Assembly: GCA_963575745.1 (NCBI GenBank)
Contig: CAUYUJ010000083.1
Location: 1-64,000 of the forward strand
From: Prorocentrum cordatum
Taxonomy: Eukaryota
DNA length: 64,000 bases
Direction: 5' to 3'
Shown here: piece after piece, positions 1-64,000 of the stretch
How positions within the stretch are numbered: position 1 is the first letter of the stretch
Layout: each line of letters starts with the position of its first letter
The notes under the pieces: model-generated
Told to the model about the DNA's origin: nothing
Seen by the model: the letters and a program-made list of their open reading frames with translations, nothing else
The model's database searches: none
Position numbers and translations under genes: made by a program

Positions 1-199
1 GGAGGGGGAGGAGGAGGATGAGGAGGAGGAGGGGGAGTCAGGTTCCTCTCGCAGCCTGGAGACCGTCTCAGGGCCTCGGTCGCCGTCAATCCGTGCACTG
101 CTCCTGCGGAGGGAGTCGAGAGCGCTCCAGGGGCAGTCGACTCGAACAAATGGAGTCCTCGGACCGTCTGCGGAGGTCTGTGGACGGAGGAGGAGGTGT

Positions 200-811
200 G
201 ATGATTAAGATGATGCTGATGCTGATGGTGATGCTGATGATGCTGATGATGCTGATGATGATGCTGATGATGCTGATGATGATGCTGCTGATGATGATGA
301 TGATAATGCTGCTGATGATGCCATGGATGATGTCACTGATGATGATGATGCTGCTGCGGATGATGATTATGATCATGATGATGATGATGACGATGATGAT
401 GAAGATGATGCTGATGATGATGATGAACATGATGTTGCGGATGGTGATGATGAGGAGGATGAGGAGAAGACGGAGGAGGAGGAGAAAGAGGACGAGTTGG
501 AGGAGGAGAAGGATGAGGGAGGAGGAGGAGGAGATTCCCCTCGCAGCCTGGACGCCGTCTCAGGGCCTCGGTGGTCGTCAGAGAAGGAGTCGGGTCGAAG
601 CACGTCTCCTGCGGAGGAAGAGGAGGTGGGATGATGATGATGCTGATGATGGTAATGATGCTGATGATGAAGATGATGATGGTGATGATGATGATGATGA
701 TGATGATGATGCCGATGATGTCTATGCTGGTGGTGTGCCTGATTTTTTTTGTTTTTTGTTTTTGTTTTTTATTTATTTTTTTATGATATGATGTAGATGC
801 TCATGATGATG

Positions 812-843
<32 letters not shown>

Positions 844-1160
844 GATCATGATGATGCTGCTGATGATGATGATGACGATGATGATGCTGCTGATGATGCT
901 GATGATGATACTGATGCTGTTGTTGATGAGTATGCTGATTTTGATGACAATGATGCTGCTGATGATGCTGATATTGATGCTGATGCTGATGCTGATGATG
1001 ATGACAATGTTGATGATGATGATGATGATGCTGATGATGCTGATGATGATGATGATGATGATGATGCTGATGATTGTGATGCTGATGCTGATGCTGATGA
1101 TGCTAATGCTGATAATGCTGATTCTGATGCTGATGATGATGCTGATTGTGATGATGATTC

Positions 1161-1211
<51 letters not shown>

Positions 1212-1271
1212 CGCTGATGCTGATGTTGATTCAGGTGATACTGCTGCTGATGATGATGATGCTGATGCTGC

Positions 1272-1303
<32 letters not shown>

Positions 1304-1316
1304 CTGATGCTGATGC

Positions 1317-1360
<44 letters not shown>

Positions 1361-1712
1361 CTGATGATGGTGATTAGGAGGAGGGAGGTGGAGAAGGACG
1401 AGGAGGAGGGGAGGAGCAGGAGGAGGAAGAGGAGGCTGAGGAGAGCAAGGCTGGACTGGGAGGGGGGGGGGGGGGGGGGTCACCCAAAACGTCTGGTCTG
1501 CCAAACCATTTGCAACTTGTGGCGCTTGGATCATGGGAGCCAGACCGCCTTAGAAGAATAATGACCCGCGGGGAGGATGATGAGTGGAAAGCCGAGAAGG
1601 AGGCTGAGGAGTGAGACGATGCTGATGATGATGCTGATGCTGATGATGATGCTGATGAAGATGATGCTGATGACGGTGATGATGACGACGACGATGATGA
1701 GGATGCTGACAC

Positions 1713-1750
<38 letters not shown>

Positions 1751-2293
1751 GTCATGATGATGAGGAGGAACATGACGACGATCATCATCATGATGATGAG
1801 GAGGAACATGATGATGGTGATTGTGATTGTGATAGTGCTGTTGATGATGGTGATGCTGACGATGGTGGTGATGCTGATGATGGCCGATGGTGATGCTGAT
1901 GCTGATGCTGTTGCTGCTGATGATGCTGATGATGATGCGGGTGGTGGTGGTAGTGATGGTGATGATGTCGACGGCGACGGCATCGATGATGATGACGAGG
2001 AGGAGGAGGATGAGAAGGATGTTGCTGCTGATGATGCTGATGATGATGCAGATGCTGATGCTGATGATGATGCTGATGATGACGATGATGCTGCTGCTGA
2101 TGATGATGATGCTGCTGCTGGCTGCTGTTGATGATGACGATGATGAGGCTGAGGACGATGATGGTTTTAATGACAGCAGTGCTGATGATGATGATGAGGA
2201 TGATGACGATGATGATGATGATGCTGCTGATGATGATGATGATGAGGATGATGATGATGCTGATGATGCTGATGATAATGATGCTGACGATGC

Positions 2294-2324
<31 letters not shown>

Positions 2325-2370
2325 GATGGTGACATGGTGATGATGCTGATGACGGTGATGATGATGATGC

Positions 2371-2404
<34 letters not shown>

Positions 2405-2772
2405 AATGATGATGATAATGGTGGTGGTATTGGTGGTGATGATGCCGACGATGACGACAGCGATGCTGCTGCTGATGATGAAATGACCGAATGAATGACG
2501 GAATGAATAAACGAATGACTGAATGACGGAATGACGGAACGATTGAACGGATGAGCGAATGAATATAATGATGATGATGATGCTGATGCTGATGCTGATG
2601 CTGATCATGATGATGATGATGATGACGATGATGATGATGATGATGATGATGAGGATGATGAGGATGATGATGATGATGAGGTTGATGACGATGATGATGA
2701 TGAGATGAGATGATGCTGATGACGAGCATGAGCTGATGATGATAATGATGATGATGATGATGATAATGATGC

Positions 2773-2806
<34 letters not shown>

Positions 2807-2961
2807 ACATGATGGGGATAATGACGGTTGTGGTGGTGGTGACGGTGGTGGTGATGGCGATGATGATGAGGAGGAGGTGGAGGAGAAGGATATTGATGAT
2901 GACGATAGTGTTGAGAATGATGATGATGCCCAGTATGATGATGATGATGATGAGGATGATG

Positions 2962-3012
<51 letters not shown>

Positions 3013-3164
3013 CTCATGATGATGATGATGATGATGATCATGATGATGATGATAATGATGCTCAGGATGACGATCATGATGATGATGCCGATGATGCTCA
3101 TGATTATGCTGCTGTGGATGCTGAGCATGATGAGGATAATGAGGTGGATGAGGATGAGGATGAC

Positions 3165-3199
<35 letters not shown>

Positions 3200-3216
3200 C
3201 GCTTATGATGATGATC

Positions 3217-3250
<34 letters not shown>

Positions 3251-3370
3251 GGATGAGGATGAGGATGAGGATGAGGATGCTGTTCAATATTATGCTGACG
3301 GCGATTCTGATGCTGGGGCTGATGCTGATGCTGATGATGATTATGATGATGATGACGATGACGATGAGGA
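200..3370. repeat. Degenerate (GAT)n/(GCT-GAT)n microsatellite field with (GAG)n patches
   Basis: Directly visible. The poly-M/D/I/H ORFs here are translation artefacts. Confidence 0.97.
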
Positions 3371-3703
3371 GGAGGAGGGCCAGTGTAAATCCAAGAGTCA
3401 TCAACGATGTTGGAATAAACCCTCGCTCCAAGCTCCCTCTTCATAGGCCCATGTAACGGTTCATTTCCATTGAGGGAACTGCCTCGTTGGAAGACAACCT
3501 TTTGAAGATCCTGAAGCATACGTACACATTGTTCTCAGGATTTCGATTCCACAGATCAACCTGACTGTTGCTTCTTCACGATCCTAAATCATGCCAGAAC
3601 GCCATTCCTGGGACTCAACACCGCGAACTAACGTAACAGTTGCACCTGCACAGTCCTGAATCCTTCCAAGACACCATTTCTGGTAAGCTGATCATGGGAC
3701 TTT

Positions 3704-4195
3704 GTGAAACTCTTGCACGGTTTATAATCGAATGTGCGCGGAGCTAAGGCGAGAGCCACATTTTGAAAAGGAGCCGCCCTCAATCCGTGAAGTTTTTGCG
3801 CGTTTTCGGAACGAGTGTACGTGACGCTAAGGCGAGAGCCACATTTTGAAAAGGAACCGCCCTCAGTCCGTGAAGCTCTTGCAATTTTTCACCACGAATG
3901 TGCGCGGCGCCAGGGCGGGAGTCACATTTTGAAAACCACTCGCCCTCAATCCGTGAAGCTCTCGCAATTTTTCCAAACGAATGTGCGCGGCGCTAACGCG
4001 AGAGCCACATTTTGAAAATCACTCGCCCTCAATCCATGAAACTCTTGCACATATTCAAAACGAGTGTGCGCGGTGCTAAGGCGAGAGCCACATGTTGAAA
4101 ACAACTCGCTCCCTAACCCGTGAAACTCTTGCAATTTCTAAAACGAATGTGCGCGGCGCTGAGGCGAGAGCCACATTTTGAAAACGACCCGCTCC
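3704..4195. repeat. ~83-bp minisatellite, ~6 copies
   Basis: The core cgaatgtgcgcggcgctaaggcgagagccacattttgaaaa recurs at ~3730, 3812, 3895, 3978, 4061 and 4144. Confidence 0.9.
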
Positions 4196-6645
4196 GCATC
4201 TGTGGTACTGTTGCCACCAATTTCTAGACTTCAGAGTCATAAATGGTGAGGAGGTCTTCTGCGAAACGCCTGGCTCGCTCTAAAAACGGATCTCGGGATG
4301 TGACAGGGAGAAGTTATTTCTAAGACAAAGTCATGGAGGAGGAGGAGGAGCAGGAGGAGGAGGACGAGGTGCAGACAGAGGAGATGATTGCGTCAAGGAC
4401 GGCAAGAGTTCAAACGATAAGAGCAGCAACACCATGACTGGATACTTCCTCTCAGTTTTTGGGCAGAGATGTTGCGGCCCCCATTCTCCAGCGAGGTCAT
4501 GCACTTCCTCGGTGAGCAGTGCCTGCGACGGGGCAGAGAAGGCCACTCGGCGGCTTCAGGGTTGTCTCTCTGTGCTCAGGGCAGTGGCGGGAGGACACGG
4601 GGACGGCTTCACCCTCCCTTTCCACTCTCTCCTCTCTGCTCCTCTGCGCGTCCCAGCTCGCCTTTCAGGGTCCGCCCGCTCAGGCCAGCCTGCCAGGGAT
4701 CCGTTGGCTAGCTGGCGAGCGTCGGCTGGTCAGGGCTGGCCCGTCCCGACGGGCCCGTACTCGGCCAGCCTGTCCTCCCGCAAGGTCGCTTGCCTCCCCC
4801 CGCCGCCCCTCCTCCCCCTACGCTGTATGCGTGCCGTGCCCGTGGATGCGGCCAGCCGGCCCCCAGCCTCTCCTCCTCCCCCTTGCCCTGCCTTCCGCCC
4901 GCCCGGCGCAGTTCCAGGGGGAAGGGGCTCCCGGCAGAGCGGCCCTCAGCGAAGTGGCTCTTTGGCGAGGCGGTTCTCCAGCGAGGCGACTCTGCCTGCG
5001 GCGAAGCGACTCGGGCGGACCGCCTCGGGCGAAGCGGCTCGGGCAGCGAGGCTCCCAGCGAAGCGCCTCGACCGCGGGCGCCCCGTGACTCTGCGATGTC
5101 CGTCGGCGGCAGGAGGAGGTCCACAATACCAAGGGAAATCCTCGGCATGGTAGAGACTTCGGCGGATCTCTGAGCAAGGAGGCCTCGTTGTTCGTTTGGC
5201 GTCACCCCAACATACTTAGACTATGTGTGTGTCGCCCCCCCCTCCCCCACCCCCCATGGGCGACGCGCGCACCGAGAAATCTGATAGTATGTGCGTCGTG
5301 GCGGGCACTTTCTGGCCACACCGCTCGGGAAACGATGCACTACAAGATGGGTATACTGTATGTTCGGGTCAGACGCGCGCCTCTAAGGAGGACAGACAGT
5401 ACTGGTATGTCTCTGTGCGTCCCTTTCGTCTCTAGGACTGAAGACGCAGATGTGCAAAACAGCAGGAACGATATGCTGCTGGACCACCTTTGCCTACATG
5501 TAATCTGGAGCCGAAGGAATCACGGCTTCCAGCATTACCGCCCTCGCGCTTCCGACAACGGATGGCCCCCTGAGACCCCACATGAGGCTTCCAAGACAAC
5601 CCAGGAGGCCTGCAAGAGTCAAAGCTTGCGCCTCCAATATGGCCATGCTGGCTCAAGACGGCCTCCAGCATGGCTCTCCCCAAGCCCCCCGAAATTCCAA
5701 TATCGCTCTGAGGTAGAGGCGTCCAGAAGGGCTCCAAGAGGCCCCAAAGGCTTCAAGAATACCCCACAAAGGGGCCCAAGATGCCGGCCAAGCCCTCAGG
5801 TCCAACATGCATCTTCGCACATGGCACAACACGGCCCCTCAGGACGATCCCTGAGGCTTCAAAAGGCACCAAGAGGTCCCCAACATGGCCCCAGCGAGGC
5901 CCCACAGGCACCACTACCTAGTTTCGAAGGGGTCGTAGCCTGGTGAGGATCTTTCTATGTAGCCCGCTCTTCCGTTCGAGCTTGGCCGGGTGGCCGCCAC
6001 GCAGTACTGCCAGCCTCCTCCAGCCCACAGGCAGCTGTTATTCTAAGTACTTTTTCGCCGATCGGCGCGGGCCCCCGCCCCTTCCCCCTCCCAGGAGGAG
6101 GAGGAAGAGGAGGAGGAGGAGGAGGAGGAGGAGGAGGAGGAGGAAGATAGGGACGCGGAGGCGGAGGAGGAGGAGGAGCAGGAGGAAGAGGAGGATGAGG
6201 AGGAGGATGAGGAGGAGGATGAGGAGGAGCAGGAGGAGGAGGAGGAGGAGGAGGAGGAGAACAGAACATAACGGCTCTAGGGGGCCGAATCCCTGAATCA
6301 CCTCATAGCGCCAAAAAGTTGGCCCCTGAGTGGCCTTCGCAGGCAGCTTCACTCGGCTTTCAGCCTCTGCAGGCACGGCCGCGCGCTCGGGCCCAAACCC
6401 GCCCTGTGGCGCGGGCATACGCGCTCAAGGGGAGCGGTGGCACGGCTTAAACTCACAAATCAGACAGCCATCGAGGCTATACAAAACTAGCAAAACATTA
6501 CCTCCGAGACTTCGCCCGTGGTCTAGGCTTTGGTTTTGAAATTCTCCGCTCCTGAGCCGTGATCGGCGAGAGTCTCCTGAGACTCCTTCCACGACCTGAT
6601 TCTCGGCCAGTCGGAATGTCTGGGGGGGGGCCCGATGAGGAGGAG

Positions 6646-6682
<37 letters not shown>

Positions 6683-6959
6683 TCGAAGGAGGAGGAGGAG
6701 GAGGATGAGGAGGAGGAGGAGGAGGAGGAGGGGGAGGGGGAGGAGGAGGAGGTCAAGGAAAAAAGGCCCCCCCTGGCCGCCAATTCTCGAAGGCGTTCCG
6801 AATTCGCAGGCGTCGGCCTGCGCGAAACCTCGCGAGCGATCAGGGCGACCACACGGGCGCACGCAACCGCTGGGGCTCGCCGCTCGGCTGCGTCCCTTCC
6901 CTTCCCCCCCGACCGTCCCAGCCACGCCCCCCCCCGTCACACTGTTGCACGGCATGCGC

Positions 6960-7195
6960 TGCATGCTGCTCCTCACAGGGCGACGCTCTACCGCTGCTCG
7001 CGGCTCACACCACCGTGCGATCCCTCAGCGCTGCTCTCTGCGACGCTTTGCTGCTGCTCGCGGCTCAGCCCAGGATGCGGTCCAACAGCACTGCTCGCGA
7101 CACCACTGCTCATCTTATGATGCGATCCAGCAGCGCTGCTCACTTCGACACTCTGCTGCTGCTCTGGGCTCAGCGCGTGATGCGATCCGACAGTT
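6960..7195. repeat. Degenerate ~60-bp tandem repeat at the 3' end of the minus-strand LINE
   Basis: tgcgatcc..cagcgctgctc..cgac units at ~7016, 7076, 7121 and 7181. Confidence 0.7.
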
Positions 7196-7705
7196 TCGCA
7201 GCGTCCCGCTCGAGAGCCCCCCGTGGGGCTGCTCCCACCTTCCGCTCTCCTCCCGCCGCCTTCAGGTACTCTACGAGGCAACGCTCGAGCTCGGGAACCT
7301 TCGAATCGATGGCGAACGCCAGCCGATATTTCTCCAAGTCGTTCTCCTGCTTCCTCGTAGCACTGATCCTGCACGCGCGGACCTCGCCCGCCAACTCTAG
7401 AGACTCCTTCACCATCACCACCTCCTTCCAATAATTGACGCCTGGAGCCTTGGCAGCCTTGGCCGCGACTGACTCCAATGGCATCAGGAATGTGAGAAAA
7501 CGACGCCGCAGATGTCCCTCAACTCGGCGGCGTTGGTGAGAGAAAATGTGCGTATGATCACGAGCTGCTTCAGAACGTCCCCGCCGCCCTTGGCCTGCTG
7601 CTTGGCCGTCTCGACATGCCGGGCTGCCTTCTTCGCGAGAGGCTCTCAGACGTCGTCGCTCGACTGCGTCGGGGCCTCGAGCATCCAAGCGGGGCGCGTA
7701 TCCAT
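7170..7705 (-). pseudogene. LINE 3' accessory ORF ending GAAPRGALERDAAKL (internal stop and frameshift)
   Basis: ATG at 7705 just downstream of the zinc fingers. Protein-like helical sequence, positionally equivalent to 18022-18761. Confidence 0.55.
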
Positions 7706-10700
7706 GCTCGTGCGCGCCACGGTCTCTAAGCCAGGGCGGTCGGGGCTCAGGGCAAGGATCAAGATGTGTTCTCAAATGGCTCTGCAAAGCCTCAAAACTG
7801 CGGCCATAGAACACACATAGAGGGCACTGGTACGATGAGGGTACATTCAGAGGCAAGAGATGGCGAACCTTTACATCGCTGCAACAACCTCGCCCTAGTG
7901 AATCACGAAGATGTCGTCGACATATGGACACGAGAGGCGAACGTGGTAAGGCACACACAGCATTGGTTAGAGACACTCAGCACACTCGATAAGGGTTGAT
8001 ACCCATGTCTAGCTATAATATGTGTATGCGCAGCACGTCCATCAGGTAAGACAGCTCCACAGACATGTCCAGCACTATCACACATCATGCACCTATACTG
8101 TTTCTCGATATCGACCGCACTAGCAACTAGCTCAGTTTCGGGGTCAGGTCCAGGAATATGTCCAGGACGGGGTTTAGCGACAGCTAGAGATTCATTCCGA
8201 AGCTCGCGTGCATCCACACGCAAGAACATTTCCCCCCCTCCTCCGAGCGAAACAGCTCCATCTATTCGGGAGAGCCAGCAGGTCGGGCCCCTCTCCAAGA
8301 TCCCCTGGAGCCTCCATGTCCTCCCGCTGCATCTTGACCCAGGGGTGAGCACCAGGGCGGAGATCACCAGAGGCCCGCAGCGAGTGACGCCTTCCAGCAG
8401 CAGCGAACGGTGCCGCGACGGCCTGTCCTGTGCAACCCGCGGGCGATGCTCCGGCTCCCGCAAGAACCGTGGCCGCCTCATCAGAGCCTCAAGCTCGGGA
8501 GGCTCGGGAGGGGGACAAAAGCACGCAGACACAACGAATCGTCGATTCCCCAGGAAATGTGGGAAGATCTGGGAAGTGGGGGGAAGACAAAAGCCCAGAA
8601 CATGTGGGAGAATGTGGAGAATCCTGTCATGTGTGTCTGTTTGTTTGTGCGTCCCTGGGCCCCCTTGAGTACTTCAGAATTCGAAAGAGAACGAGGATGG
8701 CGTGCAGCAGGCGGGTCAAATGCGCCTCCGCGCATCGCACGCCGAGCAAAGGATGCAGTCAGACCTGTCAGCCTCCGATACTCTGCCTTAGAAGGCACAT
8801 GCGCCTCGATACCAGAGAGCCCTGCATCGTAAGTCTTGCTCATGACAAGACAGCGTCGCAATCGATGCGGGATCCCAGGGAGGTGCCAGAAACGACCCAT
8901 GGAGTAAAAACCAGACTGCATTGCGGAACATCTTGCTTTTCATTAAGCGGCATATCGATGAGTCTGAGCACTCAATTGAAAGCCCAGGGATATGATCACC
9001 TGCGCAGCACGACCAGGAAACGACAGAGCACCTTCTCGCAACAGTCGAAGTGCTTCCGACGAGCCCCATCCCCACCAAGCATACCAACGTATCCTGTTTA
9101 CTAAGGTTCTGCTAATATCCATCCAGTGGAAGAGATTTATCTAGATCAGCTTCGCTACGACGACTTAGCTCAATAAGTTCTCGTAGAGTGGCAAGCCTCC
9201 CTCCCGCCAACTTTTTAGTAGTATCATCCGCATGCTTTGTCAGGGATAGGTTCTGCCGCGTGCCAGATAGGACAGGTGACGTGCAGGAAGCGAGCGTAGC
9301 GATCCCAGACGTGTTGGGCCCCCCGCCAGCGCTCCACGGCGGGCTTGAAAGTGTGCGCAAAAGAGCGAACGGCAAGTCCATCTTCCATGAACCCACCACT
9401 GCCAGGACGAAAGGGTAACCTTCTCATCCGACCCCCGAAGCTGAATGACAGCCCATCGGTAGCGCTGCTCCCGAAGCCCAAGGACTCTGGCCAGAACATA
9501 CAAGGACTTGCCGATCGCACGGGCTCCCAGCTGCTAGAACTCAGCGCATTCGCTCAGTGGTGGGCATTGGTCACGTGCGACAGCCCCGACCGCCACAGTT
9601 GTTATCCACTGATATTATGTACAAGCTGGGCCTCCTCTCGACGACGATACGGTGCGAACCATGATCACAGTCACCGAAGATCCCTGGCCCCCGTTGATGC
9701 ATCAAGTTGGTCATGAAACGCTTCCCCATCGGGTCCAGGAGGTGGACCCACCGCGTTTTTCCACCAGGGCGAGGAAGAAGGGGGCCCCTTGCTACAGTGC
9801 CAACGGACTGGGGACCATCCCGGGCTTCGGATTCGAGACAGGCTCCCAAAGACGAACTTCTGACATTCAGGAAGACGCAGTCCCTCCCGAGAAGCACCTA
9901 GCATGGCCATCTTCACCTTACACATTCTTCTCGAGCGGGTGCAAAACCACCCACCACAATTCCAGAGGCGGAGCCCACGAAGGCCCAGCTCGTCGTAGGC
10001 TCGACGGATACTGTTAAAATCAAGACTAGCAGCTTTGCGATCAGCATAGGTGGGCTCGCCGTGCGGCGACGCCCTAGACAGAAGACAAGCCCGCCACTCC
10101 TCCCAGTTAGTGATCTGCGTGGCCCCCATTCCTCCCTCAGCTCCAGGACGAGAAACATCAGCAACAGGTCGGGTCAACTCAACTAGCTGCTGCGCAATCT
10201 GAGCCTCCTCCTCATCGTTCGCATGTGCAAGGCCCGTTCGAAGTGCGCGCCGCCGATCGAGAATAGCACGTCTTTCAGATGCCATCGGATGCCGTTGGCA
10301 ATCCTCAGTGACAAAGAAACGCTGCCCCGCTTGGATCGACCGGGTATTGAGATAATCAAACGGCTGATCGGCCTTGCGCATAGCTCTGAGCCTCCCAGAA
10401 TGCGAGACTCCACTGCTTCCAAGAAATCCCTGCGCCCAACATCTTTGCGAAGTGCCAGCATGAGCTTTTCGAGATTCCAGCGAGGCCGCTCAGGAGATAC
10501 ACTCACCGATTGAGGATCCAAGACATAGTCGAAAGCCATGTGAATGAGCACATGATCATATGCGGCCTTCCGCCGAACATACTGCAGCTCACGACTGATG
10601 CGATGTAGAGGGCCAGCACCCCGACACTGCTGGACCAGCGCAGTAGGTGCCGCAACAACATCTATCCAGATGGACTCCCCATGAGGCCCATAATAGATAG

Positions 10701-11463
10701 GATTGAAACCCTTGGAGCTGTTCGCCACCTGTAACCCATGGAGAGCCAGACGTCGAGACAATGCATCACCTGCGTACACCCCGCGCGTCGCCACCTGTGG
10801 GCCCACGACCATAAGATCATCAGAAATCCAGGAACCATTCATCTGAACCAGCCCCATGCCATCATTTACGTCTGCACACACCAGCGGCGTAGTACGCTGA
10901 GGTAAGGATGCCAAACGAGGGGCACGTCACGCAATACTTTCATCAGCGGTGCGCCGATATCGAGTCCACTCTTGAGAGTACTTCGATTTCGGCGGGAGAT
11001 AGCGAGGCAGGATCGTACCGTCAAATCTGCCAGAGCGTGCACGACACAGTAGACCACGACCCCCAATGATACCAGGCGTGCACTCCGTACGAACGAGATG
11101 CTCAGCTTTCACTCGAGGTCCCCACATAATTGACACCCCACAATGCATATTCGTAAGTTCACCAGCTGTCCACCCTGCCTCGATAACCATTCGATTCCCC
11201 ACCTGCCTCTTCCGAAGAGCTGTGCCTCGGGCAGCTTTGGCACGGGTGCCGATCAGCGCGATGCCGTCAAAGTTGTTCGTGCCGTCCGAAATGTCAGTCA
11301 GCCTGTCTAGAGAGGCAGACTGCACATGATTGTATGAACCAATCGTGAATGGAAATGTAGACATGACTGCGCAAGCGAGCCGCCAGAGACTGAAGAACCT
11401 CAGCGGCATGTGTGTGACATAGCATAGGGGTAAAGTGTGAGTGGAAGGGGTCGGCCAGGCCAC
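7170..11463 (-). mobile_element. Decayed non-LTR retrotransposon (APE endonuclease - RT - zinc fingers - 3' accessory ORF)
   Basis: EN-like motifs IGSYN, VCADVND, WIDVV and YDH (10183-11370). RT-like GSGGFMEDG and KHADD (YADD equivalent) at ~9220-9400. C2H2/CCHC-like fingers CMMC..H..H, CCVC and CPLC..HLRTH at 7740-8100. Multiple frameshifts. Confidence 0.8.
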
Positions 11464-12995
11464 ATCTGCCCTGAGGAGGAGGAAGAGGAGGAGGAGAAGG
11501 AGGACGAGGAGGAGGAGGAGGAGGAGGGAGTGAGGGAGGAGGGAGGGAAGGGGAGGGGGGGAGGGAGGGGGAGGGAGGGGGGAGGGAGGGAGGAGGAGGG
11601 AGGGAGGAGGAGGAGGAGGAGGAGGAGGAGGAGGAGGGAGGAGGAGGAGGAGGAGGAGGAGGGATGGAGGGAGGAGGGAGGGAGGGATGGCGGGAGGGGG
11701 GGAGGGAGGGAGGGAGGGAGGAGGAGGAGGAGGAGGAGGAGGACATCCTATATACCAGATCTTGGTTGCTCTTGGCGGCTGCGTCTGGCGACTGTTCAGG
11801 ACCCCTCCTCGGCCAGTCTGCTTGCGCGACTTGTGAAAGCAGATCTAAGCACTGGCCCAGACCCATACCCCACACCCCTCCCCCACCCTTCGGCCAAATG
11901 TCGAAACCCAGAAAAAACAACCGCCTACCAGGCGAGAGGGGAAAGTGTCGTGACGTGGGACTTCCCTTAACATGCGGGCCAATCCCCTTGTCGGCGACGG
12001 AAATCGTCAGGCCACAGTGCGCACGGTTCCACCTGGACCGGGCAGGGTCATGCAAGGCTGGACAAGGCATGGCGGGCCTCCCAGGCGTCGCCCGCGAGGC
12101 TATGCTGGCCCGAGATGACCCCAGCATGGATCCTGGATGGCCCAAGAAGGCCCCAAGATGGCCCTGAGGTGACCCTGGAGCTTCCCTGTGAGGCTCAGAG
12201 ATGGCCCAAGAGGGCTCTGAGAGGCGCCCAGGAGGGCCCCAGGAGGCCCCAGAGGCTTCCGAGAACACCCCAAAGCGAGCCTCCGTAGCCATTTTGGCTC
12301 GAGCCACTCTGAGTCGAGCGCCCCAGAGACGGTCAGACCGGCGGGGGAGGCAAAGGGAGGACAGGCAAAGGGAGGACCTGCGCGGGGGAGTACGAGTCGG
12401 CCGACAAGGTCCCCTGCTGTCCGGGCCTTCGGATTGGGATCGGGAAGCCTGGAATGGAGGAGTACGGCTACTGGTGCCACAAGGTGGCGTAACAGGATCT
12501 TCACAAGGCTCTCCAGAGCAAGCAGTGCCGTACTGCCATTTTTATGCTTGGAGTCTGCTGCCGTTTTTGGTGAGAAGACCGGTTCGCTCCACAGCGGTGC
12601 GGGCTCAATGAGCCGACTGTCGCTGCTGCGGGATCAGAGGCGCCCAGATTCTTCACAGCGATGCTGGCTTCATGAGCCAGCAATCGTTGCTGCGAGCACG
12701 ACGGCACGGATGTTGCCATCGGTGACGACAGGAGCAGGATGCTCCGCAACAGTGTGGAATAACCCACACACACGTATGTTGTAGTGGCCTCCGGCCAGTA
12801 TCGCCGATCCAGGGTGCTACCGATTCTGCTTGCAACGGAGGACCTTTGATGTTTTAAAGAAGAGCACTCGCTCGAGACATCCTCATACGATAGTCATAAG
12901 ATAGAGATGTCGAACTCGCTTGGGCAACCGTCGGATATTCGAAAGTGACGATCTCGTGTGAACAGCCAAACTCATGGGATGTCCCCTCCCGCCTT

Positions 12996-13790
12996 CCGGG
13001 CCTGAATGGCGTCAGCCATGGCGTCAGCCCCCGCTCTCCCCCGACTTTCCCTCCCAGGCCTGAATGGCGTCAGGGCTCCTTCCATCCCCCCCTCCAGATC
13101 CCCTTCCCTTTCCTGAATGGCGTCAGCCATGACGTCAGCTCCCCCCCCTCCCCCCGACTTCCTCCTCCCGGGCCTGAATGGCGTCAGCATGGCGTTCCCC
13201 CCCCCCCCCCCCCCCTTCCCCTCACCTGCCCATGGCGTTCCCCCTTCCCCCGCCCCTCCTCCCTGCCGGGCCTGAATGGCGTCAGCCCCCCCCCCCCCTC
13301 CTTCCTTCCGGGCGTGAACGGCGTCAGCCCGAGCGAAGCCCCCCCCCGCTCCTCCCGCCCCCCTCACTCCTCCCTCCCGGGCCTGAATGGCGTCAGCCCT
13401 CCCGGGCCTGAATGGCGTCAGCCCCCCCTCCCCTCCTCCCTCACCGTGGCGTTCCCCGCCGCGCCCCCCCCCCTCCTCCCTCCCGGGCTTGAACGGCGTC
13501 AGCACCTCCCCCCTCCCTCCCGGTGAATGCCCCCCCTCCCCTTTCCTCCCTCCTCCTCCCGGGCCTGAATGCGGCGTCAGCCCCCCCCCCCACCCCCCTT
13601 TCCCTCCTCTCGCCTGGGCCTGAATTGCGTCAGCCCCCCCCCCACCCCGACAAACAGAGCGAAGCCTCCCCTCCCCTCCTCCCTCCGGGCCTGAATGGCG
13701 TCACCCCCCCGCCCCCCCTCCTCCTTCCCGGGCCTGAATGGCGTCAGCCCCCCTCCCCCCCTCCCCCCTCCTGGGCCTGAATGGCGACAA
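12996..13790. repeat. Array of ~14 CCGGGCCTGAATGGCGTCAGCC motifs separated by C/T-rich spacers
   Basis: Copies at ~12996, 13054, 13112, 13168, 13266, 13308, 13377, 13402, 13483, 13559, 13613, 13685, 13728 and 13770. Confidence 0.9.
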
Positions 13791-14096
13791 GAAAGACTCT
13801 GTCGGAAAAAAAGGAGATTTCTCGGAGAGTTGAGGTTTGTCCTGGAGCGGGGGGGGTCTGTCGGAGTGGTGTGGGGGGGGGGGGCAGTGAGAGCGGTGTG
13901 GGGAGGGGGGTCTGCAGGAGAGAAAGCGGAAGAGCGGAAAAGGGTACGTCGGAAGAGGGGGGGGTCTGTCCTGGAGGGGGGGGGGGCTGTAGGAGAGAAA
14001 GCGGAAGAGCGTAGAGGGATTTGTCGGAAGGTTTTTTGTTCGGGGGGGGGTGCTGTCGGAGGGGGGGTAAGAGAAGGAGATTCCTCTCGGAGAGGG

Positions 14097-14098
<2 letters not shown>

Positions 14099-14165
<67 letters not shown>
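14099..14165. repeat. (GT)n microsatellite
   Basis: Directly visible. Confidence 0.98.
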
Positions 14166-14167
<2 letters not shown>

Positions 14168-14447
14168 AAGCGGGAGTGGCTTGCGCGTTCAGTGAATTCC
14201 GTTGGAATTCGTCCGCCCCCCCCAATCCAGAGCGAAGTTTGAGCGAGCTCAGACCCACGCTCTCACAAACACACGCGCGAGCACGACGGCGCGGATGTTG
14301 CCATCGGTGACGACAGGAGCAGGATGCTCCACAACACCGTGACAAAAAAAACAATACACACACGTATATTTTACATACGTGTATACCCATGTACACATAT
14401 CAGAGGTTTGGCTCGAACATTCCGAGGTCTCCCAAGCGGGGACGAAA

Positions 14448-17400
14448 ATGCCCACCCCCGTGAAATTCGGGCATCTTTGTCACACGCTGGCATCCTGCAT
14501 GCGTCTCATCGCATGGAACCCGATGTCTTTGCAAGACTATGGCAATCGTCTGGTGATTTTTCGCGATTCGGAACCAATCGATGCTGTTCTTCTTCTCGGG
14601 TACCCAGACCAAAACAGCGACGGCCTACGATACCCACTCCATTACTCAATGTTTGATGTTGTGGTTCGGCTGGCACAACAAGATTCAAAACTCCACGGGG
14701 AACAAAGCTTGCGTCACGGAGATCTGGCTCAATAGACGCTGTTTCCGACGTGCGCACATCGTCAAGGCTTGGCAATTTCCCGAGGGACTTCGAGGACGCA
14801 TCGGCGCCGTGCGCGTTAAGAGCTCGCAATTCGACTACACGTTCGTCACAGTATGTTTCCCGCCACGGGCAGAGAGGAGCACCGCCGCAGCAAAGAACGA
14901 GGTCGTAGTTGACAAGATCATCGCTTACTTGCGCGAGATTCTCTCCTAACTGCCGAATCGCCCCTGCGACTTCATTGGCACCGACCTCAACGACGGCCTG
15001 CAACGCTGTGGAGATGACGGCGCGAGAGTAGGACGACGCGCTGGAAGTGTTGAGCAGTACGCAGGCGAATCCTTCCACCAGTTTATGACTGACTACGCGC
15101 TTTGCGCGACCACCACCCGCCACCCATGCGGACCGACGTGTCGCGGTTTGCGCGGACACTCCAGCAACATCGGTTACATGTCATACCGGTACGCTACCTC
15201 CCACGAGTCCGACAGCACAACGTAGCGTACCGACTCATAAAACTCCTCCGAGCTTTTTCATCGCCACGCCTCTTTGACCAGATGGTGCTGTACCTGGGCG
15301 TTGATTTGCACCCTCGCGCATGACCAGCCGCAGAAGGTGCCGCGGTGGGACTGCGCTCGAATAAATCTTGCATGGCGCAATGAACAACACCACGAGTGGG
15401 CACAACAGCTACGCGACGACATCGGGATGGATCTCGCCAACTGGTTCCGGACATGACCGACTGGGCAGGGAGGCGCGCCGTGGAGGGCGGCTGGCAACAG
15501 TTCATTGCGATCATCGGCACGCGCGCCCTGGACTGTTTCGAGACCGCATGGGCGCAGATCGACCGCGAGCTCCAGCGGCTGACCGCCTTGCGACGTGCTG
15601 CGCTACACGAGCGCGCGCTTGCGCGCAAGAACCGCGAAGGCGACCTCGAGGGCACCGTGCGACTCAGACGACGCAGCGCTGCATGCAAACGACAGCGACG
15701 ACAGCTGCGAGCGCGGCGAGACGAGCGACACTTCAAATAATTACAACAAGCAGACGAAGCAAGACACGAAGCAGAAGTGTGGCGCGCTTGCCGACGATTT
15801 GCAGGCGGCGGAAAGTCCCAGGCAAACGGTGCTATTTCGACCTGCCTGACTCCAGACATTCAATTACTACATGGGCCGAGGACATGGCACTTCTTGGCGC
15901 CGACGGCGGAATGGCAGCCCACCCAGTTGACGTCGCCCAGTTCCTCCAGACCACCGCCGGCGACGACGGCCCGTTCTGCCCTGCAGCCCACCGGTGGCGC
16001 CGCGCTGAGCACGACGTCCGTGCGATCCAACGCTGGCTGCGACGACGCCGTAGAGGGCGGCGCGCAGCGCCTGAGTGGTCCCTACCAGCGGACACATGGG
16101 CACTATTGCTGTTCGATCGAAGAGAAGATAAGGCACGCGACGATCCTCGAGCGCGAGATCCCACCATGATGTTTCTTAGTCCTCCTCTCTACGACGCCAG
16201 CCTCACGCGACTCACCGCAGTGCGGCAGCAGCAACGACTCAATGCGTGGTGGGCACTCTCTCAGGCGCACCAGGTGAGCAAGATGAACAACGAACCACGC
16301 ACGCGCGGCGCGCGACTTCTCCACGGACTTTGCCCACTCGGCAAGGCATGGGTCGCCTCGCCTCCTTGCAGACTCTCGCGACCGCGCCGCTCGACGATGC
16401 CGAGCGCGGGCACGCCCGGGCACGATCGAGATCTGCAGCCCGTGCAGTTGAGTTGGACTAGCGCTGCAATGGAGACTGCAAAAAACATCAACTCAGCGAC
16501 ATCACAACCAAGTGCGGCATGACGAACGCATTCGCCTCGGTTCTCCGCCTGTACCTCGATGCCGCAGTGGGGCAAATCTATCTGCCCGGCGACTGCGCCA
16601 TCGTGGAAGCTGCTTCATGGGCGACTCCGACGCTGCGATCGAATTCCGCGTGTCGTTCACGCCGCTGACTGCGGCCTGAGACCAGCTGCTCCAACCCGGC
16701 GCCACTGCGCCATTGCGAGTTCGCAGGTGCCAACGTCGACCTCAGCGCGCGGCAGTGCGCGGGCGACCTCGCGAAGACCCACCTCTGCTGCGACGCGCAG
16801 ATGGCCGCCTGCAAGATGCAGACTTCCGACAGCATCCTCAGGATTAGCTCCGCGAGATTGGACTCCAGCAGAACGATGGGAAGAAAGCCGCCTTCCCCAC
16901 CCTTAATGGCCCGGGTGCCCACCGCTATGCCCGTTCTCTTCGCCGCGGAGAGGTCAGGGTTGATGGCGGGGCGCGCCGCTCCGCGATTTTTCTTGGGTCC
17001 ATGATGCGAGCCAACGGACAGAACCATGTCGTGCTCGAGGCGCGCTGTGCAGCTGCGCTCGTGGATGGCGAAGTATGGGGCGCTTCTGGCTTGCCCGCAG
17101 ATGCCCTTGCCGACGGAAGATGGTGTTTCGTGGCCATGTGATCTCGGCTGCGCTTTCTGGCATGGAAGCTCGTGCGCGATCTGCGTCGCAACTTGCGCGA
17201 CTGGGCGCCCGCGTTGTCAGATGCGTTCGGGCGCTACTGCGCGGCGCCGCCCGCGTCGAGCAAACAGCCCGCGGCGACGACGGGAGCGGCGCCGAACTTA
17301 AGCGATGGCAGCGAGTGGCGCGAGATCCAGCGCGCCGCGCCCAACTGCGTGCTAGCGCGTTTGGCACGCTGCAGTGCGAGACGGCTGCGAGTGAATTCTC

Positions 17401-18761
17401 GTGGGCGCCCGTGGGGCCCGAACGGCCACCGCCAACGCATCTGGACAATATTTGGCGCAACCAGTTCTTCGATGATATGGGGCTGCTACAGGTGTCTGCT
17501 GATGGGCGCGCGTGCCTCGACGTGATTGGCGATGACATGCTGGATATTTTCCGCCCGACGTCAGGCCGTGATGCGTGTCTTGGACGGCCCCCCCCTCCGC
17601 GCAGGTAGCAGCCAGAGACAGGTGATCCCTAGCGTCGCCGCGCGCGCGGTCCCCGTGTGAAGTCGGTTCGATGTGCATGTTTGCAGCAAGAACGAAGGAA
17701 ACGCTACGGGCCTGTCAAACTATGGGCGGGGGGGGGGGGGGCGCGGGTGGATTTGCGAGCGCGCGAGATGCGCAATCGCAAACCAATGCTCAAACTGTGG
17801 TTCGACATTCGCGAGCCGACAGGCTGCGATGAACCACCTCGCTGCTGCTTATCGATCGGGTCGATGTCAGAGACATCCTTCCGTTTGCAACTTCGATGCG
17901 AACGGCTCCTTGCAGCTGGTTTCCCCGAGTGGGGGCTGCGAGCTGTCCTCTTTTTCGCTTCCTGCTCTCCAGACTCACATGGCCGACGCCCGCCTATCGA
18001 CATCTCGCCCGCGTGTCTTGGATGAGCTATCCACCCGCCGTTGGCGAGCCCGCCAGCGCGGCGGCGAGCGGCCCCGCGCCGGCGAAGCGCCGCCGACGCA
18101 GAGACAGGCCGCGTGGAGAGCCACGGATTGGTGCGATTTCCAACGAGCTGGTCGACGTGGGCTCCCTTGAGCTCGAGGAGATGGACGTGGAAGAGATGCA
18201 GCGCCTGTTCCCCGTTGTCGCGGTGCTACTTCTGATTGTCGCGGTGAGACAGCGGCACAGCGAAGCCATCCTGAGCAAGACCTGCCATCTCGCCCGGTGG
18301 CCAAAACGATCGTCGCCATCCGAGCCCGAGTGGGGGCATGGGTGCAAAAAGCGGATGGATTTCGCAGCGGCGCGCCGCGGGCGCATATCGACGCCGAGAT
18401 GGCCAGGGTTGGCGCCATCGGCGCCGCCGCAGGTCCTCTCGAAGGTCTCAGTCAGGAAGGCGCCTCCGTTGGCGGACTCAATCAGCAGAGCCTTAAGGCG
18501 CTCCGCGACGAACTCCATCATGTGGACATCAAGATTATATCCGAGCTCGTTCCGCTCGTGAAAGCCAGCGACGCGTGCGACCAGGCGCGGCGCAAGCTCC
18601 AGCTGAGCTTCCAGAAGAACAGCGACGTCGATTTCTCAGTCATCCACGACGCACCCATCCAGACGGGCACGAGCTACAAGCCAGGCCAGGGACCGATGGT
18701 GCGCGTGGGGCGCACCATCCGCGCGCAGCTGGTGAAGGTGGGCGACGAGATGATGGGCTAG
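14448..18761 (+). mobile_element. Decayed non-LTR retrotransposon (APE - RT - zinc fingers - 3' accessory ORF)
   Basis: EN-like LIAWNPMS, RGRIGAVRV, VCFPP and IGTDLND. RT-like RLLHGLCPLGKAW and MTNAFASV (16519). Thumb-like FRGHVISAALSGME. Fingers NQCSNCGSTF..H..C. Many frameshifts. Confidence 0.75.
18022..18761 (+). pseudogene. LINE 3' accessory ORF ending GQGPMVRVGRTIRAQL (frameshifted)
   Basis: ATG at 18022 after the zinc fingers, continuing in the 18297-18761 frame. Confidence 0.5.
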
Positions 18762-18843
18762 GTGGCGCGATATCTCGAATATGCTGGACGCGCCACAGCT
18801 GCGCGCAATGGGGCGCTAGCCATATTCTGCCGAATCTGAGCGA

Positions 18844-19290
18844 GGGCATGGGGGCCCCTCAACTGTGTGAGACCCTTCCAACCGATTCTCTGGGCATGGG
18901 GTGCCCTCATCCTTTGCGTTCGCCGTCGTCGCAGAGAGCCGTTGCGCCATCTCAGGGCGTGGGAGGCCCCGCTCTGCGTTCGCCGTCATCGCGTGTGGCA
19001 TCCAGAACAGGGGGGGGGGGGGGGACATTGCGTGAACAGGTCTGCCCTCTTCCTGCTCCGGGGGTCGACCCCGGCGTCTGCGCAGAGTCTGGGGGCATGG
19101 GGCGCCCCGAACTAAGCTCGCCTACGTCGCAGATGGCATCTGCGGAGTCTCAGGGCGCGGGGTGCCCCACTTGACGTTCGCGTTCGTCGCAGATGGCGCG
19201 GCGGATTCTCCGGGCATGGGGGGCCCCGCTCTGAGTTCGCCGACGTCTCGCAGAGCATCCGCATATCCTGAGGGCATGGGAGGCCCGCGT
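18844..19290. repeat. ~60-bp degenerate tandem repeat (~8 copies) 3' of the plus-strand LINE
   Basis: gggcatggg..ccccg..gttcgcc..cgtcgcaga units at ~18844, 18892, 18955, 19093, 19153, 19212 and 19272. Confidence 0.8.
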
Positions 19291-20046
19291 ATTCTAAATT
19301 TGCCATCTTCGACTGGAGCCACTTCCCTGCTATCGAAGACAGCTTCGCTGATCGCCCATGCCCGCTCTATTGCAGATCGACATCCTGTGAGCGCCCCTCC
19401 CCTGAGCCGAGCCGCCAGAGTGACCCCCATTGTCCTCCTCGTCCTTCTGAGCCTCCCCCGATCCGTTTTCGCTCCTCCTCGCGGACTGACAGTTGCGCAG
19501 GTAATCAGTTTCCCCCCTGCCGTCTTCGACGGCGCGTAGTGCTTCCGCTCCAACCAGGCTCTCGCGGCGCCAATCGGGAACGGATGCTCGAACAATGGAT
19601 GCCATTTGGAGACATCGTTAGATCCAGCAGGCTCTAAAACTGGCGGTTTTGGGTGTTTTGCCAGGGGTTCGATCCGACCCGATGCACATCGCCGCCAACG
19701 CGTAATCTTCTTTGGTCAGCGCTGGGCTAATTGACCTGCCGTGGTTCTCGCAGTGTGCGGCGCCGAGCCCTTTCTTTCGTAGGTGCGCATACTGCCAGGA
19801 GTAGATCTGGCATCGTCGAGATGAGTTCCTGATGTATGTCTAGCATAAACTTATCTGTTCGCCTCGAAGAGAACATCCCAACACAGTCTTCAAGGGCTGC
19901 CAGAGGACCCCCCAAACCTAATGATCCGAGTCTGGATCAAACACTCCACAATAGCTTCCAAAAAGGGTCACATGGTAAACCTCGGTTCCTCCAAGCGTAG
20001 ACTTCGCCTGGCGAGGATCTCGCATCAAATGGCTCAAAAACGTTTA

Positions 20047-20245
20047 TCGGCGGCGAGCGAGGGGGGAAGTGAAAAGGGGCGGGCCTTTCTCAGAAGACTC
20101 GGAATTCCCCGGGCCTTCAGAGAAGTCTTCTAACTCTTCCCCGAAAGCACGAACAGCTTTTCACAAGGGGCGAGGCCTTCTGAGAAGTCCCGCTGCCGTC
20201 TTAGAAGGCCTTCTCTTTCTCACTTCCCCCCTCACTCGCCGCCGA
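20047..20245. mobile_element. ~200-bp terminal-inverted-repeat element (MITE-like), copy 1
   Basis: Begins tcggcggcgagcgaggggggaagtga and ends tcacttcccccctcactcgccgccga. Second copy at 31727-31924. Confidence 0.7.
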
Positions 20246-20887
20246 ATTCAAGAACCAAATCCTCGATGCCCCTGCCCCCCTCTGGGGGCAGGAAGTGGAC
20301 GACCAGGGGGAGGGTTCAGAAGGGGCGCGAGCGCCGGCCTTCCTCGAGATTCGGCGCCGCGAAACAAATTGCGACACCGTGGAAAATCGCGACCAGAGCA
20401 TTCGATCAAATCTCGACATGGATTGAAGTCGGGCGTGTCCCTCCGCAGGAGGGACATTCATCAAAAATACTAACAAAAGTAGTGTGGGGACTTTTTTGTT
20501 AAAGCAAAATATGTTTGGACAATTTTTGAATACTTGTTGGATACTTTTCAGTTTCCCCCCGCAATCTGCCTGTAGGGGGACACGCCCGACCTAAACCTGG
20601 ACCGATTCCCAGATTTCCGACGTTTGGGAAAAAACTGTCCGGAAGTTCTTCGATGCTTTTTCCGCCCTTCGCCCTCGCTGGCCCTGGCCCTGGACCGTCA
20701 GAGAGCGGCTCAGGATGGAAGTCCGTGCCCAGGGGAAAAGGCCAGGGGCCTTTAGGGGACCCCGTGTTGAAAAATCAATACCTCGCAGGTTGTGGGTCCA
20801 CTAGGGACCCGGGGCCCTGAGCTTGGCGAAAACCCCCAGTGCGAAAAACATCGCGGCGCTTGGATCTCAGGGTTCGGCTCCGCCCAG

Positions 20888-21015
20888 GCGACCAGCAGCT
20901 CGCCGCGCAGTGGTTCCGCCGCGCTCTGGAGGAGCAGCCTGGGCACCCAGGCAGCCTGATGGAGCTCGGGCAGCTGATGTACAGGCCGCCGTGGCGGGGC
21001 ACCCCGGGAACGCAG
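20888..21015 (+). CDS. Putative host exon with a Sel1/TPR-like repeat (DQQLAAQWFRRALEEQPGHPGSLMELGQLMY)
   Basis: A-x-x-W-F-x-x-A...LG pattern, bounded by cccag| and cag|gtgtgg splice-like sites. Confidence 0.45.
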
Positions 21016-22199
21016 GTGTGGTGGGTCGGGGTCGGCCTCGACGTGGTTCAGCCAGTGCCCTCTGGCTGACGGGCCGGTCGGCCAGCCGGCCGATTGGACG
21101 GCATTGTCGACGCTTCCCCCTCTATACGCGTTGTCTCCCGCTCTCTCCTCCTCCTCCTCCTCGTCCTCCTCATCCTCCTCCTCCTCCTCCTCCTCCTCCT
21201 CCTCCTCCTCCTCCTGCTCCTCCTCTGACGCCTCTCATACATAATTTTCACAAGCGAATGATGTTTGGCAGATTTCTTCCATGTAGACGCCTCGGCGCCC
21301 CCTTCCGCCGCGCCTTCATGGCGCCACACGCGCGCGGAGCCGAGTCCGAGTCCGAGTCCGAGCCCTGTGGCCGACTCCGGGCTTGGAGGCCAGGAGCGTG
21401 AGGAGAAGGAGAAGCAGGAGCAGGAGGAGGAGGAGGAGGAGGAGGAGGAGGAGGAGGAGGAGGAGGAGGAGATGAGGAGGGGGAGTAGTGGACGATGGGG
21501 CGAATGAGTGAGGGAGAGGAGTGGGAGGAGGAGGAGGAGGAGAGGAGGAGGAGGGGAGGAGGAGGAGGAGGAGGAAGTAGGAGGAGGAGGAGGAGGAGGA
21601 CGAGGACGAGCAGGAGTGGAGTGGAGAGCACCAGAAAGAGACGATCAAGCGAACGCCCCCCCCCAGGCGCCCCCGCGGGCGAATCGGCTCCTTCAGCGAG
21701 GAGCCGAAAAGGCAGCCGTACCCGAAATCAGCACCACGAACTGGTCGAAGGGCACAGCGATGAGAACAATGCTGCTGGCGGCGCCCCTCGCGCCCCAGCC
21801 GCCCCTTGGCGCTCTCCCGAAAGGTGGGGGAGGTGGGGTACTGCCCCTCCGAAGAGGCGTACTCACCTGCTCCCCTAGGAGCTCTCAGCGATCACACGCT
21901 GGCGGGGGCAGCGGGCCCTACGCGCACTCCACGGTGACGGGCGAACAGCCGAACCTATGCACAATCAGGAGGTCGAAGCGACATGGGGCGGCCAGCGGCC
22001 GCGAGGGCGGCCTCCACGGCCGCCAAGGAGACGTCCAGACGCGACGTAACGGCCGCGCGGCCGTGCGACGCCGCGGCGAGACGCCTGTGCAGCTTCAGCG
22101 CGGTGGCCGACGCGGCGGACGCGGGGTCCAGCGGCGGCCTGGGTGTCGCAAGGGCCATCGGTGCCGCCTGCACGGGCCCCCGAGGCCGCGACACGGCGC

Positions 22200-22678
22200 C
22201 GCCTCCAGCTCCACGGCCTCGAAGACCTACCTCCATCTCCTCCGACCTCAGGGTCCTCGGGCTCGCTCCTCTGGGCGGGCGGGGCAGGCGGGGCGGCCAC
22301 GGCGTGGAGCTGCTCCAGCTCGGCCTCGATTTCGGCCGCGACCGCGTCTGCGGCCGCCTGCGCCAGCAGGATCTCGTCCTCGTCGTCGGCGTCCTCGTCA
22401 GCCGCGGGCGCAGCGCAGGCCTCGCCGCGGTCGCACCTCGGCGAGGGGCCAAGGGCGGGTGCGGCGGCCAGCGCCTCCTGGAGCGCCTCGGCCAGGCCCG
22501 ACAGGCGCTGCCCGCGGTGCCGCGCGATCTGGTCGAGCGCGTGCGCCAGCCGCGAAGCCGCGCGCCCCTCCGCCCGAGCGTATTGGGCCCGCCGCTGCGC
22601 AGCGGAGCGATTGGGTCGACGGCGCAGCGGGGCCGGGTCTCCAGGGGCAGCGGCGGCCATCGCGCGCGAACAGCTCAT
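22200..22678 (-). CDS. Hypothetical Ala/Arg-rich protein fragment (RSAAQRRAQYARAEGR...RHRGQRLSGLAEAL), probably repeat-associated
   Basis: Protein-like helical segment within the open frame 21965-22813. No function recognised. Confidence 0.4.
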
Positions 22679-22813
22679 CAGAAACGAGCGCGAGGCGGAG
22701 GTGGAGGACGGATCGAGACGGGCTCCCTGGCGCGGGCTCGCGGGGACGAGCGAGGGCTCGACCCGAGCTGGCGCTAGGAGGAGGCGGAGGAGGAGGAGGA
22801 GGAGGAGGAGGAG

Positions 22814-22913
22814 NNNNNNNNNNNNNNNNNNNNNNNNNNNNNNNNNNNNNNNNNNNNNNNNNNNNNNNNNNNNNNNNNNNNNNNNNNNNNNNNNNNNNNN
22901 NNNNNNNNNNNNN
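22814..22913. other. Assembly gap (100 N)
   Basis: Run of N. It hides the 5' end of the YR element. Confidence 1.
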
Positions 22914-24040
22914 GGCGGTCCCATCGCCCCAGCGGGTGGCGCGCAGCTGGGGCCACTCGTGGACGGTCCGTGGCGTCAGGCCGTGACTCTGATTGGCGCC
23001 GACTGGCGCCGAGGGGTGAATCTCGAGCTCCCGACCTTGGACGCAGCTGGAGGCATCAGCGGGACGGCCCTCTTCGAGGTAGAGGAGATCGGCACCACGG
23101 GCCCCTCAGGGCAGTACCTGAGCGCCCAGTTCAGGGGTGCGTCGCTGGCGGCCGAGTCGATGCGGCTGGACGGCCTTTTCCCGCCGCGCGGGAGCGGGCC
23201 TGCGGGCCTCCTGCACTTGTGCGGGCAGGGGCCGGCGCTGTGCGGGGACCCCGCTGTGCCAGGCCGAGGAGTCCTGCATGTCGAGTGGCTGCGGCTGCGC
23301 TCGAACCGCGGGTTCGTGGAGCCGTGGGTGCGGCCGAGCGCCTTCGGTGGGCGCGGCGGCGGCGGCGCCTTGGCGGGGGGCGCCCCAGCCGGGGGCGCGG
23401 CCCCCGACCGCCTGGCGGCAGCTGCCGCGGCGCGCGCGCAGGCTGCTGCGGCGACGTCTGGCCGCGCTGGTGGCGGTCGCGGCCGCCGCCGCCCCCGGAG
23501 CTCCTCGGCCTCGCGCAGCGACGACGACGGTGAGTCGCGTTTTCGCGAGGCCCCCCCCGCGGCGGCAGCGTACGGCTGCTGGCGGAGAAGCGCCCAGGTG
23601 CCCTGTACGACGAGGCGATGAAGAACATCGGGCGCGTCATGGGCCTGCGGGAGGGGGCGGACGGCTCAGAGGTTCGAGCGAAGGTCGTGGGCTACCTGCA
23701 GGCCGTGGTGTTCGGCCATCACCCTCCAGGGCAGATGCGGATCAACACTCAGCGGGAGCTGCAGACGCTGGCGACCGCGCTGGACCTGCTGGAGAGTGGG
23801 TGCCTGGCGGAGTTGAGCGACGTGTTGATGCAGCGCTTCAAGGCTCTGGAGCTGTCGCTGTCCGACGCGAGCTGGCAGGTGGCGAGCGAGCTGGAGATCG
23901 TGCCGGACGCGCGGCCCTCGCTGGCCTCGATGGGCGAGCAGGATCTGGCGCGGCGGGCGGCACTGCTGCGCAGGAAGCTGATGGGCGCGAAGAGCCGCGG
24001 CGGCCTCGGCGGCAAGGGTCAGGGCGAGCGACGAGCCTGA
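22914..24040 (+). CDS. Gag-like ORF1 of the YR element (frameshift in the C-run near 23555)
   Basis: HLC...C...H motif, then RELQTLATALDLL...DVLMQRFKALE...W. Position upstream of pol. Confidence 0.7.
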
Positions 24041-27000
24041 CCCGAGGAGGCGAGGCGCGGGAGCGGCGGAGCCCACTCGCCCTCGCCGAGCCGCCAGCAG
24101 GGCCGTGGTCGCGGGAAGAGCCGCGGGCGCGGCCGAGGCCGCTTCTTCCCCCTGCGGGCGGGGAGCCCAGCGCGGCCTTGGGCAGGGCCCGCAGCCGCAG
24201 CCCCGCCCGCGGGTCCGCCAGGCGCAGCGCGCTCAGGCAGCGCGGGCAGGTCGCCGTCTCCGGGGGCGCTGAGGACGCCTCGAGGCGACAGCCCGCACCC
24301 GAGGGCGGCGGACGGGCCGAGGCGTGTCTCGCTGGCGACGAGCCCGGAGCGCCACGTCTTCAGGCAGGGCCAGCCCGCGGCTGCGGCGGCAGCGGGCCTG
24401 CAGCAAGGTCCGCCGCGAGGCCCGGCCCCCCCGAGCGGCCGCCGCCGTGGCGGCAGGAAGCACCGGGGCCGGGGCCAAGGCGGCCTTCCTGCGACGCTGA
24501 GGTGAGGCAGCGAGCTGATGGTGCCAGCGCTGATGATGCGCGTGCGAGTGCGACCGAGTTTGCCGAGGTTGCCCGCTCGCGCAGACCGCCCTGGACTTCA
24601 CCGTCGCGCTCGCCGCCTCCGAGATTGGCTCCTGACCGTGGTGGTGCTGCCGCCTCTCGCCGCCCAGCGTCCTCGTCGTGCCCGCCGGCCTGCGGTGCGG
24701 ATTCCGACTGTTACGGTGATCCGCTGGCAGAGTGGCGCGAGTGGGCTGGTGCGGCGAGTGATCTTCTGCGAGAACCTTTTGACGTGGGCCCCGTGTTGTT
24801 GAACATAGTCCGCCAGTTCCCAGGCTCCTTCGGTCGCTTCGCTAGATATTCCCTCGAGGTAAAGCCACGCGAGCATCCGGCCGACATGGGAGGTCGGCTT
24901 CAGCGAGATCTGTTGCCGTTACCATACCCTTCGATCAACAGGTCCCAGATCGTCCGTCAGGGCGAGGACCCTTTGAGCGACAAGGAGTGGGAAGGACTAC
25001 GCTGCAGGCTGGTGGTCACTGTCCTGGCGCTAAACTGGGAGTCTGGGTTCCGCCGCTCCCTGAAACTGGCCAGGCCCTGCCGAGGTCGAGCCAGCGCCGC
25101 GCAGCAGGCAGCCCTGGTCGCTCTCGGCCGCCGCCTCCTCTTGGCTACGCGGGCCGAGTCTGCTCTACCGCCAGATCGTGACTGGAACGTGCGGCTGAAG
25201 GACCGCAAGATCGGCTACGGCGGGGACGAGATCTCGGCACCGCATCGGCTGACGCTGGAGCAGGTGCTGGACGGGCTGCCGCCGCCAGGCGCTCTACCGC
25301 CAGATCTTGACTGGAACGTGCGGCTGAAGGACCGCAAGATCGGCTACGGCGGGGACGAGATCTCGGCCCCGCATCGGCTGACGCTGGAGCAGGTGCTGGA
25401 CGGGCTGCCGCCGCCAGGCGTCGCGGCCTCCATCGAGGCGGCCGACCTCGCGACGGGGTTCGTGCGTGAGGCCCTCCTGGACCCGACGTTGGTGCTGCTG
25501 CCCGCTGCCCTGCGGCGGCCGGCGCCGACATCTGCGCGCGTGTGGGCCTCGCTCGAGGAGTGGCATCGGATCGCGCGGGCGCTCCGCGAGCGCGGGATGG
25601 TGTCGGCGATCCCGAGCAGCGAGATGGCCTGTCGCGACGGAGCCCCGCTCCTGAACGGGGCGTTCGGGGTGCCCAAGCCCCGCGACGAGCCCGTGGTCTG
25701 CAGCGACGGCGAGCGCAGGCCGGTCCTGAGGCTGATCGCCAACCTTATCCCCTCGAACGCGTGCCAGGAGTGCATCGTGGGAGACACCCCTGAGATGCCG
25801 ACCATGAGCCAGCTGAACGGCCTGGTGCTGACCGAGTCGGAGGATCTCCTGTGGAGCGGCGCGGACAGGAAGGCCTTCTTCTACGTCTTCCGCGCGCCGC
25901 CTGTGTGGTGGCCATACATGGTGATAGGGCCGCCCGTCCCCTCGGATTTGCTTGGCCTGAAGGACGGTGGGGCTGCGCGCATCTGCCTGCGGGTGATCGG
26001 CATGGGCTGGATCAGTGCCGTGGGCGTGGCGACCCACCTCCACCGGAACATGCTGCGGCGGAGCGCCTCTGTCCCTCGCGGCCTGCCGCCCAGCCAGGAG
26101 ATCACTCGGCGCCGACGGCTGCCGTTCAGCGTGGAGAAGCCGTGCCCTCCGGCGTGGATGGTTTACATTGACAACCTGGAGGTCGCGGAGGTCGCGAGCA
26201 AGTCCGAGGCCGCGACGTTGCGAGGGACGGTGCCCGAGCTCATCTCCGAGGCTCGTGCCTGCTATGCGGCTGCGGGCTCCCCGGGGTCGCCGTCCAAGGA
26301 CATCCATCGAGTGCCTCGAGCGACAACCTTGGGGGAGCTCATCGACGGGGTCGAGGGCGCGCGGCGCCCCCCTGCGGGTTACATTACCGAGATGGCCAGC
26401 CTCACGCTGTGGACGCTGAGCAAGAAGCGGGCCAGCATGCGGCTGGTGCGCATCCTGCTGGGCCGCTGGGTTCGAGTTCACTGCTTCCGGCGGCCGTTGG
26501 CGGCCAGCTTTGCCTGCACCTGGAAGTGGCTCGGGAACCCGCGCACTGGCGGCCGCTTCAGCGTGAGCGTGGTCGAGGACCTCTTGATGTGTCTTGCGCT
26601 GTCAGGGCTTTGCGTCGCTGACCTGCGCCTCGAGGTCGACCCCCTGGTGACCGCGTCGGATGCCTCGGAGGCCGCTGGCGCCGTGGTCTACGGCTACGCC
26701 CTCTCCGACCGCGGGCGCGCGCTGGCCGAGAGGCGGCAGCGGCCCGCGAACGCCGCCTGCGAGGAGGAGACCGCCCTCGTGACTGTCTTCGACGGCATCG
26801 GCGGTGGGCGCCGGGCTTTCGAGATCCTCGGACTGGTCCCTGCCGTGCACCTGTCATTCGAGGTTGACCCCGCGGCGGTGCGGGTGGCCCGGCGCAGCTA
26901 CCCCAGCACGCAGCACCTGGGGGACGTGACGGAGGCGGACCCGGTGGCCCTGGCAGCCCTGATGCGCGCCCGAGGCCGGGTGTCGCGTGTGCTGGTGGTG

Positions 27001-28663
27001 GGCGGCTTCCCGTGCCAGGTCTTCGCGGGTCTCAACGTCGCTCGGCAGGGTCTCGACGACCCGCGCGCGGGCCTGGTTGACCACATGGTGCGGATCGTGG
27101 ACGGGCTGCGGACGGCCATGCCGGAGGCGTCGATCGACTTCCTCGGGGAGAACGTCGCGTCGATGCCCGAGTGCGACGTGCTGCGCCTGAACCAGCTCTT
27201 CGGCCGCATCCCGCTGGAGATTGAAGCGGGGATGTCGGCTGGGTCAGACGTCCGCGGCTCTACTGGGCTTCGTGGGACCTCCTGCCGTCCTTCGAGGCTG
27301 AGCCCGTCGTGGTGCGGGCGAAGACCCAGGACGTTCGGCGCGCCTGCAAGGTGGCGCTGAAGGCGGAGCGGCCGCCGCTCGAGGAGTGGCTCCCGCCCGG
27401 GGCTGTGTGTCCGGGTCCCGCCGCAGGGGAGCCGCTCCCGACCTTCGTGCGCTGGGCGCCGCGCTCGCAGCCGCGCCCCAGGCCTGCGGGCATTGGGGAG
27501 TGCAGCGCTGCTGAGCTGGCGCGCTGGGAGGCGGCGGGCTTCGCTTCGCCGCCCTACCAGTTCCGTGACAAGTGGTGCATCCACCAGGCGGATGGCCGCG
27601 TGGAGCCGCCTGACGCGGCCATACGAGAGAAGCTGATGGGCTTCCCGGAGGGCCACACCGTGCCGTGCATGACGAGCAGCCAGGCGAAGGCCGAGCCCGC
27701 CAAGTACGAGGCTCTTCGGCGGTCGCTCGTGGGCAACTCCTTCCAGTGCGAGGTCGTGGCCTGGATCATCAGCCACTGGGCCGTCGGAGCTGGGCTGCTG
27801 GTCTCGGTGCCCTCGCTGGGTGAGCTGCGCGAGAGTGCGCGAGCCTGGGCTGGTGGCAGGAAGCTGTGGGCCGGCGACGTGACGTCGCTGCGGTGCGGTC
27901 GCTCGGAGATCGACGAGGGCTTGCACGCCATGCTGGACCAGCCTGGCGGGCCCATCTACGTGGGTCGTGGGTCTCGCCGCTGGGGGCTGGCTGCCTCGCG
28001 GTGGGGCAACCCTTTCACGATCAGCCCCGAGCGGTCACGCGAGGACGCTGTTGCCCTGTTCGCTGGTTGGATCCGCACGCAGCCCACCCTCCTGCAGAGC
28101 TTGGAGACGCTGCGCGGGGCCTACTGGTCTGTCACTGTGGGCCCGACCGGGCGTGCCATGCCGACATCCTCTTGGCGGGGTTGGCGAAGCGTGACGTGGT
28201 GGAGTGGCGCGAGCTGGACGCGTCCAGACGCATCGTCATGGGGCTCGTCATGGCGTGCCACAACAACGGAGCAGACATCAGGACCGATGGCGCTTCGGAG
28301 GCGCTCGGCAAGATCTTCCCGCGGCAGGAGATCGACTCAGGCATTTGGCGGTGGCGCAAGGCAAGGCAGCTAGTGTGGGATGCAGCAGAGCACATCAACG
28401 TTCTTGAGTGCCAGGGCGCGCTGATGATGATTCGATGGCGGGCGCGGTCGGTGCGCCGCCATCAGTGCGTCTTCCTGCACCTGCACGACAGCATGGTCAA
28501 CATCGGTGCGCTGTCCAAGCACCGTTCCAGCAGTCCTCAGCTCAACAAGGTGGTGCGAACTTTCTCGGCGTGGGAGCTTGCGATGGGCGCGCGGGCGGTC
28601 TTCGGCTTCACGTCGTCGGCTCGCAACCCCGCGGACGCCCCCTCGCGTCTCCGCGATGGGTAA
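24041..28663 (+). CDS. Pol: RT - RNase H(N) - DNMT3-like methyltransferase - DUF4326-like - RNase H(C); frameshifts near 27235 and 28118; start approximate
   Basis: RT: NGAFGVPK, RLIANL, DRKAFFY, MGW, YIDN. RNase H: ASDAS, HINVLE, DSMV, NPADAPSR. MTase: FDGIGG, EVD, GDV, GGFPCQ, ENV, RRPRLYW, MGFPEGHT, LVGNSF. Confidence 0.88.
25162..25419 (+). repeat. In-frame 129-bp tandem duplication within pol
   Basis: Units 25162-25290 and 25291-25419 with 2 differences seen. Confidence 0.95.
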
Positions 28664-29600
28664 GAAGCGGAGTAGCCCTGCTGACCGCCGCGCCGCCAGA
28701 GTTGGACTGGGGAAGCTGAGAGACGCCAGGATAAAGGCCTCGACACTGGCCCGCTACCGTGGCGCCGCTCAGCGTTTTGTTGACTACCTTGCTGCCAATA
28801 ACCTGTCGCTGCCTTTCACCTGGGACGATATTGATATCTGCTTGCAAGATTATCTTGAGCACTTGTGGGCCGAGGGCGCCACAAAAGGAGAAGCCAATGA
28901 CACCCTCAGCGGCGTGCAGCACCTGCTGAGGACACGACGCCGCTATCCTGGCGCTTGGCAGTTGCTGACAGTCTGGGGCAGACTGGAGATCCCCCAGCGC
29001 GCGCCGCCGATGCCTGCACAGGTCTGCACGGCGCTCGCCGGTTGGGCGCTCAGCCGCGGAGAGGTAGCCTTCGCGGCCGTGCTGCTCGTGGCCTTCCATC
29101 TTTGTCTCCGCACTGGCGAGGCGTTGGGGCTGAGCGGCGGCGTCATCTTTCTGAAGCCCTGCGGCCGAGGCGTGGTGTCGTTGCCCTGGACCAAGACCTC
29201 TTGCCAGAAGGGCGCGCGGGAACAAGTCACGCTTGACGACCCGCTGGTTGGGGCAGTCGTCCGTATGCAGCTCCAGCGTGACAGCCGGCTCTGGCCTGGC
29301 ACGACGCGCGCCTTTCACGATTTGTTCCGTACTGGGCTCCAGCAGATCGGTTGCAGGCACCTCGCCCTGTCTCCTTACAGCCTGAGGCGCGGAGGCGCCA
29401 CGCGTGAGTTCCTGCTGTCGGGCGACTTGTCTAAGGTCATGTTGCGTGGGCGCTGGAGCTCGGCAAGAACGGCAAAGATATGCATCCAAGACGGGGCTGC
29501 CATCATCGCAGAAATGAAGCTCCAGGATCGTACCCGTTCGACGCTCCAGCAGTTCTCTAATACACTTTTCGCTCGAGTCCGAGCGTTTTGCAGCCCGTGA
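28656..29600 (+). CDS. Tyrosine recombinase; expected catalytic Tyr reads Cys
   Basis: LRTGE, TKT, YSLRRGGAT and GRWSSARTAKICIQ. The ATG overlaps the pol stop. Confidence 0.9.
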   Translation: MGKKRSSPADRRAARVGLGKLRDARIKASTLARYRGAAQRFVDYLAANNLSLPFTWDDIDICLQDYLEHLWAEGATKGEANDTLSGVQHLLRTRRRYPGAWQLLTVWGRLEIPQRAPPMPAQVCTALAGWALSRGEVAFAAVLLVAFHLCLRTGEALGLSGGVIFLKPCGRGVVSLPWTKTSCQKGAREQVTLDDPLVGAVVRMQLQRDSRLWPGTTRAFHDLFRTGLQQIGCRHLALSPYSLRRGGATREFLLSGDLSKVMLRGRWSSARTAKICIQDGAAIIAEMKLQDRTRSTLQQFSNTLFARVRAFCSP

Positions 29601-29730
29601 CCTGCTGCGATAATTTTGATGTCTGGTGCGAGCTGCTGCCCGTGCTGCCGTCGCCAGGCTTGACATATCTTCGGCCTACGGCCAGAGGAAAACACTGAAT
29701 GGAGAGCTTGGTGTCTTTTTCGAGAGTTGG

Positions 29731-30628
29731 CGAGCTTCTTGGGCACGGTCCTGCTGGGCTCTCAGGGGGTTCTCTTTGCTGGGCCCCCCCGAGGCCGTCG
29801 AGCCTCCCCTGGCCCCCGAGGCCGTGGAGCGTTCTGGCCCCAGTCTCCCGTGATGGTGGCCGACCCCAGTTTGCGGATGGTGGTCTGCGAATCCAGCTCT
29901 GGCCTCGGGGTGCGGTCTGTGCTCTGGCGTGGGGGGTCGGTCCGTGCAAAAGAGAGTAGACCTTTCGAGCTCCGTGCAGAGGCCTCTGTAAATATGAATA
30001 TAGGTGCCCATGGGAGTTTAAGCTCTGTCAACAGCTTTGGCCGATTGAAGAGGGAAAAACATTTCTCCTTAATTCGATGAGCTATCGCTCACCCCCCGCC
30101 TGCCCCACACATGTAAACGTTTACGGTAGATGTGTGGGCGTCAGGGGGGTAGCGTGTCACATCGGCCGCATTCGCTTGCATGGCAGCTGTTCTGGCCCAC
30201 CCACATACCACCCTAAGTGGTGAATGCATCATGAGTCTCGCGAGAGCTCGAGCTTCTTGGGCACGGTCCTGCTGGGCTCTCAGGGGTTTCTCTTTGCTGG
30301 GCCCCCCCAAGGCCGTCGAGCCTCCCCTGGCCCCCGAGGCCGTGGAGCGTTCTGGCCCCAGTCTCCCGTGATGGTGGCCGACCCCAGTCTGCGGATGGTG
30401 GTCTGCGAATCCAGCTCTGGCCTCGGGGTGCGGTCTGTGCTCTGGCGTGGGGGGTCGGTCCGTGCAAAAGAGAGTAGACCTTTCGAGCTCCGTGCAGAGG
30501 CCTCTGTAAATATGAATATAGGTGCCCATGGGAGTTTAAGCTCTGTCAACAGCTTTGGCCGATTGAAGAGGGAAATACATTTCTCCTAAATTCGATGAGC
30601 TATCGCTCACCCCCCGCCTGCCCCACAC
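29731..30628 (+). repeat. Split direct repeats: B1 29731-30110, spacer A 30111-30248, B2 30249-30628
   Basis: Two near-identical ~380-bp copies, visible directly. Confidence 0.95.
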
Positions 30629-30684
30629 ACATATATATATATATATCTATATCTATATGTATACCATTAGGTATGCAATATATA

Positions 30685-30716
<32 letters not shown>

Positions 30717-31384
30717 CATATATGTATATATTTACATGGACACATGCATATATGTATGCCTGTATGCATGTATGCATGCATGCATGCATGCATGTATGTA
30801 TATATGCATGTATGTGTACGTATGTATGTGTGTATGTATGTTTGTCTGTATGTATGCATGTATGTATGCTTGTATGCATGCACGTATGTATGTATGTATG
30901 TATGTACGGATGTAAGTATGTGCATGCATGTGTATGTGTATGTGTGTATGTGTGTATGTGTGTATTTGTGTATGTGTGTATGTGTGTATATGTGTAGGTG
31001 TGTATGTGTGTACGGGTGTATGTGTTTATGTGTGTATGTGTGTATGTATGCATGCATACATACATGTATGCATGCATGTATGTATGCATGTATGTACGTG
31101 CGTATGTATGTATGTATGCATGCATGCATGCATGCATGCATGCATGTGTTTATGTATGTATGTATGTATGTATGCATGCATGCATGTATGTATATATGTA
31201 TATACGGATGCATGTATGTATGTATGCATGTATGCATACATGTATGCATGTATCTATGTATGTATGTATGCATGCATGCATGCATGTATGCATGTATGCA
31301 TGTATGCATGTATGCATGTATGCATGTATTCATGTATGCATGTATGCATGCATGCATGCATGCATGCATGCATGTATGTATGTA

Positions 31385-31415
<31 letters not shown>

Positions 31416-31494
31416 ATGTATGTATGTATGTATGTATGTATGTATTTATGTGTGCGTGTATGTGTGTATGTCTGTACGCGTGTGTGTGTGTGTG

Positions 31495-31533
<39 letters not shown>

Positions 31534-31593
31534 CTGTCTCTCTGCCTGCCTGCCCGCCTGTATGTATGTATATACGCATGTATGTATATATGT
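30629..31593. repeat. (TA)/(TATG)/(CATG)/(TG) compound microsatellite
   Basis: Directly visible. Confidence 0.97.
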
Positions 31594-31726
31594 GAAGGGA
31601 TTCGCCCTCGGCCTGCGGCGCCCCCCTCGGATTGCCTGCATGGCCGGTTCGATGGGGTTCATTGGCTCATTGGCCGATGGGTTGGCATACCGGCATCTCG
31701 GCTTGCTCGCACGTTGGCTGGTTAGC

Positions 31727-31924
31727 TCGGCGGCGAGCGAGGGGGGGAAGTGAGAAGGAGAAGGTCCTCTCAGACTGTTCGGAAGTTTCCCGGCCTTCTG
31801 GGATGTTTCCTGAGCCTTCCCCGAAGACGAAACAATTTCTCAGAAGGCGCGAGGGCTTCTGAGACGTCCCGCCGCCTTCTGAGAAGGTCTTCTCCTTCTC
31901 ACTTCCCCCCTCGCTCGCCGGCGA
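31727..31924. mobile_element. ~200-bp TIR element (MITE-like), copy 2, flanked by TTAGC on both sides
   Basis: TIRs of ~40 bp. TTAGC at 31722-31726 and 31925-31929. Confidence 0.72.
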
Positions 31925-32961
31925 TTAGCTGGTTGACTGAAGGGCTGGTTCGTGGGCTTGCTGGCTGGCTCGGCGATCGGATCCACACTTTTTTGCAAGG
32001 GGTCCGCCATGCTCATGGAGTTCGTGTCGTTCCTCATCTGCGTCCGTCGCAGCGTCGTTGGTTGGGGACGTGAAAAGATAGCCCTTCTTCCTGTGTCCTG
32101 CCTCTCCCTCCCTCTTCCCTCCTCCCTCGTCTCTCTTTCCTCTTCCTCCCACTTACTCCCTCCCCCTTCCCGCGTGCCCCGCTTCTTCCTCTCTTCTATC
32201 GGGGGCGGCAAAGAGGGGGGTGATGACTAGGGGGGATGGATATCATGGCGGGGGCCATGATATTCCCCCAGATCTCGTGGCGCCTCTTCTTATTTCGTTA
32301 CGTCCCTGGCCCCCCCGCTGGGCCGCGCACATGCCGCCGGTCATGATTTGCATCCCCCCCTCTTGAACACCCCCCTCTGGCCGCTCCCGATTCTACTCCT
32401 TTCCTCCCCTTCCTCTCTCCTTTCTCCTCCAGCCTCCGTCGTCCTCTCTCTGTCGTTCTTCTCTTTCCTCCCCGTCTCTCCTCCTCCCCCTCATCCCCGT
32501 TCCAGTTTCTTGCGTGCTCTTTGCCATTGCTGTGTTGCAGATCTGCTCACATGCGACACTAGCACTCTACTGACGGAGCCAACGCTGTTCTTGAATGCCA
32601 ATGGGGCAGTAGAAGGAGAAGGAGGAGCATGAGGAGAAAGAGGACGACGAGCAGGAGGAGGAGGAGGAGGAGGAGGAGGAGGAGGAGGAGGGGGAGGAGA
32701 AAGAGGAGGAGACGGCGGGCTGCTTCACCAAGCATGCTGTAAAAATGTTGGCTCGAGCGATTTGGGGTCAGGTCGTCATCGCGCTGCCAGGATGTTCTTT
32801 CATGAGCTTCCACAACACCAGGCACCCCGCGAAGTCCTCGCCCAGTTTTCTCTTCCCTCGATGCGGTCTGACATATGCGGGGGAGTGCAGCGCACGGGAG
32901 CAGGGCGCTCCCACTGTTCCGCGACGCTTCCCCCTCCTGTGCGAAGGAACCGTACCATACT

Positions 32962-33270
32962 GTTGCAACGATCAGCGTGCTCGGCAAAGGCAGGCAGTGG
33001 CAACGGGCACTGTCTCTTCTCAGCGAGTTGGTCGACACAGCGATGGAAGCCAACGTCATCGCATATGGCGCTGGAATTGGCGCGTGCGAGAAAGGGAAGC
33101 AATGGCAGCAGGCCCTGTCGCTGCTCAAGGAGATTAGGGAAGCGAAGCTGGAACCCAACGTCATCAGCTGCAACGCTGGGATCAGCGCGTGTGGGAAATG
33201 CGAGCAGTGGCAGCGTGCCTTGTCGCTGTTCGGCGCGATGTTGGAAGCAAACCTGGAGCCCACAGTCATC
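32962..33270 (+). CDS. Pentatricopeptide repeat (PPR) fragment, ~3 repeats
   Basis: 35-aa periodicity of the pattern xxAxIxACxKxxQWQxALSLL...EPNVI. Confidence 0.85.
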
Positions 33271-33899
33271 GTCTCTGCAATGTTCGGAACGGCCCCGCAC
33301 CGAGTCATTCCTCTGGGCCCCTCTGACGCCTTCCGACAACGGCTTCAGAAAGCCTTTGGGTGCTCCCAGAGACGGTCCCAGAGGCCTCCTAAGGCATCCG
33401 ACGAGACGCTCTACAAGGCGTCCGACAGCCGCCTAACCCGCAGAGGTTCCAACGAGAGGTCGGAGACAGCGAAGACCCCGCAAAAAGCATGAGCGTTTCT
33501 CGATACGTTCTGCTCTCAAGGCTTCTACGCGTAAGACAGTTCCGTGACAGCTTCACTGGGCTTCGGAGTGCTTGGAGAGACGTCCAAGGCTTCCTCAAGA
33601 GCGCCCGAAGAGGGCCCCAAGAGGGCCCCTATACGCTTTCCTCGGGGCCCAAGGCGGCCCAGGAGCGCTCCGACAAGCCCAGGATGGTACACAGAGGGCG
33701 CTCAGGCAGCGGAAGAGCGTTTCCCGAGAGCCGGACCCTGAACGGCTCCAGAAGGCCCGAATATGCTTCCAATGCAGCCCACGAGGGCCTCAACACACTC
33801 CCAGAAATAGTCCCAGAGAAGGCCGCAGGACCCTGGCCGAGGCGGTCCAAAAGCTGCCCGAGGCGGCCAAAAAAAGCCCCAATAGGTTCGAGACCTTCT

Positions 33900-33910
33900 A
33901 GCAGCAGCAC

Positions 33911-33966
<56 letters not shown>

Positions 33967-33967
33967 C

Positions 33968-34019
<52 letters not shown>

Positions 34020-34049
34020 TCCAGCAGCAGCAGCAGCAGTAGCAGCACA

Positions 34050-34097
<48 letters not shown>

Positions 34098-34130
34098 CAG
34101 CAGCAGGCAGCAGCAGCAAGCGTCAGCAAC
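33900..34130. repeat. (CAG)n microsatellite, decaying to ~34940
   Basis: Directly visible. Confidence 0.95.
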
Positions 34131-36059
34131 ACTCAGCAGCACCAACCCGCTAGGCAGCACCAATCCTCAATCCGCAGCACTCGTCACAAGTAGCAAGCAG
34201 CAATGCGCAGCGGCAACCAACAGCCCGCAATCGACAGTCGAACAGCAGCAACCACAAGCAACAGGCCGCAGCAGGCAGGAGCAAGCAGCAGCAAGTAGCA
34301 TAATCAGTGTGAAGTAACATCAAGCGACAGCTAGTAGTCGCAAGCAGCAGCAAGACGCCGCAGCCAGCCACGATGAGCAGCAGGCACCAGCAAGCAGCGC
34401 TTTTTGCAACAGCAGTCACAGCAGGCAGCAGCAAACATCAGCAACGCGCCGGCAGCCAGACGCAGCAAGCCGCGGGTCCGTGCATATGCTGCGGCGCCCT
34501 GTGTTCTGCCGTGCGGCTTTGCACCTGTCGCGTGCTGCAAACAAGCTTGACCTCCCAGATGCTTTGTTACATGCTGGTGCACTGTGCCCGCCCAGCTGTG
34601 TCGTGGCCGAGCTTGTCCTCCAGGATGCGCAGTGCCGCGTCCGCCGCAACACTAATGGGCCACGCGTGCGCGTGCCCGTGCGCGGACGGCAGCCCTCAGA
34701 CCGCCAGAGCTCGGGATGCCCCAAGCGATTCTAAGCGTGTCCCGAGGCCCTCCAGCAGCAGCGGCAGCAGCCACTTGCCGCCACCGGCAGCAAGCAGAGC
34801 CAGCACGCAGCAGCAGCAGACAGAGCCAGCGCGCGGTCGCAGCGGGCAGCGGCCGCAGGCAGAGCGCAGTCGCAGCCAGCGGCAGTAGCCGAGCAATCGC
34901 AAACGCAGCAGCAAGTAAACATCAGCAACAAGCAGCAGCAGTCACACGCGGGACAATGCAGGCTCCTCAGCATACATGAGGCACGACACTGGCAGGGCCC
35001 AAGACCGCCCGTAGGAGACCTCTGCGAGCTTTCTCTGGCCTGGCTGGCCCCATCGTGTCCGCAGGACGCTCCGAGACGGCTTAGAGCCCCAAGAGCGACG
35101 GCCCCGGAGGCCTGCCAGATCACCCAGGAGACCCCCAAGAGAGGGCCCCCAGACGGCCCAAGAGAGCCCCCCACGCGGAAGAAGAGGCATAAGTACGGCT
35201 CCAGATGGCGTCGAGGCGGTTCCGAGACGGCCTGGATCCGCCCCATGTTGACCGCAATGCGCTCCCCAACTGCTCCCAGCCCCCCCCCAAACAGCAACCA
35301 TGGGCTCACAGGCCCCACTGAACGCTCCGCCACACGCCCGCCTGGGACCTAGGGAGGCCTCCAGCGCGCCTTCGAAGGTCCCCAGAGCGCTTTCGGGAGC
35401 CCTCTGTGAGCCCCAAGAAAACTCAAATGTTGCTCCCCAACAGTGCCCGCAGTCTGTCACTAGGGGTCGCAGTTTTCCATTTTTTCGCGCGCCCCGAATG
35501 ACGAGTCTGAGGGTTCTCCTCGTGGTCCGCTTGGGCTCCTCTTGGAGCCCAGCAGGCCTCTTCAAGAGCGCCCACGGAAGCCCTCTTCGAGCCCCGAGAG
35601 GGCAACCTTCGGAGAACCAACAGATTTGCCACTTCGGGCTGTTGTCTTCTGCACTGCTTTCGCAGACCATGTGACAAATCTACGGGCTCTCTTCGAGGCC
35701 CCCCCTTCGAGCCTTTCGGGCCCCTCCTGGAGATTTCTGGAGTCTTCTTGCTCCGGGCGTGGCTCCACCGGAGCCCGCGGATTTCGTCCATGCTCCGTTG
35801 GCCGAGGCTCCCTCTCTCACCGTCGCCGTTGTCGGTTTGTTGTTCGATGTCCCCAATGTGGGCTCCAGATCCCCCAGGTTTCTTCAGCTGGCCCCAAGGG
35901 GCCTCGGGGAGAAGTGGCATCACCTCCGCCATCCTACTCCGACTCAAAAGAGAGTCCGTGGACGTAGTCCACGGATTCACCCCAGTCATCTATACTGGGC
36001 CCCGCGCGTGCGAGGAAGGCGATTCGGACCAAAATGGCGTAGCAGGCCCCTGCGAGCCC

Positions 36060-39000
36060 CAGCAGGCCCCGGCGCGCTCCGAGACGCTCCAAGATGGCCC
36101 AAGAGCGCTCCGAGACGCCCCTGGAGGATTTCACGAGGGCCCCAAGACGGCCCCAGACGGCCCAAGAGGGCCTCCGAAAAGGTCCAAGAGCGCTCCAAGG
36201 CGTCCAATATGGCCTCCCGACGGCCCAAGAGAGCTCGAACAAGGAAAATCGTCCCAATCCCTAGGGAAAACTTGCATTTTTGCAATTCTCGCGCTGTGCG
36301 TCCGCAACGCGTCCATCACGGCCATACAGGCCCCCAAGATCGCCCCAAGACGCCCCAAGATGGCCTCCAGGGAGCCCCAGAACGGTCCCAGGCAGCCCCA
36401 GGACAGCCCAAGAGGCGCCCAGGGCAGCCCAAGAGGGCTCGAAGAGCGGCCCAAGACGGGCCCGAGACAGCCCTAGATGCGCCCAAGACCATCCTAAACA
36501 GCTTGACACGGCCCAAGAGGCGCCCAAGACGGACCCAAGAGGCCCAAAGGAGGCCTCCAAGTCCCTCCAAGAGACGTCCAAGAGAGCTCAGAAGCAAAAT
36601 TCGTCCCAATCCCGAGGGAAGATGCACAATTTTAACATAGATCGCCCCAAGACGCCCTAAGAGGGCTTCCAGGGGCCCCAGGACGGTTCAAGGCGGCCCC
36701 AGGACAGCCCAACAGGCGCCCAGGGCAGCTCAAGAGGGCTCGAAGAGCGGCGCAAGACGGGCCCGAGGCAGCCCCAGAGGCGACCAAGACCGCCCTACAT
36801 AAAGGGCCTAAGACGGTCCACGAGGCGCCCAAGACGGCCCCAAGAGATCTCCAAGAGGCCCAAAGGAGGCTTCCAAGCACTTCCAAGAGACATCCAAGAG
36901 TGATTCGCCCCAAACCTTGGGAAACCGCACAATTTTAACATATTCGCTTTCCTCGTGTCCACGGCGCTCACGACGGCCATACAGGCCCCCAAGATCGCCC
37001 CAAGAGGGCCTCCAGGGGGCCCCAGAACGGTCCCGGGCGGCCCCAGGACAGCCCAAGAGGCGCCCAGGACAGCCCAAGAGGGCTAGAAGAGGACGGGCCC
37101 GAGGCAGCCCTACAGGCGCCCAAGACCGCCCTAAACGGCCTAAGACGGCCCAAGAGGCGCCCAAGACGGCCCCAAGAGCCCCCCCCCCAAGAGGTCAAAG
37201 GAGGCCTCCGAGCCCCTCTAAGAGACGTCCAAGAGGGCTCCCAGAAGCAAAAGTCGCCCCAAAGCGTGGGAAACCGCACAATTTGAACATATACGTTTTC
37301 CTCGTGCCCACGGTGCCCACGGCGGCCATACAGGCCACACGAAAGCGCGGTCTCGTTGCCGCCACCCCCGCCGCCGCCGTGCTTATAGGTTTTCGGCAAC
37401 ATATTCGCCGTTCCTCCGAGAACCATTCCTGAAAGATGTCGTGGACGGAGTCCACGGGTCAGCCCCAGTCTCTACTACATTTCATACGCGCGTCCGAGAG
37501 GGGCGGGGGTCGGGGAGCTCCTCCGACGCCCCGGCCCCGGGCGGCGCGGTTTCAAGACGCCCCGGGCGGCTCCGGAAAGGCTCCGGAGGCCCCAAGAGGC
37601 CCCCAAGACAGCTCAAGGAGCCCCCGAGACGCCCAAAGAGCGCTGAAGTGCAGGCGGCTCTGTCACACCGTGACCTGCCGTCGCTAATCTGCGCCGACCC
37701 AAAGAGCGCTCCAAGAGGCCGCCCAGACGGCACAAGAGGCCTGCAAGCGTATTCTACGAGGGCCCCGAGCGGCCAAAATCATCCACTTTACGACGGTTTT
37801 GGAAGGATTTTGGCCTTCTCGCCTTTTCCGCTTTCCAACGCTCGAAGACGGCCCAAGAGGCCTCCAAGAGCGCCCCAGAACGGCCCAAGAGGCCTCCAAG
37901 AGCGCCCCAAGACAGCCCAAGAGGGCCCCAAGACGACCCAAGAGACGCTCAAGACGGCCTACGAGGGCCCGAAGACAGGCCCAAGAGGGGGCCAAGAGGG
38001 GGACCAAGGACCGAAAATCCGAGCCTTCCGCCCCAAGAGGGCGCCAGGAGGCCCAAACATGCCCCCAAGAGGCCCCAAGGGGCCGCCAAGAATCCCCCGA
38101 AGAGGCCCCAGGAGGCTCCCAAGGAGCCCAAACGAGGCCCCAACAGAGGGCCCCAACAGCTTCCCAAATGGCCCCAAAGAGGCCTCGAGCCCGCCTCCGA
38201 GCTTCCTCGCCGCGAGGGTGCCAACACGGCCCCAGGCGGGCCCAGGACGGCCCAAGGCGCGCTCAAGACGGCCCAAGACGACTCCAAGACGGTCCCAGGA
38301 GGGTGGGCCCAGGACGGCCTAAGGACGCGCCTGGTCGGGGCCTCAAGACGGGCCCCAGCTGGCAAAAATCGTTCATTTTCCATTGTTACTGTTACACCCT
38401 TTGCGTTTCCCGCCATTTCGGCGGTCCGATGCACCAAGAGGCCCCAGAAAGTCCCAGGAGGGTCTGAGGAAACGCCCAGGAAGGCCCCAAGACGGGCCAA
38501 GACGGACCCAGCACAACCCAAGGCGCGCTGCGACGGCTCAAGACGGCTCCAAGACAGCCCCAAGAGGGTGCCAACACGGCCCCTGCTGGGCCCAGGACGG
38601 CCCAAGGAGGCGCACAGGAGGGGCCCAAGACGACTCCAAGGCGGCCCCCTCACGGTCCCAGACGGCTCCAAGACAGCCCCACGATAGTGCCAACAAGGAC
38701 CCCGATGGGCCCAGGACGGCCTACGGACGCGCCCATGAGGGGCCCACGACGAACCAAGACGGCCCCATCACGGCAAACGGCGCCCTCAAGACGGGCCTAG
38801 ACGGCTCCAAGACGGCCCTTTGAGGGAGCCAACGCGGCCCCACACCCTTCGGGCGAACACTTGGGGGGGCTGGGAGCTTGCGACAAGTCTCCCACATTCA
38901 TTGTCCTGCCCCATTCTGTTCGCCTGGAGGCCTCCTCCAACCCTGTGGGCGAACAAGAGGAAACCCAGCGGGCCGCCAACCCTGGGGCCCGTGGGCCCCG

Positions 39001-41790
39001 CGCCGCTTGGGCAGAAGACGAACGCCGGGTCTGACAGGCCAGCTACCGCCCCCGTTTGCCCGATATGCTGTGCCATTCTGTTCCCCCAGGGGCCTTGGCA
39101 AACTCTTCGGGCCAACCAGACCGGACCCTTCGGACAGCAGCCAATTGATATGACCCAGGGACCTCTCCGCAGTCTTCGGACGAGCACCTGGGGGGCCCAG
39201 GAGATTCGGACAAGTCTTCCCCATTCCTTGCCCTGTCCCGTTCTGTTCGCCCGAAGGCCTCCACAGACCCTCTGGGCGAACAGAATGGGACATGACGAAC
39301 AAACTCTCCCGTTGGCGGTGGTGCGACTGGATCGCACCATCAAGGCGTGCCCGGAGGTGATGGCCGACCCAACAGCGGTTTCTCTAAAGATTTTACAGAA
39401 TTTCAAATTTAATTGAAGCTCTTTTGGGCCCTCTCCCTGTAGATCCTTGCGAGCCTCCCCGGCGCTTTCGGTGGCTTTCCCCGATGGCCTCCCGAGCCCT
39501 TCCCTGGGCGTTCCTGAGACGCCTCAGATTGGCTTCGACTTCGACGCACATCCCTGAGAGACTTCGAAACTGCCCTCAATAGGAGGGGGGTGAACGAGCA
39601 GTGCGCTGGGCCAAGCTGCTGGAGCGCTGCAAGAGCTCGGACACGAAGTCGCGGTCTCGCTGCCGCCGCCCGAGCCGCCGCCGTGTTTGTAGATTTTCGG
39701 TGCAATCTGCGCCGTTCCTCCGAGAACCATTCCAGAAAGATGTCGTGGACGGAGTCCACGTGTCAGCCCTAGTCTCTATTACATTGCAGGGCCCAGTGCA
39801 TACCAGAAGGGCGCAGGCTCCATTAACTCATAATCGCCCCGGGCTGGCCCCGGGCCGCCCCGGGAGGCCCCAAGACACGCCAAGGGGGCCCCAAGAGGCC
39901 CCCAAGACGGCCCCGGAGGGCCCCGGCACGCCCAGCGAGGGGCCCAAGACGCTCGAGATTGGCCCAAGGCCTCCAAGACGCCCCAAGAGGCCTCCCAAGA
40001 GGCGTCCCAAGAGGGCCCCGAGCGGCAGAAACCGTCGATTTCCATTGTGTTTTTCGATGGTTTCGGCCTCCTCGCCTTTTCGGCTTCCCGACGCTCCAAG
40101 ACGGCCCAAGACGTCCCCCAGACCGCTCCAAGACGGCCGAAGAGGACCCCAAGAGAGCCCCAAAACGGGCCAAGAGGGCCCCAAGACGGCCCCAAGACGG
40201 CCCAGGACGGCCCCAGGACGGCCCAGGAGGCGCCCAAGACGGCCCAAGAGGCACCCAATACGGCCCCAGGAGCGGCTCAAGACGGCCCAACAGAGCCCTA
40301 GAGGCGCCGAAGCCGGCCTCAGACGGTCCCAAGACGGCCCAAGAGGCACCCAAGACGGCCCAAGAGGGCTCCAGAGCCCCCCAGGAGACCCAAAAGAAGC
40401 CCCTCGAAAGGGCCCCCACGAGGCCCGAAGTGGCTTCAGAAATGCCTCAAGGAAGGCCCCAAGACGGGCCAAGACGGACCCAGCACAACCCAAGGCGCGC
40501 TGCGACGGCTCAAGACGGCTCCAAGACAGCCCCAAGAGGGTGCCAACACGGCCCCTGCTGGGCCCAGGACGGCCCAAGGAGGCGCACAGGAGGGGCCCAA
40601 GACGATTCCAAGGCGGCCCCCTCACGGTCCCAGACGGCTCCAAGACAGCCCCACGAGGACCTCGATGGGCCCAGGACGGCCTACGGACGCGCCCATGAGG
40701 GGCCCACTACGAACCAAGACGGCCCCATCACGGCAAACGGCGCCCTCAAGACGGGCATGGACGGCTCCAAGACGGCCCTTTGAGGGAGCCAACGCGGCCC
40801 CACACCCTTCGGGCGCACACTTGGGGGGGCTGGGAGCTTGCGACAAGTCTCCCACATTCATCGTCCTGCCCCATTCTGTTCGCCTGGAGGCCTCCTCCAA
40901 CCCTGTGGGCGAACAAGAGGAAACCCAGCGGGCCGCCAACCCTGGGGCCCGTGGGCCCCGCGCCGCTTGGGCAGAAGACGAACGCCGGGTCTGACAGGCC
41001 AGCTACCGCCCCCCTTTGCCCGATATGCTGTGCCATTCTGTTCCCCCAGGGGCCTTGGCAAACTCTTCGGGCCAAGCAGACCGGACCCCTGGGACAGCAG
41101 CCAATTGATATGACCCTGGGACCTCTCCGCATTCTTCGGACGAGCACCTGGGGGGCCCAGGAGATTCGGACAAGTCTTCCCCATTCCTTGCCCTGTCCCG
41201 TTCTGTTCGCCCGAAGGCCTCCACAGACCCTCTGGGCGAACAGAATGGACATGGCGAACAAACCCTCCCGTTGGCGGTGATGCGACTGGAACGCACCATC
41301 AAGGCGCGCCCGGAGGTGATGGCCTACCCAACAGCGGTTTCTCTAGATTCTGTAGGCTTTCGCCACACCGCCGACCCCTTGTTTTTTTTTGGAGGCAATC
41401 TTGGACGTCTTGGGGGCGTCATGGCCCGACTTTATCCCCCGCATTCCTATCGTCGTCGTCTTTGCTCCTCCTCCCAGTAGTCGGCCCATCCCGCCACCGT
41501 GCCTGAGTTGTGGTTCAGAGGCCTCTCAGATATTCGCTGGGATCTCGTGAGAAGCCTCTCGGGGGCCTGCTGGAGGCAGTTTCGAGGCACCTGGGGAGCT
41601 GTTTTGGGGCTTCTTGTAGCCTTTTTTGGGCCTCTTGGGGGCCTCCTGGGGCCTCATGGGGGTCTCTTGGGGCCTCCTGGGGGCCTTTTGGGGCGGAAAG
41701 CTGTTTTTTTCGCTTCGTGGTCTCCCTCTTGGGCCCCTCTTGGGCTGGCCTTGGGGCTCTCTTGGGGCCTTCTTGGGCTGTCTTGAGGCT
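36060..41790. repeat. CCCAAGA(C/G)GG ~11-bp satellite with embedded interspersed units X (39410-39795; partial 37336-37480) and Y (38810-39385, 40770-41345); inverted orientation 41510-41790
   Basis: Motif periodicity, and near-identical blocks shared with 58640-62805. Confidence 0.9.
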
Positions 41791-41978
41791 CGCGAAGCCG
41801 CTGACGTGCGCGGCGTGCAAAGGCGCGTTCTCGGACACGAAACATTTGAAGCAGAAACAAGTGGAACATCATCGAGCGGCGAAAGGAGCTAAAGTGGTGT
41901 ACAGAAGCTGCGAGGAACTCGGGTTCACAGCGCGCAGTTGCCAGGCTTATCAGTGCAGCGGCGCGTGCAAGAGAGGAC
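41789..41978 (+). pseudogene. Cys-rich zinc-finger-like ORF, 5' half, interrupted by the Copia element (3' half 58320-58402)
   Basis: Removing the element and one TSD restores ...YQCSGACKRG|LPKSAFPDPHNLPRDAKKGTLKCKTCK*. Confidence 0.65.
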
Positions 41979-42263
41979 ACTTTAAACGGAGAAGGTTAAA
42001 GGCGAGGTATAAATCGAGCATGTACCGCTGCCGTGCCTGGCTCAAGCCGGGCCCGGCCAAATATATGACTGTGCCTCACCGAGGCGCACGACTGGTATCT
42101 GAGATCGGAAAATACCTTTTCCATTGAAGATGCCCCTTCTATCCTTTACTCCAGATCCCATGCTTCGTCTCGCTCTCTTGCTCATGCGATATGAGCCAAA
42201 GCCTGGGATATGGCAACGCTTGAAGCGTAACACATACCTAAGCTTACCAGCATGTTTTCGACT
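41979..42263 (+). repeat. 5' LTR (285 bp)
   Basis: Matches 58030-58314 except for 2 substitutions. Confidence 0.97.
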
Positions 42264-44106
42264 TGGTAGCGGAGCTGGCTACACTCTCGTGTGGCTGGCT
42301 CTCGCTCTGATTCCTGTAATCCACGGCACAACTTGGTGGACTACTACTACGGTGGAATACCATGTTGCGCCGGCTCTGCGAGGAGCGGAGCCAGTCCGCG
42401 ATCGAGCTAGCGGGGCAACCCGCGAACTCGAGACGCTCTCTCCTACTTCACTGCGCTACTTCACTCTCGACTTCCACCAGATGCCAATCGGCAACTCGAT
42501 CGAGAACGTGGTCACCCTGCGGGGCTACCCGCAGCGGGGCCACCTGCATCCCGTGCCAGTCAGGCGCCTCACGGCTACTACGCCAGAGCCTGACAAACCA
42601 CAGCCTAAACCAATCACCGAAGCCGAAATGCACATGCACTGGATTAAGATAACTATCTTCGGCATTCTGTGGGTAATAATGGGATGTGCTGTGGGATACA
42701 TGCGGCAGGGGATGGACGACACGCGTACTACCGGCCCTTCGTGGGACCCTGCCGGTACTACGCCTTTTCGCGAATACGTTCGCGAAGTACATGCATGGAT
42801 AAACGTAACGAGCGGCAATATGACGCCACCTCAACAAGCTGCAGCACTACAACGAGGCCTTCAAGGTCTTGCTCGTCGTATCGCCATGCAGGTCCCCTCC
42901 CAGATCATCAATTATGGTGTAACTGTCAATGGACAGCCAACGGATGCAGTTACTTATATACTGTACCTATTGAGCACCAAATTTGAAAATCTGGAAGATG
43001 AGCGCCAGCTCAACTCTGGCACTGCCCTTATCGACTTTCGCGTCGAAAGGGGCGAGCGAATCGACTCAGTGTTAGCTCGATTCGAGATGGCCCGTGACGA
43101 GGCTAACTCTGTTGGCTTTGTCATCCCCAACTTTCAGATCCTAACGCTGATCCTTTTCAGAGCGTTAGGCGTTGGCGCGTCACGAGCCCAACACCTGCTG
43201 GAGCCCTTTAATCATCAGATGCCCAGAACACAAGCAGACTATGACAGGCTGCTGACCAGGATGAGGAACTACGGACATGTTGCCGAGCGCTCTCCTGGCA
43301 ACATTGCGGGTATCTTCACAGGGCACCACTCACATGCAGGTGTCTACGCCACGACTGCGGGGTCACCCGCTGGTCCTGGCGAGCCAAGTCCCTGGGCTGA
43401 CCCAGCCGATATGCCCAACGAGGCCACTGCCTTCTTAGGGCAGACCGGCCAGGCATCGGCAGAGGCAGCTGAGGCGAACGCCTGGTCGAACTACTCGCCA
43501 GGCGCCGCCTACACTGCAAGCCCGCCCTCGGGCACAACCCTCTGGGGCCAAGCGGAGTCATCCGCTCAAGGGTCTCAGCCACCCTCACCGTTTGAATCTG
43601 GCACTGACACAGATACCTCATCTGACGATGAGCACAATGGCATAGTCTCTGCTGGTAATGACTATCCAGCGGATGACACTCACCTTTCTGAACAACAAAG
43701 AGCGGAAGCCGCTTTTATGGCTTATCGCAAATCAAAACGCCGTTGGAGGCGCTTTATGAAGAAACCAGTCAGAAAAGTGAGACGTGCAGTACGCCGACAT
43801 TTCAAACGATATGGAAAGGGTCGTGGCAAAGGGGGTCGCAGACGCCGTATGCATGGTAGGGGTATTACTGCTTTCCTCACGTCCTTAACTGATATAGTTT
43901 TTGAAGAAGTTCTTATCGGAGGCAAAGGTCGGGGTCACAGGCGGACCTCTGGTAAGGGAAAAGGGCGGAGGGGCAACCCTAGGGGCGCTTCTGGCAATAC
44001 TATGAAGTGTCATACATGCGGTAGCACAGAGCATTTGCGCGATCAATGCCCGAAATGGGAAAGGAAAGGGATCCGTACATTTGGCTCAGAACTCTTTTAT
44101 GGATGA
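42130..44106 (+). CDS. gag: Gag (hydrophobic N-terminal segments, capsid-like core, CCHC knuckle)
   Basis: PSWDP..F..Y..W core, basic GKG tracts and CHTCGSTEHLRDQC. Continues into the next frame via a +1 indel near 44053. True start uncertain. Confidence 0.85.
   Translation: MPLLSFTPDPMLRLALLLMRYEPKPGIWQRLKRNTYLSLPACFRLGSGAGYTLVWLALALIPVIHGTTWWTTTTVEYHVAPALRGAEPVRDRASGATRELETLSPTSLRYFTLDFHQMPIGNSIENVVTLRGYPQRGHLHPVPVRRLTATTPEPDKPQPKPITEAEMHMHWIKITIFGILWVIMGCAVGYMRQGMDDTRTTGPSWDPAGTTPFREYVREVHAWINVTSGNMTPPQQAAALQRGLQGLARRIAMQVPSQIINYGVTVNGQPTDAVTYILYLLSTKFENLEDERQLNSGTALIDFRVERGERIDSVLARFEMARDEANSVGFVIPNFQILTLILFRALGVGASRAQHLLEPFNHQMPRTQADYDRLLTRMRNYGHVAERSPGNIAGIFTGHHSHAGVYATTAGSPAGPGEPSPWADPADMPNEATAFLGQTGQASAEAAEANAWSNYSPGAAYTASPPSGTTLWGQAESSAQGSQPPSPFESGTDTDTSSDDEHNGIVSAGNDYPADDTHLSEQQRAEAAFMAYRKSKRRWRRFMKKPVRKVRRAVRRHFKRYGKGRGKGGRRRRMHGRGITAFLTSLTDIVFEEVLIGGKGRGHRRTSGKGKGRRGNPRGASGNTMKCHTCGSTEHLRDQCPKWERKGIRTFGSELFYG
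42264..42278 (+). promoter_or_regulatory. Primer-binding site TGGTAGCGGAGCTGG, initiator tRNA-Met type
   Basis: Directly abuts the 5' LTR. TGGTAGC is complementary to the ...GCUACCA 3' end typical of eukaryotic tRNA-iMet. Confidence 0.8.
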
Positions 44107-47086
44107 CATAGACTACATTGACTACGAGTTTTACGTCAATCCAGAAGCGGCTCCCGCCGCGGGCTCCTCCACGTATTACGTGATGGCCCGCTACGCTGAA
44201 GTGACCGTAGCCCTGGAAGACTACGCGGTGACCCTCTTCGACGAGTTCCACGGCTGGGACGAAGTCGACGAGGTCGCGTTCAATGCCTGGTTCGGTCTTC
44301 CAGCGGGGCCACCCGCCGACGACGAGATCTCCGATGCTGAGACCGTCCCGGCGACCGAGGAAGAGCTCGCCGCCGCGCTGGCACCGCAGGTGATTGGCAT
44401 GCCGTTGCTGCCAGATCTTCCGCGAGCTGGCTCGGAAGCGGGAGACGCTGATGACGAAATGCGGGGCCATCCCGCGTATTCTGACTCCGAAGAGGCCGAA
44501 GAGGACTATAAGGACATGCTCCAAGAGCAGGTCGCAGAAGCAATCCGGCTCCTGAGTGCGCCAGCACATCAGCAGATAACCATGAACGACCTGCTGTCGC
44601 GCCCAGGGGCCGCAAGGCTGCGTCCATACCTGGATTCGGACATGTCGGCACCTCAGATGCTGACAGCACTCCAGGCTCTAGCGGGGTCACCCGCCGAAGA
44701 GACGCCAGCCGCAGCAGCGGGGCCACCCGCTTGGTCTATGGATGTATTCATGCAGGGCTGCGACCAGATGGACCTCAACGACCTCGCGATGGAGCAGCTC
44801 AACGACATCGGGTACTTCCGAAGCCCGTATCAGCACGTATTCATGGTCCAGGACAGCTCAGAAGACTCGGAGGACATGCGCCATGCCAAGAGGGACAGAC
44901 GACCATCGCCTCCCCGAGACCCAGAGCATGACGATCAAAGGCCCATGGGACGTGGCAGTGCGTCAGCGGGGCCAGCCCGCAGAAGGAGCCGTTCAGCTCC
45001 ACGACGCCCTACACATGATGCATCGGGCTACCCGTACAGTACGGAGCACTCCGTAGGTGTATCCGCTCAGTACGTGCCGGAGTGGTACATCAATTGGTAC
45101 CCCGGCTACTCGATGGACGTGATCCGCCACTGGTATTCTAAGGAGTACTGCACCAAAAGGGACGAATCTGGCATGATAATACGTACCAAGGGTGGCAAGA
45201 CTAAAACGCCAGAGGCTTGGGACAAAAGGGCTAAGAAACAGGAGATAATCAACGATCGCAAGACATACAGGAAACAAGTATGTCAATGCGAGCCCTTCAA
45301 AGGTCACATGCGCAGCTGTCCAATGGACCGCCCCCCCAGGAGTCCTCATCACGGTGAGACCCCGTGGAATTGGTCTCATGGAGATGACGCTGGCAACGTC
45401 CATGATCCTAATAAGGAGGTCCCTGGAGGAGGAAAGCGCATCACTGAAGCCGATCGCGTCCCTATGACCGAGGAGGTTGCCAACACTGTCAGGGAAAATT
45501 GGGTACAGCTTCCCAATGACCATCGCCTCAAGGAATGGAACCGCCGATTCCATAAAGAGGCGGGGTCACCCGCAGAATCCAGCAAAGAGGCGGGGTCACC
45601 CGCAGAATCCAGCAAAGAAGCGGGGTCACCCGCAGACGCGGCGCCAGCCGCTGGGTCCGCGGACGAAGATTGGACAGCTGTTGCATCTGCTGCCGGATCC
45701 GCCGCCGGCACTGACCAAACCGAACTGAATGAAGAATGGGCGGCGGAAGACGGCTCAGAGAATCCATTCCCTGATGGGTGCGCCTGCTGGTACTACAGCT
45801 CCTCGGCGCAGAAGTGGTTTTGCACAAGGGTCATTCACCGCCACGAAAATGGCAAGTACAAGCTGGCCATAAAAGGCACTGCCGACATCGACCATATGAG
45901 GCAGATCATCCATGATCATGGCCAGCCAGAAGGCCCTCCTAAGGACCCTCCTGGTCCACAACCAGGTAAGGGCAGCAGACCACCTCCAAGACCTGAAGCC
46001 GACTACTCTTCTTCACCGACTCCTGCGAAGAGACACCCGTCCAAGAGCCCCGAAGACACACAGGGGCGTGCGAAGGCCAGAGGGATCGCCAAGAAGGGCA
46101 ACCCTGAGCAGGGAGAGCCTACCGGCCCGTCCGTGACGGAGAGGAGGAAGGCTTTTGCTGGACCATCGACCCCGATGCCACCGGCTGCCCAAGGCGATGT
46201 CAAGGGCGAAGTTCGCAATCAGCCTAAGGCAGCCTTCCGAGGTGACTGGACTCCAACTCTGCATCAGCCGCGCCTTGCACCACGACCAGGTTCGGCACGG
46301 ATGAAAGCACAGCCGAAGCCCGAAGCTGGGATGAGGTCGGTGCGGGCAGAAGCAGCCGCCAAAGCTAAGGAGGACAAGGGCTCTGCGGGGCCACCCGCTA
46401 AAGCGGCGCCAGCTGCAGCAGCGGGGACACCCGCAGAAAGCACTCTTTCAAGAGAAGAACGCTTCAGAGCCCTCAAAGAATTTGGCGACCGACAGAAACT
46501 AGCCGACGATGCAGTGGCTGACCAAGGTCACCCGCACCCTGGCGCGGAGTCATCCGCTGGAGCTGCCTCGTCAGCCGCAGGTTCTGCAGGGCCACCCGTT
46601 AAAGCGCCGCCAGCTGCATTAGCGGGGCCACCCGCGCGCTGGCAGCCAGTGATGTCTGTTCTTAGGAACATCCCTCTGGGAGCCATTGAATATTGGCAAG
46701 GCATTGAAGGCAAAGGCCCGAAGCGCACCATAAACCCACGAGTCACTCGAGACGATACAGATCGATACGAGGTCATTAATTGCCCTGATCGTCGTAACTT
46801 CGAGTGCCGCAACGACTGGGAACGTGAACAACAAGCCGTGGGAAATATGTTGCGAGACAGGCCGCCATTGCGCGTCGCGCAGCACAGGGCAGAGCTCATG
46901 AAGGTCATGGAGAGGTTCGGCATGGATCCGACTCTGCCGCGCGATGGGCAAATGACCAAGGTGTCAATATGGTTCTCTACAGCCCTACGCCATAGTCCGT
47001 ATTGGAAGGATGGATTCAGCCGACACTTCGAAATATTAGCACTTTCGATCCATACGATGGCTGGGTTGTTGTTGACGATTTGCTGA
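44081..47086 (+). CDS. Polyprotein part 2: low-complexity linker, Tudor/SH3-like domain (45767-45907), N-terminus of the Tpt1/KptA domain
   Basis: 1001-aa open frame with FPDG..WYYSSSAQKW..RV...ENGKYKL and SIWFSTALRH. Confidence 0.75.
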   Translation: MAQNSFMDDIDYIDYEFYVNPEAAPAAGSSTYYVMARYAEVTVALEDYAVTLFDEFHGWDEVDEVAFNAWFGLPAGPPADDEISDAETVPATEEELAAALAPQVIGMPLLPDLPRAGSEAGDADDEMRGHPAYSDSEEAEEDYKDMLQEQVAEAIRLLSAPAHQQITMNDLLSRPGAARLRPYLDSDMSAPQMLTALQALAGSPAEETPAAAAGPPAWSMDVFMQGCDQMDLNDLAMEQLNDIGYFRSPYQHVFMVQDSSEDSEDMRHAKRDRRPSPPRDPEHDDQRPMGRGSASAGPARRRSRSAPRRPTHDASGYPYSTEHSVGVSAQYVPEWYINWYPGYSMDVIRHWYSKEYCTKRDESGMIIRTKGGKTKTPEAWDKRAKKQEIINDRKTYRKQVCQCEPFKGHMRSCPMDRPPRSPHHGETPWNWSHGDDAGNVHDPNKEVPGGGKRITEADRVPMTEEVANTVRENWVQLPNDHRLKEWNRRFHKEAGSPAESSKEAGSPAESSKEAGSPADAAPAAGSADEDWTAVASAAGSAAGTDQTELNEEWAAEDGSENPFPDGCACWYYSSSAQKWFCTRVIHRHENGKYKLAIKGTADIDHMRQIIHDHGQPEGPPKDPPGPQPGKGSRPPPRPEADYSSSPTPAKRHPSKSPEDTQGRAKARGIAKKGNPEQGEPTGPSVTERRKAFAGPSTPMPPAAQGDVKGEVRNQPKAAFRGDWTPTLHQPRLAPRPGSARMKAQPKPEAGMRSVRAEAAAKAKEDKGSAGPPAKAAPAAAAGTPAESTLSREERFRALKEFGDRQKLADDAVADQGHPHPGAESSAGAASSAAGSAGPPVKAPPAALAGPPARWQPVMSVLRNIPLGAIEYWQGIEGKGPKRTINPRVTRDDTDRYEVINCPDRRNFECRNDWEREQQAVGNMLRDRPPLRVAQHRAELMKVMERFGMDPTLPRDGQMTKVSIWFSTALRHSPYWKDGFSRHFEILALSIHTMAGLLLTIC

Positions 47087-50000
47087 CAAACTGGACTGAA
47101 AATGATCAGTGGAAAGGCTATCGTGAAATGCACGAGGTGCTGATCAAGGGCAGGCCCCACACGTCATACGTGTATTGGGTGCTGCTAAACTGCTGTGAGA
47201 TGATTGACCATCACGGCATGCAGAAGGGCAGGCTCCAGATGAAGTGCGTTGATGACAGCATGCTGCTGCCTCCCAGGTTTCGACCAACGGCACGCAGGCC
47301 ACAGTACTTCATCAGAGCCACGAACGGCCACAGCAGTCCAGGCATCCACTGTCCCGAGTCGCTTTATAAGCCGATCACAACATGGATGAAAGAACCAGAC
47401 GACCCAGTATATTTCATCCACGGGACACAGTGGGAGTATGTCAAGGACATCCTTGCTAATGGCCTTTCATGCCTCGCACAGGACAACCCTAAAAGGAAGG
47501 GGGGGCGCCAATTTGTACACGGCTGCCCCTACCTCCCGGGCGACCCGAGGATTCAATCGGGCATCCGTCCTGACTCGGAGGTGCTCATATTCTGCAGCAT
47601 CAACAAGATGCTGTCCAGTGGCTTCTCCCTATGGAGGTCAGCAAATGACATCGTCATGACACGGGGCCACGACGGCCGTATACCGCCCGATCATATCCTC
47701 CAGATTGTGAGCATTGCGAAATATCGGGTCGGTGAAGCCTGGAGCAATCCGCTGGCGTATGACAAATCGCGGAGGCGGGGCCAACCCGCAGACAGGATTC
47801 GCACCGATGACTACCTGCCACTTAAACTATGTGACAAAACTCTGGGTGTAATGGAAGATCACGCCATGTACCTAAAGGGATGGTCTAAGACGGACGGTCG
47901 CCCATTCAACTTGATCATGACCGAGCAAGATGTTGCTCCACGACCGTACGACACACAGACGGTCCTCATGATAAATGCCCAGGAAGACGAGGTCATGCCT
48001 GAAGCGGGGCCACCCGCAGGTGCGGGGACACCCGCGGTAGACACCTCGGACGGTTCATGGCAACAAGTGGTCACACCAGTAGCAACGGTAGCATCTCCTT
48101 GGAGGCCGGATCAGCAGGCATGGGTCCAGGCCCTCAACAGCTACTTGACACCAGCCGACGTTTCTGGACTGACCGATCAGCTATATCGTGCTGACCCGTG
48201 GGCAGTGCATACAGGTATCCAAGACGCACAGCAGAGGAACCTGCGCACTCCTGCGGGGCCACCAGGCGTCCTAGGACCACAGCCACAACGCCCTCCGCAG
48301 CAGACGGGAGGTGCGAGGTTTGTCCCTATGGGCGGCTCAGATGGTGGCTCGCCGTTTCGGACTCCGCCGTCTGAAACGAGCGAGAACAGCTTGTGGCAAA
48401 GACTCCAGGCGATTCGCGGGAATCCGGCACTCGCAGCAGCACTCCAAGCAACCACTCCCTTTGGCACTCCGAGGGGTAGTGAAGGAGGAGTGGCTGCGGG
48501 GTCACCCGCCGAGCGAACGCCTGCGGAGCCACCCGCTCAAGCGGGGCCACCCGCTGACGGACAGCAAGGTTCAGACTACGAACGTCGGGCAGCCAACTTA
48601 AGAGCACAGGCTACTTTTCTGCAGCAACAAGCTGATAGAGTGCCCAGCCTGTTGCGGAACCGCAACATAGATGTTACGAATCATGGCGACTTTCGGCCTC
48701 TCTGGAGCTGGACTTCTGAAGATGCTCCAAATGCTGATCCCACGAATCCATATCGACAGGTGTTTATTCCAGGAATAGCATCACACCCGATATATGGATG
48801 GGACAATCACGGTCCAGCAGAGGCACAGGCCATGGACGCGCCGATGTACCCGGAGTACTACGCGCAGATGAATAACACTCCTATGATTGCGGGGCCACCT
48901 GCGAACGAATACACTCGGAATCTAGCCAATGAGATGTTTCGTTTGCAGTTTACACGAGCGGTCGATGCGCAGTCTATGCCGCACTACGCCTACATGCCCA
49001 CGCCGACGGACCCCGAGACCGTAGTTCAGCCAGCTGGTCTCGCGGTGCCAGCCGCTATGGGCAACGTGCCAGACTACATCCGCGACGTGCACAACACGCA
49101 GCAAGCGATACTGGCATCCAGGCAGCAGGCTCGGGACAACACCAGGCTGCGCCAACGACGCGCGATCCAGAGAAGGATTGAGCGTGAGACCCAAGCGGGG
49201 GCACCCGCAGAAGCGGGGCCACCCGCTGAACGGCCAGACAGACGGCCGCCACCGACGCCATATCGGGAGGGCGAAACCACTTTCGAGCGCCAAGCTCGGA
49301 CTCGCCCTGACGTGCCTGCTCCAGTCATTTCAGACTACAACTTCACACAGTGTCCAATCTGCATGGACAACTACGAGATGGGCACTACAGTGTGGAGACT
49401 GGCGTGTGGGCACTTCTTTCACGATATATGCTGGGATCGTGTTGCACAGCAGCACGTCCGCAATCAGCGGCCAGGTGCGCCGAATGAGGCCCCCTGCGCT
49501 GTATGTCGTGGGCCGGGCATAGTTATAGCGCACTTCCCGTGTGCTGGACAGCGCGACGCTGAATCAGAACAAGCGCGCCAGCAGGAAAGGTACGTGGCAG
49601 ATGCCCGGGAAATGCGTCGGCTACGTGAAGCAGTGGAGGCACTGGAGGCTCGAGCCGCACAATCGGCGGAGCCATCCGCACGTGCCCCAGCTGCACAGGC
49701 ATGCCCCTGGCCAGCGCCAGAGCAAGGCATTCAGATGCCAATCCTGCCTACGCTTCGAGCGCAGGAGCCCCCAGCTGCGGGGCCACCCGCTGAAGCGGCT
49801 CCCGCCGCACAAGCGGGGCCACCCGCAAATGGACCTCCAAATCCAGGTTTCCTGAGGGCAATGGAGGCCAACATCAGGCGGAGTGGCAGGAGCGGAGGCG
49901 GGACTCGAAGGCCAACTGGATCAACCAGGACCTCGCGAGTGGCAAGCCCGGTCAGCGCCAGGAGCCGGGCAAGCGCTGAGAGCGCAGAGGCAGCCCAGTT

Positions 50001-51312
50001 CCATACTACATTCATGATCGATACAGAGGGGCTGACCTACGCACGTGACGACACGGACACGCTGCCACCAGGAGGTGAATGGATGTCTACGCTATCTGCG
50101 AATTATTGGGTCCTTGAGCAGGAACCAATTACCGTGGAGGAGCGCCGCCAGTATGAGCAGATGTGGTGCACCGAGCTGACCATGAGTCAATGGGTTCTTG
50201 AACAGCGCCTGTTGAAGGGTACACTCGGATCGCAAATCACGTACCACACCAATGACCATGGGACAATCGCTCTGGCAGCGCGCAATGGGACATTCTTTCC
50301 CGACGAAGATGGTATGCCCTGCACCTCGTTCATGCTAGACATTGGTTCCAATGTGAACATCATTGGATCCAATACGGCGCGAACCTTCCAGGAGATTATG
50401 GCCAGGTGCAATTACCGACCTGCCATATGCACCCTGAGCAAGACCCTCTACATCAATGGTGTTGGTGAGGGCGCTGCGATATGTCGGAAGATGGGCAACT
50501 TCAAGATCGGGGTACAATATGCCAATGAGGCGAGCCCCCGTATTGAGGAGTATGCCTCCAACATTGCAGAAGGCTCGGGTGCTAATCTCCCGGCCATCTG
50601 GGGCCTAGGAGCCATGGAAGCACGTGATACGATCATCGTGCTGAAGCCAGGCTACCAGAAGGTTATCTTCCCCAGCGGTGACTACACCCTGAAGCTGGGA
50701 AGAGGCGCCAAGGTCCTGAAGGCGAAGAAAACTCCCTCGGGACATCTCGCGATTCCCTGCGGTTTGTATGACGGGGCTAAAAGCCAGACGGTCACGAACA
50801 CCTTCACAATCCGCAGTAGTCGAGATGGCTATACCGAGACGGAGAACGAAGAGGACCCCGTCAGTGCGGGGACACCCGCCGAAGCAACAGCGGGGCCACC
50901 CGCGACGGGACAGTCCACGACCGTCACGACCGATACGTACATTGTCGAGCCGTACATCGACAAGCAGCTCCTGGAAGACACGACCCGTTTGATCGTGGAC
51001 AGGACGCTGAACAGCTGGTGGGAGGGCCAACAGTGTCCCGAAGGGACCTGGCCACATATGAAGGATGCTCTGAAGTCTAAGATATTCTGGGCAGTCCAGG
51101 AGGCGGTGAATAAATGGACACCTGAGGACCAAGCGGGGCCACCCGCGTCACCGCCACCACCACCAAGCTACACGGGCGGAGGTTCGTCGGACTCTGCGGG
51201 GCCAACCCGCGTGGAGATCGCGAGCGTAGCCACACCAGCGACTCCTGCGGAGCCATCCGCTAACAGCATGCCTCCGAGTCAGACGGCAACGTGGTCACAC
51301 GACCGCCGCTGA
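47002..51312 (+). CDS. Polyprotein part 3: Tpt1/KptA-like 2'-phosphotransferase, RING-H2 finger, aspartic protease
   Basis: DGWV, KGRL, IRATNGHS, HGT, GLS, SGIR and SANDIVMT. CPIC..CGHFFHDIC..CAVC (49351-49506). MLDIGS..AIWGL (50330-50610). Confidence 0.85.
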   Translation: MEGWIQPTLRNISTFDPYDGWVVVDDLLTNWTENDQWKGYREMHEVLIKGRPHTSYVYWVLLNCCEMIDHHGMQKGRLQMKCVDDSMLLPPRFRPTARRPQYFIRATNGHSSPGIHCPESLYKPITTWMKEPDDPVYFIHGTQWEYVKDILANGLSCLAQDNPKRKGGRQFVHGCPYLPGDPRIQSGIRPDSEVLIFCSINKMLSSGFSLWRSANDIVMTRGHDGRIPPDHILQIVSIAKYRVGEAWSNPLAYDKSRRRGQPADRIRTDDYLPLKLCDKTLGVMEDHAMYLKGWSKTDGRPFNLIMTEQDVAPRPYDTQTVLMINAQEDEVMPEAGPPAGAGTPAVDTSDGSWQQVVTPVATVASPWRPDQQAWVQALNSYLTPADVSGLTDQLYRADPWAVHTGIQDAQQRNLRTPAGPPGVLGPQPQRPPQQTGGARFVPMGGSDGGSPFRTPPSETSENSLWQRLQAIRGNPALAAALQATTPFGTPRGSEGGVAAGSPAERTPAEPPAQAGPPADGQQGSDYERRAANLRAQATFLQQQADRVPSLLRNRNIDVTNHGDFRPLWSWTSEDAPNADPTNPYRQVFIPGIASHPIYGWDNHGPAEAQAMDAPMYPEYYAQMNNTPMIAGPPANEYTRNLANEMFRLQFTRAVDAQSMPHYAYMPTPTDPETVVQPAGLAVPAAMGNVPDYIRDVHNTQQAILASRQQARDNTRLRQRRAIQRRIERETQAGAPAEAGPPAERPDRRPPPTPYREGETTFERQARTRPDVPAPVISDYNFTQCPICMDNYEMGTTVWRLACGHFFHDICWDRVAQQHVRNQRPGAPNEAPCAVCRGPGIVIAHFPCAGQRDAESEQARQQERYVADAREMRRLREAVEALEARAAQSAEPSARAPAAQACPWPAPEQGIQMPILPTLRAQEPPAAGPPAEAAPAAQAGPPANGPPNPGFLRAMEANIRRSGRSGGGTRRPTGSTRTSRVASPVSARSRASAESAEAAQFHTTFMIDTEGLTYARDDTDTLPPGGEWMSTLSANYWVLEQEPITVEERRQYEQMWCTELTMSQWVLEQRLLKGTLGSQITYHTNDHGTIALAARNGTFFPDEDGMPCTSFMLDIGSNVNIIGSNTARTFQEIMARCNYRPAICTLSKTLYINGVGEGAAICRKMGNFKIGVQYANEASPRIEEYASNIAEGSGANLPAIWGLGAMEARDTIIVLKPGYQKVIFPSGDYTLKLGRGAKVLKAKKTPSGHLAIPCGLYDGAKSQTVTNTFTIRSSRDGYTETENEEDPVSAGTPAEATAGPPATGQSTTVTTDTYIVEPYIDKQLLEDTTRLIVDRTLNSWWEGQQCPEGTWPHMKDALKSKIFWAVQEAVNKWTPEDQAGPPASPPPPPSYTGGGSSDSAGPTRVEIASVATPATPAEPSANSMPPSQTATWSHDRR

Positions 51313-52293
51313 CGGGGGCAGGCGGGCGCGCCGGCGGCGCTCGCTTGCGAAGAGAAGCCGAATGCCGGCCTCCTCGCTACATACGTTGGCCGCGCTGAGG
51401 CCCGAGAGGAAAAATATCATTCAAAATGTCTTGTCATCGAAGATATTCGCACAGCTTGCGCTGAACTCCGAATCCGTGGATATATATGCGACCGGATTAC
51501 CCATAATGAGGTAATGACTTCAACTGGAACACAGTATTTGGGAAATTTGTTGGCAGGAGACTACAATATGTTGTGGGTGGCCACACCCTCTGATTGGTAC
51601 GTTCGTACTCCAGGAAAGAGGGCGGGACCACACTATCAACGTATACAAAATCTCCTGATCAAAGCGCGTGCTCTGAGAATGCAGATTGTTATCCTGGGGC
51701 CACCCGGGTATTTCTGGAAACAGGGTCCGATCAAAGATGTTATCGAAGATTTGAAGCTAAGCATTATACGAATGAGACTCTGTCATTTCGGTATCAAGTT
51801 TGACCGCTCCAGTAAATATCCCAGTGGTTCTTATATACAAGTTGCTACATCTTGTCCTCATATACCGATAAACTTATGGAGATGTACTTGTGGCTCACAC
51901 AAAGAGCATGATTTGGATTGGTATGGCCAAGATCAGCAACGTGCCGAGTTCCGGCATAAAACCTTGGCTATCATCACAGCACGCTTCCTTGATCAACTCA
52001 ATAAAGCCAACGTGATTAGGAATGAGCGGAGTGCGGTGCACCTCAGTGTGTGTACGCGCGTTGACAAAAAGGAAAGACACTACGTTCAATGTCCACAAAA
52101 GGGCCCTCAATGGGACCATGTTGTTCGTAGAGTCACGACCGACCTGGACACGTATAAGATCGTTCAAGATATCAAAATCCAGGATCAGCCGACTGGGTAC
52201 AACTATGTAGCTCCATTACCTGATGGGGTTACAAACATCAGTACTCGGTTTATACTGGGAGCCTCCGGCTCCAGTTCTTCACGGCGATGGTGA
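51313..52293 (+). CDS. In-frame continuation after a single TGA: degenerate methyltransferase-like domain
   Basis: Same frame as 47002-51312 with no further stop. LWVATP / VILGPPGYFW / RLCHFGI / RCTC..H parallel the motifs of the domain at 52769. Confidence 0.6.
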   Translation, partial: RGQAGAPAALACEEKPNAGLLATYVGRAEAREEKYHSKCLVIEDIRTACAELRIRGYICDRITHNEVMTSTGTQYLGNLLAGDYNMLWVATPSDWYVRTPGKRAGPHYQRIQNLLIKARALRMQIVILGPPGYFWKQGPIKDVIEDLKLSIIRMRLCHFGIKFDRSSKYPSGSYIQVATSCPHIPINLWRCTCGSHKEHDLDWYGQDQQRAEFRHKTLAIITARFLDQLNKANVIRNERSAVHLSVCTRVDKKERHYVQCPQKGPQWDHVVRRVTTDLDTYKIVQDIKIQDQPTGYNYVAPLPDGVTNISTRFILGASGSSSSRRW

Positions 52294-55200
52294 GTCGCGA
52301 AGGCCACGCCCAAAGCGTGTGACGATCGTCGACGACGATCGGTCTCCTCCCCCTTCGATTGAGCGCTGCCAAACGCGACCCACCAACTTTCCTGAAATTC
52401 CGCCATTTCCTGACTTAACAGCGGACCCTTCCGCAGCGGATCCCTCCGCAGCGGATCTCTCCGCGGAAACTGCGCTGCCCACTGATGCCAGGATAAAACA
52501 GAAAGAAAAGCAGAAAGCTGACAAAGAAGCCGGCATCAAACCGAAGAAAATCCCGAAGAAAGTGGAAGACGGTAACGACGACTGTGGAGAGGACCTCAAA
52601 GGGCTTGACTGCTCCACATATTTCAACGACGTTCCTCTTGACGACTCGGACTCGGACAGCGAATCAGAGGACATCTTCATGATGTTACCGGCGGGGCAAC
52701 CCGCTGACTCACATGTTGATGTCTTCTCGATGGTCCAGTCACTATGCTACGGCAGAAACAATCAAGTGGACATGCTTGAATTATGTGGGGGCAAGGGTGG
52801 TATATCCATATTAGCCTTCAAGAGAGGACTCTCGTCGGGCGGGAACCTTGATAAGATATCAATGGTTGACCTTGGAAACGCAGAAGTACAAAGGGCGGTC
52901 CTTCACTACCTCAAGACTTGCTTTGTCAAGATCACGATTCTGCAGCCAAGCTGCAGAACTACTGGACTTCCTTCATACTTCAATGCGCAGGTCAATCATG
53001 ACACGTGGCTTAAACACCACAAGGAGGACCTGCCCCATATCACGTTCTGTGGAACAGTCGCTCTATTGCAAGACGACCTAAGACGTTTCTTTCTCAGGGA
53101 ACAACCAATGGGCACGTGGGTGGATGAGATCCAGCCATGGAAGGAACTGGCACGACGCAAGGTCACTTGCCAAACGATTATTGATCAGTGCACGACTGGT
53201 CTCAAAGATTCGTTTGGACAATACATCCGCAAGCCAACACAGATGATGGCAAACAAAGAAGAGTTGTTGGCACCCTTCAGAGGCAAGCGTTGTCCAGGTA
53301 ATCATGTGCACGCCAATGCTTGCAACAAAGAACTAGCAAGGGCGGCACAGTATACCTACAGAATGCAGTCATTGATCGTCGATGCGGTGCAAACCGCCAA
53401 AGATCTGTTTGCTTACGGTCGCGATCCATTCGCGAATCGCGAACGCAGTTATGCGTTCGTAACAAACAGTGCTGGCTACGACTTGGACGACCCAACAATC
53501 CGGAGACACCCAAACGGAGAAATCTGGCGACCACCACCTGGCGGTCTTGGGTGCCCTGGCTGTGTGGACAACAACTACAAGCAATCACCAAAGCACAGCA
53601 GGGATCCGAAGATGTGTCGGTGGTATGATGTTGAACCATACTACTGGGACTGTCCAAGCTGTAAGAAGGAATATCAGAAGAGTAATCCTCACCACACCAA
53701 GATATCTGGCCAATGCAGATTCGCCGAAAAATGGAAGCTGCCAGATAACTTTGGGCAGCCGCGCCCGGCGGGGCAAGCCGCTCCTGCGGCGCCAGCCGCG
53801 GAAGCGGCTCCAGCCGCAGAAGCGGCGCCAGCCGCAAAAGCGGCGCCGGCCGCGAGAGCGCGCATACGCGCGCCTAGGCCGCCACGGCCCGGTGAGGGCG
53901 ATCCAACCGCAGGCGCCAGCAGCCATGACATCACCAGAGCCGAAGGGGCTAATAGTAGCAACACTGGCGCTGGCAGCTCTGACGATCACCGTAGACTGCC
54001 GCAAGTGGCAGCAAGGCGCGGACGCATGGAAGGAGGTGATCCTCCACCGCCGCCGCAGCCTCCTGTAGAGCCGAGGCCAAGGCCAAGGCTTCCTGATTGG
54101 ACTCGTTTCGATGTTCAGCTCAGCCTTCAAAACCTGCGCAGCTTTGACCCAGCTGTAGTGCAGCGAGAACTCCGCAAGCTTCACTTGAGATGGTTTCATG
54201 CCAAGGAACCAAAGATGCGGATGATTCTAGCTAAGGTCGGTTTGGGCGAAACCCGTTTGAGTCTGATTAAGGGCATTTGCGACTCGTGTAGAGAATGTCG
54301 CGCCTGGGACAAACCAGGCAACACGGTGATGCCATCTGTGTCACTGCCAGGACATTTCAACGAGGAAGTCGAATGTGATCTTTTCTTTTACAAACAGGAA
54401 CATATTGTTTTTCACATCATCGACCGTTGTATTCGTTGGGCAGCTGGTACAGAGATCCCCGATAAGACTATGCACACTGTTCTTGATGCCTATCACACAA
54501 CTTGGATGCAGCATGGCCCTGCCAAAGTCTTATACTCCGACGGGGAAGGAGCACTGAATAACGATACAGCAAAGGCCATCCTTAAATCCAAGGGAACGGA
54601 GCTTCGTATCCGAGCGCGTGGCCAACACGCCACGACTATCGAAGCTAGGAACGGCATCCTGCGACACCTCATACACGTGATGGGAGAAGAATTGAATAGA
54701 TTGAATATTCCTCTGAATTTCACTCGTCTTTTACATGAAGCCATGTTTGCCAGCAATGCATTTACCTTCTACAACGGAGCTTCTCCGTATAATGCGTTAT
54801 ATGGCAGACCACCAGCTATGCTTCCCGATTTCCTTGTCTTGGATCATGATCAATCCGCTGAATCATCAGATCACTCAAGGGAGGAGACAATCAGGAGGGT
54901 TAGTCTGGAGGCAATCACGCAGGCCACTGCGGTTGCCAAGACAAACAGGGCTCTTCGTACGAAGACCGCTGCTACGGGTGAATTTCACTACAGAGAGGGA
55001 GATCTCGTGGACTATCATCGCCCGACCACCACGAAAGATGACTGGGGTGGATGGAGTGGTCCATACCCGGTCATCCGCAATGAACCTGACCGAAGCCAGG
55101 TTATCGTGAAGGTCGGTAGTCGCGAAGTGCGAGTACAATATCCTGACACAAGACACACGCTGTACATCGAAGCACTTATGGTCCGCGAGATAGGATCGGA

Positions 55201-57925
55201 CAATACGGCCCTTCGGACAGTATTGGCCTTTATTGCCGGTCTGCCAGCGGGGAAACCCGCCATGACTTTCGGATATCTACCAGCGAAACAGGGCCGGCTG
55301 CAGATGACTGCTGCGAGCCGGCTTTCGCCTAAGGTGCACTTGGCTCTTCAGTACCTCATACGCAACTACTTTCGTATTGAAAACGTTGTTGCTGTACGAC
55401 TTGCCAAGAGCCTGACGAAGTTGCCTGCTGCACCCTATGCAGACAGCTGTACACTAGTGCACTATGATAATGATGTGACCCCTGGCTTTCATTACTATGA
55501 AGCTGATGGCACTGCCTTGAACATCTACGACATCACAGGATCTACACACTCACGCATCATCCAGTGTCTTAAATCCAAGAAGCCGCCTGCTGGATTTGAC
55601 CGAGACCTCACTAAGTTTGAGGAACTCGCTGATGGTCCACCACCAAGCGAGTCACCTCCAGCAGCTGCTCCTGAGCAGCCTCCTGCGGAGAACGATGGTC
55701 GGCTCCCGACCATCATAGAGGAAACAGAAGAAGATCTGGATGCCTTTGTCTTGAAGTCGTGGTATGCTGAACTGATGGATGACAGAACACTCCTTGAAGC
55801 TGACACAGAAGAAGTCATGCATACAGTTCCCACATACATGACAGACACACAGTGTGTGTTAGTCTCTACGACCTGTGAAGATGTGCAAGGCCACTTGCCG
55901 GAGCGGGGTCACCCGCCAGGATACGACATGGACACTTCTTACTACGTTCCTTTATGCTCCACGGATCCGGACAGCAAATATGATCTGGACTCCGATGAGC
56001 ACGGGAAGTACATCGAGCTCTGCTTCACAGCAGACATGTCCAAAGTCGTCCTGTCCGAGCAGCAACGCCGATTGTTGAATGACAGCAGCGTCACAACTAT
56101 GCGAGTATACGTTAGTGCTGCTTCCAAACGTGCCGTGGTCGTCAAGGAAGACGATCTACTCACGAAGGCCGACATTCAAGCGAATCCGGTCAAAGTTTCC
56201 AAAGCCCTGTACACAGAATTGAAGACTTGGCTTGACAACAAATGCTTCCAGATGACTGACTTGAGCAAAGCGTCTAACATCATGACTTCACGCTACGTAT
56301 ACAAATGGAAGTTTGTCAAGAACGAAAAGGGCGAAATGGAAAGGACGATCAGGTTACGCTTGGTACTCCGTGGCTTCATGGACCTTGAAGCCTTTGATGT
56401 CGAAACCTTCTCTGGCACGGCAAGGAGGTCAAGCCAGAGACTGCTCGCAAGTTCTGCTGCATGCAACAAAGCTTGGATCATCGCTTCCCTGGACATCAAC
56501 ATGGCTTTCTTGAAGGGACTGACCTATAGCGAGCTCGCCGCGGCAACGGGCGAGAAAGAGCGTGTGGTGTGCTTCGCACTACCTCCTGGGTCAGCAGCTG
56601 TCCTTCGCACACTGCCAGGCTTTGAGTCATATGACGAATCAAAGCATTGTCTTCGGTGTCTGAAGCCGGGGGCGGGCACGAAGGATGCTCCCAGGGCATT
56701 CTCGTTGAAGCTCAGGTCCATCACTAGGAGCTTTGGGCTACAGCCTACTTCATACGACAAAGAGTTCGAGATGAGCCCAAACCTCTTGACAGCCAAACAC
56801 GTTGATGACATCAATATGACTGGGAAGGAAGATGCTATTGACAAGTATGTCAAATGTGTTGAAGATACGTTTGGAAAGTGCAAACTGAACAAGCACACAT
56901 ACACAAACTGTGCCGTTCGGTACAACAAGACCGATGATGGGAGCGTCACTCTTGATCAGGACGAATACATCAAACAGCTTCGTCCTATCACACATCCAGA
57001 ACTCACAGGAGCTGATCCTGAGAGCAAAGCGACAAAGACGATTTCTGATATGTTCGTCAGTCTTCGTGGCGCTCTAGCCTATGCGTTGATCACGCAGGTA
57101 TGGCTGATGGTCTATGTTGTCTCACTACAACGTATCCAGGAACCGACAAACATCCAGGTACGACGACTAAACGCGGTTACCAGGAAACTACAGGCAGGTC
57201 CGAAGAAGATCGTGTATCAAGCTATGACCCCAACAGGAGAAGTCGACCTGCATAGCGATTCTGGCTATCGTCGTCTCAACGGAGATGAAGACGACGAAGT
57301 CAAAGGCTATGGTATCCGCGGGGCTAACCTGCTGAGGCGTGGCCACACGCAAGCGGGGAAACCCGTCGTGCACCTGGTGGACGCATACTGCAAGTCTCAT
57401 CGACTGCAGGTGCGTTCGAGCTACTCTGCGGAAACACTGGCAGCAGCCCACAACTTGGAAGACTGCTACCCGACCATTGTAACGCTCCACGAGCTACACT
57501 CGGGACCATTGACCCCCACACAGTTAAAGAACATATTGGAAATGGGTGGTCTATGTATCAAAGTCACTCTGACTATTGATGCCGAGTCTGTCTTCAAGTC
57601 TTTGTCTAGCAAAGATCTGAAGAAGCCCACAGAATGTACTCTGCTTGGGCACATTAGCTGGATCCGCCAGATGATGGAGCGCGGAATCGTTGAAAGCGTT
57701 CAATGGTGTGACACGCGGGATATGACTGCCGATGGTCATACCAAAGGTAGTATTGACCGCGCGTTGCTCCTACAAGTAATGGCCGGCCAGCAATCCTTCA
57801 AGCACGAGCTGAAGAAACATACTCCGTATAGGGCGGGCAGGTCGTCTCAGGACGGCCCTGCCTCCCGAGCTAGCGGGGAAACCCGCATGCAGGTGCGCTC
57901 TAGTAGCGAGGAAACTCGCCGGTAG
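52223..57925 (+). CDS. pol: Pol: C5-methyltransferase-like domain, two CCHC-type fingers, integrase, RT, RNase H
   Basis: ELCGGKGG, QPSC and FLREQP. HLRWFH..CREC, ECDLFF, SDGEG and IEARNG. YVYKWK..RLVLRGF, DINMAFL, GTKDAPRAF and HVDD. HSDSG, SAETLA, IDAES and ADGHTK. Confidence 0.93.
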   Translation: MGLQTSVLGLYWEPPAPVLHGDGESRRPRPKRVTIVDDDRSPPPSIERCQTRPTNFPEIPPFPDLTADPSAADPSAADLSAETALPTDARIKQKEKQKADKEAGIKPKKIPKKVEDGNDDCGEDLKGLDCSTYFNDVPLDDSDSDSESEDIFMMLPAGQPADSHVDVFSMVQSLCYGRNNQVDMLELCGGKGGISILAFKRGLSSGGNLDKISMVDLGNAEVQRAVLHYLKTCFVKITILQPSCRTTGLPSYFNAQVNHDTWLKHHKEDLPHITFCGTVALLQDDLRRFFLREQPMGTWVDEIQPWKELARRKVTCQTIIDQCTTGLKDSFGQYIRKPTQMMANKEELLAPFRGKRCPGNHVHANACNKELARAAQYTYRMQSLIVDAVQTAKDLFAYGRDPFANRERSYAFVTNSAGYDLDDPTIRRHPNGEIWRPPPGGLGCPGCVDNNYKQSPKHSRDPKMCRWYDVEPYYWDCPSCKKEYQKSNPHHTKISGQCRFAEKWKLPDNFGQPRPAGQAAPAAPAAEAAPAAEAAPAAKAAPAARARIRAPRPPRPGEGDPTAGASSHDITRAEGANSSNTGAGSSDDHRRLPQVAARRGRMEGGDPPPPPQPPVEPRPRPRLPDWTRFDVQLSLQNLRSFDPAVVQRELRKLHLRWFHAKEPKMRMILAKVGLGETRLSLIKGICDSCRECRAWDKPGNTVMPSVSLPGHFNEEVECDLFFYKQEHIVFHIIDRCIRWAAGTEIPDKTMHTVLDAYHTTWMQHGPAKVLYSDGEGALNNDTAKAILKSKGTELRIRARGQHATTIEARNGILRHLIHVMGEELNRLNIPLNFTRLLHEAMFASNAFTFYNGASPYNALYGRPPAMLPDFLVLDHDQSAESSDHSREETIRRVSLEAITQATAVAKTNRALRTKTAATGEFHYREGDLVDYHRPTTTKDDWGGWSGPYPVIRNEPDRSQVIVKVGSREVRVQYPDTRHTLYIEALMVREIGSDNTALRTVLAFIAGLPAGKPAMTFGYLPAKQGRLQMTAASRLSPKVHLALQYLIRNYFRIENVVAVRLAKSLTKLPAAPYADSCTLVHYDNDVTPGFHYYEADGTALNIYDITGSTHSRIIQCLKSKKPPAGFDRDLTKFEELADGPPPSESPPAAAPEQPPAENDGRLPTIIEETEEDLDAFVLKSWYAELMDDRTLLEADTEEVMHTVPTYMTDTQCVLVSTTCEDVQGHLPERGHPPGYDMDTSYYVPLCSTDPDSKYDLDSDEHGKYIELCFTADMSKVVLSEQQRRLLNDSSVTTMRVYVSAASKRAVVVKEDDLLTKADIQANPVKVSKALYTELKTWLDNKCFQMTDLSKASNIMTSRYVYKWKFVKNEKGEMERTIRLRLVLRGFMDLEAFDVETFSGTARRSSQRLLASSAACNKAWIIASLDINMAFLKGLTYSELAAATGEKERVVCFALPPGSAAVLRTLPGFESYDESKHCLRCLKPGAGTKDAPRAFSLKLRSITRSFGLQPTSYDKEFEMSPNLLTAKHVDDINMTGKEDAIDKYVKCVEDTFGKCKLNKHTYTNCAVRYNKTDDGSVTLDQDEYIKQLRPITHPELTGADPESKATKTISDMFVSLRGALAYALITQVWLMVYVVSLQRIQEPTNIQVRRLNAVTRKLQAGPKKIVYQAMTPTGEVDLHSDSGYRRLNGDEDDEVKGYGIRGANLLRRGHTQAGKPVVHLVDAYCKSHRLQVRSSYSAETLAAAHNLEDCYPTIVTLHELHSGPLTPTQLKNILEMGGLCIKVTLTIDAESVFKSLSSKDLKKPTECTLLGHISWIRQMMERGIVESVQWCDTRDMTADGHTKGSIDRALLLQVMAGQQSFKHELKKHTPYRAGRSSQDGPASRASGETRMQVRSSSEETRR

Positions 57926-58029
57926 CGAGGCTACTCGCGCGCCCTTGCCTTGTAGGCGGCCGCTGCTGCTTAGCACTGTTTTTCCGCGTAATGTAGAAGT
58001 GCGGTGCCTGCTCGTCTCCTCCCCCTCCG

Positions 58030-58314
58030 ACTTTAAACGGAGAAGGTTAAAGGCGAGGTATAAATCGAGCATGTACCGCTGCCGTGCCTGGCTCAAGCCG
58101 GGCCCGGCCAAATATATGACTGTGCCTCACCGAGGCGCACGACTGGTATTTGAGATCGGAAAATACCTTTTCCATTGAAGATGCCCCTTCTATCCTTTAC
58201 TCCAGATCCCATGCTTCGTCTCGCTCTCTTGCTCATGCGATATGAGCCAAAGCCTGGGATATGGCAACGCTTGAAGCGTAACACATACCTAAGCTTACCA
58301 GCGTGTTTTCGACT
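58030..58314 (+). repeat. 3' LTR (285 bp)
   Basis: Matches the 5' LTR and is followed by TSD AGGAC. Confidence 0.97.
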
Positions 58315-58639
58315 AGGACTACCAAAGTCGGCGTTCCCCGACCCGCACAATCTCCCGCGCGACGCAAAGAAGGGCACCCTAAAGTGCAAGACGTGCAAAT
58401 GATGCCCAATCGGTTGCGCGTACTAGGCAGAAAAGGGAGGACGGGAAGAGGAGGATGGGGGGTGAGGCGGAAAATGGGGGGGAGAAGCATCGGTGAGGAT
58501 GAGCTGAAGCGGGGCAGGAAGAGGAGGAGGGGAACGAGGAGGAAGTGTAGGAGGAGGAGGAGGAGGAAGAGGAGGAGGAGGGGGACACTGAGATGAGGCT
58601 CCGGGTTATGGGGTTGGGCGCGACTCGAAAGACCGGTGT

Positions 58640-61600
58640 GTTCGGAAATGTCCGTTGGGATCTTGCGGGGGGGCTTCTTGCGGGCCTCTTGGAGCAGTTT
58701 CGAAGGCTCTTGGGGGGCCGTTTTGGGGCCTCTTTGTGGCTTCTTGGGCGCCTCTTGGAACGTCTTGGGGGCCTCTTGGGGGGTTATTGGGGCCTCTTTG
58801 GGGCCTCTTGGGGCCTCCTGAGGGCCTCTTGGGGCGTAAGGCTGGGTTTTCTGGTGCGTGGTCTCTCTCTGGAACCCCTCTTGGGCCCGTCTCCGGGAGG
58901 TTCTTGGGCCGTTTTGGGCGGCTCTTGGGCCGTCTGGGGGCTCTCTTGGGCCGCCTTGGGCGGCTCTTGGACCGTCTGGGGGCTCTCTTGGGCCGTCTTG
59001 GGGGCGTCGTGGAGGCCTCTTGTGCTGTCTTGGAGCAGTCTTGGGAGCTTCTTGGGCTGTCTTGGAGCGTCGGAAGGCCGAAAAGGCGAAAATTACGAAA
59101 ACATCGGAAAAAACAAATGAAAATCAACGATTTTGGCCTTTTGGGGCGCTCCTCGGGGGCCTCTTGGAGGTCTGTTGGGGCGTCTTGGAGGTCTCTTCGG
59201 GCGTCTTGGAGCCCTCGTGGGGCGTCTTGGAAGCCTCTTGGGGCCTCTTGGGCGCTTCTTAGGGCGTCTGGGCGGTCTCTTGGGGCGTCTGGAGGCCTCT
59301 TGGAACGTCTGGGGGGCCTCTTGGGGCCTTCTTGGCCCGTATTTGGGCCCTTTTGGGCCCGGAAGAGCGTCGTGAGTCGCTCGTAGTCGGCACCCCCCCC
59401 CCCTCCAAATCGACCGGACCGGGTTCCCGGGGGAGGGGTTTGGGGAGGGGGAATTATCTCACACGCCGATGATCCCCAAGGGGTCGGCGGATATTTTCTA
59501 CAAAATTTCGAATTTTCTTGAAGCTCTTTTGGGCCCTCCCTGTAGATCCTTGCGAGCCTCCCCGGCGCTTTCGGTGGCTTTCCCCGATGGTCAGATGGGC
59601 TTCGACTTCGACGCACATCCCCGAGAGACTTCGACACTGTCCTCAATAGGAGGGGGGTGAACGAGCAGTGCGCTGGGCCAAGCTGCTGGAGCGCTGCAAG
59701 AGCTCGGACACGAAGGCGCGGTCTCGCTGCCGCCGCCCGAGCCGCCGCCGTGTTTGTACATTTTCGGTACAATCTGCGCCGTTCCTCCGATAACCATTCC
59801 AGAAAGATGTCGTGGACGGAGTCCACGGGTCAGCCCTAGCCTCTACTACATTGCAGGAGCACGTGCGTGCCAGAAGGGCGCAGGCTCAAATAACTCAAAA
59901 CCGCCCTGGGCTGGCCCCGGGCCGCCCCGGGCCGCCCAGGCAAGCCCCAGGACATGTCGAGAGGGCCCCCAGAAGCCCCCAAGACGGCCCCGGAGAGCCC
60001 CGGCACGCTTAATGATGGGCCCAAGACGCCCGAGATTCGCCCCAGGCGGCCCAAGAGGCGTCCAAGACGCCCGAAGAGGCCTCCCAAGAGGCCTCCCAAG
60101 AGGGCCCCGAGCGACAGAAATCGTTGATTTCTACTGTGTTTTTCTATGTTTTCGGCCTCCTCGCCTCGTCGGCTTCCCGACGCTCCAAGACGGCCCAAGA
60201 AGCCCCCCCGACCGCTCCAAGACGGCCGAAGAGGACCCCAAGAGAGCCCCAAGACGGGCCAGGAGGGCCCCCAGACGGTCCCAAGACGCCCCAGGACGGC
60301 CCCAGGACGGCCCAGGAGGCGCCCAAGACGGCCCAAGAGGCACCCAAGACGACCCCAGGAGCGGCCCAAGACGGCCCACGACAGCCCAAGAGGCGCCGAG
60401 GCGGGTCTCAGACGGCCCCAAGACGGCCCAAGAGGCACCCAAGACGGCCCGAGAGGGCCCTAAGAGCCCCCCCGGGAGGCCCAAACGAAGGCCGAAGAGG
60501 CTCCGAAACGGCCCCCACGAAGCCTTCAGTGCCTTCAGAATTCCCTCCAGGAGCGGGGGAGCGGACGAGAGGCGACAGGCATATTGCAGGCAAAAACGCC
60601 CCAAGAGATCCCCAAACGGCCCCCACGAAGCCCTAAGTGGCCTCAGAATTGCTTCCAGGAGGGGGGGAGCGGACGAGAGGCGACCGGCATATCGAAGGCA
60701 CAAAAGAACAATGTTGGACGCTCCGAGGGCCTTCGATGTTTCTCCGTTGGGGAGAGTCGTCGTAGGATCGACGATTGCCGACCGAGGCCAGCGAATCCAG
60801 TGGAGGCCCAAGAGGCCCCCAGGAGCCCAAAAGAGATCCCCAAGAGGTGCCATTGGGCTTAAAAACTGCTTCGAAGCGAGGGGGGCGGACGAGGGGACTG
60901 CCTCAGGAGGTTTTGGACGGTTTTGGGCTTCAAAATCGTCCGCTTTACGACGGTTTTGGAAGGATTTTGGCCTTCTCGCCTTTTCCGCTTTCCGACGCTC
61001 GAAGACGGCCCAAGAGGCCTCCAAGAGCGCCCCAGAACGGCCCAAGAGGTTTCCAAGAGCGCCCCAAGACAGCCCAAGAGGGCCCCAAGACGACCCAAGA
61101 GACGCTCAAGACGGCCCACGAGGGCCCGAAGACAGGCCCAAGAGGGGGCCAAGAGGGGGACCACGGACCGAAAATCCGAGCCTTCCGCCCCAAGAGGGCG
61201 CCAGGAGGCCCAAACAGGCCCCCAAGAGGCCCCAAGGGGCCGCCAAGAATCCCCCGAAGAGGCCCCAGGAGGCTCCCAAGGAGCCCAAACGAGGCCCCTA
61301 CAGAGGCCCCAACAGCTTCCAAAATGGCCCCGAAGAGGCCTCGAGCCCGCCTCCGAGCTTCCTCGCCGCGAGGGTGCCAACACGGCCCCAGACCGGCCCA
61401 GGACGGCCCAAGGCGCGCTCAAGACGGCCCAAGACGATTCCAAGACGGTCCCAGGAGGGTGCGCCCAGGACGGCCCAAGGACGCGCCCGTTCGGGGCCTC
61501 AAGACGGGCCAAGATGGCAAGAGAGTCCCAGCTGGCAAAAATCGTTAATTTTCCATTGTTTACTGTTACACCCTTTGCGTTTCCCGCCGTTTCGGCGGTC

Positions 61601-62805
61601 CGATGCACCAAGAGGCCCCAGAAAGTCCCAGGAGGGTCCGAGGAACCGCCCAGGAAGGCCCCAAGACGGGCCAAGACGGACCCAGCACAACCCAAGGCGC
61701 GCTGCGACGGCTCAAGACGGCTCCAAGACAGCCCCAAGAGGGTGCCAACACGGCCCCTGCTGGGCCCAGGACGGCCCAAGGAGGCGCACAGGAGGGGCCC
61801 AAGACGACTCCAAGGCGGCCTCCTCACGGTCCCAGACGGCTCCAAGACAGCCCCACGAGGACCCCGATGGGCCCAGGACGGCCTACGGACACGCCCATGA
61901 GGGGCCCACGACGAACCAAGACGGCCCCATCAGGGCAAACGGCGCCCTCAAGACGGGCCTAGACGGCTCCAAGACGGCCCTTTGAGGGAGCCAACGCGGC
62001 GCGGGACGCCAACCCTGGGGCCCGTGGGCCCCGCGCCGCTTGGGCAGAAGACGAACGCCAGGTCTGACAGGCCAGCTACCGCCCCCCTTTGCCCGATATG
62101 CTGTGCCATTCTGTTCCCCCAGGGGCCTTGGCAAACTCTTCGGGCCAAGCAGACCGGACCCCTGGGACAGCAGCCAATTGATATGACCCTGGGACCTCTC
62201 CGCATTCTTCGGACGAGCATCTGGGGGGCCCAGGAGATTCGGACATGTCTTCCCCATTCCTTGCCCTGTCCCGTTCTGTTCGCCCGAAGGCCTCCACAGA
62301 CCCTCTGGGCGAACAGAATGGGACATGGCGAACAAACCCTCCCGTTGGCGGTGATGCGACTGGATCGCACCATCAAGGCGCGCCCGGAGGTGATGGCCGA
62401 CCCAACAGCGGTTTCTCTTAAGAGTTCACTGGATTTCAAATTTTCTTGAAGCTCTCTTGGGCCCTCCCTGTAGATCCTTGCGAGCCTCCCCGGCGCTTTC
62501 GGTGGCTTTCCCCGATGGCCTCCCGAGCCCTTCCCCGAGCGCTCCTGAGACGCCTCAGATGGGCTTCGACTTCGACGCACATCCCCGAGAGACTTCGAAA
62601 CTGTCCTCAATAGGAGGGGGGTGAACGAGCAGTGCGCTGGGCCAAGCTGCTGCAGCGCTGCAAGAGCTCGGACACGAAGGCGCGGTCTCGCTGCCGCCGC
62701 CCGAGCCGCCGCCGTGTTTGTAGATTTTCGGTACAATCTGCGCCGTTCCTCCGAGAACCATTCCAGAAAGATGTCGTGGACGGAGTCCACGGGTCAGCCC
62801 TAGTC
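58640..62805. repeat. CCCAAGA satellite (inverted 58640-59370) with units X (59513-59860, 62443-62805) and Y (61972-62420)
   Basis: Near-identical to blocks in 37780-41345. Confidence 0.9.
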
Positions 62806-62910
62806 AGCTACAACGCTGGGACCAGCGCGTGCGAGAAGGGCGAGCAGTGGCAGCGGGCTTTGGCGCTGCTCCGCGAGATGCGCGAGGAGAAGCTGGAGCC
62901 CGACGCCATC
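62806..62910 (+). CDS. Single PPR repeat fragment (SYNAGTSACEKGEQWQRALALLREMREEKLEPDAI)
   Basis: Canonical 35-aa PPR motif, similar to 32962-33270. Confidence 0.8.
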
Positions 62911-62969
62911 ACCCCCGTGGGGTCGAGGAGGAGGAGGAGGGCGAGGAGTGCGAGGGCGAGGGCGAGGGG

Positions 62970-62975
62970 GACGAC

Positions 62976-63054
<79 letters not shown>

Positions 63055-63184
63055 CTGGCGATGCTAATGATGCTGCTGATACTGATGATGCTGCTGATGA
63101 TGCTGTTGTGGCTAATGATGCTGATGATGCTGTTGATGATGATGCTGATGCTCCTGCTGCTGCTGATGATGATGAAATGACGAC

Positions 63185-63275
<91 letters not shown>

Positions 63276-63345
63276 TCGAGCATGATGATGATGCTGATGT
63301 TGCTGCTGCTGATGAGGATTATACTGTTGCTGTTGCTGTTGCTGA

Positions 63346-63397
<52 letters not shown>

Positions 63398-63398
63398 C

Positions 63399-63469
<71 letters not shown>

Positions 63470-63491
63470 CTGGTGCTGATGCTGATGCTGC

Positions 63492-63523
<32 letters not shown>

Positions 63524-63530
63524 GTGGTGG

Positions 63531-63565
<35 letters not shown>

Positions 63566-63610
63566 CTGCTGGTACTGATGATGATGATGCTGGTACTGAT
63601 GATGATGAGG
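62970..63610. repeat. (GAT)n microsatellite
   Basis: Directly visible. Confidence 0.97.
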
Positions 63611-64000
63611 AGGAGGCTGAGGAGGAGGACCAATGGTATCGTCGCGGATTGTTCTTTTGCGACCAGCCTCATAAGGGGGTTCGCCATGGATGCTTTCGAT
63701 CCCATCCCTAGCCCTGTTAATTGTGATTTCGACGTCTACATAGAGGACCTCAGCCTCAGTTGCACGGGACGGCCCCGAGTGGTTGCTGTCACCCTGATCT
63801 CTGGAACTAGGGCTCTGGAGAATGCGGTGTGCAATGTTCTCATGTGCCAGCTCGCCATGGACAGGATAGGCATGGCCTCCAGTTCGAAGGCTGTGGCTGA
63901 CCACTTGGTCTCGGAGCTGGGGCCCCTAGTAGGCGGTCGAGCTTGCGCTCGAGTCACCAACTTAGGTGTGGACTTCACTGCTGGGCGCGCCCTTCGTGCC

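Follow-up and report, generated by a model that had tools for sequence, protein, structure and literature searches.

Sense-strand GNNA hairpins recur through a 16-kb Copia-like retrotransposon and may act as a family-specific RNA packaging signal

The stretch of DNA analysed here, a 64-kb window, contains a Copia-like LTR retrotransposon (Table 1). Its LTRs and AGGAC duplication, the RVT_2 domain after the integrase region and the primer-binding site after the 5' LTR place it with the Ty1/Copia elements. The primer-binding site presumably resembles the 3' end of initiator tRNA-Met, as in Ty1, and a tRNA gene search of the 64-kb window found no tRNA genes. The integrase of the window element gave no Pfam match in the regions scanned; pol relatives carry PF07727 and PF00665. 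Translation of the Gag-like ORF revealed a long arginine-rich stretch upstream of its CCHC knuckle. Several regions of the element have no assigned function. A DNA methyltransferase-like region at residues ~150-520 of the last ORF was considered and dropped, as the best match in a PDB sequence search was to an unrelated protein (E 0.049) and Pfam gave no support.

Table 1. Features of the element and its GNNA hairpins. L072 and L001 are related loci described in the text; phase refers to the reading frame.
Feature	Position	Strand	Remarks
Whole LTR Copia-like element	41979..58314	+	16,336 nt; LTR pair, 5-bp target-site duplication, primer-binding site, RVT_2, zf-CCHC, Tpt1/KptA and RING domains
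Target-site duplication AGGAC, left copy	41974..41978	+	identical 5-mer at 58315-58319
5' LTR	41979..42263	+	285 nt; 2 mismatches to 3' LTR
Primer-binding site TGGTAGCGGAGCTGG	42264..42278	+	adjoins 5' LTR; identical in L001 at 1014
Leader hairpin GCGGG-GCAA-CCCGC	42410..42423	+	exact match; phase 1 of open frame; aligns with L001 GCGAG-GAAA-CTCGC
Leader doublet: GCGGG-GCTA-CCCGC (42519), GCGGG-GCCA-CCTGC (G·U, 42534)	42519..42547	+	phase 2; L001 doublet at aligned place, other stems
Hairpin, AGSPA, phase 0	43357..43370	+	exact match; L001 hairpin 2 codons off in alignment
Variant GCGGA-GTCA-TCCGC	43552..43565	+	hairpin scan
CCHC zinc knuckle, end of Gag-like ORF	44005..44055	+	Pfam PF00098, E 0.0014, below curated cut-off
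Hairpin, AGPPA	44303..44316	+	exact match; kept in L072, and in L001 at 3013 as G·U form
Two hairpins: 44681 (AGSPA), 44717 (AGPPA)	44681..44730	+	exact matches; both identical in L072; no L001 hairpin
Three hairpins 45560, 45590, 45620 (AGSPA) in 30-nt tandem repeat, and variant GCGGC-GCCA-GCCGC (45638)	45560..45651	+	
45590 aligned to L001 4066, GCAGG-ACAA-CCTGC			alignment with L001
Triplet, 18-nt spacing: 46385 (AGPPA), 46403 (GCGGC-GCCA-GCTGC, G·U), 46421 (AGTPA)	46385..46434	+	
Variant GCGGA-GTCA-TCCGC	46544..46557	+	hairpin scan
Hairpin, AGPPA	46622..46635	+	exact match; L072 comparison
Tpt1/KptA RNA 2'-phosphotransferase domain	47188..47667	+	Pfam PF01885, E 2.6e-15
Doublet, 18-nt spacing: 48004 (AGPPA), 48022 (AGTPA)	48004..48035	+	48022 aligns with L001 6028, GCAGG-GCAA-CCTGC
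Hairpins 48496 (AGSPA), 48541 (AGPPA)	48496..48554	+	exact matches
G·U variant GCGGG-GCCA-CCTGC (AGPPA)	48889..48902	+	hairpin scan
Doublet: 49195 (AGAPA), 49213 (AGPPA)	49195..49226	+	49213 aligns with L001 7053 (phase 2, MRGNL)
RING finger	49348..49509	+	Pfam PF13923 and PF13639
Variant GCGGA-GCCA-TCCGC	49666..49679	+	hairpin scan
Hairpins 49777, 49813 (AGPPA), with GCGGC-TCCC-GCCGC between (49795)	49777..49826	+	exact matches
Hairpins 50866 (AGTPA), 50890 (AGPPA)	50866..50903	+	exact matches
Hairpin, AGPPA	51133..51146	+	exact match
Variant GCGGA-GCCA-TCCGC	51247..51260	+	hairpin scan
Hairpin, AGQPA, loop GCAA	52691..52704	+	exact match
Overlapping GCGGC/GCCGC palindromes encoding (AAPAAx) repeats, incl. 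GCGGC-GCCA-GCCGC at 53786, 53822	53777..53853	+	
Hairpin, AGKPA, loop GAAA, between integrase-like and RT regions	55247..55260	+	exact match
Phase-2 doublet GCAAG-GCCA-CTTGC, GCGGG-GTCA-CCCGC, 18-nt spacing (QGHLPERGHPP)	55885..55916	+	
Copia-type reverse transcriptase RVT_2	56237..57016	+	Pfam PF07727, E 1.5e-10; last ORF residues 1343-1602
GCGTG-GCCA-CACGC (57337), GCGGG-GAAA-CCCGT (G·U, 57353)	57337..57366	+	hairpin scan
3'-terminal cluster: 57873 GCGGG-GAAA-CCCGC (phase 1), 57906 GCGAG-GAAA-CTCGC, 57925 GCGAG-GCTA-CTCGC beyond stop codon	57873..57938	+	
3' LTR	58030..58314	+	285 nt

A first-pass annotation of this DNA had counted, by eye, 27 perfect GCGGG-GNNA-CCCGC hairpins through the element, each with its GNNA loop on the sense strand, and had noticed none outside it. 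A search with the pattern GCGGGGNNACCCGC returned exactly 27 matches at the same positions, all on the + strand and all inside the element. These exact copies are confined to 42410-57886, and the remaining 47.6 kb of the window holds none, so that the restriction of the motif to this element family is established within the 64 kb of the window. In 100 dinucleotide shuffles the pattern occurred 0.02 times on average and once at most. Since the stem is identical on both strands, the strand bias is set by the loop only, which reads GNNA on the + strand in 27/27 copies. A wider scan for 5-bp hairpins with a GNNA loop and at most one G·U pair found 53 in the element (42373 to 57938; 45 perfect), compared to 10 (5 perfect) in the 47.6 kb outside. 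Most loops in the element are GNCA (GCCA, GTCA, GACA or GGCA, 40/53), and 10/53 are GNRA. Three of the five single-mismatch variants on the sense strand are G·U forms. The variant stems described in the first-pass annotation were all recovered: GCGGA-GTCA/GCCA-TCCGC at 43552, 46544, 49666 and 51247, GCGGC-GCCA-GCCGC at 45638, 53786 and 53822, GCGAG-GAAA/GCTA-CTCGC at 57906 and 57925 (the first base of the latter is the third base of the stop codon), and G·U forms at 42534, 48889 and 57353. A covariance-model search of 41900-58400 against Rfam returned no family at an E-value of 1 or below.

Taken together, the ~50 copies begin in the leader, shortly after the primer-binding site, and continue until the final bases upstream of the 3' LTR; the scan found none in the 5' LTR. 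Three copies lie in the leader (42410-42547), 147-284 nt past the 5' LTR and before the conserved Gag core, and three lie at the 3' end of the element. The reading frame is open through the leader in both families compared below, so the leader region may be translated. Nine pairs of hairpins in the element have an 18-nt spacing, and the flanks of dispersed copies are unrelated to each other.

The in-frame copies lie mostly in phase 0, in low-complexity linkers between recognised domains, where they encode A-G-x-P-A. The x varies because the two middle loop bases alone are free; the third position of the last alanine codon, the base after the motif, is also free. Identical codons, GCG GGG NNA CCC, are used in 23 of the 26 A-G-x-P-A peptides of the element, although the usage of the codons in this string is no more than 0.27, 0.22 and 0.20. 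In coding sequence, 25 copies were observed compared to a mean of 0.17 (maximum 2) in 300 synonymous shuffles, the control that the first-pass annotation had proposed. For 5-bp GNNA hairpins with any stem, the corresponding values were 42 observed and 2.35 (maximum 6) in the synonymous shuffles. The motif had also been said to occur in all three codon phases, and it does, but the distribution is lopsided: 23 of the 27 exact copies are in phase 0, two in phase 1 and two in phase 2. The argument drawn from the three phases is therefore weaker than was stated.

The hairpins were then compared with related copies at two depths. L072 is a copy with 88.5% identity to the window element, whereas the proteins of the L001 family are only 33-41% identical to those of the window element; L001 and its relative L002 share 79.4% identity. 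Between the window and L072, 1/126 hairpin bases differ compared to 377/3153 elsewhere (p 5e-6), and no third codon position has changed in the hairpins (0/36) compared to 247/1057 outside them (p 1.4e-4). Between L001 and L002, 5/97 hairpin bases differ compared to 284/1306 elsewhere (p 2e-5). In motif-like hairpins the changes either lie in the middle of the loop or convert a G-C pair to G·U, and two more fall at a doubtful seventh site. Substitution inside the hairpins is thus slower than at neighbouring silent sites, as measured at the third positions for L072 and over all bases for L001 and L002. Conservation of the hairpin is stricter than that of the overlapping protein, and for this reason the hairpin looks like an RNA signal.

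These divergence values also bear on a neutral origin, in which slippage or duplication of an 18-36-nt unit is combined with template-switch 'correction' of near-palindromes. Tandem units are present (a 30-nt repeat three times at 45560-45633 and the nine 18-nt doublets), and some family copies in sequencing runs gain or lose units between hairpin copies. However, the unrelated flanks of the dispersed copies do not fit duplication, and correction would neither fix the loop G and A nor keep G·U stems family-wide. The single difference in 126 motif bases also stands against 32/226 in the flanks within 15 nt. We therefore give such a by-product very little credence.

The L001 family carries its own version of the hairpin, GCRGG-GCAA-CCTGC with mainly GCAA and GAAA loops, where the window family has GCGGG-GYCA-CCCGC. 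At stem pair 3, 15/17 L001 copies have G·U (11) or A-U (4) in place of the G-C of the window family, and the switch from CCC to CCT is family-wide (15/15). Individual sites show the same behaviour. Opposite 42410, L001 has GCGAG-GAAA-CTCGC at 1181, in which a G-C pair is replaced in a compensatory way by A-U. Its leader doublet, which aligns with 42519..42547, has the stems GCATG/CATGC and GCACG/CGTGC. Opposite 57337, L001 has GCGTG-GAAA-CACGC, with the stem unchanged and the loop altered yet still GNNA. Two hairpins stay in place while the reading frame differs: 57873 is read SGETR and the aligned L001 599 (GCGGG-GAAA-CCTGC) AGKPA in phase 0, and 49213 is read AGPPA and the aligned L001 7053 MRGNL in phase 2. 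Across 10 matched site pairs, which were picked because both members are hairpins so that the count leans towards structure, every cell is paired (0/80 unpaired), 9 are changed on both sides, and 0/500 shuffles reach this value. Pair 3 of these sites is G-C in 9, A-U in 4 and G·U in 3, and pair 4 is G-C in 11, U-A in 3, A-U in 1 and C-G in 1. At these sites, chosen as hairpins, pairs are thus kept through compensatory and wobble changes, as in conserved RNA secondary structure. Of the window sites, 15 could be mapped onto L001, and only 5 of these have a hairpin at the mapped place, so that most sites are not conserved in position and the set of hairpin sites turns over. The covariation that the first-pass annotation had seen in the stems therefore extends within and between families and includes G-C to G·U and G-C to A-U changes. 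Its call for conservation in related elements is borne out by L072, where the hairpins are kept, and by L001, which has its own version with 5/15 sites common.

A peptide-level explanation, in which A-G-x-P-A is selected as a flexible linker or protease cleavage site, would make the hairpin a by-product, since GCN GGN ... CCN GCN is already four fifths self-complementary; through the genetic code the peptide alone supplies four of the five base pairs. The predominance of phase 0 (23/27 copies) and the location between domains are consistent with this, as is the recurrence of AGxPA in distant relatives. In 150 ORF3-related protein fragments AGxPA occurs 29 times where 1.56 would be expected, an enrichment that, with the peptide taken as a proxy for the motif, also speaks for the hairpin. 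The AGKPA of 55247 is present in the pol relatives P0002, P0015 and P0017 too. What a peptide-level role leaves unexplained are the four fixed silent positions of each copy and their conservation, the L001 switch from CCC to CCT in 15/15 copies, the copies in other phases and the two in-place sites read in another frame. We consider it extremely unlikely. The fixed silent sites, the conservation between diverged copies and the frame switches show that selection targets nucleotides, not the peptide, and uphold the earlier statement that protein selection fails to explain the motif.

A nucleic-acid signal could also be read in DNA, if the integrase, another enzyme or a host system bound or modified the 14-mer, whether in duplex form or as a hairpin (extruded or single-stranded). 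The first-pass annotation had offered such a site for the element's own enzymes as its alternative. The motif has two CpGs and palindromic arms, and the element regions of unassigned function would leave room for such an activity. Against this, most L001 copies are GCGGG...CCTGC, which is a non-palindromic duplex and would place a G·T mismatch in a DNA hairpin, and compensatory changes in the arms are unexpected for a duplex binding site. In addition, a profile search found no DNA methyltransferase or other DNA-modifying domain in the regions scanned. The G·U pairs and compensatory changes thus disfavour a DNA-level site, which we judge very unlikely. The data support a strand-specific nucleic-acid code, not a protein motif, that is best read as RNA, and the motif is very probably a selected RNA hairpin on the sense strand with a 5-bp GC-rich stem and a 4-nt G-N-N-A loop. 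An internal plus-strand primer (polypurine) role of the G-rich arm was dropped, because the unit is selected as a hairpin and bears no resemblance to the sequence adjoining the 3' LTR.

In isolation the hairpin is predicted to fold with -9.3 kcal/mol, and the L001 forms with -7.1 to -7.8. With 75 nt of context on each side, only 13 of the 27 copies form in the minimum-energy fold, and the mean pair probability is 0.51 compared to 0.31 for control hairpins. Neighbouring copies are predicted to pair mutually instead of folding locally. This raises the alternative that the copies form an RNA-RNA module, pairing arm to arm for dimer linkage or for self-folding of the 16-kb RNA, without a protein reader. 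Every copy is self-complementary, so any two can pair, forming two 5-bp helices with an internal loop between them that is flanked by G·A. The predicted mutual pairing of close neighbours (48004/48022, 49195/49213, 49777/49813 and 46385/46421), the nine 18-nt pairs, and a stem sequence that is single within each family and different between families, as inter-copy pairing requires, are in keeping with such a module. However, sites with the stems GCAAG, GCGTG, GCGAG and GCATG remain local hairpins whose arms change in a compensatory manner, which maintains intramolecular pairing but would not allow pairing to the main class. In a duplex, the conserved G and A of the loop would serve no obvious purpose, and out-of-register pairing among ~30 identical sites would be difficult to control. 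A purely RNA-RNA role is therefore unlikely.

Many sites per family share one sequence that differs between families, which suggests a trans-acting reader that probably recognises the hairpin by sequence plus shape. The likeliest candidate is the element's own Gag, with its arginine-rich stretch and CCHC knuckle. Many copies would let Gag pick, and then coat or condense, its own 16-kb genomic RNA. Packaging signals bound by Gag and tetraloop-mediated compaction had both been suggested in the first-pass annotation, and both would be candidate functions. Retroviral packaging signals lie shortly behind the 5' LTR, and the dispersed hairpins may represent a multi-site extension of such a leader signal. 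As an overall explanation, a selected sense-strand hairpin read by the element's Gag for packaging or condensing fits best, and we place it just short of an even chance. A packaging role as such is proposed a little more tentatively. More speculative again is that the hairpin is a family-specific 'barcode', by which Gag would single out its own 16-kb RNA from those of competing families and condense no other. Such a barcode would co-evolve between families, with G-C or G·U at one stem pair and GYCA or GCAA loops, and would be powerful enough to impose the recurring A-G-x-P-A pentapeptide on the polyprotein.

A host factor might instead read the hairpin in translation or RNA metabolism, for ribosome pausing in linkers, nuclear export, stability or escape from silencing. 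The restriction to the sense strand and the in-frame copies in low-complexity linkers between domains would suit this role. Copies near the primer-binding site and beyond the stop codon would not, and a 5-bp stem of ~-9 kcal/mol is a weak obstacle to ribosomes. A host reader would also leave the different family versions in related hosts unexplained, as well as the lack of exact copies in the other 47.6 kb of the window. We regard this role as improbable and prefer the element's Gag as candidate reader.

Several known systems resemble parts of this arrangement. In retroviral psi, NC binds the G-rich tetraloops of hairpins that include SL2 and SL3 of HIV-1. The element has G-containing tetraloops and an encoded CCHC knuckle, and three of its copies lie between the primer-binding site and the Gag core, in a region that may be translated. 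In contrast to psi, which is a single leader region, the hairpin here recurs across 15 kb of coding sequence as far as the 3' end. The boxB hairpins of phages lambda and P22 have a GC-rich 5-bp stem and a GNRA-like loop read by the short arginine-rich N peptide, to which the arginine-rich stretch of the Gag-like ORF may be analogous; boxB differs in its 5-nt loop, in occurring once or twice per operon and in acting in antitermination. The L001 family mostly fits GNRA tetraloops (GCAA, GAAA), whereas the window family does not, with 10/53 loops matching G-N-R-A. As most of its loops are GNCA, a classical tetraloop-receptor reading is not favoured for the window family. Rickettsia palindromic elements are mobile insertions of ~100-150 bp in the bacterial chromosome, in frame within genes. 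They share with the hairpin a palindromic nucleotide repeat translated as part of a protein; the unit here is 14 nt, belongs to one retroelement family and has no insertion signature. Such elements come and go as units of at least ~100 bp, whereas several hairpin sites align with L001 sequence that is unrelated but of similar length.

A further parallel is packaging-signal-mediated assembly. Viruses with ssRNA genomes and HBV are described as having many dispersed stem-loops, including in coding regions, with a common loop motif (RGAG in HBV pregenomic RNA), which are thought to bind capsid protein cooperatively (PMC6281560, PMC4751978, PMC5431903, PMC7612645). The element likewise has stem-loops with a shared motif across its genome, in the 53 hairpins of the wider scan. 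The viral signals are degenerate and their stems vary by site, whereas ~30 sites of the element share one exact 12-base sequence. The element's hairpin also imposes a recurrent pentapeptide. No multi-site dispersed packaging system in an LTR retrotransposon was found in the literature searched.

What is known of how LTR retrotransposons select their RNA for packaging comes largely from a few model elements, and how a 16-kb RNA is handled is a question of its own. If the barcode interpretation is true, it would be without a described precedent among LTR retrotransposons as a multi-site packaging code, and would show clearly how a signal in RNA can mould a protein sequence. A 14-nt unit that can be mutated silently, ~50 natural copies and a sister family with a different version make Gag-hairpin specificity swaps directly testable. 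The overlap of codes is unusually clean, as the nucleic-acid signal fixes four silent positions and the whole pentapeptide at each site, and it matters for annotating low-complexity linkers and modelling their evolution.

A search of genome contigs returned 110 stretches, and tblastn of 109 loci identified only L072 as related to the element. Ten other loci were inspected (L065, L010, L019, L032, L013, L017, L005, L034, L066 and L074); most of these are arrays of tandem repeats on prokaryotic contigs in which the 14-mer occurs by chance. In viral contigs, the double-hairpin pattern had 0 matches and ORF3 alignment found 0 relatives. Among read variants, 0 of the 40 variant places listed (of 1231) fall in a hairpin, with ~1 expected by chance. 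Public sequencing runs of marine, estuarine and freshwater origin contain the element family in abundance, and its depth reaches the thousands in two runs. An RNA library run, X20, contains 11 family contigs covering 13/30 bins, which is not proof of transcription. In a contig of sequencing run X3, the 36-nt unit of 49777..49826 is repeated.

A pattern search of the 64-kb window for GCGGGGNNACCCGC returned exactly 27 matches, at the same coordinates as the 27 perfect copies listed in the first-pass annotation, compared with 0.02 expected by chance from dinucleotide shuffles. All 27 matches lie on the plus strand and, as had been claimed, carry the G-N-N-A loop on this sense strand (27/27). The variants listed with them (GCGGA...TCCGC, GCGGC...GCCGC and GCGAG...CTCGC) were also present, as were G·U forms at 42534, 48889 and 57353. 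All exact matches fell within 42410-57886, in agreement with the remark that the motif had not been noticed outside the retrotransposon, and its confinement to this element holds for the 64-kb window. The window contains an assembly gap of 100 N at 22814-22913. When the count was widened to any 5-bp stem capped by G-N-N-A, with no more than one G·U pair allowed, 53 hairpins (45 perfect) were found inside the element and 10 (5 perfect) in the remaining 47.6 kb; the proposed inside-versus-outside difference is therefore present at the scope of the window. Since the stem is identical on either strand, the strand bias resides in the loop: among the 94 perfect hairpins of the element with a 5-bp stem and 4-nt loop, GNNA was found on the plus strand in 45 and on the minus strand in 8. 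The base preceding the motif was A in 17 of the 27 copies and C in none.

Occurrence in all three codon phases had been taken as evidence against selection on the protein. Copies do occur in every phase, but 23 of the 27 are in phase 0, encoding A-G-x-P-A, with two each in phases 1 and 2. The peptide by itself already yields four of the five base pairs, GCN GGN ... CCN GCN being nearly self-complementary, so the phase argument is insufficient. Both observations favour a role for AGxPA as a peptide or protease site. Such a role nevertheless appears very improbable, because the silent codon positions are fixed: 23 of the 26 AGxPA peptides in the reading frames are encoded exactly GCG GGG NNA CCC, with usage of GCG, GGG and CCC at only 0.27, 0.22 and 0.20, respectively. 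The third base of the next Ala codon, just beyond the motif, takes all four letters. In 300 synonymous shuffles that preserved the protein and codon usage, a control named beforehand, the exact motif appeared 0.17 times (maximum 2) compared to 25 observed, and perfect GNNA hairpins with any stem 2.35 times (maximum 6) compared to 42 observed. On the evidence of the silent positions, the signal lies in the nucleotides and not in the peptide. In 150 protein fragments matched with ORF3, AGxPA was seen 29 times versus 1.56 expected from composition, and the AGQPA and AGPPA types fell in different clusters of these fragments; enrichment was weak in pol relatives (11 versus 4.35). The same 14-mer was also observed in seven prokaryotic contigs (L065, L010, L019, L032, L013, L017 and L074), in tandem arrays of 18-43-nt units encoding PANPAGTPA-type and DSTDAGKPAE-type repeats; considered as relatives of the element, these contigs proved unrelated by tblastn.

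Sequence conservation was examined by DNA comparison with three related loci. L072, a 3.4-kb contig from a MAG labelled Myxococcales, is a copy of the window element's family, with 95% protein identity to the Gag-like ORF1, 84% to ORF2 and 88.5% DNA identity over 3279 aligned bases; its presence in a bacterial MAG is probably due to binning contamination. In the nine hairpins shared with L072, 1 of 126 bases had changed, compared to 377 of 3153 in the rest of the alignment (p = 5e-6); within 15 nt on the flanks, 32 of 226 had changed. At third codon positions, the changes were 0/36 in hairpins and 247/1057 elsewhere (p = 1.4e-4). Between L001 and L002, loci of a distant related family that are 79.4% identical, 5 of 97 hairpin bases had changed versus 284 of 1306 elsewhere (p = 2e-5). 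Three of these five changes were in middle loop bases or from G-C to G·U, and the remaining two were in one doubtful site. Neutral slippage combined with palindrome correction is, in our view, a highly unlikely explanation of the repeated hairpins. Contigs from public sequencing runs fuse one hairpin copy to another (joins at window 45639-49216, 49777-49812, 46397-46599 and 50879-49768), with deletions of about 3.6 kb and one 36-nt duplication, and the repeated 14-mers seem to serve as microhomology for rearrangement among family copies.

L001 is an 8.8-kb metagenome contig with ORFs 58%, 36% and 41% identical to ORF1-3 (33% for ORF3 by tblastn). It carries 17 sense-strand copies of GC.GG....CC.GC, in the forms tabulated below, and its synonymous shuffles gave 2.28 copies (maximum 7) versus 16 observed. 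CCT is used in 15 of 15 AGxPA peptides of L001, and CCC in the window family. At pair 3 of the stem the window family has G-C where the L001 family has G·U or A-U, a change compatible with RNA pairing and not with a duplex DNA palindrome. This argues against the hairpin being a DNA-level site, which we consider improbable. Other hairpin classes (GCGGC...GCTGC and GCGTC...GATGC), at L001 4288-5300 and L002 114-1093, likewise have G·U at pair 3, and this wobble looks like a family-wide trait rather than a property of one stem class.

Individual sites were compared by aligning the window with L001. Near the pol end, GCGGG-GAAA-CCCGC in the window corresponds to GCGGG-GAAA-CCTGC in L001, with diverged flanks and an 11-nt indel just upstream, and reads SGETR in the window and AGKPA in L001. 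The hairpin at 49213 (AGPPA) aligned to L001 7053, where it is in phase 2 and reads MRGNL. In the leader, GCGGG-GCAA-CCCGC at 42410 aligned to GCGAG-GAAA-CTCGC, with both sides of pair 4 changed, and the doublet at 42519/42534 aligned, only approximately, to an L001 doublet with stems GCATG/CATGC and GCACG/CGTGC. GCGTG...CACGC at 57337 is common to both families, its loop being GCCA in the window and GAAA in L001. Over ten matched site pairs, 80 of 80 cells were paired and 9 were changed on both sides, which 0 of 500 shuffles reached; the count leans towards structure because the sites were chosen as hairpins in both families. Most sites turn over, since 15 window sites map to aligned L001 codons and only 5 of these are hairpins in L001. 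Collectively, these results show a sense-strand hairpin of family-specific sequence under purifying selection, which spans the element from leader to 3' end, taking precedence over codon choice and, per site, over five amino acids.

The isolated window hairpin has a predicted energy of -9.3 kcal/mol, and the L001 forms -7.1 and -7.8 kcal/mol. When folded together with 75 nt of sequence from either side, 13 of the 27 copies formed in the minimum-energy structure, compared to 11 of 40 control hairpins outside the element; mean pair probabilities were 0.51 and 0.31, respectively. The copies that failed to fold locally were mostly close neighbours predicted to pair mutually, and nine hairpin pairs are exactly 18 nt apart. 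These two observations keep alive a model of arm-to-arm pairing between copies, although we regard it as doubtful. An Rfam search of the element matched no family.

The occurrence of one sequence at many sites within a family, and of a different sequence between families, is most simply explained, we infer, by a reader that recognises the sequence specifically and evolves in concert with the element. The element's putative Gag, with its arginine-rich stretch and CCHC knuckle at about 43800-44100, is a candidate for this reader. Retroviral packaging signals sit in the leader region, and three hairpin copies are found in the leader at a position typical of such signals. The nearest concept described is that of the dispersed packaging signals found in ssRNA viruses and HBV. 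On the basis of this likeness, the Gag features and the leader copies, we tentatively favour the reading that the hairpins may serve, as a signal repeated at many sites, for self-recognition and condensation of the 16-kb genomic RNA. That the hairpin is instead read by the host, with a role in translation, export or stability, seems unlikely. No description of such a motif in a retrotransposon came up in searches of the openly accessible literature. Dispersed cis-acting RNA stem-loops are an already known kind of signal; the exact repetition, the family-specific sequence and the imprint on the protein are unusual here.

Features of the window element and hairpin forms of L001
Feature	Position in window	Copies	Location or remark	Basis
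LTR retrotransposon holding the hairpins	41979-58314			LTR pair and target-site duplication
Tpt1/KptA RNA 2'-phosphotransferase domain	47188-47667		third ORF, within polyprotein	Pfam
RING finger	49348-49509		third ORF, within polyprotein	Pfam
GCGGG-GCAA-CCTGC		8	L001	
GCAGG-GCAA-CCTGC		3	L001	
GCAGG-ACAA-CCTGC		1	L001	
GCGGG-TAAC/TCAC-CCTGC		5	L001; one in phase 2	
GCGGG-GAAA-CCTGC		1	L001	

The LTRs of the host element are 285 nt each with 2 mismatches between them, the target-site duplication is AGGAC, and the primer-binding site TGGTAGCGGAGCTGG abuts the 5' LTR. By Pfam, the first ORF ends with a weakly matched CCHC knuckle, and the last ORF contains a Copia-type RT (RVT_2). Both the Tpt1/KptA domain and the RING finger are kept in a related protein, P0094 (33% identity). 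In the window copy the reading frame is broken near 44055, 47030 and 52250, and an in-frame stop occupies 51310-51312. Contigs of the public runs X1, X3 and X9 have 1-base differences at all three frame-break places, and a single very long frame may therefore be present in some copies of the family; some run contigs skip 51273-51308. Read depth in the thousands in two public runs indicates a high-copy family. Among named proteins, the nearest come from Prorocentrum cordatum gene models, which contain fragments with 94-99% identity along short stretches; Symbiodinium 'RE1' and a Symbiodinium-type 'Skav' gene model are among the more distant relatives. These relationships make a dinoflagellate the very probable host. 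An open frame runs from inside the 5' LTR across the primer-binding site and leader (window 42103-42620, L001 820-1420), with peptides alike in both families (FRLGSGAG..., HGT..WWTT and RRLTAT); this may reflect translation of the 'leader' or nucleotide conservation there that imitates a frame. Just 5' of the 3' LTR, at 58003-58029, where a polypurine tract is expected, the sense strand carries the pyrimidine-rich tract CTCGTCTCCTCCCCCTCCG, which is conserved in L001 at about 710-740. Repeat arrays flank the element on both sides (40000-41800 and 58600-60400); they are CCCAAGACGGC-like and repeat about every 10.5 or 21 nt, the complementary form being the one nearer the element. The flanks at 40000-40299 and 60089-60388 are 92% alike, and the insertion sits within a larger repeated structure.

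Follow-up and report, generated by a model that had tools for sequence, protein, structure and literature searches.

A Tpt1/KptA RNA 2'-phosphotransferase domain in the polyprotein of a 16.3-kb Copia-type retrotransposon from the dinoflagellate Prorocentrum cordatum

Architecture of the element

Positions 41979-58314 of the window, the 64,000-nucleotide stretch of DNA analysed here, are a young 16.3-kb LTR retrotransposon of the Ty1/Copia type from Prorocentrum cordatum. The nearest named proteins are those of this dinoflagellate, and all stranded features given below lie on the plus strand. Two direct LTRs of 285 bp (5' LTR, 41979-42263; 3' LTR, 58030-58314), delimited by blastn self-comparison and MAFFT, agree at 283 of 285 bases, with mismatches at 42099 and 42252, and are flanked by a 5-bp TSD, AGGAC, read directly at 41974-41978 and again at 58315-58319. 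The LTR termini are ACT...ACT rather than TG...CA. Immediately 3' of the 5' LTR stands a PBS-like 17-mer, TGGTAGCGGAGCTGGCT (42264-42280), putatively assigned to the 3' terminus of initiator tRNA-Met; no tRNA gene was found within the 64-kb window. An identical 17-mer occupies the equivalent place (nt 1014) in L001, a metagenome contig that carries a relative of the element.

From 5' to 3' the element encodes a Gag zinc knuckle, then Tpt1, RING and a protease-like region; beyond a TGA stop come a candidate integrase, RT and RNase H. The Gag part of ORF1 (42103-44055, frame 1) is 65.5% identical to L001 in its core and carries a CX2CX4HX4C zinc knuckle at 44008-44049, which scores slightly below the cut-off of the zf-CCHC profile (E 0.0014; 19.1 bits against 20.8). 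It is followed in frame 2 by a long, weakly conserved middle region (44054-46951; 23.7% identity to L001), for which a Pfam search returned no known family. Downstream of Tpt1, a RING finger at 49351-49506 matches PF13923 (E 1.6e-07), PF13639 (E 3.7e-07) and PF17123 (E 7.1e-07), and is also found in the relative P0002. The protease-like region (50329-50823; FMLDIGSNVNIIG ... LPAIWGLGAM ... TPSGHLAI) was delimited by motifs that are conserved in seven sequences, DIGS and LPAI.G among them. It is 31% identical to L001, has no Pfam match and drew only unnamed clusters in an Atlas search, and its AlphaFold model (pLDDT 33.8) is unusable for a fold call. Its putative identity as an aspartic protease is based on the conserved DIGS and LPAI.G motifs.

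A TGA at 51310-51312, with CGG after it, closes the Gag-Tpt1-RING-protease-like ORF, beyond which this frame remains open until 52293; P0002 likewise terminates about 370 residues past its DIGS motif. We infer read-through of this TGA into Pol, which spans 51313-57925. Pol contains integrase HHCC (HLRWFH...CDSCRECR) and D,D,E motifs, read directly from the translation at 54182-54655, an RVT_2 reverse transcriptase at 56237-57016 (PF07727, E 1.5e-10, 41.5 bits against a cut-off of 31.6) and an RNase H-like end near 57710. The rve profile of Pfam did not match this candidate integrase even at E<=5. By eye, the C-terminal 230 residues of Pol are highly similar to nt 2-694 of L001. The RVT_2 match and the position of the integrase motifs upstream of RT support placing the element in Copia.

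The element also contains 27 copies of GCGGGGNNACCCGC, predicted to fold as hairpins with a 5-bp stem and a GNNA tetraloop. A motif count placed all of them on the plus strand and within the element (42410-57886), against 0.02 expected and none elsewhere in the 64 kb. In 23 of the 27 the motif sits in codon phase 0 and reads A-G-x-P-A, and the version in L001, GC[G/A]GGGCAACCTGC, preserves the hairpin pairing.

The Tpt1 domain and its catalytic residues

The Tpt1/KptA RNA 2'-phosphotransferase domain occupies 46952-47710, as delimited by Pfam, phmmer against the PDB and alignment. The frame from 46996 matches PF01885 (PTS_2-RNA) with an E-value of 2.6e-15 and 57.4 bits against a cut-off of 26; the match covers residues 65-224 (nt 47188-47667) and profile positions 67-177 of 177. 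When the window domain was compared with the PDB by phmmer, TRPT1 chains 7yw3 (E 2e-13) and 7yw2 (E 3.2e-12) were retrieved. With RVT_2 present in the same LTR-bounded element, these matches confirm the claim of an earlier note, made from the letters alone, that a Tpt1 domain is embedded in a Copia polyprotein. That note had also placed the domain between Gag and protease, which holds for the Gag-side ORF, whereas the protease has neither a profile nor a fold match. The N-terminal half of the window's domain found no Pfam match on its own. In L001 and in a second metagenome contig, L002, both intact, Pfam recognises this half only within the whole domain, which covers profile positions 5-177 (E 6e-19 and 8e-18; 69.1 and 65.5 bits, respectively).

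The fold was checked on the domain of L001, which is 49% identical to the window's piece. Its AlphaFold model (pLDDT 86.8, pTM 0.81) has the two-lobe fold of a winged-helix RNA lobe and an ADP-ribosyltransferase-type NAD lobe, and all 20 Foldseek matches in the PDB at E<=0.001 are Tpt1/KptA structures, led by mouse TRPT1 (7yw2, E 1e-12, TM 0.81). In alignment A3, which comprises 35 rows including the window, the N-lobe is longer than that of canonical Tpt1 by an insert of some 35 residues. Given this diverged N-lobe, substrate choice may differ from that of known Tpt1 enzymes.

Catalytic residues were mapped from alignment A3 and from the residues reported for CthTpt1, whose tetrad is given as R18/H19/R68/R121, with K66 (PMC6333775). 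The corresponding window codons are R at 46988-46990, H at 46991-46993, R at 47230-47232 and R at 47506-47508, so that the four residues the earlier note thought to be there are indeed present, and its motifs LRH, KGRL, IRATNGHS, HGT, RQFVH, SGIR, SANDIVMT and GRIPP all lie where it had put them. Further conserved codons are K (47224-47226), R (47314-47316), H (47419-47421) and N (47644-47646); of these, the Arg of IRA at 47314 is near-invariant and lies outside the tetrad. K-x-R does not vary across A3, and conservation is at least 90% for each of R(IRA), HGT, R-x-x-x-H, SGxR and N. As judged from its sequence, the window encodes a true PF01885-family Tpt1/KptA domain with the Arg-His-Arg-Arg tetrad and the NAD-lobe motifs.

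In the window copy the Arg-His of LRH is in frame 2 and the other two tetrad arginines are in frame 1, with a one-base deletion between them. The frameshift noted earlier near 47005 is real; comparison with other copies places it instead at 47031-47034, in a Lys codon between SRHFE and ISTFDP. Frame 2 runs ...LRHSPYWKDGFSRHFE up to 47032, and frame 1 picks up ISTFDPYDGW at 47035. In other copies this stretch is SRHFEK[I/V]STFDP, with an additional A and with G in place of T at 47034, so the Lys codon of the window copy is one base short. All seven P. cordatum protein models that span the break read E-K-[I/V], and the extra base is also present on contigs from four runs; the break is a private or minority variant. 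A look-up of sequencing runs for this stretch listed none of RNA. Two further breaks occur, one (+1) at 44053-44056 directly after DQCPK, where L001 is uninterrupted (CPKGDGKGR...), and one in Pol, where frame 1 ends at 52293 and frame 2 is used from 52211. Because of the base lost in Tpt1 and these two further breaks, the window copy cannot make the full protein.

Retention of the domain and its possible role

Relatives of the element keep the domain. In L001, Gag knuckle, Tpt1, RING and protease-like region are joined in one ORF of 2653 codons (nt 820-8778), with the Tpt1 domain at nt 4972-5742. Upstream of this ORF lie the 3' end of pol, a stretch resembling an LTR and the PBS shared with the window's element. 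Between the window and L001, Tpt1 is 47.4% identical and the linkers 24-32%. The earlier note had made its case depend on retention in other copies and on the absence of neutral decay. Retention was found in L001, L002, P0002 and 53 element-type proteins or fragments. Among these 53, tetrad Arg3 is kept in 21/22 and Arg4 in 36/39 of those covering the site; in a separate set of 15 sequences spanning LRH, its Arg-His is kept in every one. The His of HGT is replaced by Arg in 9 of 33 fragments and that of GHS in 6 of 29, changes that reflect either fragments from decayed copies or a sublineage with an altered NAD pocket. For the one metagenome contig pair compared, L001 and L002, dN is 0.106 and dS 0.920 over 241 codons of Tpt1 (bootstrap omega 0.117, 0.072-0.167), with 40/17/83 differences at the three codon positions. 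In the 215 codons just upstream omega is 0.67, although dS is oddly unequal between the two stretches (0.92 in Tpt1, 0.34 upstream). On this codon comparison the domain is under purifying selection (omega ~0.12) rather than in neutral decay. A quick tree of 30 rows unites the seven element-type rows (SH-aLRT 100) and gives them a long stem branch, of 2.28 substitutions per site.

Since a 47%-identical relative shares the layout in one ORF and selection is purifying, we regard Tpt1 as integral to the element family, and it is almost certainly a real and selected domain of the element. That this copy merely captured a fragment of a host Tpt1, or disrupted a host gene on insertion, with no role in the element, is extremely improbable. 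The frame-shifted state of the window's domain could be read in that way, as could the P. cordatum gene models that join Tpt1 pieces to unrelated host exons. However, the domain lies inside an element bounded by LTRs and TSD, is joined to Gag and RING within a single ORF of L001, is carried by 53 divergent element-type proteins forming a single well-separated group on the tree, and has an omega of 0.12. The most plausible reading of these chimeric models is that unmasked copies of the element were annotated as genes, which explains the 'Tpt1-like' exon pieces scattered among P. cordatum gene models.

Tpt1 removes internal 2'-phosphates from RNA, and we know of no source of 2'-phosphorylated RNA in dinoflagellates. 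The position of the domain on the Gag side, upstream of the in-frame stop before integrase and RT, fits co-assembly with Gag. Translated on that side of the stop, Tpt1 would probably be made at Gag stoichiometry, co-assemble into the particle and be freed by the element's putative protease. In the particle it would most likely use NAD+ to strip a 2'-phosphate, or a terminal 2'/3'-phosphate, from RNA. It could act on the genomic RNA template or the tRNA primer once these have been damaged by cleavage and ligation, where such phosphates would otherwise block reverse transcription or priming. Tpt1 is probably catalytically active in intact copies, to judge from its conserved residues, and we tentatively suggest that its main role might be 2'-phosphate removal on the element's own RNA. 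Some Tpt1 enzymes are described as also removing terminal 2'/3'-phosphates (PMC6573784) and some as ADP-ribosylating 5'-phosphates (PMC6182162).

The latter reaction offers a less likely main job, namely one-step ADP-ribosylation of 5'-monophosphate ends on the element's RNA or linear cDNA. A 5'-phospho-ADP-ribose cap would guard against 5' exonucleases, dead-end circle ligation and end sensing, and would leave the 3'-OH ends used by integrase free. One active site is described as performing both reactions (PMC6182162, PMC12678800), and the closest solved relatives are mammalian TRPT1, PMC12678800 being an account that ties mammalian Tpt1 to 5'-end ADP-ribosylation. The conserved tetrad and NAD-lobe motifs would serve such capping, but the sequence does not separate it from 2'-phosphate removal, and Pfam found no ADP-ribose-removing (macro/NADAR) partner in the polyprotein.

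It is rather unlikely that the enzyme acts on host molecules instead of the element's nucleic acids, whether by undoing damage done to tRNAs by host ribonucleases and ligases, by consuming NAD+ or by ADP-ribosylating host nucleic acids. KptA is described in phage tRNA-repair systems and embedded in picorna-like virus and nidovirus polyproteins (PMC9503650), and an RNA 2'-phosphotransferase homolog in invertebrate nidoviruses (PMC11848433). The RING domain, a possible ubiquitin ligase, adjoins Tpt1 in the same ORF and would suit counter-defence, but Pfam found no RNA ligase or 2H phosphoesterase partner in the element. Moreover, we know of no such host defence in dinoflagellates, and the host presumably owns a Tpt1. 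A Tpt1 fold with dispensable catalysis, retained as an RNA-binding or NAD/ADP-ribose-sensing scaffold for assembly or RNA selection, is a still more doubtful reading. It would accommodate the strongly diverged N-lobe with its insertion and the His-to-Arg changes of HGT and GHS in part of the family, and the 27 dispersed hairpins could be ligands of some RNA-binding part of ORF1. However, at 47% identity it is precisely the tetrad, the Lys of K-x-R and the motifs of the NAD lobe that persist, a pattern that suits an enzyme better than a scaffold.

Returning to an enzyme that acts on the element's nucleic acids, we raise as a possibility, and a speculative one, that this giant dinoflagellate Copia lineage carries an NAD+-dependent nucleic-acid phosphate-modifying enzyme in its particle and that its retrotransposition depends on chemistry that no other retroelement is known to use. 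Either 2'-phosphate marks would be erased from the template or primer, or the 5' ends of RNA or cDNA would be capped with ADP-ribose. The RING domain and the 27 GNNA hairpins might also be components of that RNA-handling machinery.

Comparison with known systems

Tpt1 is present in all domains of life, and to our knowledge few of its natural substrates have been identified beyond tRNA splicing in fungi and plants. If the phosphate-modifying reading is true, Tpt1 gains a natural substrate outside tRNA splicing. The element, with its selected and catalytic-looking Tpt1, offers a compact natural system for the enzyme's role, with few candidate substrates: one genomic RNA, one primer and one cDNA. 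It also hints that dinoflagellate reverse transcription has to overcome some chemical obstacle, or some defence, of a kind unseen elsewhere. The wide presence of Tpt1 in bacteria has been called a long-standing conundrum (PMC6333775).

Our literature searches turned up no Tpt1 in retrotransposons. With the cellular enzymes Tpt1, TRPT1 and KptA (mouse 7yw2, human 7yw3, Clostridium thermocellum 6e3a) the element's domain shares profile, fold and tetrad, together with the K-x-R, HGT, R-x-x-x-H, SGxR and N motifs. In contrast to these free-standing proteins of about 180-250 residues, it is one domain of a polyprotein whose ORF exceeds 2,600 codons, is 25-30% identical to canonical members and has the motifs CPESLY and GCPYLPGD of its own. 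The KptA/Tpt1 of RNA viruses (Beihai picorna-like virus, Botrylloides leachii nidovirus) is, by published description, likewise embedded in the polyprotein of a selfish RNA-based replicon, and the authors discuss a role in RNA-end processing or repair (PMC9503650, PMC11848433). Those carriers are animal RNA viruses without a DNA stage, whereas ours is an LTR retrotransposon of a dinoflagellate.

Among dinoflagellate elements, the SmTCL1-4 elements of Symbiodinium microadriaticum are also Copia LTR elements, with integrase upstream of RT, an order that the motifs suggest for the present element too, and with RNase H, and are reported to be about 10 kb long and recently active (PMC5776459). As described there, they have RT, integrase, RNase H and LTRs only, and the word 'phosphotransferase' does not occur in that paper; the present element, compared with that description, is 16.3 kb long and adds Tpt1 and RING in ORF1. 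A parallel in kind is the capture of host domains such as DNMT, described in dinoflagellate and charophyte retrotransposons (PMC5890265), and MBD, in arthropod Copia (PMC6673714), where a host-derived accessory domain has likewise been fixed and selected. The Symbiodinium Copia elements treated in PMC5890265 are described as being without DNMT, and Tpt1, KptA and phosphotransferase are absent from its main text. With the Prorocentrum element, the few host domains known to have been taken up by LTR elements are joined by an enzyme of RNA-end processing or RNA repair. The cargo of the DNMT and MBD elements, as described, concerns DNA methylation, whereas that of the present element is a predicted NAD+-dependent RNA phosphotransferase.

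Identity and reading frame of the Tpt1 domain

The window carries a genuine Tpt1 domain, well outside what chance would give. The PTS_2-RNA family (PF01885, Tpt1/KptA) matched residues 65-224 of the forward-strand frame starting at 46996 with a Pfam E value of 2.6e-15 (57.4 bits, cut-off 26), which bears out the complete-looking domain that an earlier note had read by eye, and phmmer against PDB sequences returned tRNA 2'-phosphotransferases alone (7yw3, E 2e-13; 7yw2, 3.2e-12; 7yw4, 0.0034). The N-terminal half taken by itself (the protein models P0160 and P0010, and window positions 46952-47032) gave no PF01885 match in Pfam at E<=1. All of the Tpt1 motifs named in that note were found where it had placed them. 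The essential tetrad of CthTpt1 is Arg18, His19, Arg68 and Arg121, with Lys66 two residues ahead of Arg68 (PMC6333775, in extract). Mapped through this tetrad and alignment A3, which holds 35 rows of element-type and canonical Tpt1 proteins, the tetrad codons of the window are R at 46988-46990, H at 46991-46993, R at 47230-47232 and R at 47506-47508, all on the forward strand; by this mapping the arginine of KGRL (47230-47232) is a true tetrad member, and the arginine at 47314 is an extra conserved one beyond the tetrad. The K-x-R pair is invariant across the 35 rows, the R of IRA, the GH of GHS, HGT, R-x-x-x-H, S-G-x-R and N are each conserved in at least 90%, and the window carries every one of the motifs conserved in A3.

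Because the window copy is frame-broken, the fold was modelled on the intact domain of L001, a relative on a metagenome contig, and not on the whole window protein. The AlphaFold model of this domain, built on A3, had a mean pLDDT of 86.8 and a pTM of 0.81 and shows a Tpt1/KptA fold: all 20 Foldseek matches against the PDB at E<=0.001 were Tpt1/KptA structures, headed by mouse and human TRPT1 (E 1e-12 and 9.4e-12; TM 0.81 and 0.78 by target).

The break itself had been put near 47005; direct reading of the frames moves it to 47031-47034. Frame 2 runs on through LRHSPYWKDGFSRHFE to 47032 and frame 1 picks up with ISTFDPYDGW at 47035, and there are no stop codons across the domain in either frame besides the break. 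Seven P. cordatum protein models (P0003-P0007, P0010 and P0160), 83-99% identical to the window, read ...SRHFEK[I/V][S/R]TFDP...; since they have the lysine, the window misses one base of the Lys codon at 47031-47034. In Logan contigs from four sequencing runs aligned to 46500-51500, an extra A behind 47030 was present at a depth of 98.7 of 724.2 in X1, 835.7 of 1852.5 in X5, 15.5 of 15.5 in X10 and 42.7 of 42.7 in X3, and G replaced T at 47034 at depths of 215 of 269.8, 767 of 915, 15.5 of 15.5 and 42.7 of 42.7, respectively. Given that contigs of all four runs carry the extra A, the break is private to the window copy or a minority form, although it could instead be an assembly error.

Architecture of the element

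Standard-code reading of the window gives long forward-strand frames from 42103 to 57925. The LTRs are a 285-bp direct repeat detected by blastn of the window against itself (41979-42263 and 58030-58314, forward strand), the copies of which differ at two positions; AGGAC is present at both flanks of the element and TGGTAGCGGAGCTGGCT stands directly after the left repeat. The coding order, all on the forward strand, is a CCHC knuckle at the end of the first frame (44008-44049; zf-CCHC, Pfam E 0.0014, just under the cut-off), Tpt1 (46952-47710, by Pfam and PDB phmmer), RING (49351-49506, residues 785-838 of the frame starting at 46996; best E among Pfam RING families 1.6e-07), a protease-like region with conserved DIGS, LPAI.G and TPSGH motifs (50329-50823), a TGA stop with CGG next (51310-51312), after which the same frame stays open for 326 codons (51313-52293), integrase-type HHCC and D,D,E motifs (54182-54655), read by eye in a region with no Pfam match, RVT_2 in the last frame (56237-57016, Pfam E 1.5e-10) and, 3' of it, an RNase H-like end. 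Since the integrase-type motifs precede the RT and RVT_2 is matched, the element is Copia-type, as had been proposed. Two further frame breaks occur in the window copy, at about 44054 and at 52211-52293. A tRNA scan and an Rfam search over the element returned nothing, and no RNA runs are listed for 46700-48000.

A catalytic-looking Tpt1 shares its reading frame with Gag and lies ahead of the stop before Pol. The layout of TGA-CGG and an open frame into Pol resembles stop-codon read-through between Gag-side and Pol-side proteins, and if read-through takes place at 51310-51312, Gag levels would be expected for Tpt1, RING and the protease-like region alike. In contigs of other copies, the 36-44 nt just ahead of the stop are replaced (joints 51264/51272 to 51309). 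The protease-like region had nothing relevant in Pfam at E<=5, matched unnamed clusters alone in the Atlas and reached a pLDDT of 33.8, too low for use, in AlphaFold on a seven-row alignment; the protease of the earlier note is a putative one, named from its motifs. The RING at 49351-49506, for which three Pfam families were over the cut-off, has Tpt1 on one side and the protease-like region on the other and is kept in L001 and in the database protein P0002; an E3-ligase-type domain within a Copia ORF1 is itself unusual.

The motif GCGGGGNNACCCGC occurs at 27 sites against 0.02 expected, between 42410 and 57886 (for example, 48004-48017 and 45560-45573); all 27 are on the forward strand and within the element, with none in the rest of the 64 kb. 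It comprises a 5-bp stem and a GNNA tetraloop (GCCA 11, GTCA 7, GACA 3, GCAA 2, GAAA 2, GCTA 1, GGCA 1), and 23 of the 27 sites share one codon phase, encoding A-G-x-P-A in linker regions. The L001 counterpart is GC[G/A]GGGCAACCTGC, in which A-U or G.U takes the place of G-C as the third pair, so that hairpin pairing is kept; by alignment, 5 of the 22 window sites in the Gag-to-PR part coincide with an L001 site. The motif matched no Rfam family. The hairpins may serve in packaging of the RNA or in binding of a protein.

The N-terminal part of the Pol-side frame (52730-53710) has SAM methyltransferase-like motifs (LCGGKGG, QPSC, LREQPMG), and its nearest Atlas cluster is a DNA (cytosine-5-)-methyltransferase family protein (0.89, under the 0.9 level). 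Pfam returned nothing for this stretch, PDB phmmer gave chance-level matches alone (best E 0.44, a tie between replication factor A and MePCE methyltransferase) and BLASTP found no similarity to the DNA methylase of P0111, and we regard a methyltransferase-like domain here as a lead only. P0111 (ENA, 1513 aa) is an unrelated protein in which a canonical Tpt1 (E 1.5e-35) is fused to a C-5 cytosine DNA methylase (E 8.7e-31).

The insertion site is a repeated region (37337-41344 and 59500-62805). Left-hand stretches at 37774-38838, 38968-39774, 39524-40453 and 40450-41344 recur to the right of the element at 88-98% identity and are partly doubled on the left with a 1960-bp spacing; these stretches contain many periodic repeats of 21 nt, similar to CCCAAGA(C/G)GGCC. 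An assembly gap of 100 N (22814-22913) lies within a region of 71% G+C.

Relatives of the element and selection on Tpt1

When the Tpt1 part was compared with long proteins, P0002 (ENA, 1627 aa) showed 47% identity over 90% of the query and carried both PF01885 and RING families. A metagenome scan with the seven-row alignment A2 gave three loci. L001 (8780 bp) starts with a pol end that, by reading, closely resembles the RNase H end of the window, followed by an LTR-like stretch and a PBS 17-mer identical to that of the window; a single uninterrupted frame of 2653 codons then follows, open at its 3' end, and holds Gag with its knuckle, a long linker, Tpt1, RING and the DIGS region. L002 has an open frame over the entire Tpt1 domain, and L003 has decayed and contains frame breaks. 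A scan of viral_contigs found no relative.

An exhaustive representative search yielded 687 proteins at E<=0.001. In local alignments, 53 proteins, most of them short fragments, shared at least 43% identity with the window domain and 103 were canonical Tpt1 of lower identity. The count was made after removal of 14 ids: P0001; P0003-P0007, P0010 and P0160, which are P. cordatum models; and P0168-P0173, which are PR-region matches. Among the 53 element-type proteins, the third tetrad Arg is kept in 21/22, the fourth in 36/39, the R of IRA in 28/28 and N in 27/32; the His of HGT is kept in just 22/33 fragments, with Arg in 9/33. The His of GHS is likewise Arg in 6/29. If the codons match those of the window, both would be CAC-to-CGC changes; the cause may be decay of the copies or a sublineage whose NAD pocket has changed. 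A quick maximum-likelihood tree was built from 30 rows, five partial ones being left out. In it the seven element-type rows formed one group (SH-aLRT 100), whose stem measures 2.28 substitutions per site, and this is compatible with a single old capture. A cluster look-up of 10 relatives returned neither names nor taxa that would place the donor lineage of the domain.

A EukProt set that bears the label of a green alga, Pyramimonas sp., also contains both Tpt1-type and protease-like-type pieces of the family (P0159, P0161-P0165, P0171, P0173); the family may extend past dinoflagellates, or dinoflagellate sequence may be present in the set. Public P. cordatum models (P0003-P0007, P0160, P0169) join element pieces, namely the Tpt1 N-terminal half, often joined straight to the protease-like region, to unrelated host exons under names that include protein-tyrosine-phosphatase and 1,3-beta-glucan synthase, and are probably chimeras that annotation produced from unmasked copies of the element. 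We considered an internally deleted derivative joining the Tpt1 N-terminal half to the protease-like region (P0003, P0160); no such joint was among those listed for the four runs, and the joins in the gene models are therefore more likely predicted introns.

The Tpt1 domain is kept by selection. Between L001 and L002, its 241 codons gave a dN of 0.106 and a dS of 0.920, with a bootstrap omega of 0.117 (95% interval 0.072-0.167) and 40, 17 and 83 differences at the three codon positions; for the 215 codons immediately 5' of the domain, omega was 0.67. The window and L001 are 65.5% identical in the Gag core, 47.4% in Tpt1, 44.2% in RING, 30.9% in the DIGS region and 24-32% in the linkers. Among the 40 best-supported base differences in 46500-51500, behind which 353 others rank, none falls in 47035-47756 and 35 fall in 47757-51364, no more than a hint. 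Absence from family copies or neutral decay, which the earlier note had named as grounds for doubt, is at odds with a domain kept in L001, L002, P0002 and the 53 element-type proteins and with the low omega.

Possible function and comparison with known systems

Of the earlier interpretation, a real, integral and selected enzyme domain on the Gag side is supported, and the functions proposed for it are candidates. Tpt1 transfers the 2'-phosphate of an RNA to NAD+ and so removes it (PMC6333775), some Tpt1 enzymes remove terminal 2'/3'-phosphates (PMC6573784), and one-step ADP-ribosylation of 5'-phosphate ends is described (PMC6182162, PMC12678800), each as given in extracts of these papers. In known Tpt1 chemistry, 2'-phosphate removal and 5'-phosphate ADP-ribosylation share one active site. 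The Tpt1 of the element would probably be made in Gag amounts, enter the particle and be cut out by the putative protease of the element. Among its possible roles we rank first that it would strip phosphate marks off the template RNA or the primer, allowing the RT to copy or prime. Capping of 5' ends by the domain comes second in our ranking; a counter-defence directed at the host and a non-catalytic role are placed after capping.

Our full-text literature search found no report of Tpt1, KptA or PF01885 in a retrotransposon; most subscription journals and Repbase are outside its coverage, and absence from print is unproven. In the text of two papers on dinoflagellate retrotransposons, the domain has no occurrence (PMC5890265) and neither has the word 'phosphotransferase' (PMC5776459). 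PMC9503650 reports that eukaryotic viruses lack KptA or have it only rarely, and that a picorna-like virus and a nidovirus carry it within their polyproteins; for invertebrate nidoviruses, a homolog of RNA 2'-phosphotransferase is listed in PMC11848433. The element is akin to two known kinds of system, retrotransposons with a captured host domain and selfish replicons with a Tpt1 domain in their polyprotein.

Follow-up and report, generated by a model that had tools for sequence, protein, structure and literature searches.

The window analysed here, a 64,000-nucleotide stretch of DNA from Prorocentrum cordatum, a GC-rich eukaryotic host, contains a young Ty1/copia-like element of 16.3 kb that occupies positions 41979-58314 on the + strand (Table 1). 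Two long terminal repeats (LTRs) of 285 bp, a 5-bp target duplication, and a primer-binding word after the 5' LTR are all present, as in Ty1/copia. The LTR pair was delimited by blastn; an ungapped repeat search returned 288 nt for the same pair, three bases too long relative to the 285 nt of the blastn alignment. In a contig of run X4, which comes from another sample, window positions 41944-41973 are joined directly to 58315 onward: 151 loose letters precede 58315 in that contig, and the last 30 of them are window 41944-41973. Because this empty target site was found in another sample, both ends of the element are fixed to the base and the insertion is polymorphic. The boundary at 58030 is backed by three independent lines, namely the LTR pair, the AGGAC at both ends, and the empty site.

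Table 1. Features of the copia-like element and of its two candidate plus-strand priming regions in the window.
Feature	Position	Strand	Basis or remark
Left target-site duplication, AGGAC, 5 bp	41974..41978	.	Flank reading and empty-site contig
5' LTR, 285 bp, start ACTTT, end CGACT	41979..42263	+	blastn against 58030-58314, 285 nt, 99.3% identity
gag-like ORF, 667 aa, weak zinc knuckle	42103..44106	+	zf-CCHC E 0.0014, below the Pfam cut-off
Primer-binding-site word TGGTAGCGGAGC	42264..42275	+	Adjoins the 5' LTR; TGG start
Extra ORF, 1438 aa: Tpt1/KptA RNA 2'-phosphotransferase domain, RING finger, conserved C-terminal part	46996..51312	+	PF01885 E 2.6e-15; RING families E 1e-7
pol ORF P0001, 1904 aa: integrase-like region, RVT_2 reverse transcriptase, presumed RNase H	52211..57925	+	RVT_2 (PF07727), aa 1343-1602, E 1.5e-10, 41.5 bits against a cut-off of 31.6
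Small hairpin ATCGTC-GAC-GACGAT before the central tract	52325..52339	+	4-bp core ends 20 nt before the central cut
Central junction-word copy GTCTCCTCCCCCTTCG↓ATT, inside the pol ORF, coding for SPPPSI	52342..52360	+	Proposed cut (↓) after 52357
Small hairpin GCGG-TGC-CTGC	58001..58011	+	Weak; spacing to the cut 18 nt, against 20 nt in the family register
Tract paired with the LTR start (hairpin of the initial annotation)	58011..58057	+	Minimum-free-energy fold in the window; not conserved as a structure
Pure pyrimidine run of 14 nt plus G	58015..58029	+	Would form the 3' part of the plus-strand primer, with the cut behind G58029
3' LTR, 285 bp, first base 58030	58030..58314	+	blastn pair, AGGAC flank, empty site
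Right target-site duplication, AGGAC	58315..58319	.	Flank reading and empty-site contig

The TG...CA ends expected of Ty1/copia LTRs are not found in the window, where the LTRs run from ACTTT to CGACT, nor in its relatives, where they run from A(C/G)T to ACT. These A(C/G)T...ACT ends are retained beside the target duplication when the element is integrated (window 41979-41983 and 58310-58314; related loci L004, L005, L013, L014, and L041). The primer-binding word would correspond to the 3' end of an initiator-type tRNA; no tRNA genes were found within the window. Of 80 related loci, 25 contain TGGTAGCGGAG, in most cases directly behind their LTR. The primer-binding site and the putative plus-strand priming site discussed below look alike, in that each primer ends in CC(A/G) and is followed by A(G/C)T.

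The pol ORF encodes a reverse transcriptase of the RVT_2 type, as in Ty1/copia. RVT_2 was the only Pfam match in the window's pol, and it recurs at E <= 0.001 in all 13 family proteins that were scanned with Pfam. Plant copia proteins are merely 24-27% identical to the RT-to-end region of the element, which marks it as divergent. An integrase is less readily recognized: no match to rve was obtained in the window's pol even at E 5, one of the 13 relatives (P0028) has an rve match below the cut-off (aa 882-969, upstream of the RT), and precomputed annotation places rve on P0028 and P0033. Searches of the integrase and RNase H regions against the PDB, by sequence and by profile, returned no match, and the RNase H domain is presumed from its position together with a familiar motif. 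The gag-like ORF has tblastn matches in 18 related loci. Between gag and pol lies the extra ORF, whose RING and C-terminal parts recur in relatives of all three groups defined below (A, B, and C) and whose Tpt1 part recurs in L032 only; an RNA-repair-type enzyme of the Tpt1/KptA kind within a copia-like element is unusual. The long ORFs, the RVT_2 domain, and the primer-binding word all lie on the + strand, so the sequence before the 3' LTR really occupies the place in which a purine tract is expected.

Recent activity and abundance of the family are suggested by the 99.3% identity of the LTRs, the polymorphic insertion, and the thousands of family contigs in run X1 alone. Many contigs carry the order pol, junction, LTR, primer-binding site TGGTAGCGG, gag (L021 1111-1395; L032 727-1030 onward), and L024 and L035 have matching contig ends; such contigs represent one of three things, tandem elements, one-LTR circles, or the collapse of two LTRs during assembly. 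No further copies of the element occur in the window, and motif matches at 4612 and 13034 proved to be unrelated low-complexity repeats rather than other element copies. The element sits within a block of 1-3-kb repeats (36000-41900 and 59500-63000), the left ones of which recur on the right at 88-98% identity; these flanking repeats are rich in periodic repeats of 10-11 nt of the CCCAAGACGG type. The window also holds (CTC/GAG)n-type microsatellites, mostly on the minus strand (6099-6750, 11477-11741, 21145-21598, 22776-22813, and 32650-32699), and an assembly gap represented by a run of 100 N (22814-22913). Since the microsatellites give 108 matches in a loose pattern search, low-complexity matches to the tract described next must be discounted.

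Immediately before the 3' LTR the element carries CTCGTCTCCTCCCCCTCCG (58011-58029), which contains CTCCCCCTC (58019-58027), the reverse complement of GAGGGGGAG. The initial annotation had drawn attention to this reverse complement of a typical polypurine tract (PPT) before the 3' LTR, and its reading of the sequence and position was accurate. No purine run abuts the 3' LTR in the window; the nearest is GTAGAAG, about 30 nt upstream.

Relatives were collected by a protein search with the RT-to-end region, which returned 52 proteins, nearly all from metagenome assemblies. An alignment of 29 of these proteins was used to fetch DNA from metagenome contigs; of 369 matching stretches, 105 could be confirmed, and 80 loci were retained. 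The 3' junction was placed in 45 of these, plus L066 and L068 by way of duplicates shared between their 3' and central sites; in the other 33, the contig ended early or the junction was unrecognised. The 45 loci fall into three groups according to their junction word and how closely their pol resembles that of the window, an informal arrangement and not a tree: group A (22 loci, 53-86% pol identity), group B (14 loci, 38-47%), and group C (9 loci, 33-38%). Counts for group A leave out L006 and L037, near-duplicates of L005 and L036, and refer to the 21 non-redundant sequences that remain. Loci of groups B and C include many JGI metagenome contigs, and one protein relative bears a eukprot label.

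Within group A, positions -14 to -2 relative to the LTR start are pyrimidines in 21 of 21 sequences. The bases at the proposed cut are nearly as constant, with G at -1 in 19 of 21 (A in the other two), A at +1 in 20, and T at +3 in all 21. Further upstream (-45 to -32), the commonest base reaches a frequency of just 0.29-0.57 (n = 21), and the DNA beyond the junction is unalignable between most group A elements. These comparisons support the view that the pyrimidine tract is a conserved and selected feature of the family, placed exactly at the LTR start. Groups B and C have neither a purine nor a pyrimidine tract at this place: group B junctions read ...AACACACCCG↓ACT (ending ACACCCG↓ACT) and group C junctions ...CAACCG↓ACT or ...CAGCCG↓ACT. 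Despite their other upstream words, CCG↓ACT is common to the junctions of both groups. The placement was checked independently in a distant relative, L041, whose LTRs (2213-2343 and 11947-12077) are accompanied by a target duplication, GAGAT, and whose LTR starts with ACTCG immediately after ...GGGAAGTCAGCCG. Two loci at 32% identity, L061 (1519 and 4592) and L062 (1499 and 4572), have TGAACCTGTTGTT both in the 3' region and internally, possibly the mark of an LTR that starts with TG and of yet another non-purine primer word.

Two ways in which the window could have been exceptional were named at the outset. That other copies would have a normal purine tract here is contradicted by the relatives, none of whose placed junctions has one. 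That a local inversion or misassembly produced the tract finds no echo in four public runs, in which no joints indicative of an inversion or a skip occur over 57400-58700. In run X1, no variant at a frequency of at least 10% falls within 57989-58109 among those listed, against one per 10-40 nt in the flanks. All four runs are assembled contigs, and their breaks at 58030, like the X15 gap at 57935-58029, are uninformative on U3/R/U5 borders or DNA ends.

The junction word also occurs a second time, inside the pol ORF. The central copy and its 3' counterpart (58014-58032, GTCTCCTCCCCCTCCG↓ACT) are identical at 17 of 19 positions, and no other match with two or fewer mismatches exists in the 15.7 kb of internal sequence; 300 shuffled queries gave no match at all. 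A scan for pyrimidine runs plus GACT had first revealed a second site within the window's element and within several loci; each element's own junction word (-12 to +4) was then compared with its own internal sequence. Exact copies of the word (16 of 16) are present in six group C loci (L038, L041, L043, L044, L047, and L048) and copies with a single mismatch in two more (L042 and L049); none of 100 shuffled words does as well. Group B shows cores of 12-13 nt: L033 and L050 share the last 12 nt of the word, L022/L023 share it with a 1-nt indel, and in L035 both sites contain CCACACCCGACTT. The same kind of pair occurs in L066 and L068. Within group A, L003, L005, and L008 carry a pyrimidine tract ending in CCG↓A(C/T)T at the same relative place as the window's central copy; in L005 and L008 this tract (ending CCG↓ATT) differs from the element's own 3' word, with 12 and 11 of 19 positions matching without gaps. 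Overall, the words vary from element to element but match inside one element, although central copies are the best or equal-best match to their own 3' copy in only 8 of 12 cases.

Every central copy precedes the RT region by 3.4-3.95 kb, and the block of identity between 3' and central sites spans 8-16 nt before the cut and merely 3-8 nt after it. The peptides encoded by the central tracts of group A vary (SPPPS, SFSLP, TPPLP, and SLPLP), yet every codon is all-pyrimidine, so the constraint lies on the nucleotides. In addition to a central copy of the group B type, two group B loci (L028 1745-1761 and L035 109-125) have a run of pyrimidines followed by CCCG↓ACTTG some 2.2 kb before the RT region; this may be a third site, or else coding sequence rich in proline.

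Through this combination of features, we propose that a divergent Ty1/copia-like lineage uses the tract as its plus-strand primer site, in the role of a polypurine tract but without purine richness, a reading to which we assign a probability of roughly 70%. It abuts the first base of the 3' LTR and has a second, central copy; what it lacks is purine richness on the sense strand. We read it as a primer site because the word sets the first base of the LTR and recurs mid-element, in the manner of a 3' PPT and a central PPT. The comparative analysis thus supports non-canonical plus-strand priming as the best reading. Mechanistically, the element's RT/RNase H would leave an RNA oligonucleotide ending ...CCUCCCCCUCCG-3' during minus-strand synthesis, with the cut falling between G58029 and A58030. 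The central copy would give a second initiation site, as do PPT2 of Ty1 and the central PPT of lentiviruses. Anatomy, conservation, and duplication can be read from the sequences; genomic RNA as the primer, RNase H as the cutting enzyme, and initiation at the central copy are inferred. The upstream word would be free to vary, from all C/U (group A, including the window) to A/C-rich (group B) or mixed (group C), with CCG↓ACU fixed. Because CCG↓ACU is constant, cut and primer appear to be chosen by the sequence around the scissile bond and not by the geometry of a purine-RNA/pyrimidine-DNA hybrid. One expectation counts against primer survival: an all-pyrimidine RNA on purine DNA should be a good RNase H substrate.

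The initial annotation had favored a structural solution, in which the tract folds onto the purine-rich LTR start and the resulting hairpin, with the LTR boundary at its first loop base, directs the cut or the priming. In the window the pairings exist: CTCCG (58025-58029) with CGGAG (58038-58042) and CTCGTCT (58011-58017) with AGGCGAG (58051-58057) belong to the minimum-free-energy fold of 58005-58063, and 58030 is indeed the first base of an 8-nt loop. At -19.6 kcal/mol against a shuffle mean of -13.15 (z -2.21; 8 of 200 shuffles fold as well), the stability of this fold is modest, not striking. Most group A sequences can pair part of the tract with the G-rich LTR positions +8 to +18, and Sireviruses offer a precedent in the inverted repeat that is described as flanking their PPT and involving the U3 start (PMC2829016; PMC3601003). 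Conservation of the structure, however, is what the relatives fail to provide. RNAalifold gave no consensus structure for the junction over the 21 group A sequences, and the helix between tract and LTR start is only 58.7% paired, with no real compensatory change and with two of its nine pairs left open in 19 of the 21 sequences. Single-sequence folds also put the junction at different places: the loop starts at the LTR boundary in just 3 of 23 (the window, L009, and L046), a stem encloses the boundary in the closest relatives of the window (L001, L021, and L032), and some junctions barely fold (-0.4 to -5 kcal/mol in L020, L036, L037, L010, and L072). At the central copies the tract is kept, but its downstream partner is absent in three of four (L003 alone has one), and the identity between central and 3' copies stops 3-8 nt past the cut. 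Judging from the sequences, the purine-rich LTR start is better explained as one half of the terminal inverted repeat of the LTR, as in L014, where the LTR start AGTCGAAGGGTAG mirrors the LTR end CTACCTTCGACC; the hairpin in the window is probably a by-product of a C-rich word lying beside a G-rich LTR end. We regard direction by this hairpin as quite improbable. Of the original proposal of structure-directed, non-canonical priming, the non-canonical part survives, borne by the missing purine tract, the conserved tract, and the central duplicate; likewise, the suggested alignment of family junctions upheld the pyrimidine tract (21 of 21) and did not bring out hairpin covariation.

A different hairpin has a better claim to involvement. 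In a model compatible with the non-canonical primer and not exclusive of it, a small upstream hairpin (4-6 bp with a 3-nt loop) may stall the RT as it makes the minus strand; the RNase H site, which trails the polymerase site by a set distance, would then cut at G↓A, 20 nt downstream of the stem. The idea of pause-directed cutting draws on the behavior of HIV-1 RT. Of the 21 group A 3' copies, 13 have a 4-bp stem (3-nt loop) that stops exactly 20 nt short of the cut, and in two more the spacing is 21 nt; among offsets of 5-44 nt no other distance is found in more than three group A sequences. The stem covaries (GATC/GATC, TATC/GATA, and GAGG/CCTC), with 81.9% of pairs formed and four of five pairs changed on both sides, and it precedes the central copies of the window (as the core), L003, and L005 at the same distance, there with the new pairs CATC/GATG and CGTC/GACG. 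Such a ruler may contribute in most of group A; as the agent that positions the cut we consider it rather unlikely, since it is lacking from L001, L021, and L032 (the window's nearest relatives), from L009/L046, and from the L008 central copy; the 3' site of the window itself shows just a weak stem at 18 nt, and groups B and C are without it in this form. It is improbable, too, that the tract has another job altogether, as a site for a C-rich-RNA-binding or nucleocapsid protein or as a packaging or expression signal, with CCG↓ACU alone specifying priming and any RNA left there sufficing. Groups B and C, with quite different upstream words before the same CCG↓ACT, would fit this, as would L005 and L008, in which central and 3' tracts are alike in composition and not in word; yet the duplicated block of group C, exact within each element, reaches 12-15 nt upstream of the cut, which leads us to read the whole upstream word together with the cut, and the tract always ends at -2, without a spacer. 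Very improbable is a primer supplied from elsewhere, whether the first 10-20 nt of the LTR, purine-rich, retained as RNA and then copied (which would put the LTR start at the 5' end of the primer), a primer translocated from the LTR in a hepadnavirus-like manner, or a minus-strand fold-back. LTR positions +6 to +14 are purine-rich in group A, and the window LTR contains a partial look-alike of the tract (58212-58226), but the purine-rich stretch is not shared by the central copies and several LTR starts of groups B and C are not purine-rich. Nor was a second copy of the primer word, as in the DR1/DR2 arrangement of hepadnaviruses or the self-priming of Tf1, found inside the LTR of the 15 group A sequences in which the whole LTR is readable: as translocated primers, the LTR-internal look-alikes are no better than shuffles, which equal the best of them in 16 of 200 and 28 of 200 trials and that of the window in 38 of 200. 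Finally, a misassembly, local inversion, or private mutation of this copy is almost certainly not the cause, given the same tract in 22 independent metagenome loci, the absence of joints in the four public runs, and an element whose LTRs are 99.3% identical, whose target duplication is intact, and whose empty site is known.

Taken as a whole, we give somewhat better than even odds to a scenario in which a marine-protist LTR lineage gave up the purine tract and uses an all-pyrimidine RNA primer at a 3' and a central site, chosen by CCG↓ACU and often aided by the hairpin ruler at 20 nt. The purine tract is treated as universal in retroviruses and LTR retrotransposons; annotation programs search by it, and structural work on primer selection by RT/RNase H rests on purine-RNA hybrids. 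If the scenario is true, the RNase H resistance of purine-rich hybrids is not universally required for the replication of LTR elements, and a family that pairs the full primer layout with a word made of pyrimidines alone would offer a natural way to test which features RT recognises. A pyrimidine primer word would also explain why such elements fail standard PPT annotation. In the literature searched, from which subscription journals and Repbase reports lay apart, we found no description of a pyrimidine or other non-purine plus-strand primer in an LTR element.

Several known systems share individual traits with the family. SmTCL of Symbiodinium microadriaticum, a Ty1-copia-like element of about 10 kb that is activated by heat, is likewise a Ty1/copia-like element of a marine protist (PMC5776459); the likeness is one of description, and the PPT figures in that account only as part of a generic scheme. 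LTR ends other than TG...CA are described for the Zam clade of Drosophila gypsy-like elements, where Zam runs from 5' AGTTA to TAACT 3' (PMC3601003), and an LTR start other than TG for tomato TARE1, whose LTRs start with TA (PMC3701649). Unlike the element in the window, Zam belongs to another superfamily and TARE1 to another host, and these accounts report nothing unusual about their plus-strand primers. In Sireviruses, which are plant Ty1/copia elements, the 3' LTR junction likewise carries non-coding motifs that are conserved, and an inverted repeat at a precise position, involving the U3 start, flanks their primer (PMC2829016; PMC3601003). They differ in having several purine tracts, with the PPT in a loop; in the window the primer would itself form the 5' arm, in a pairing that relatives do not conserve.

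The closest parallel in layout is with elements that prime at two places. Ty1 has a 3' and a central site, PPT1 and PPT2 (PMC7197481; Heyman et al. 1995, cited in PMC2829016), the Arabidopsis copia element EVADE has multiple central PPTs, and lentiviruses have a central PPT (PMC7197481). As in these, a short word abuts the 3' LTR, sets its first base, and is repeated once mid-element in pol-coding sequence, and the identity between 3' and central copies ends a few bases after the cut (PMC7197481). PPTs are described as lacking a consensus, and the all-purine rule as "not inviolable", with one pyrimidine in HIV-2 and in MPMV (PMC3185511). The tract in the window goes far beyond that single-pyrimidine departure: where Ty1, lentiviruses, and EVADE have purine runs, the last 15 nt before its 3' LTR comprise 14 pyrimidines and one purine, in what would here be the role of the primer.
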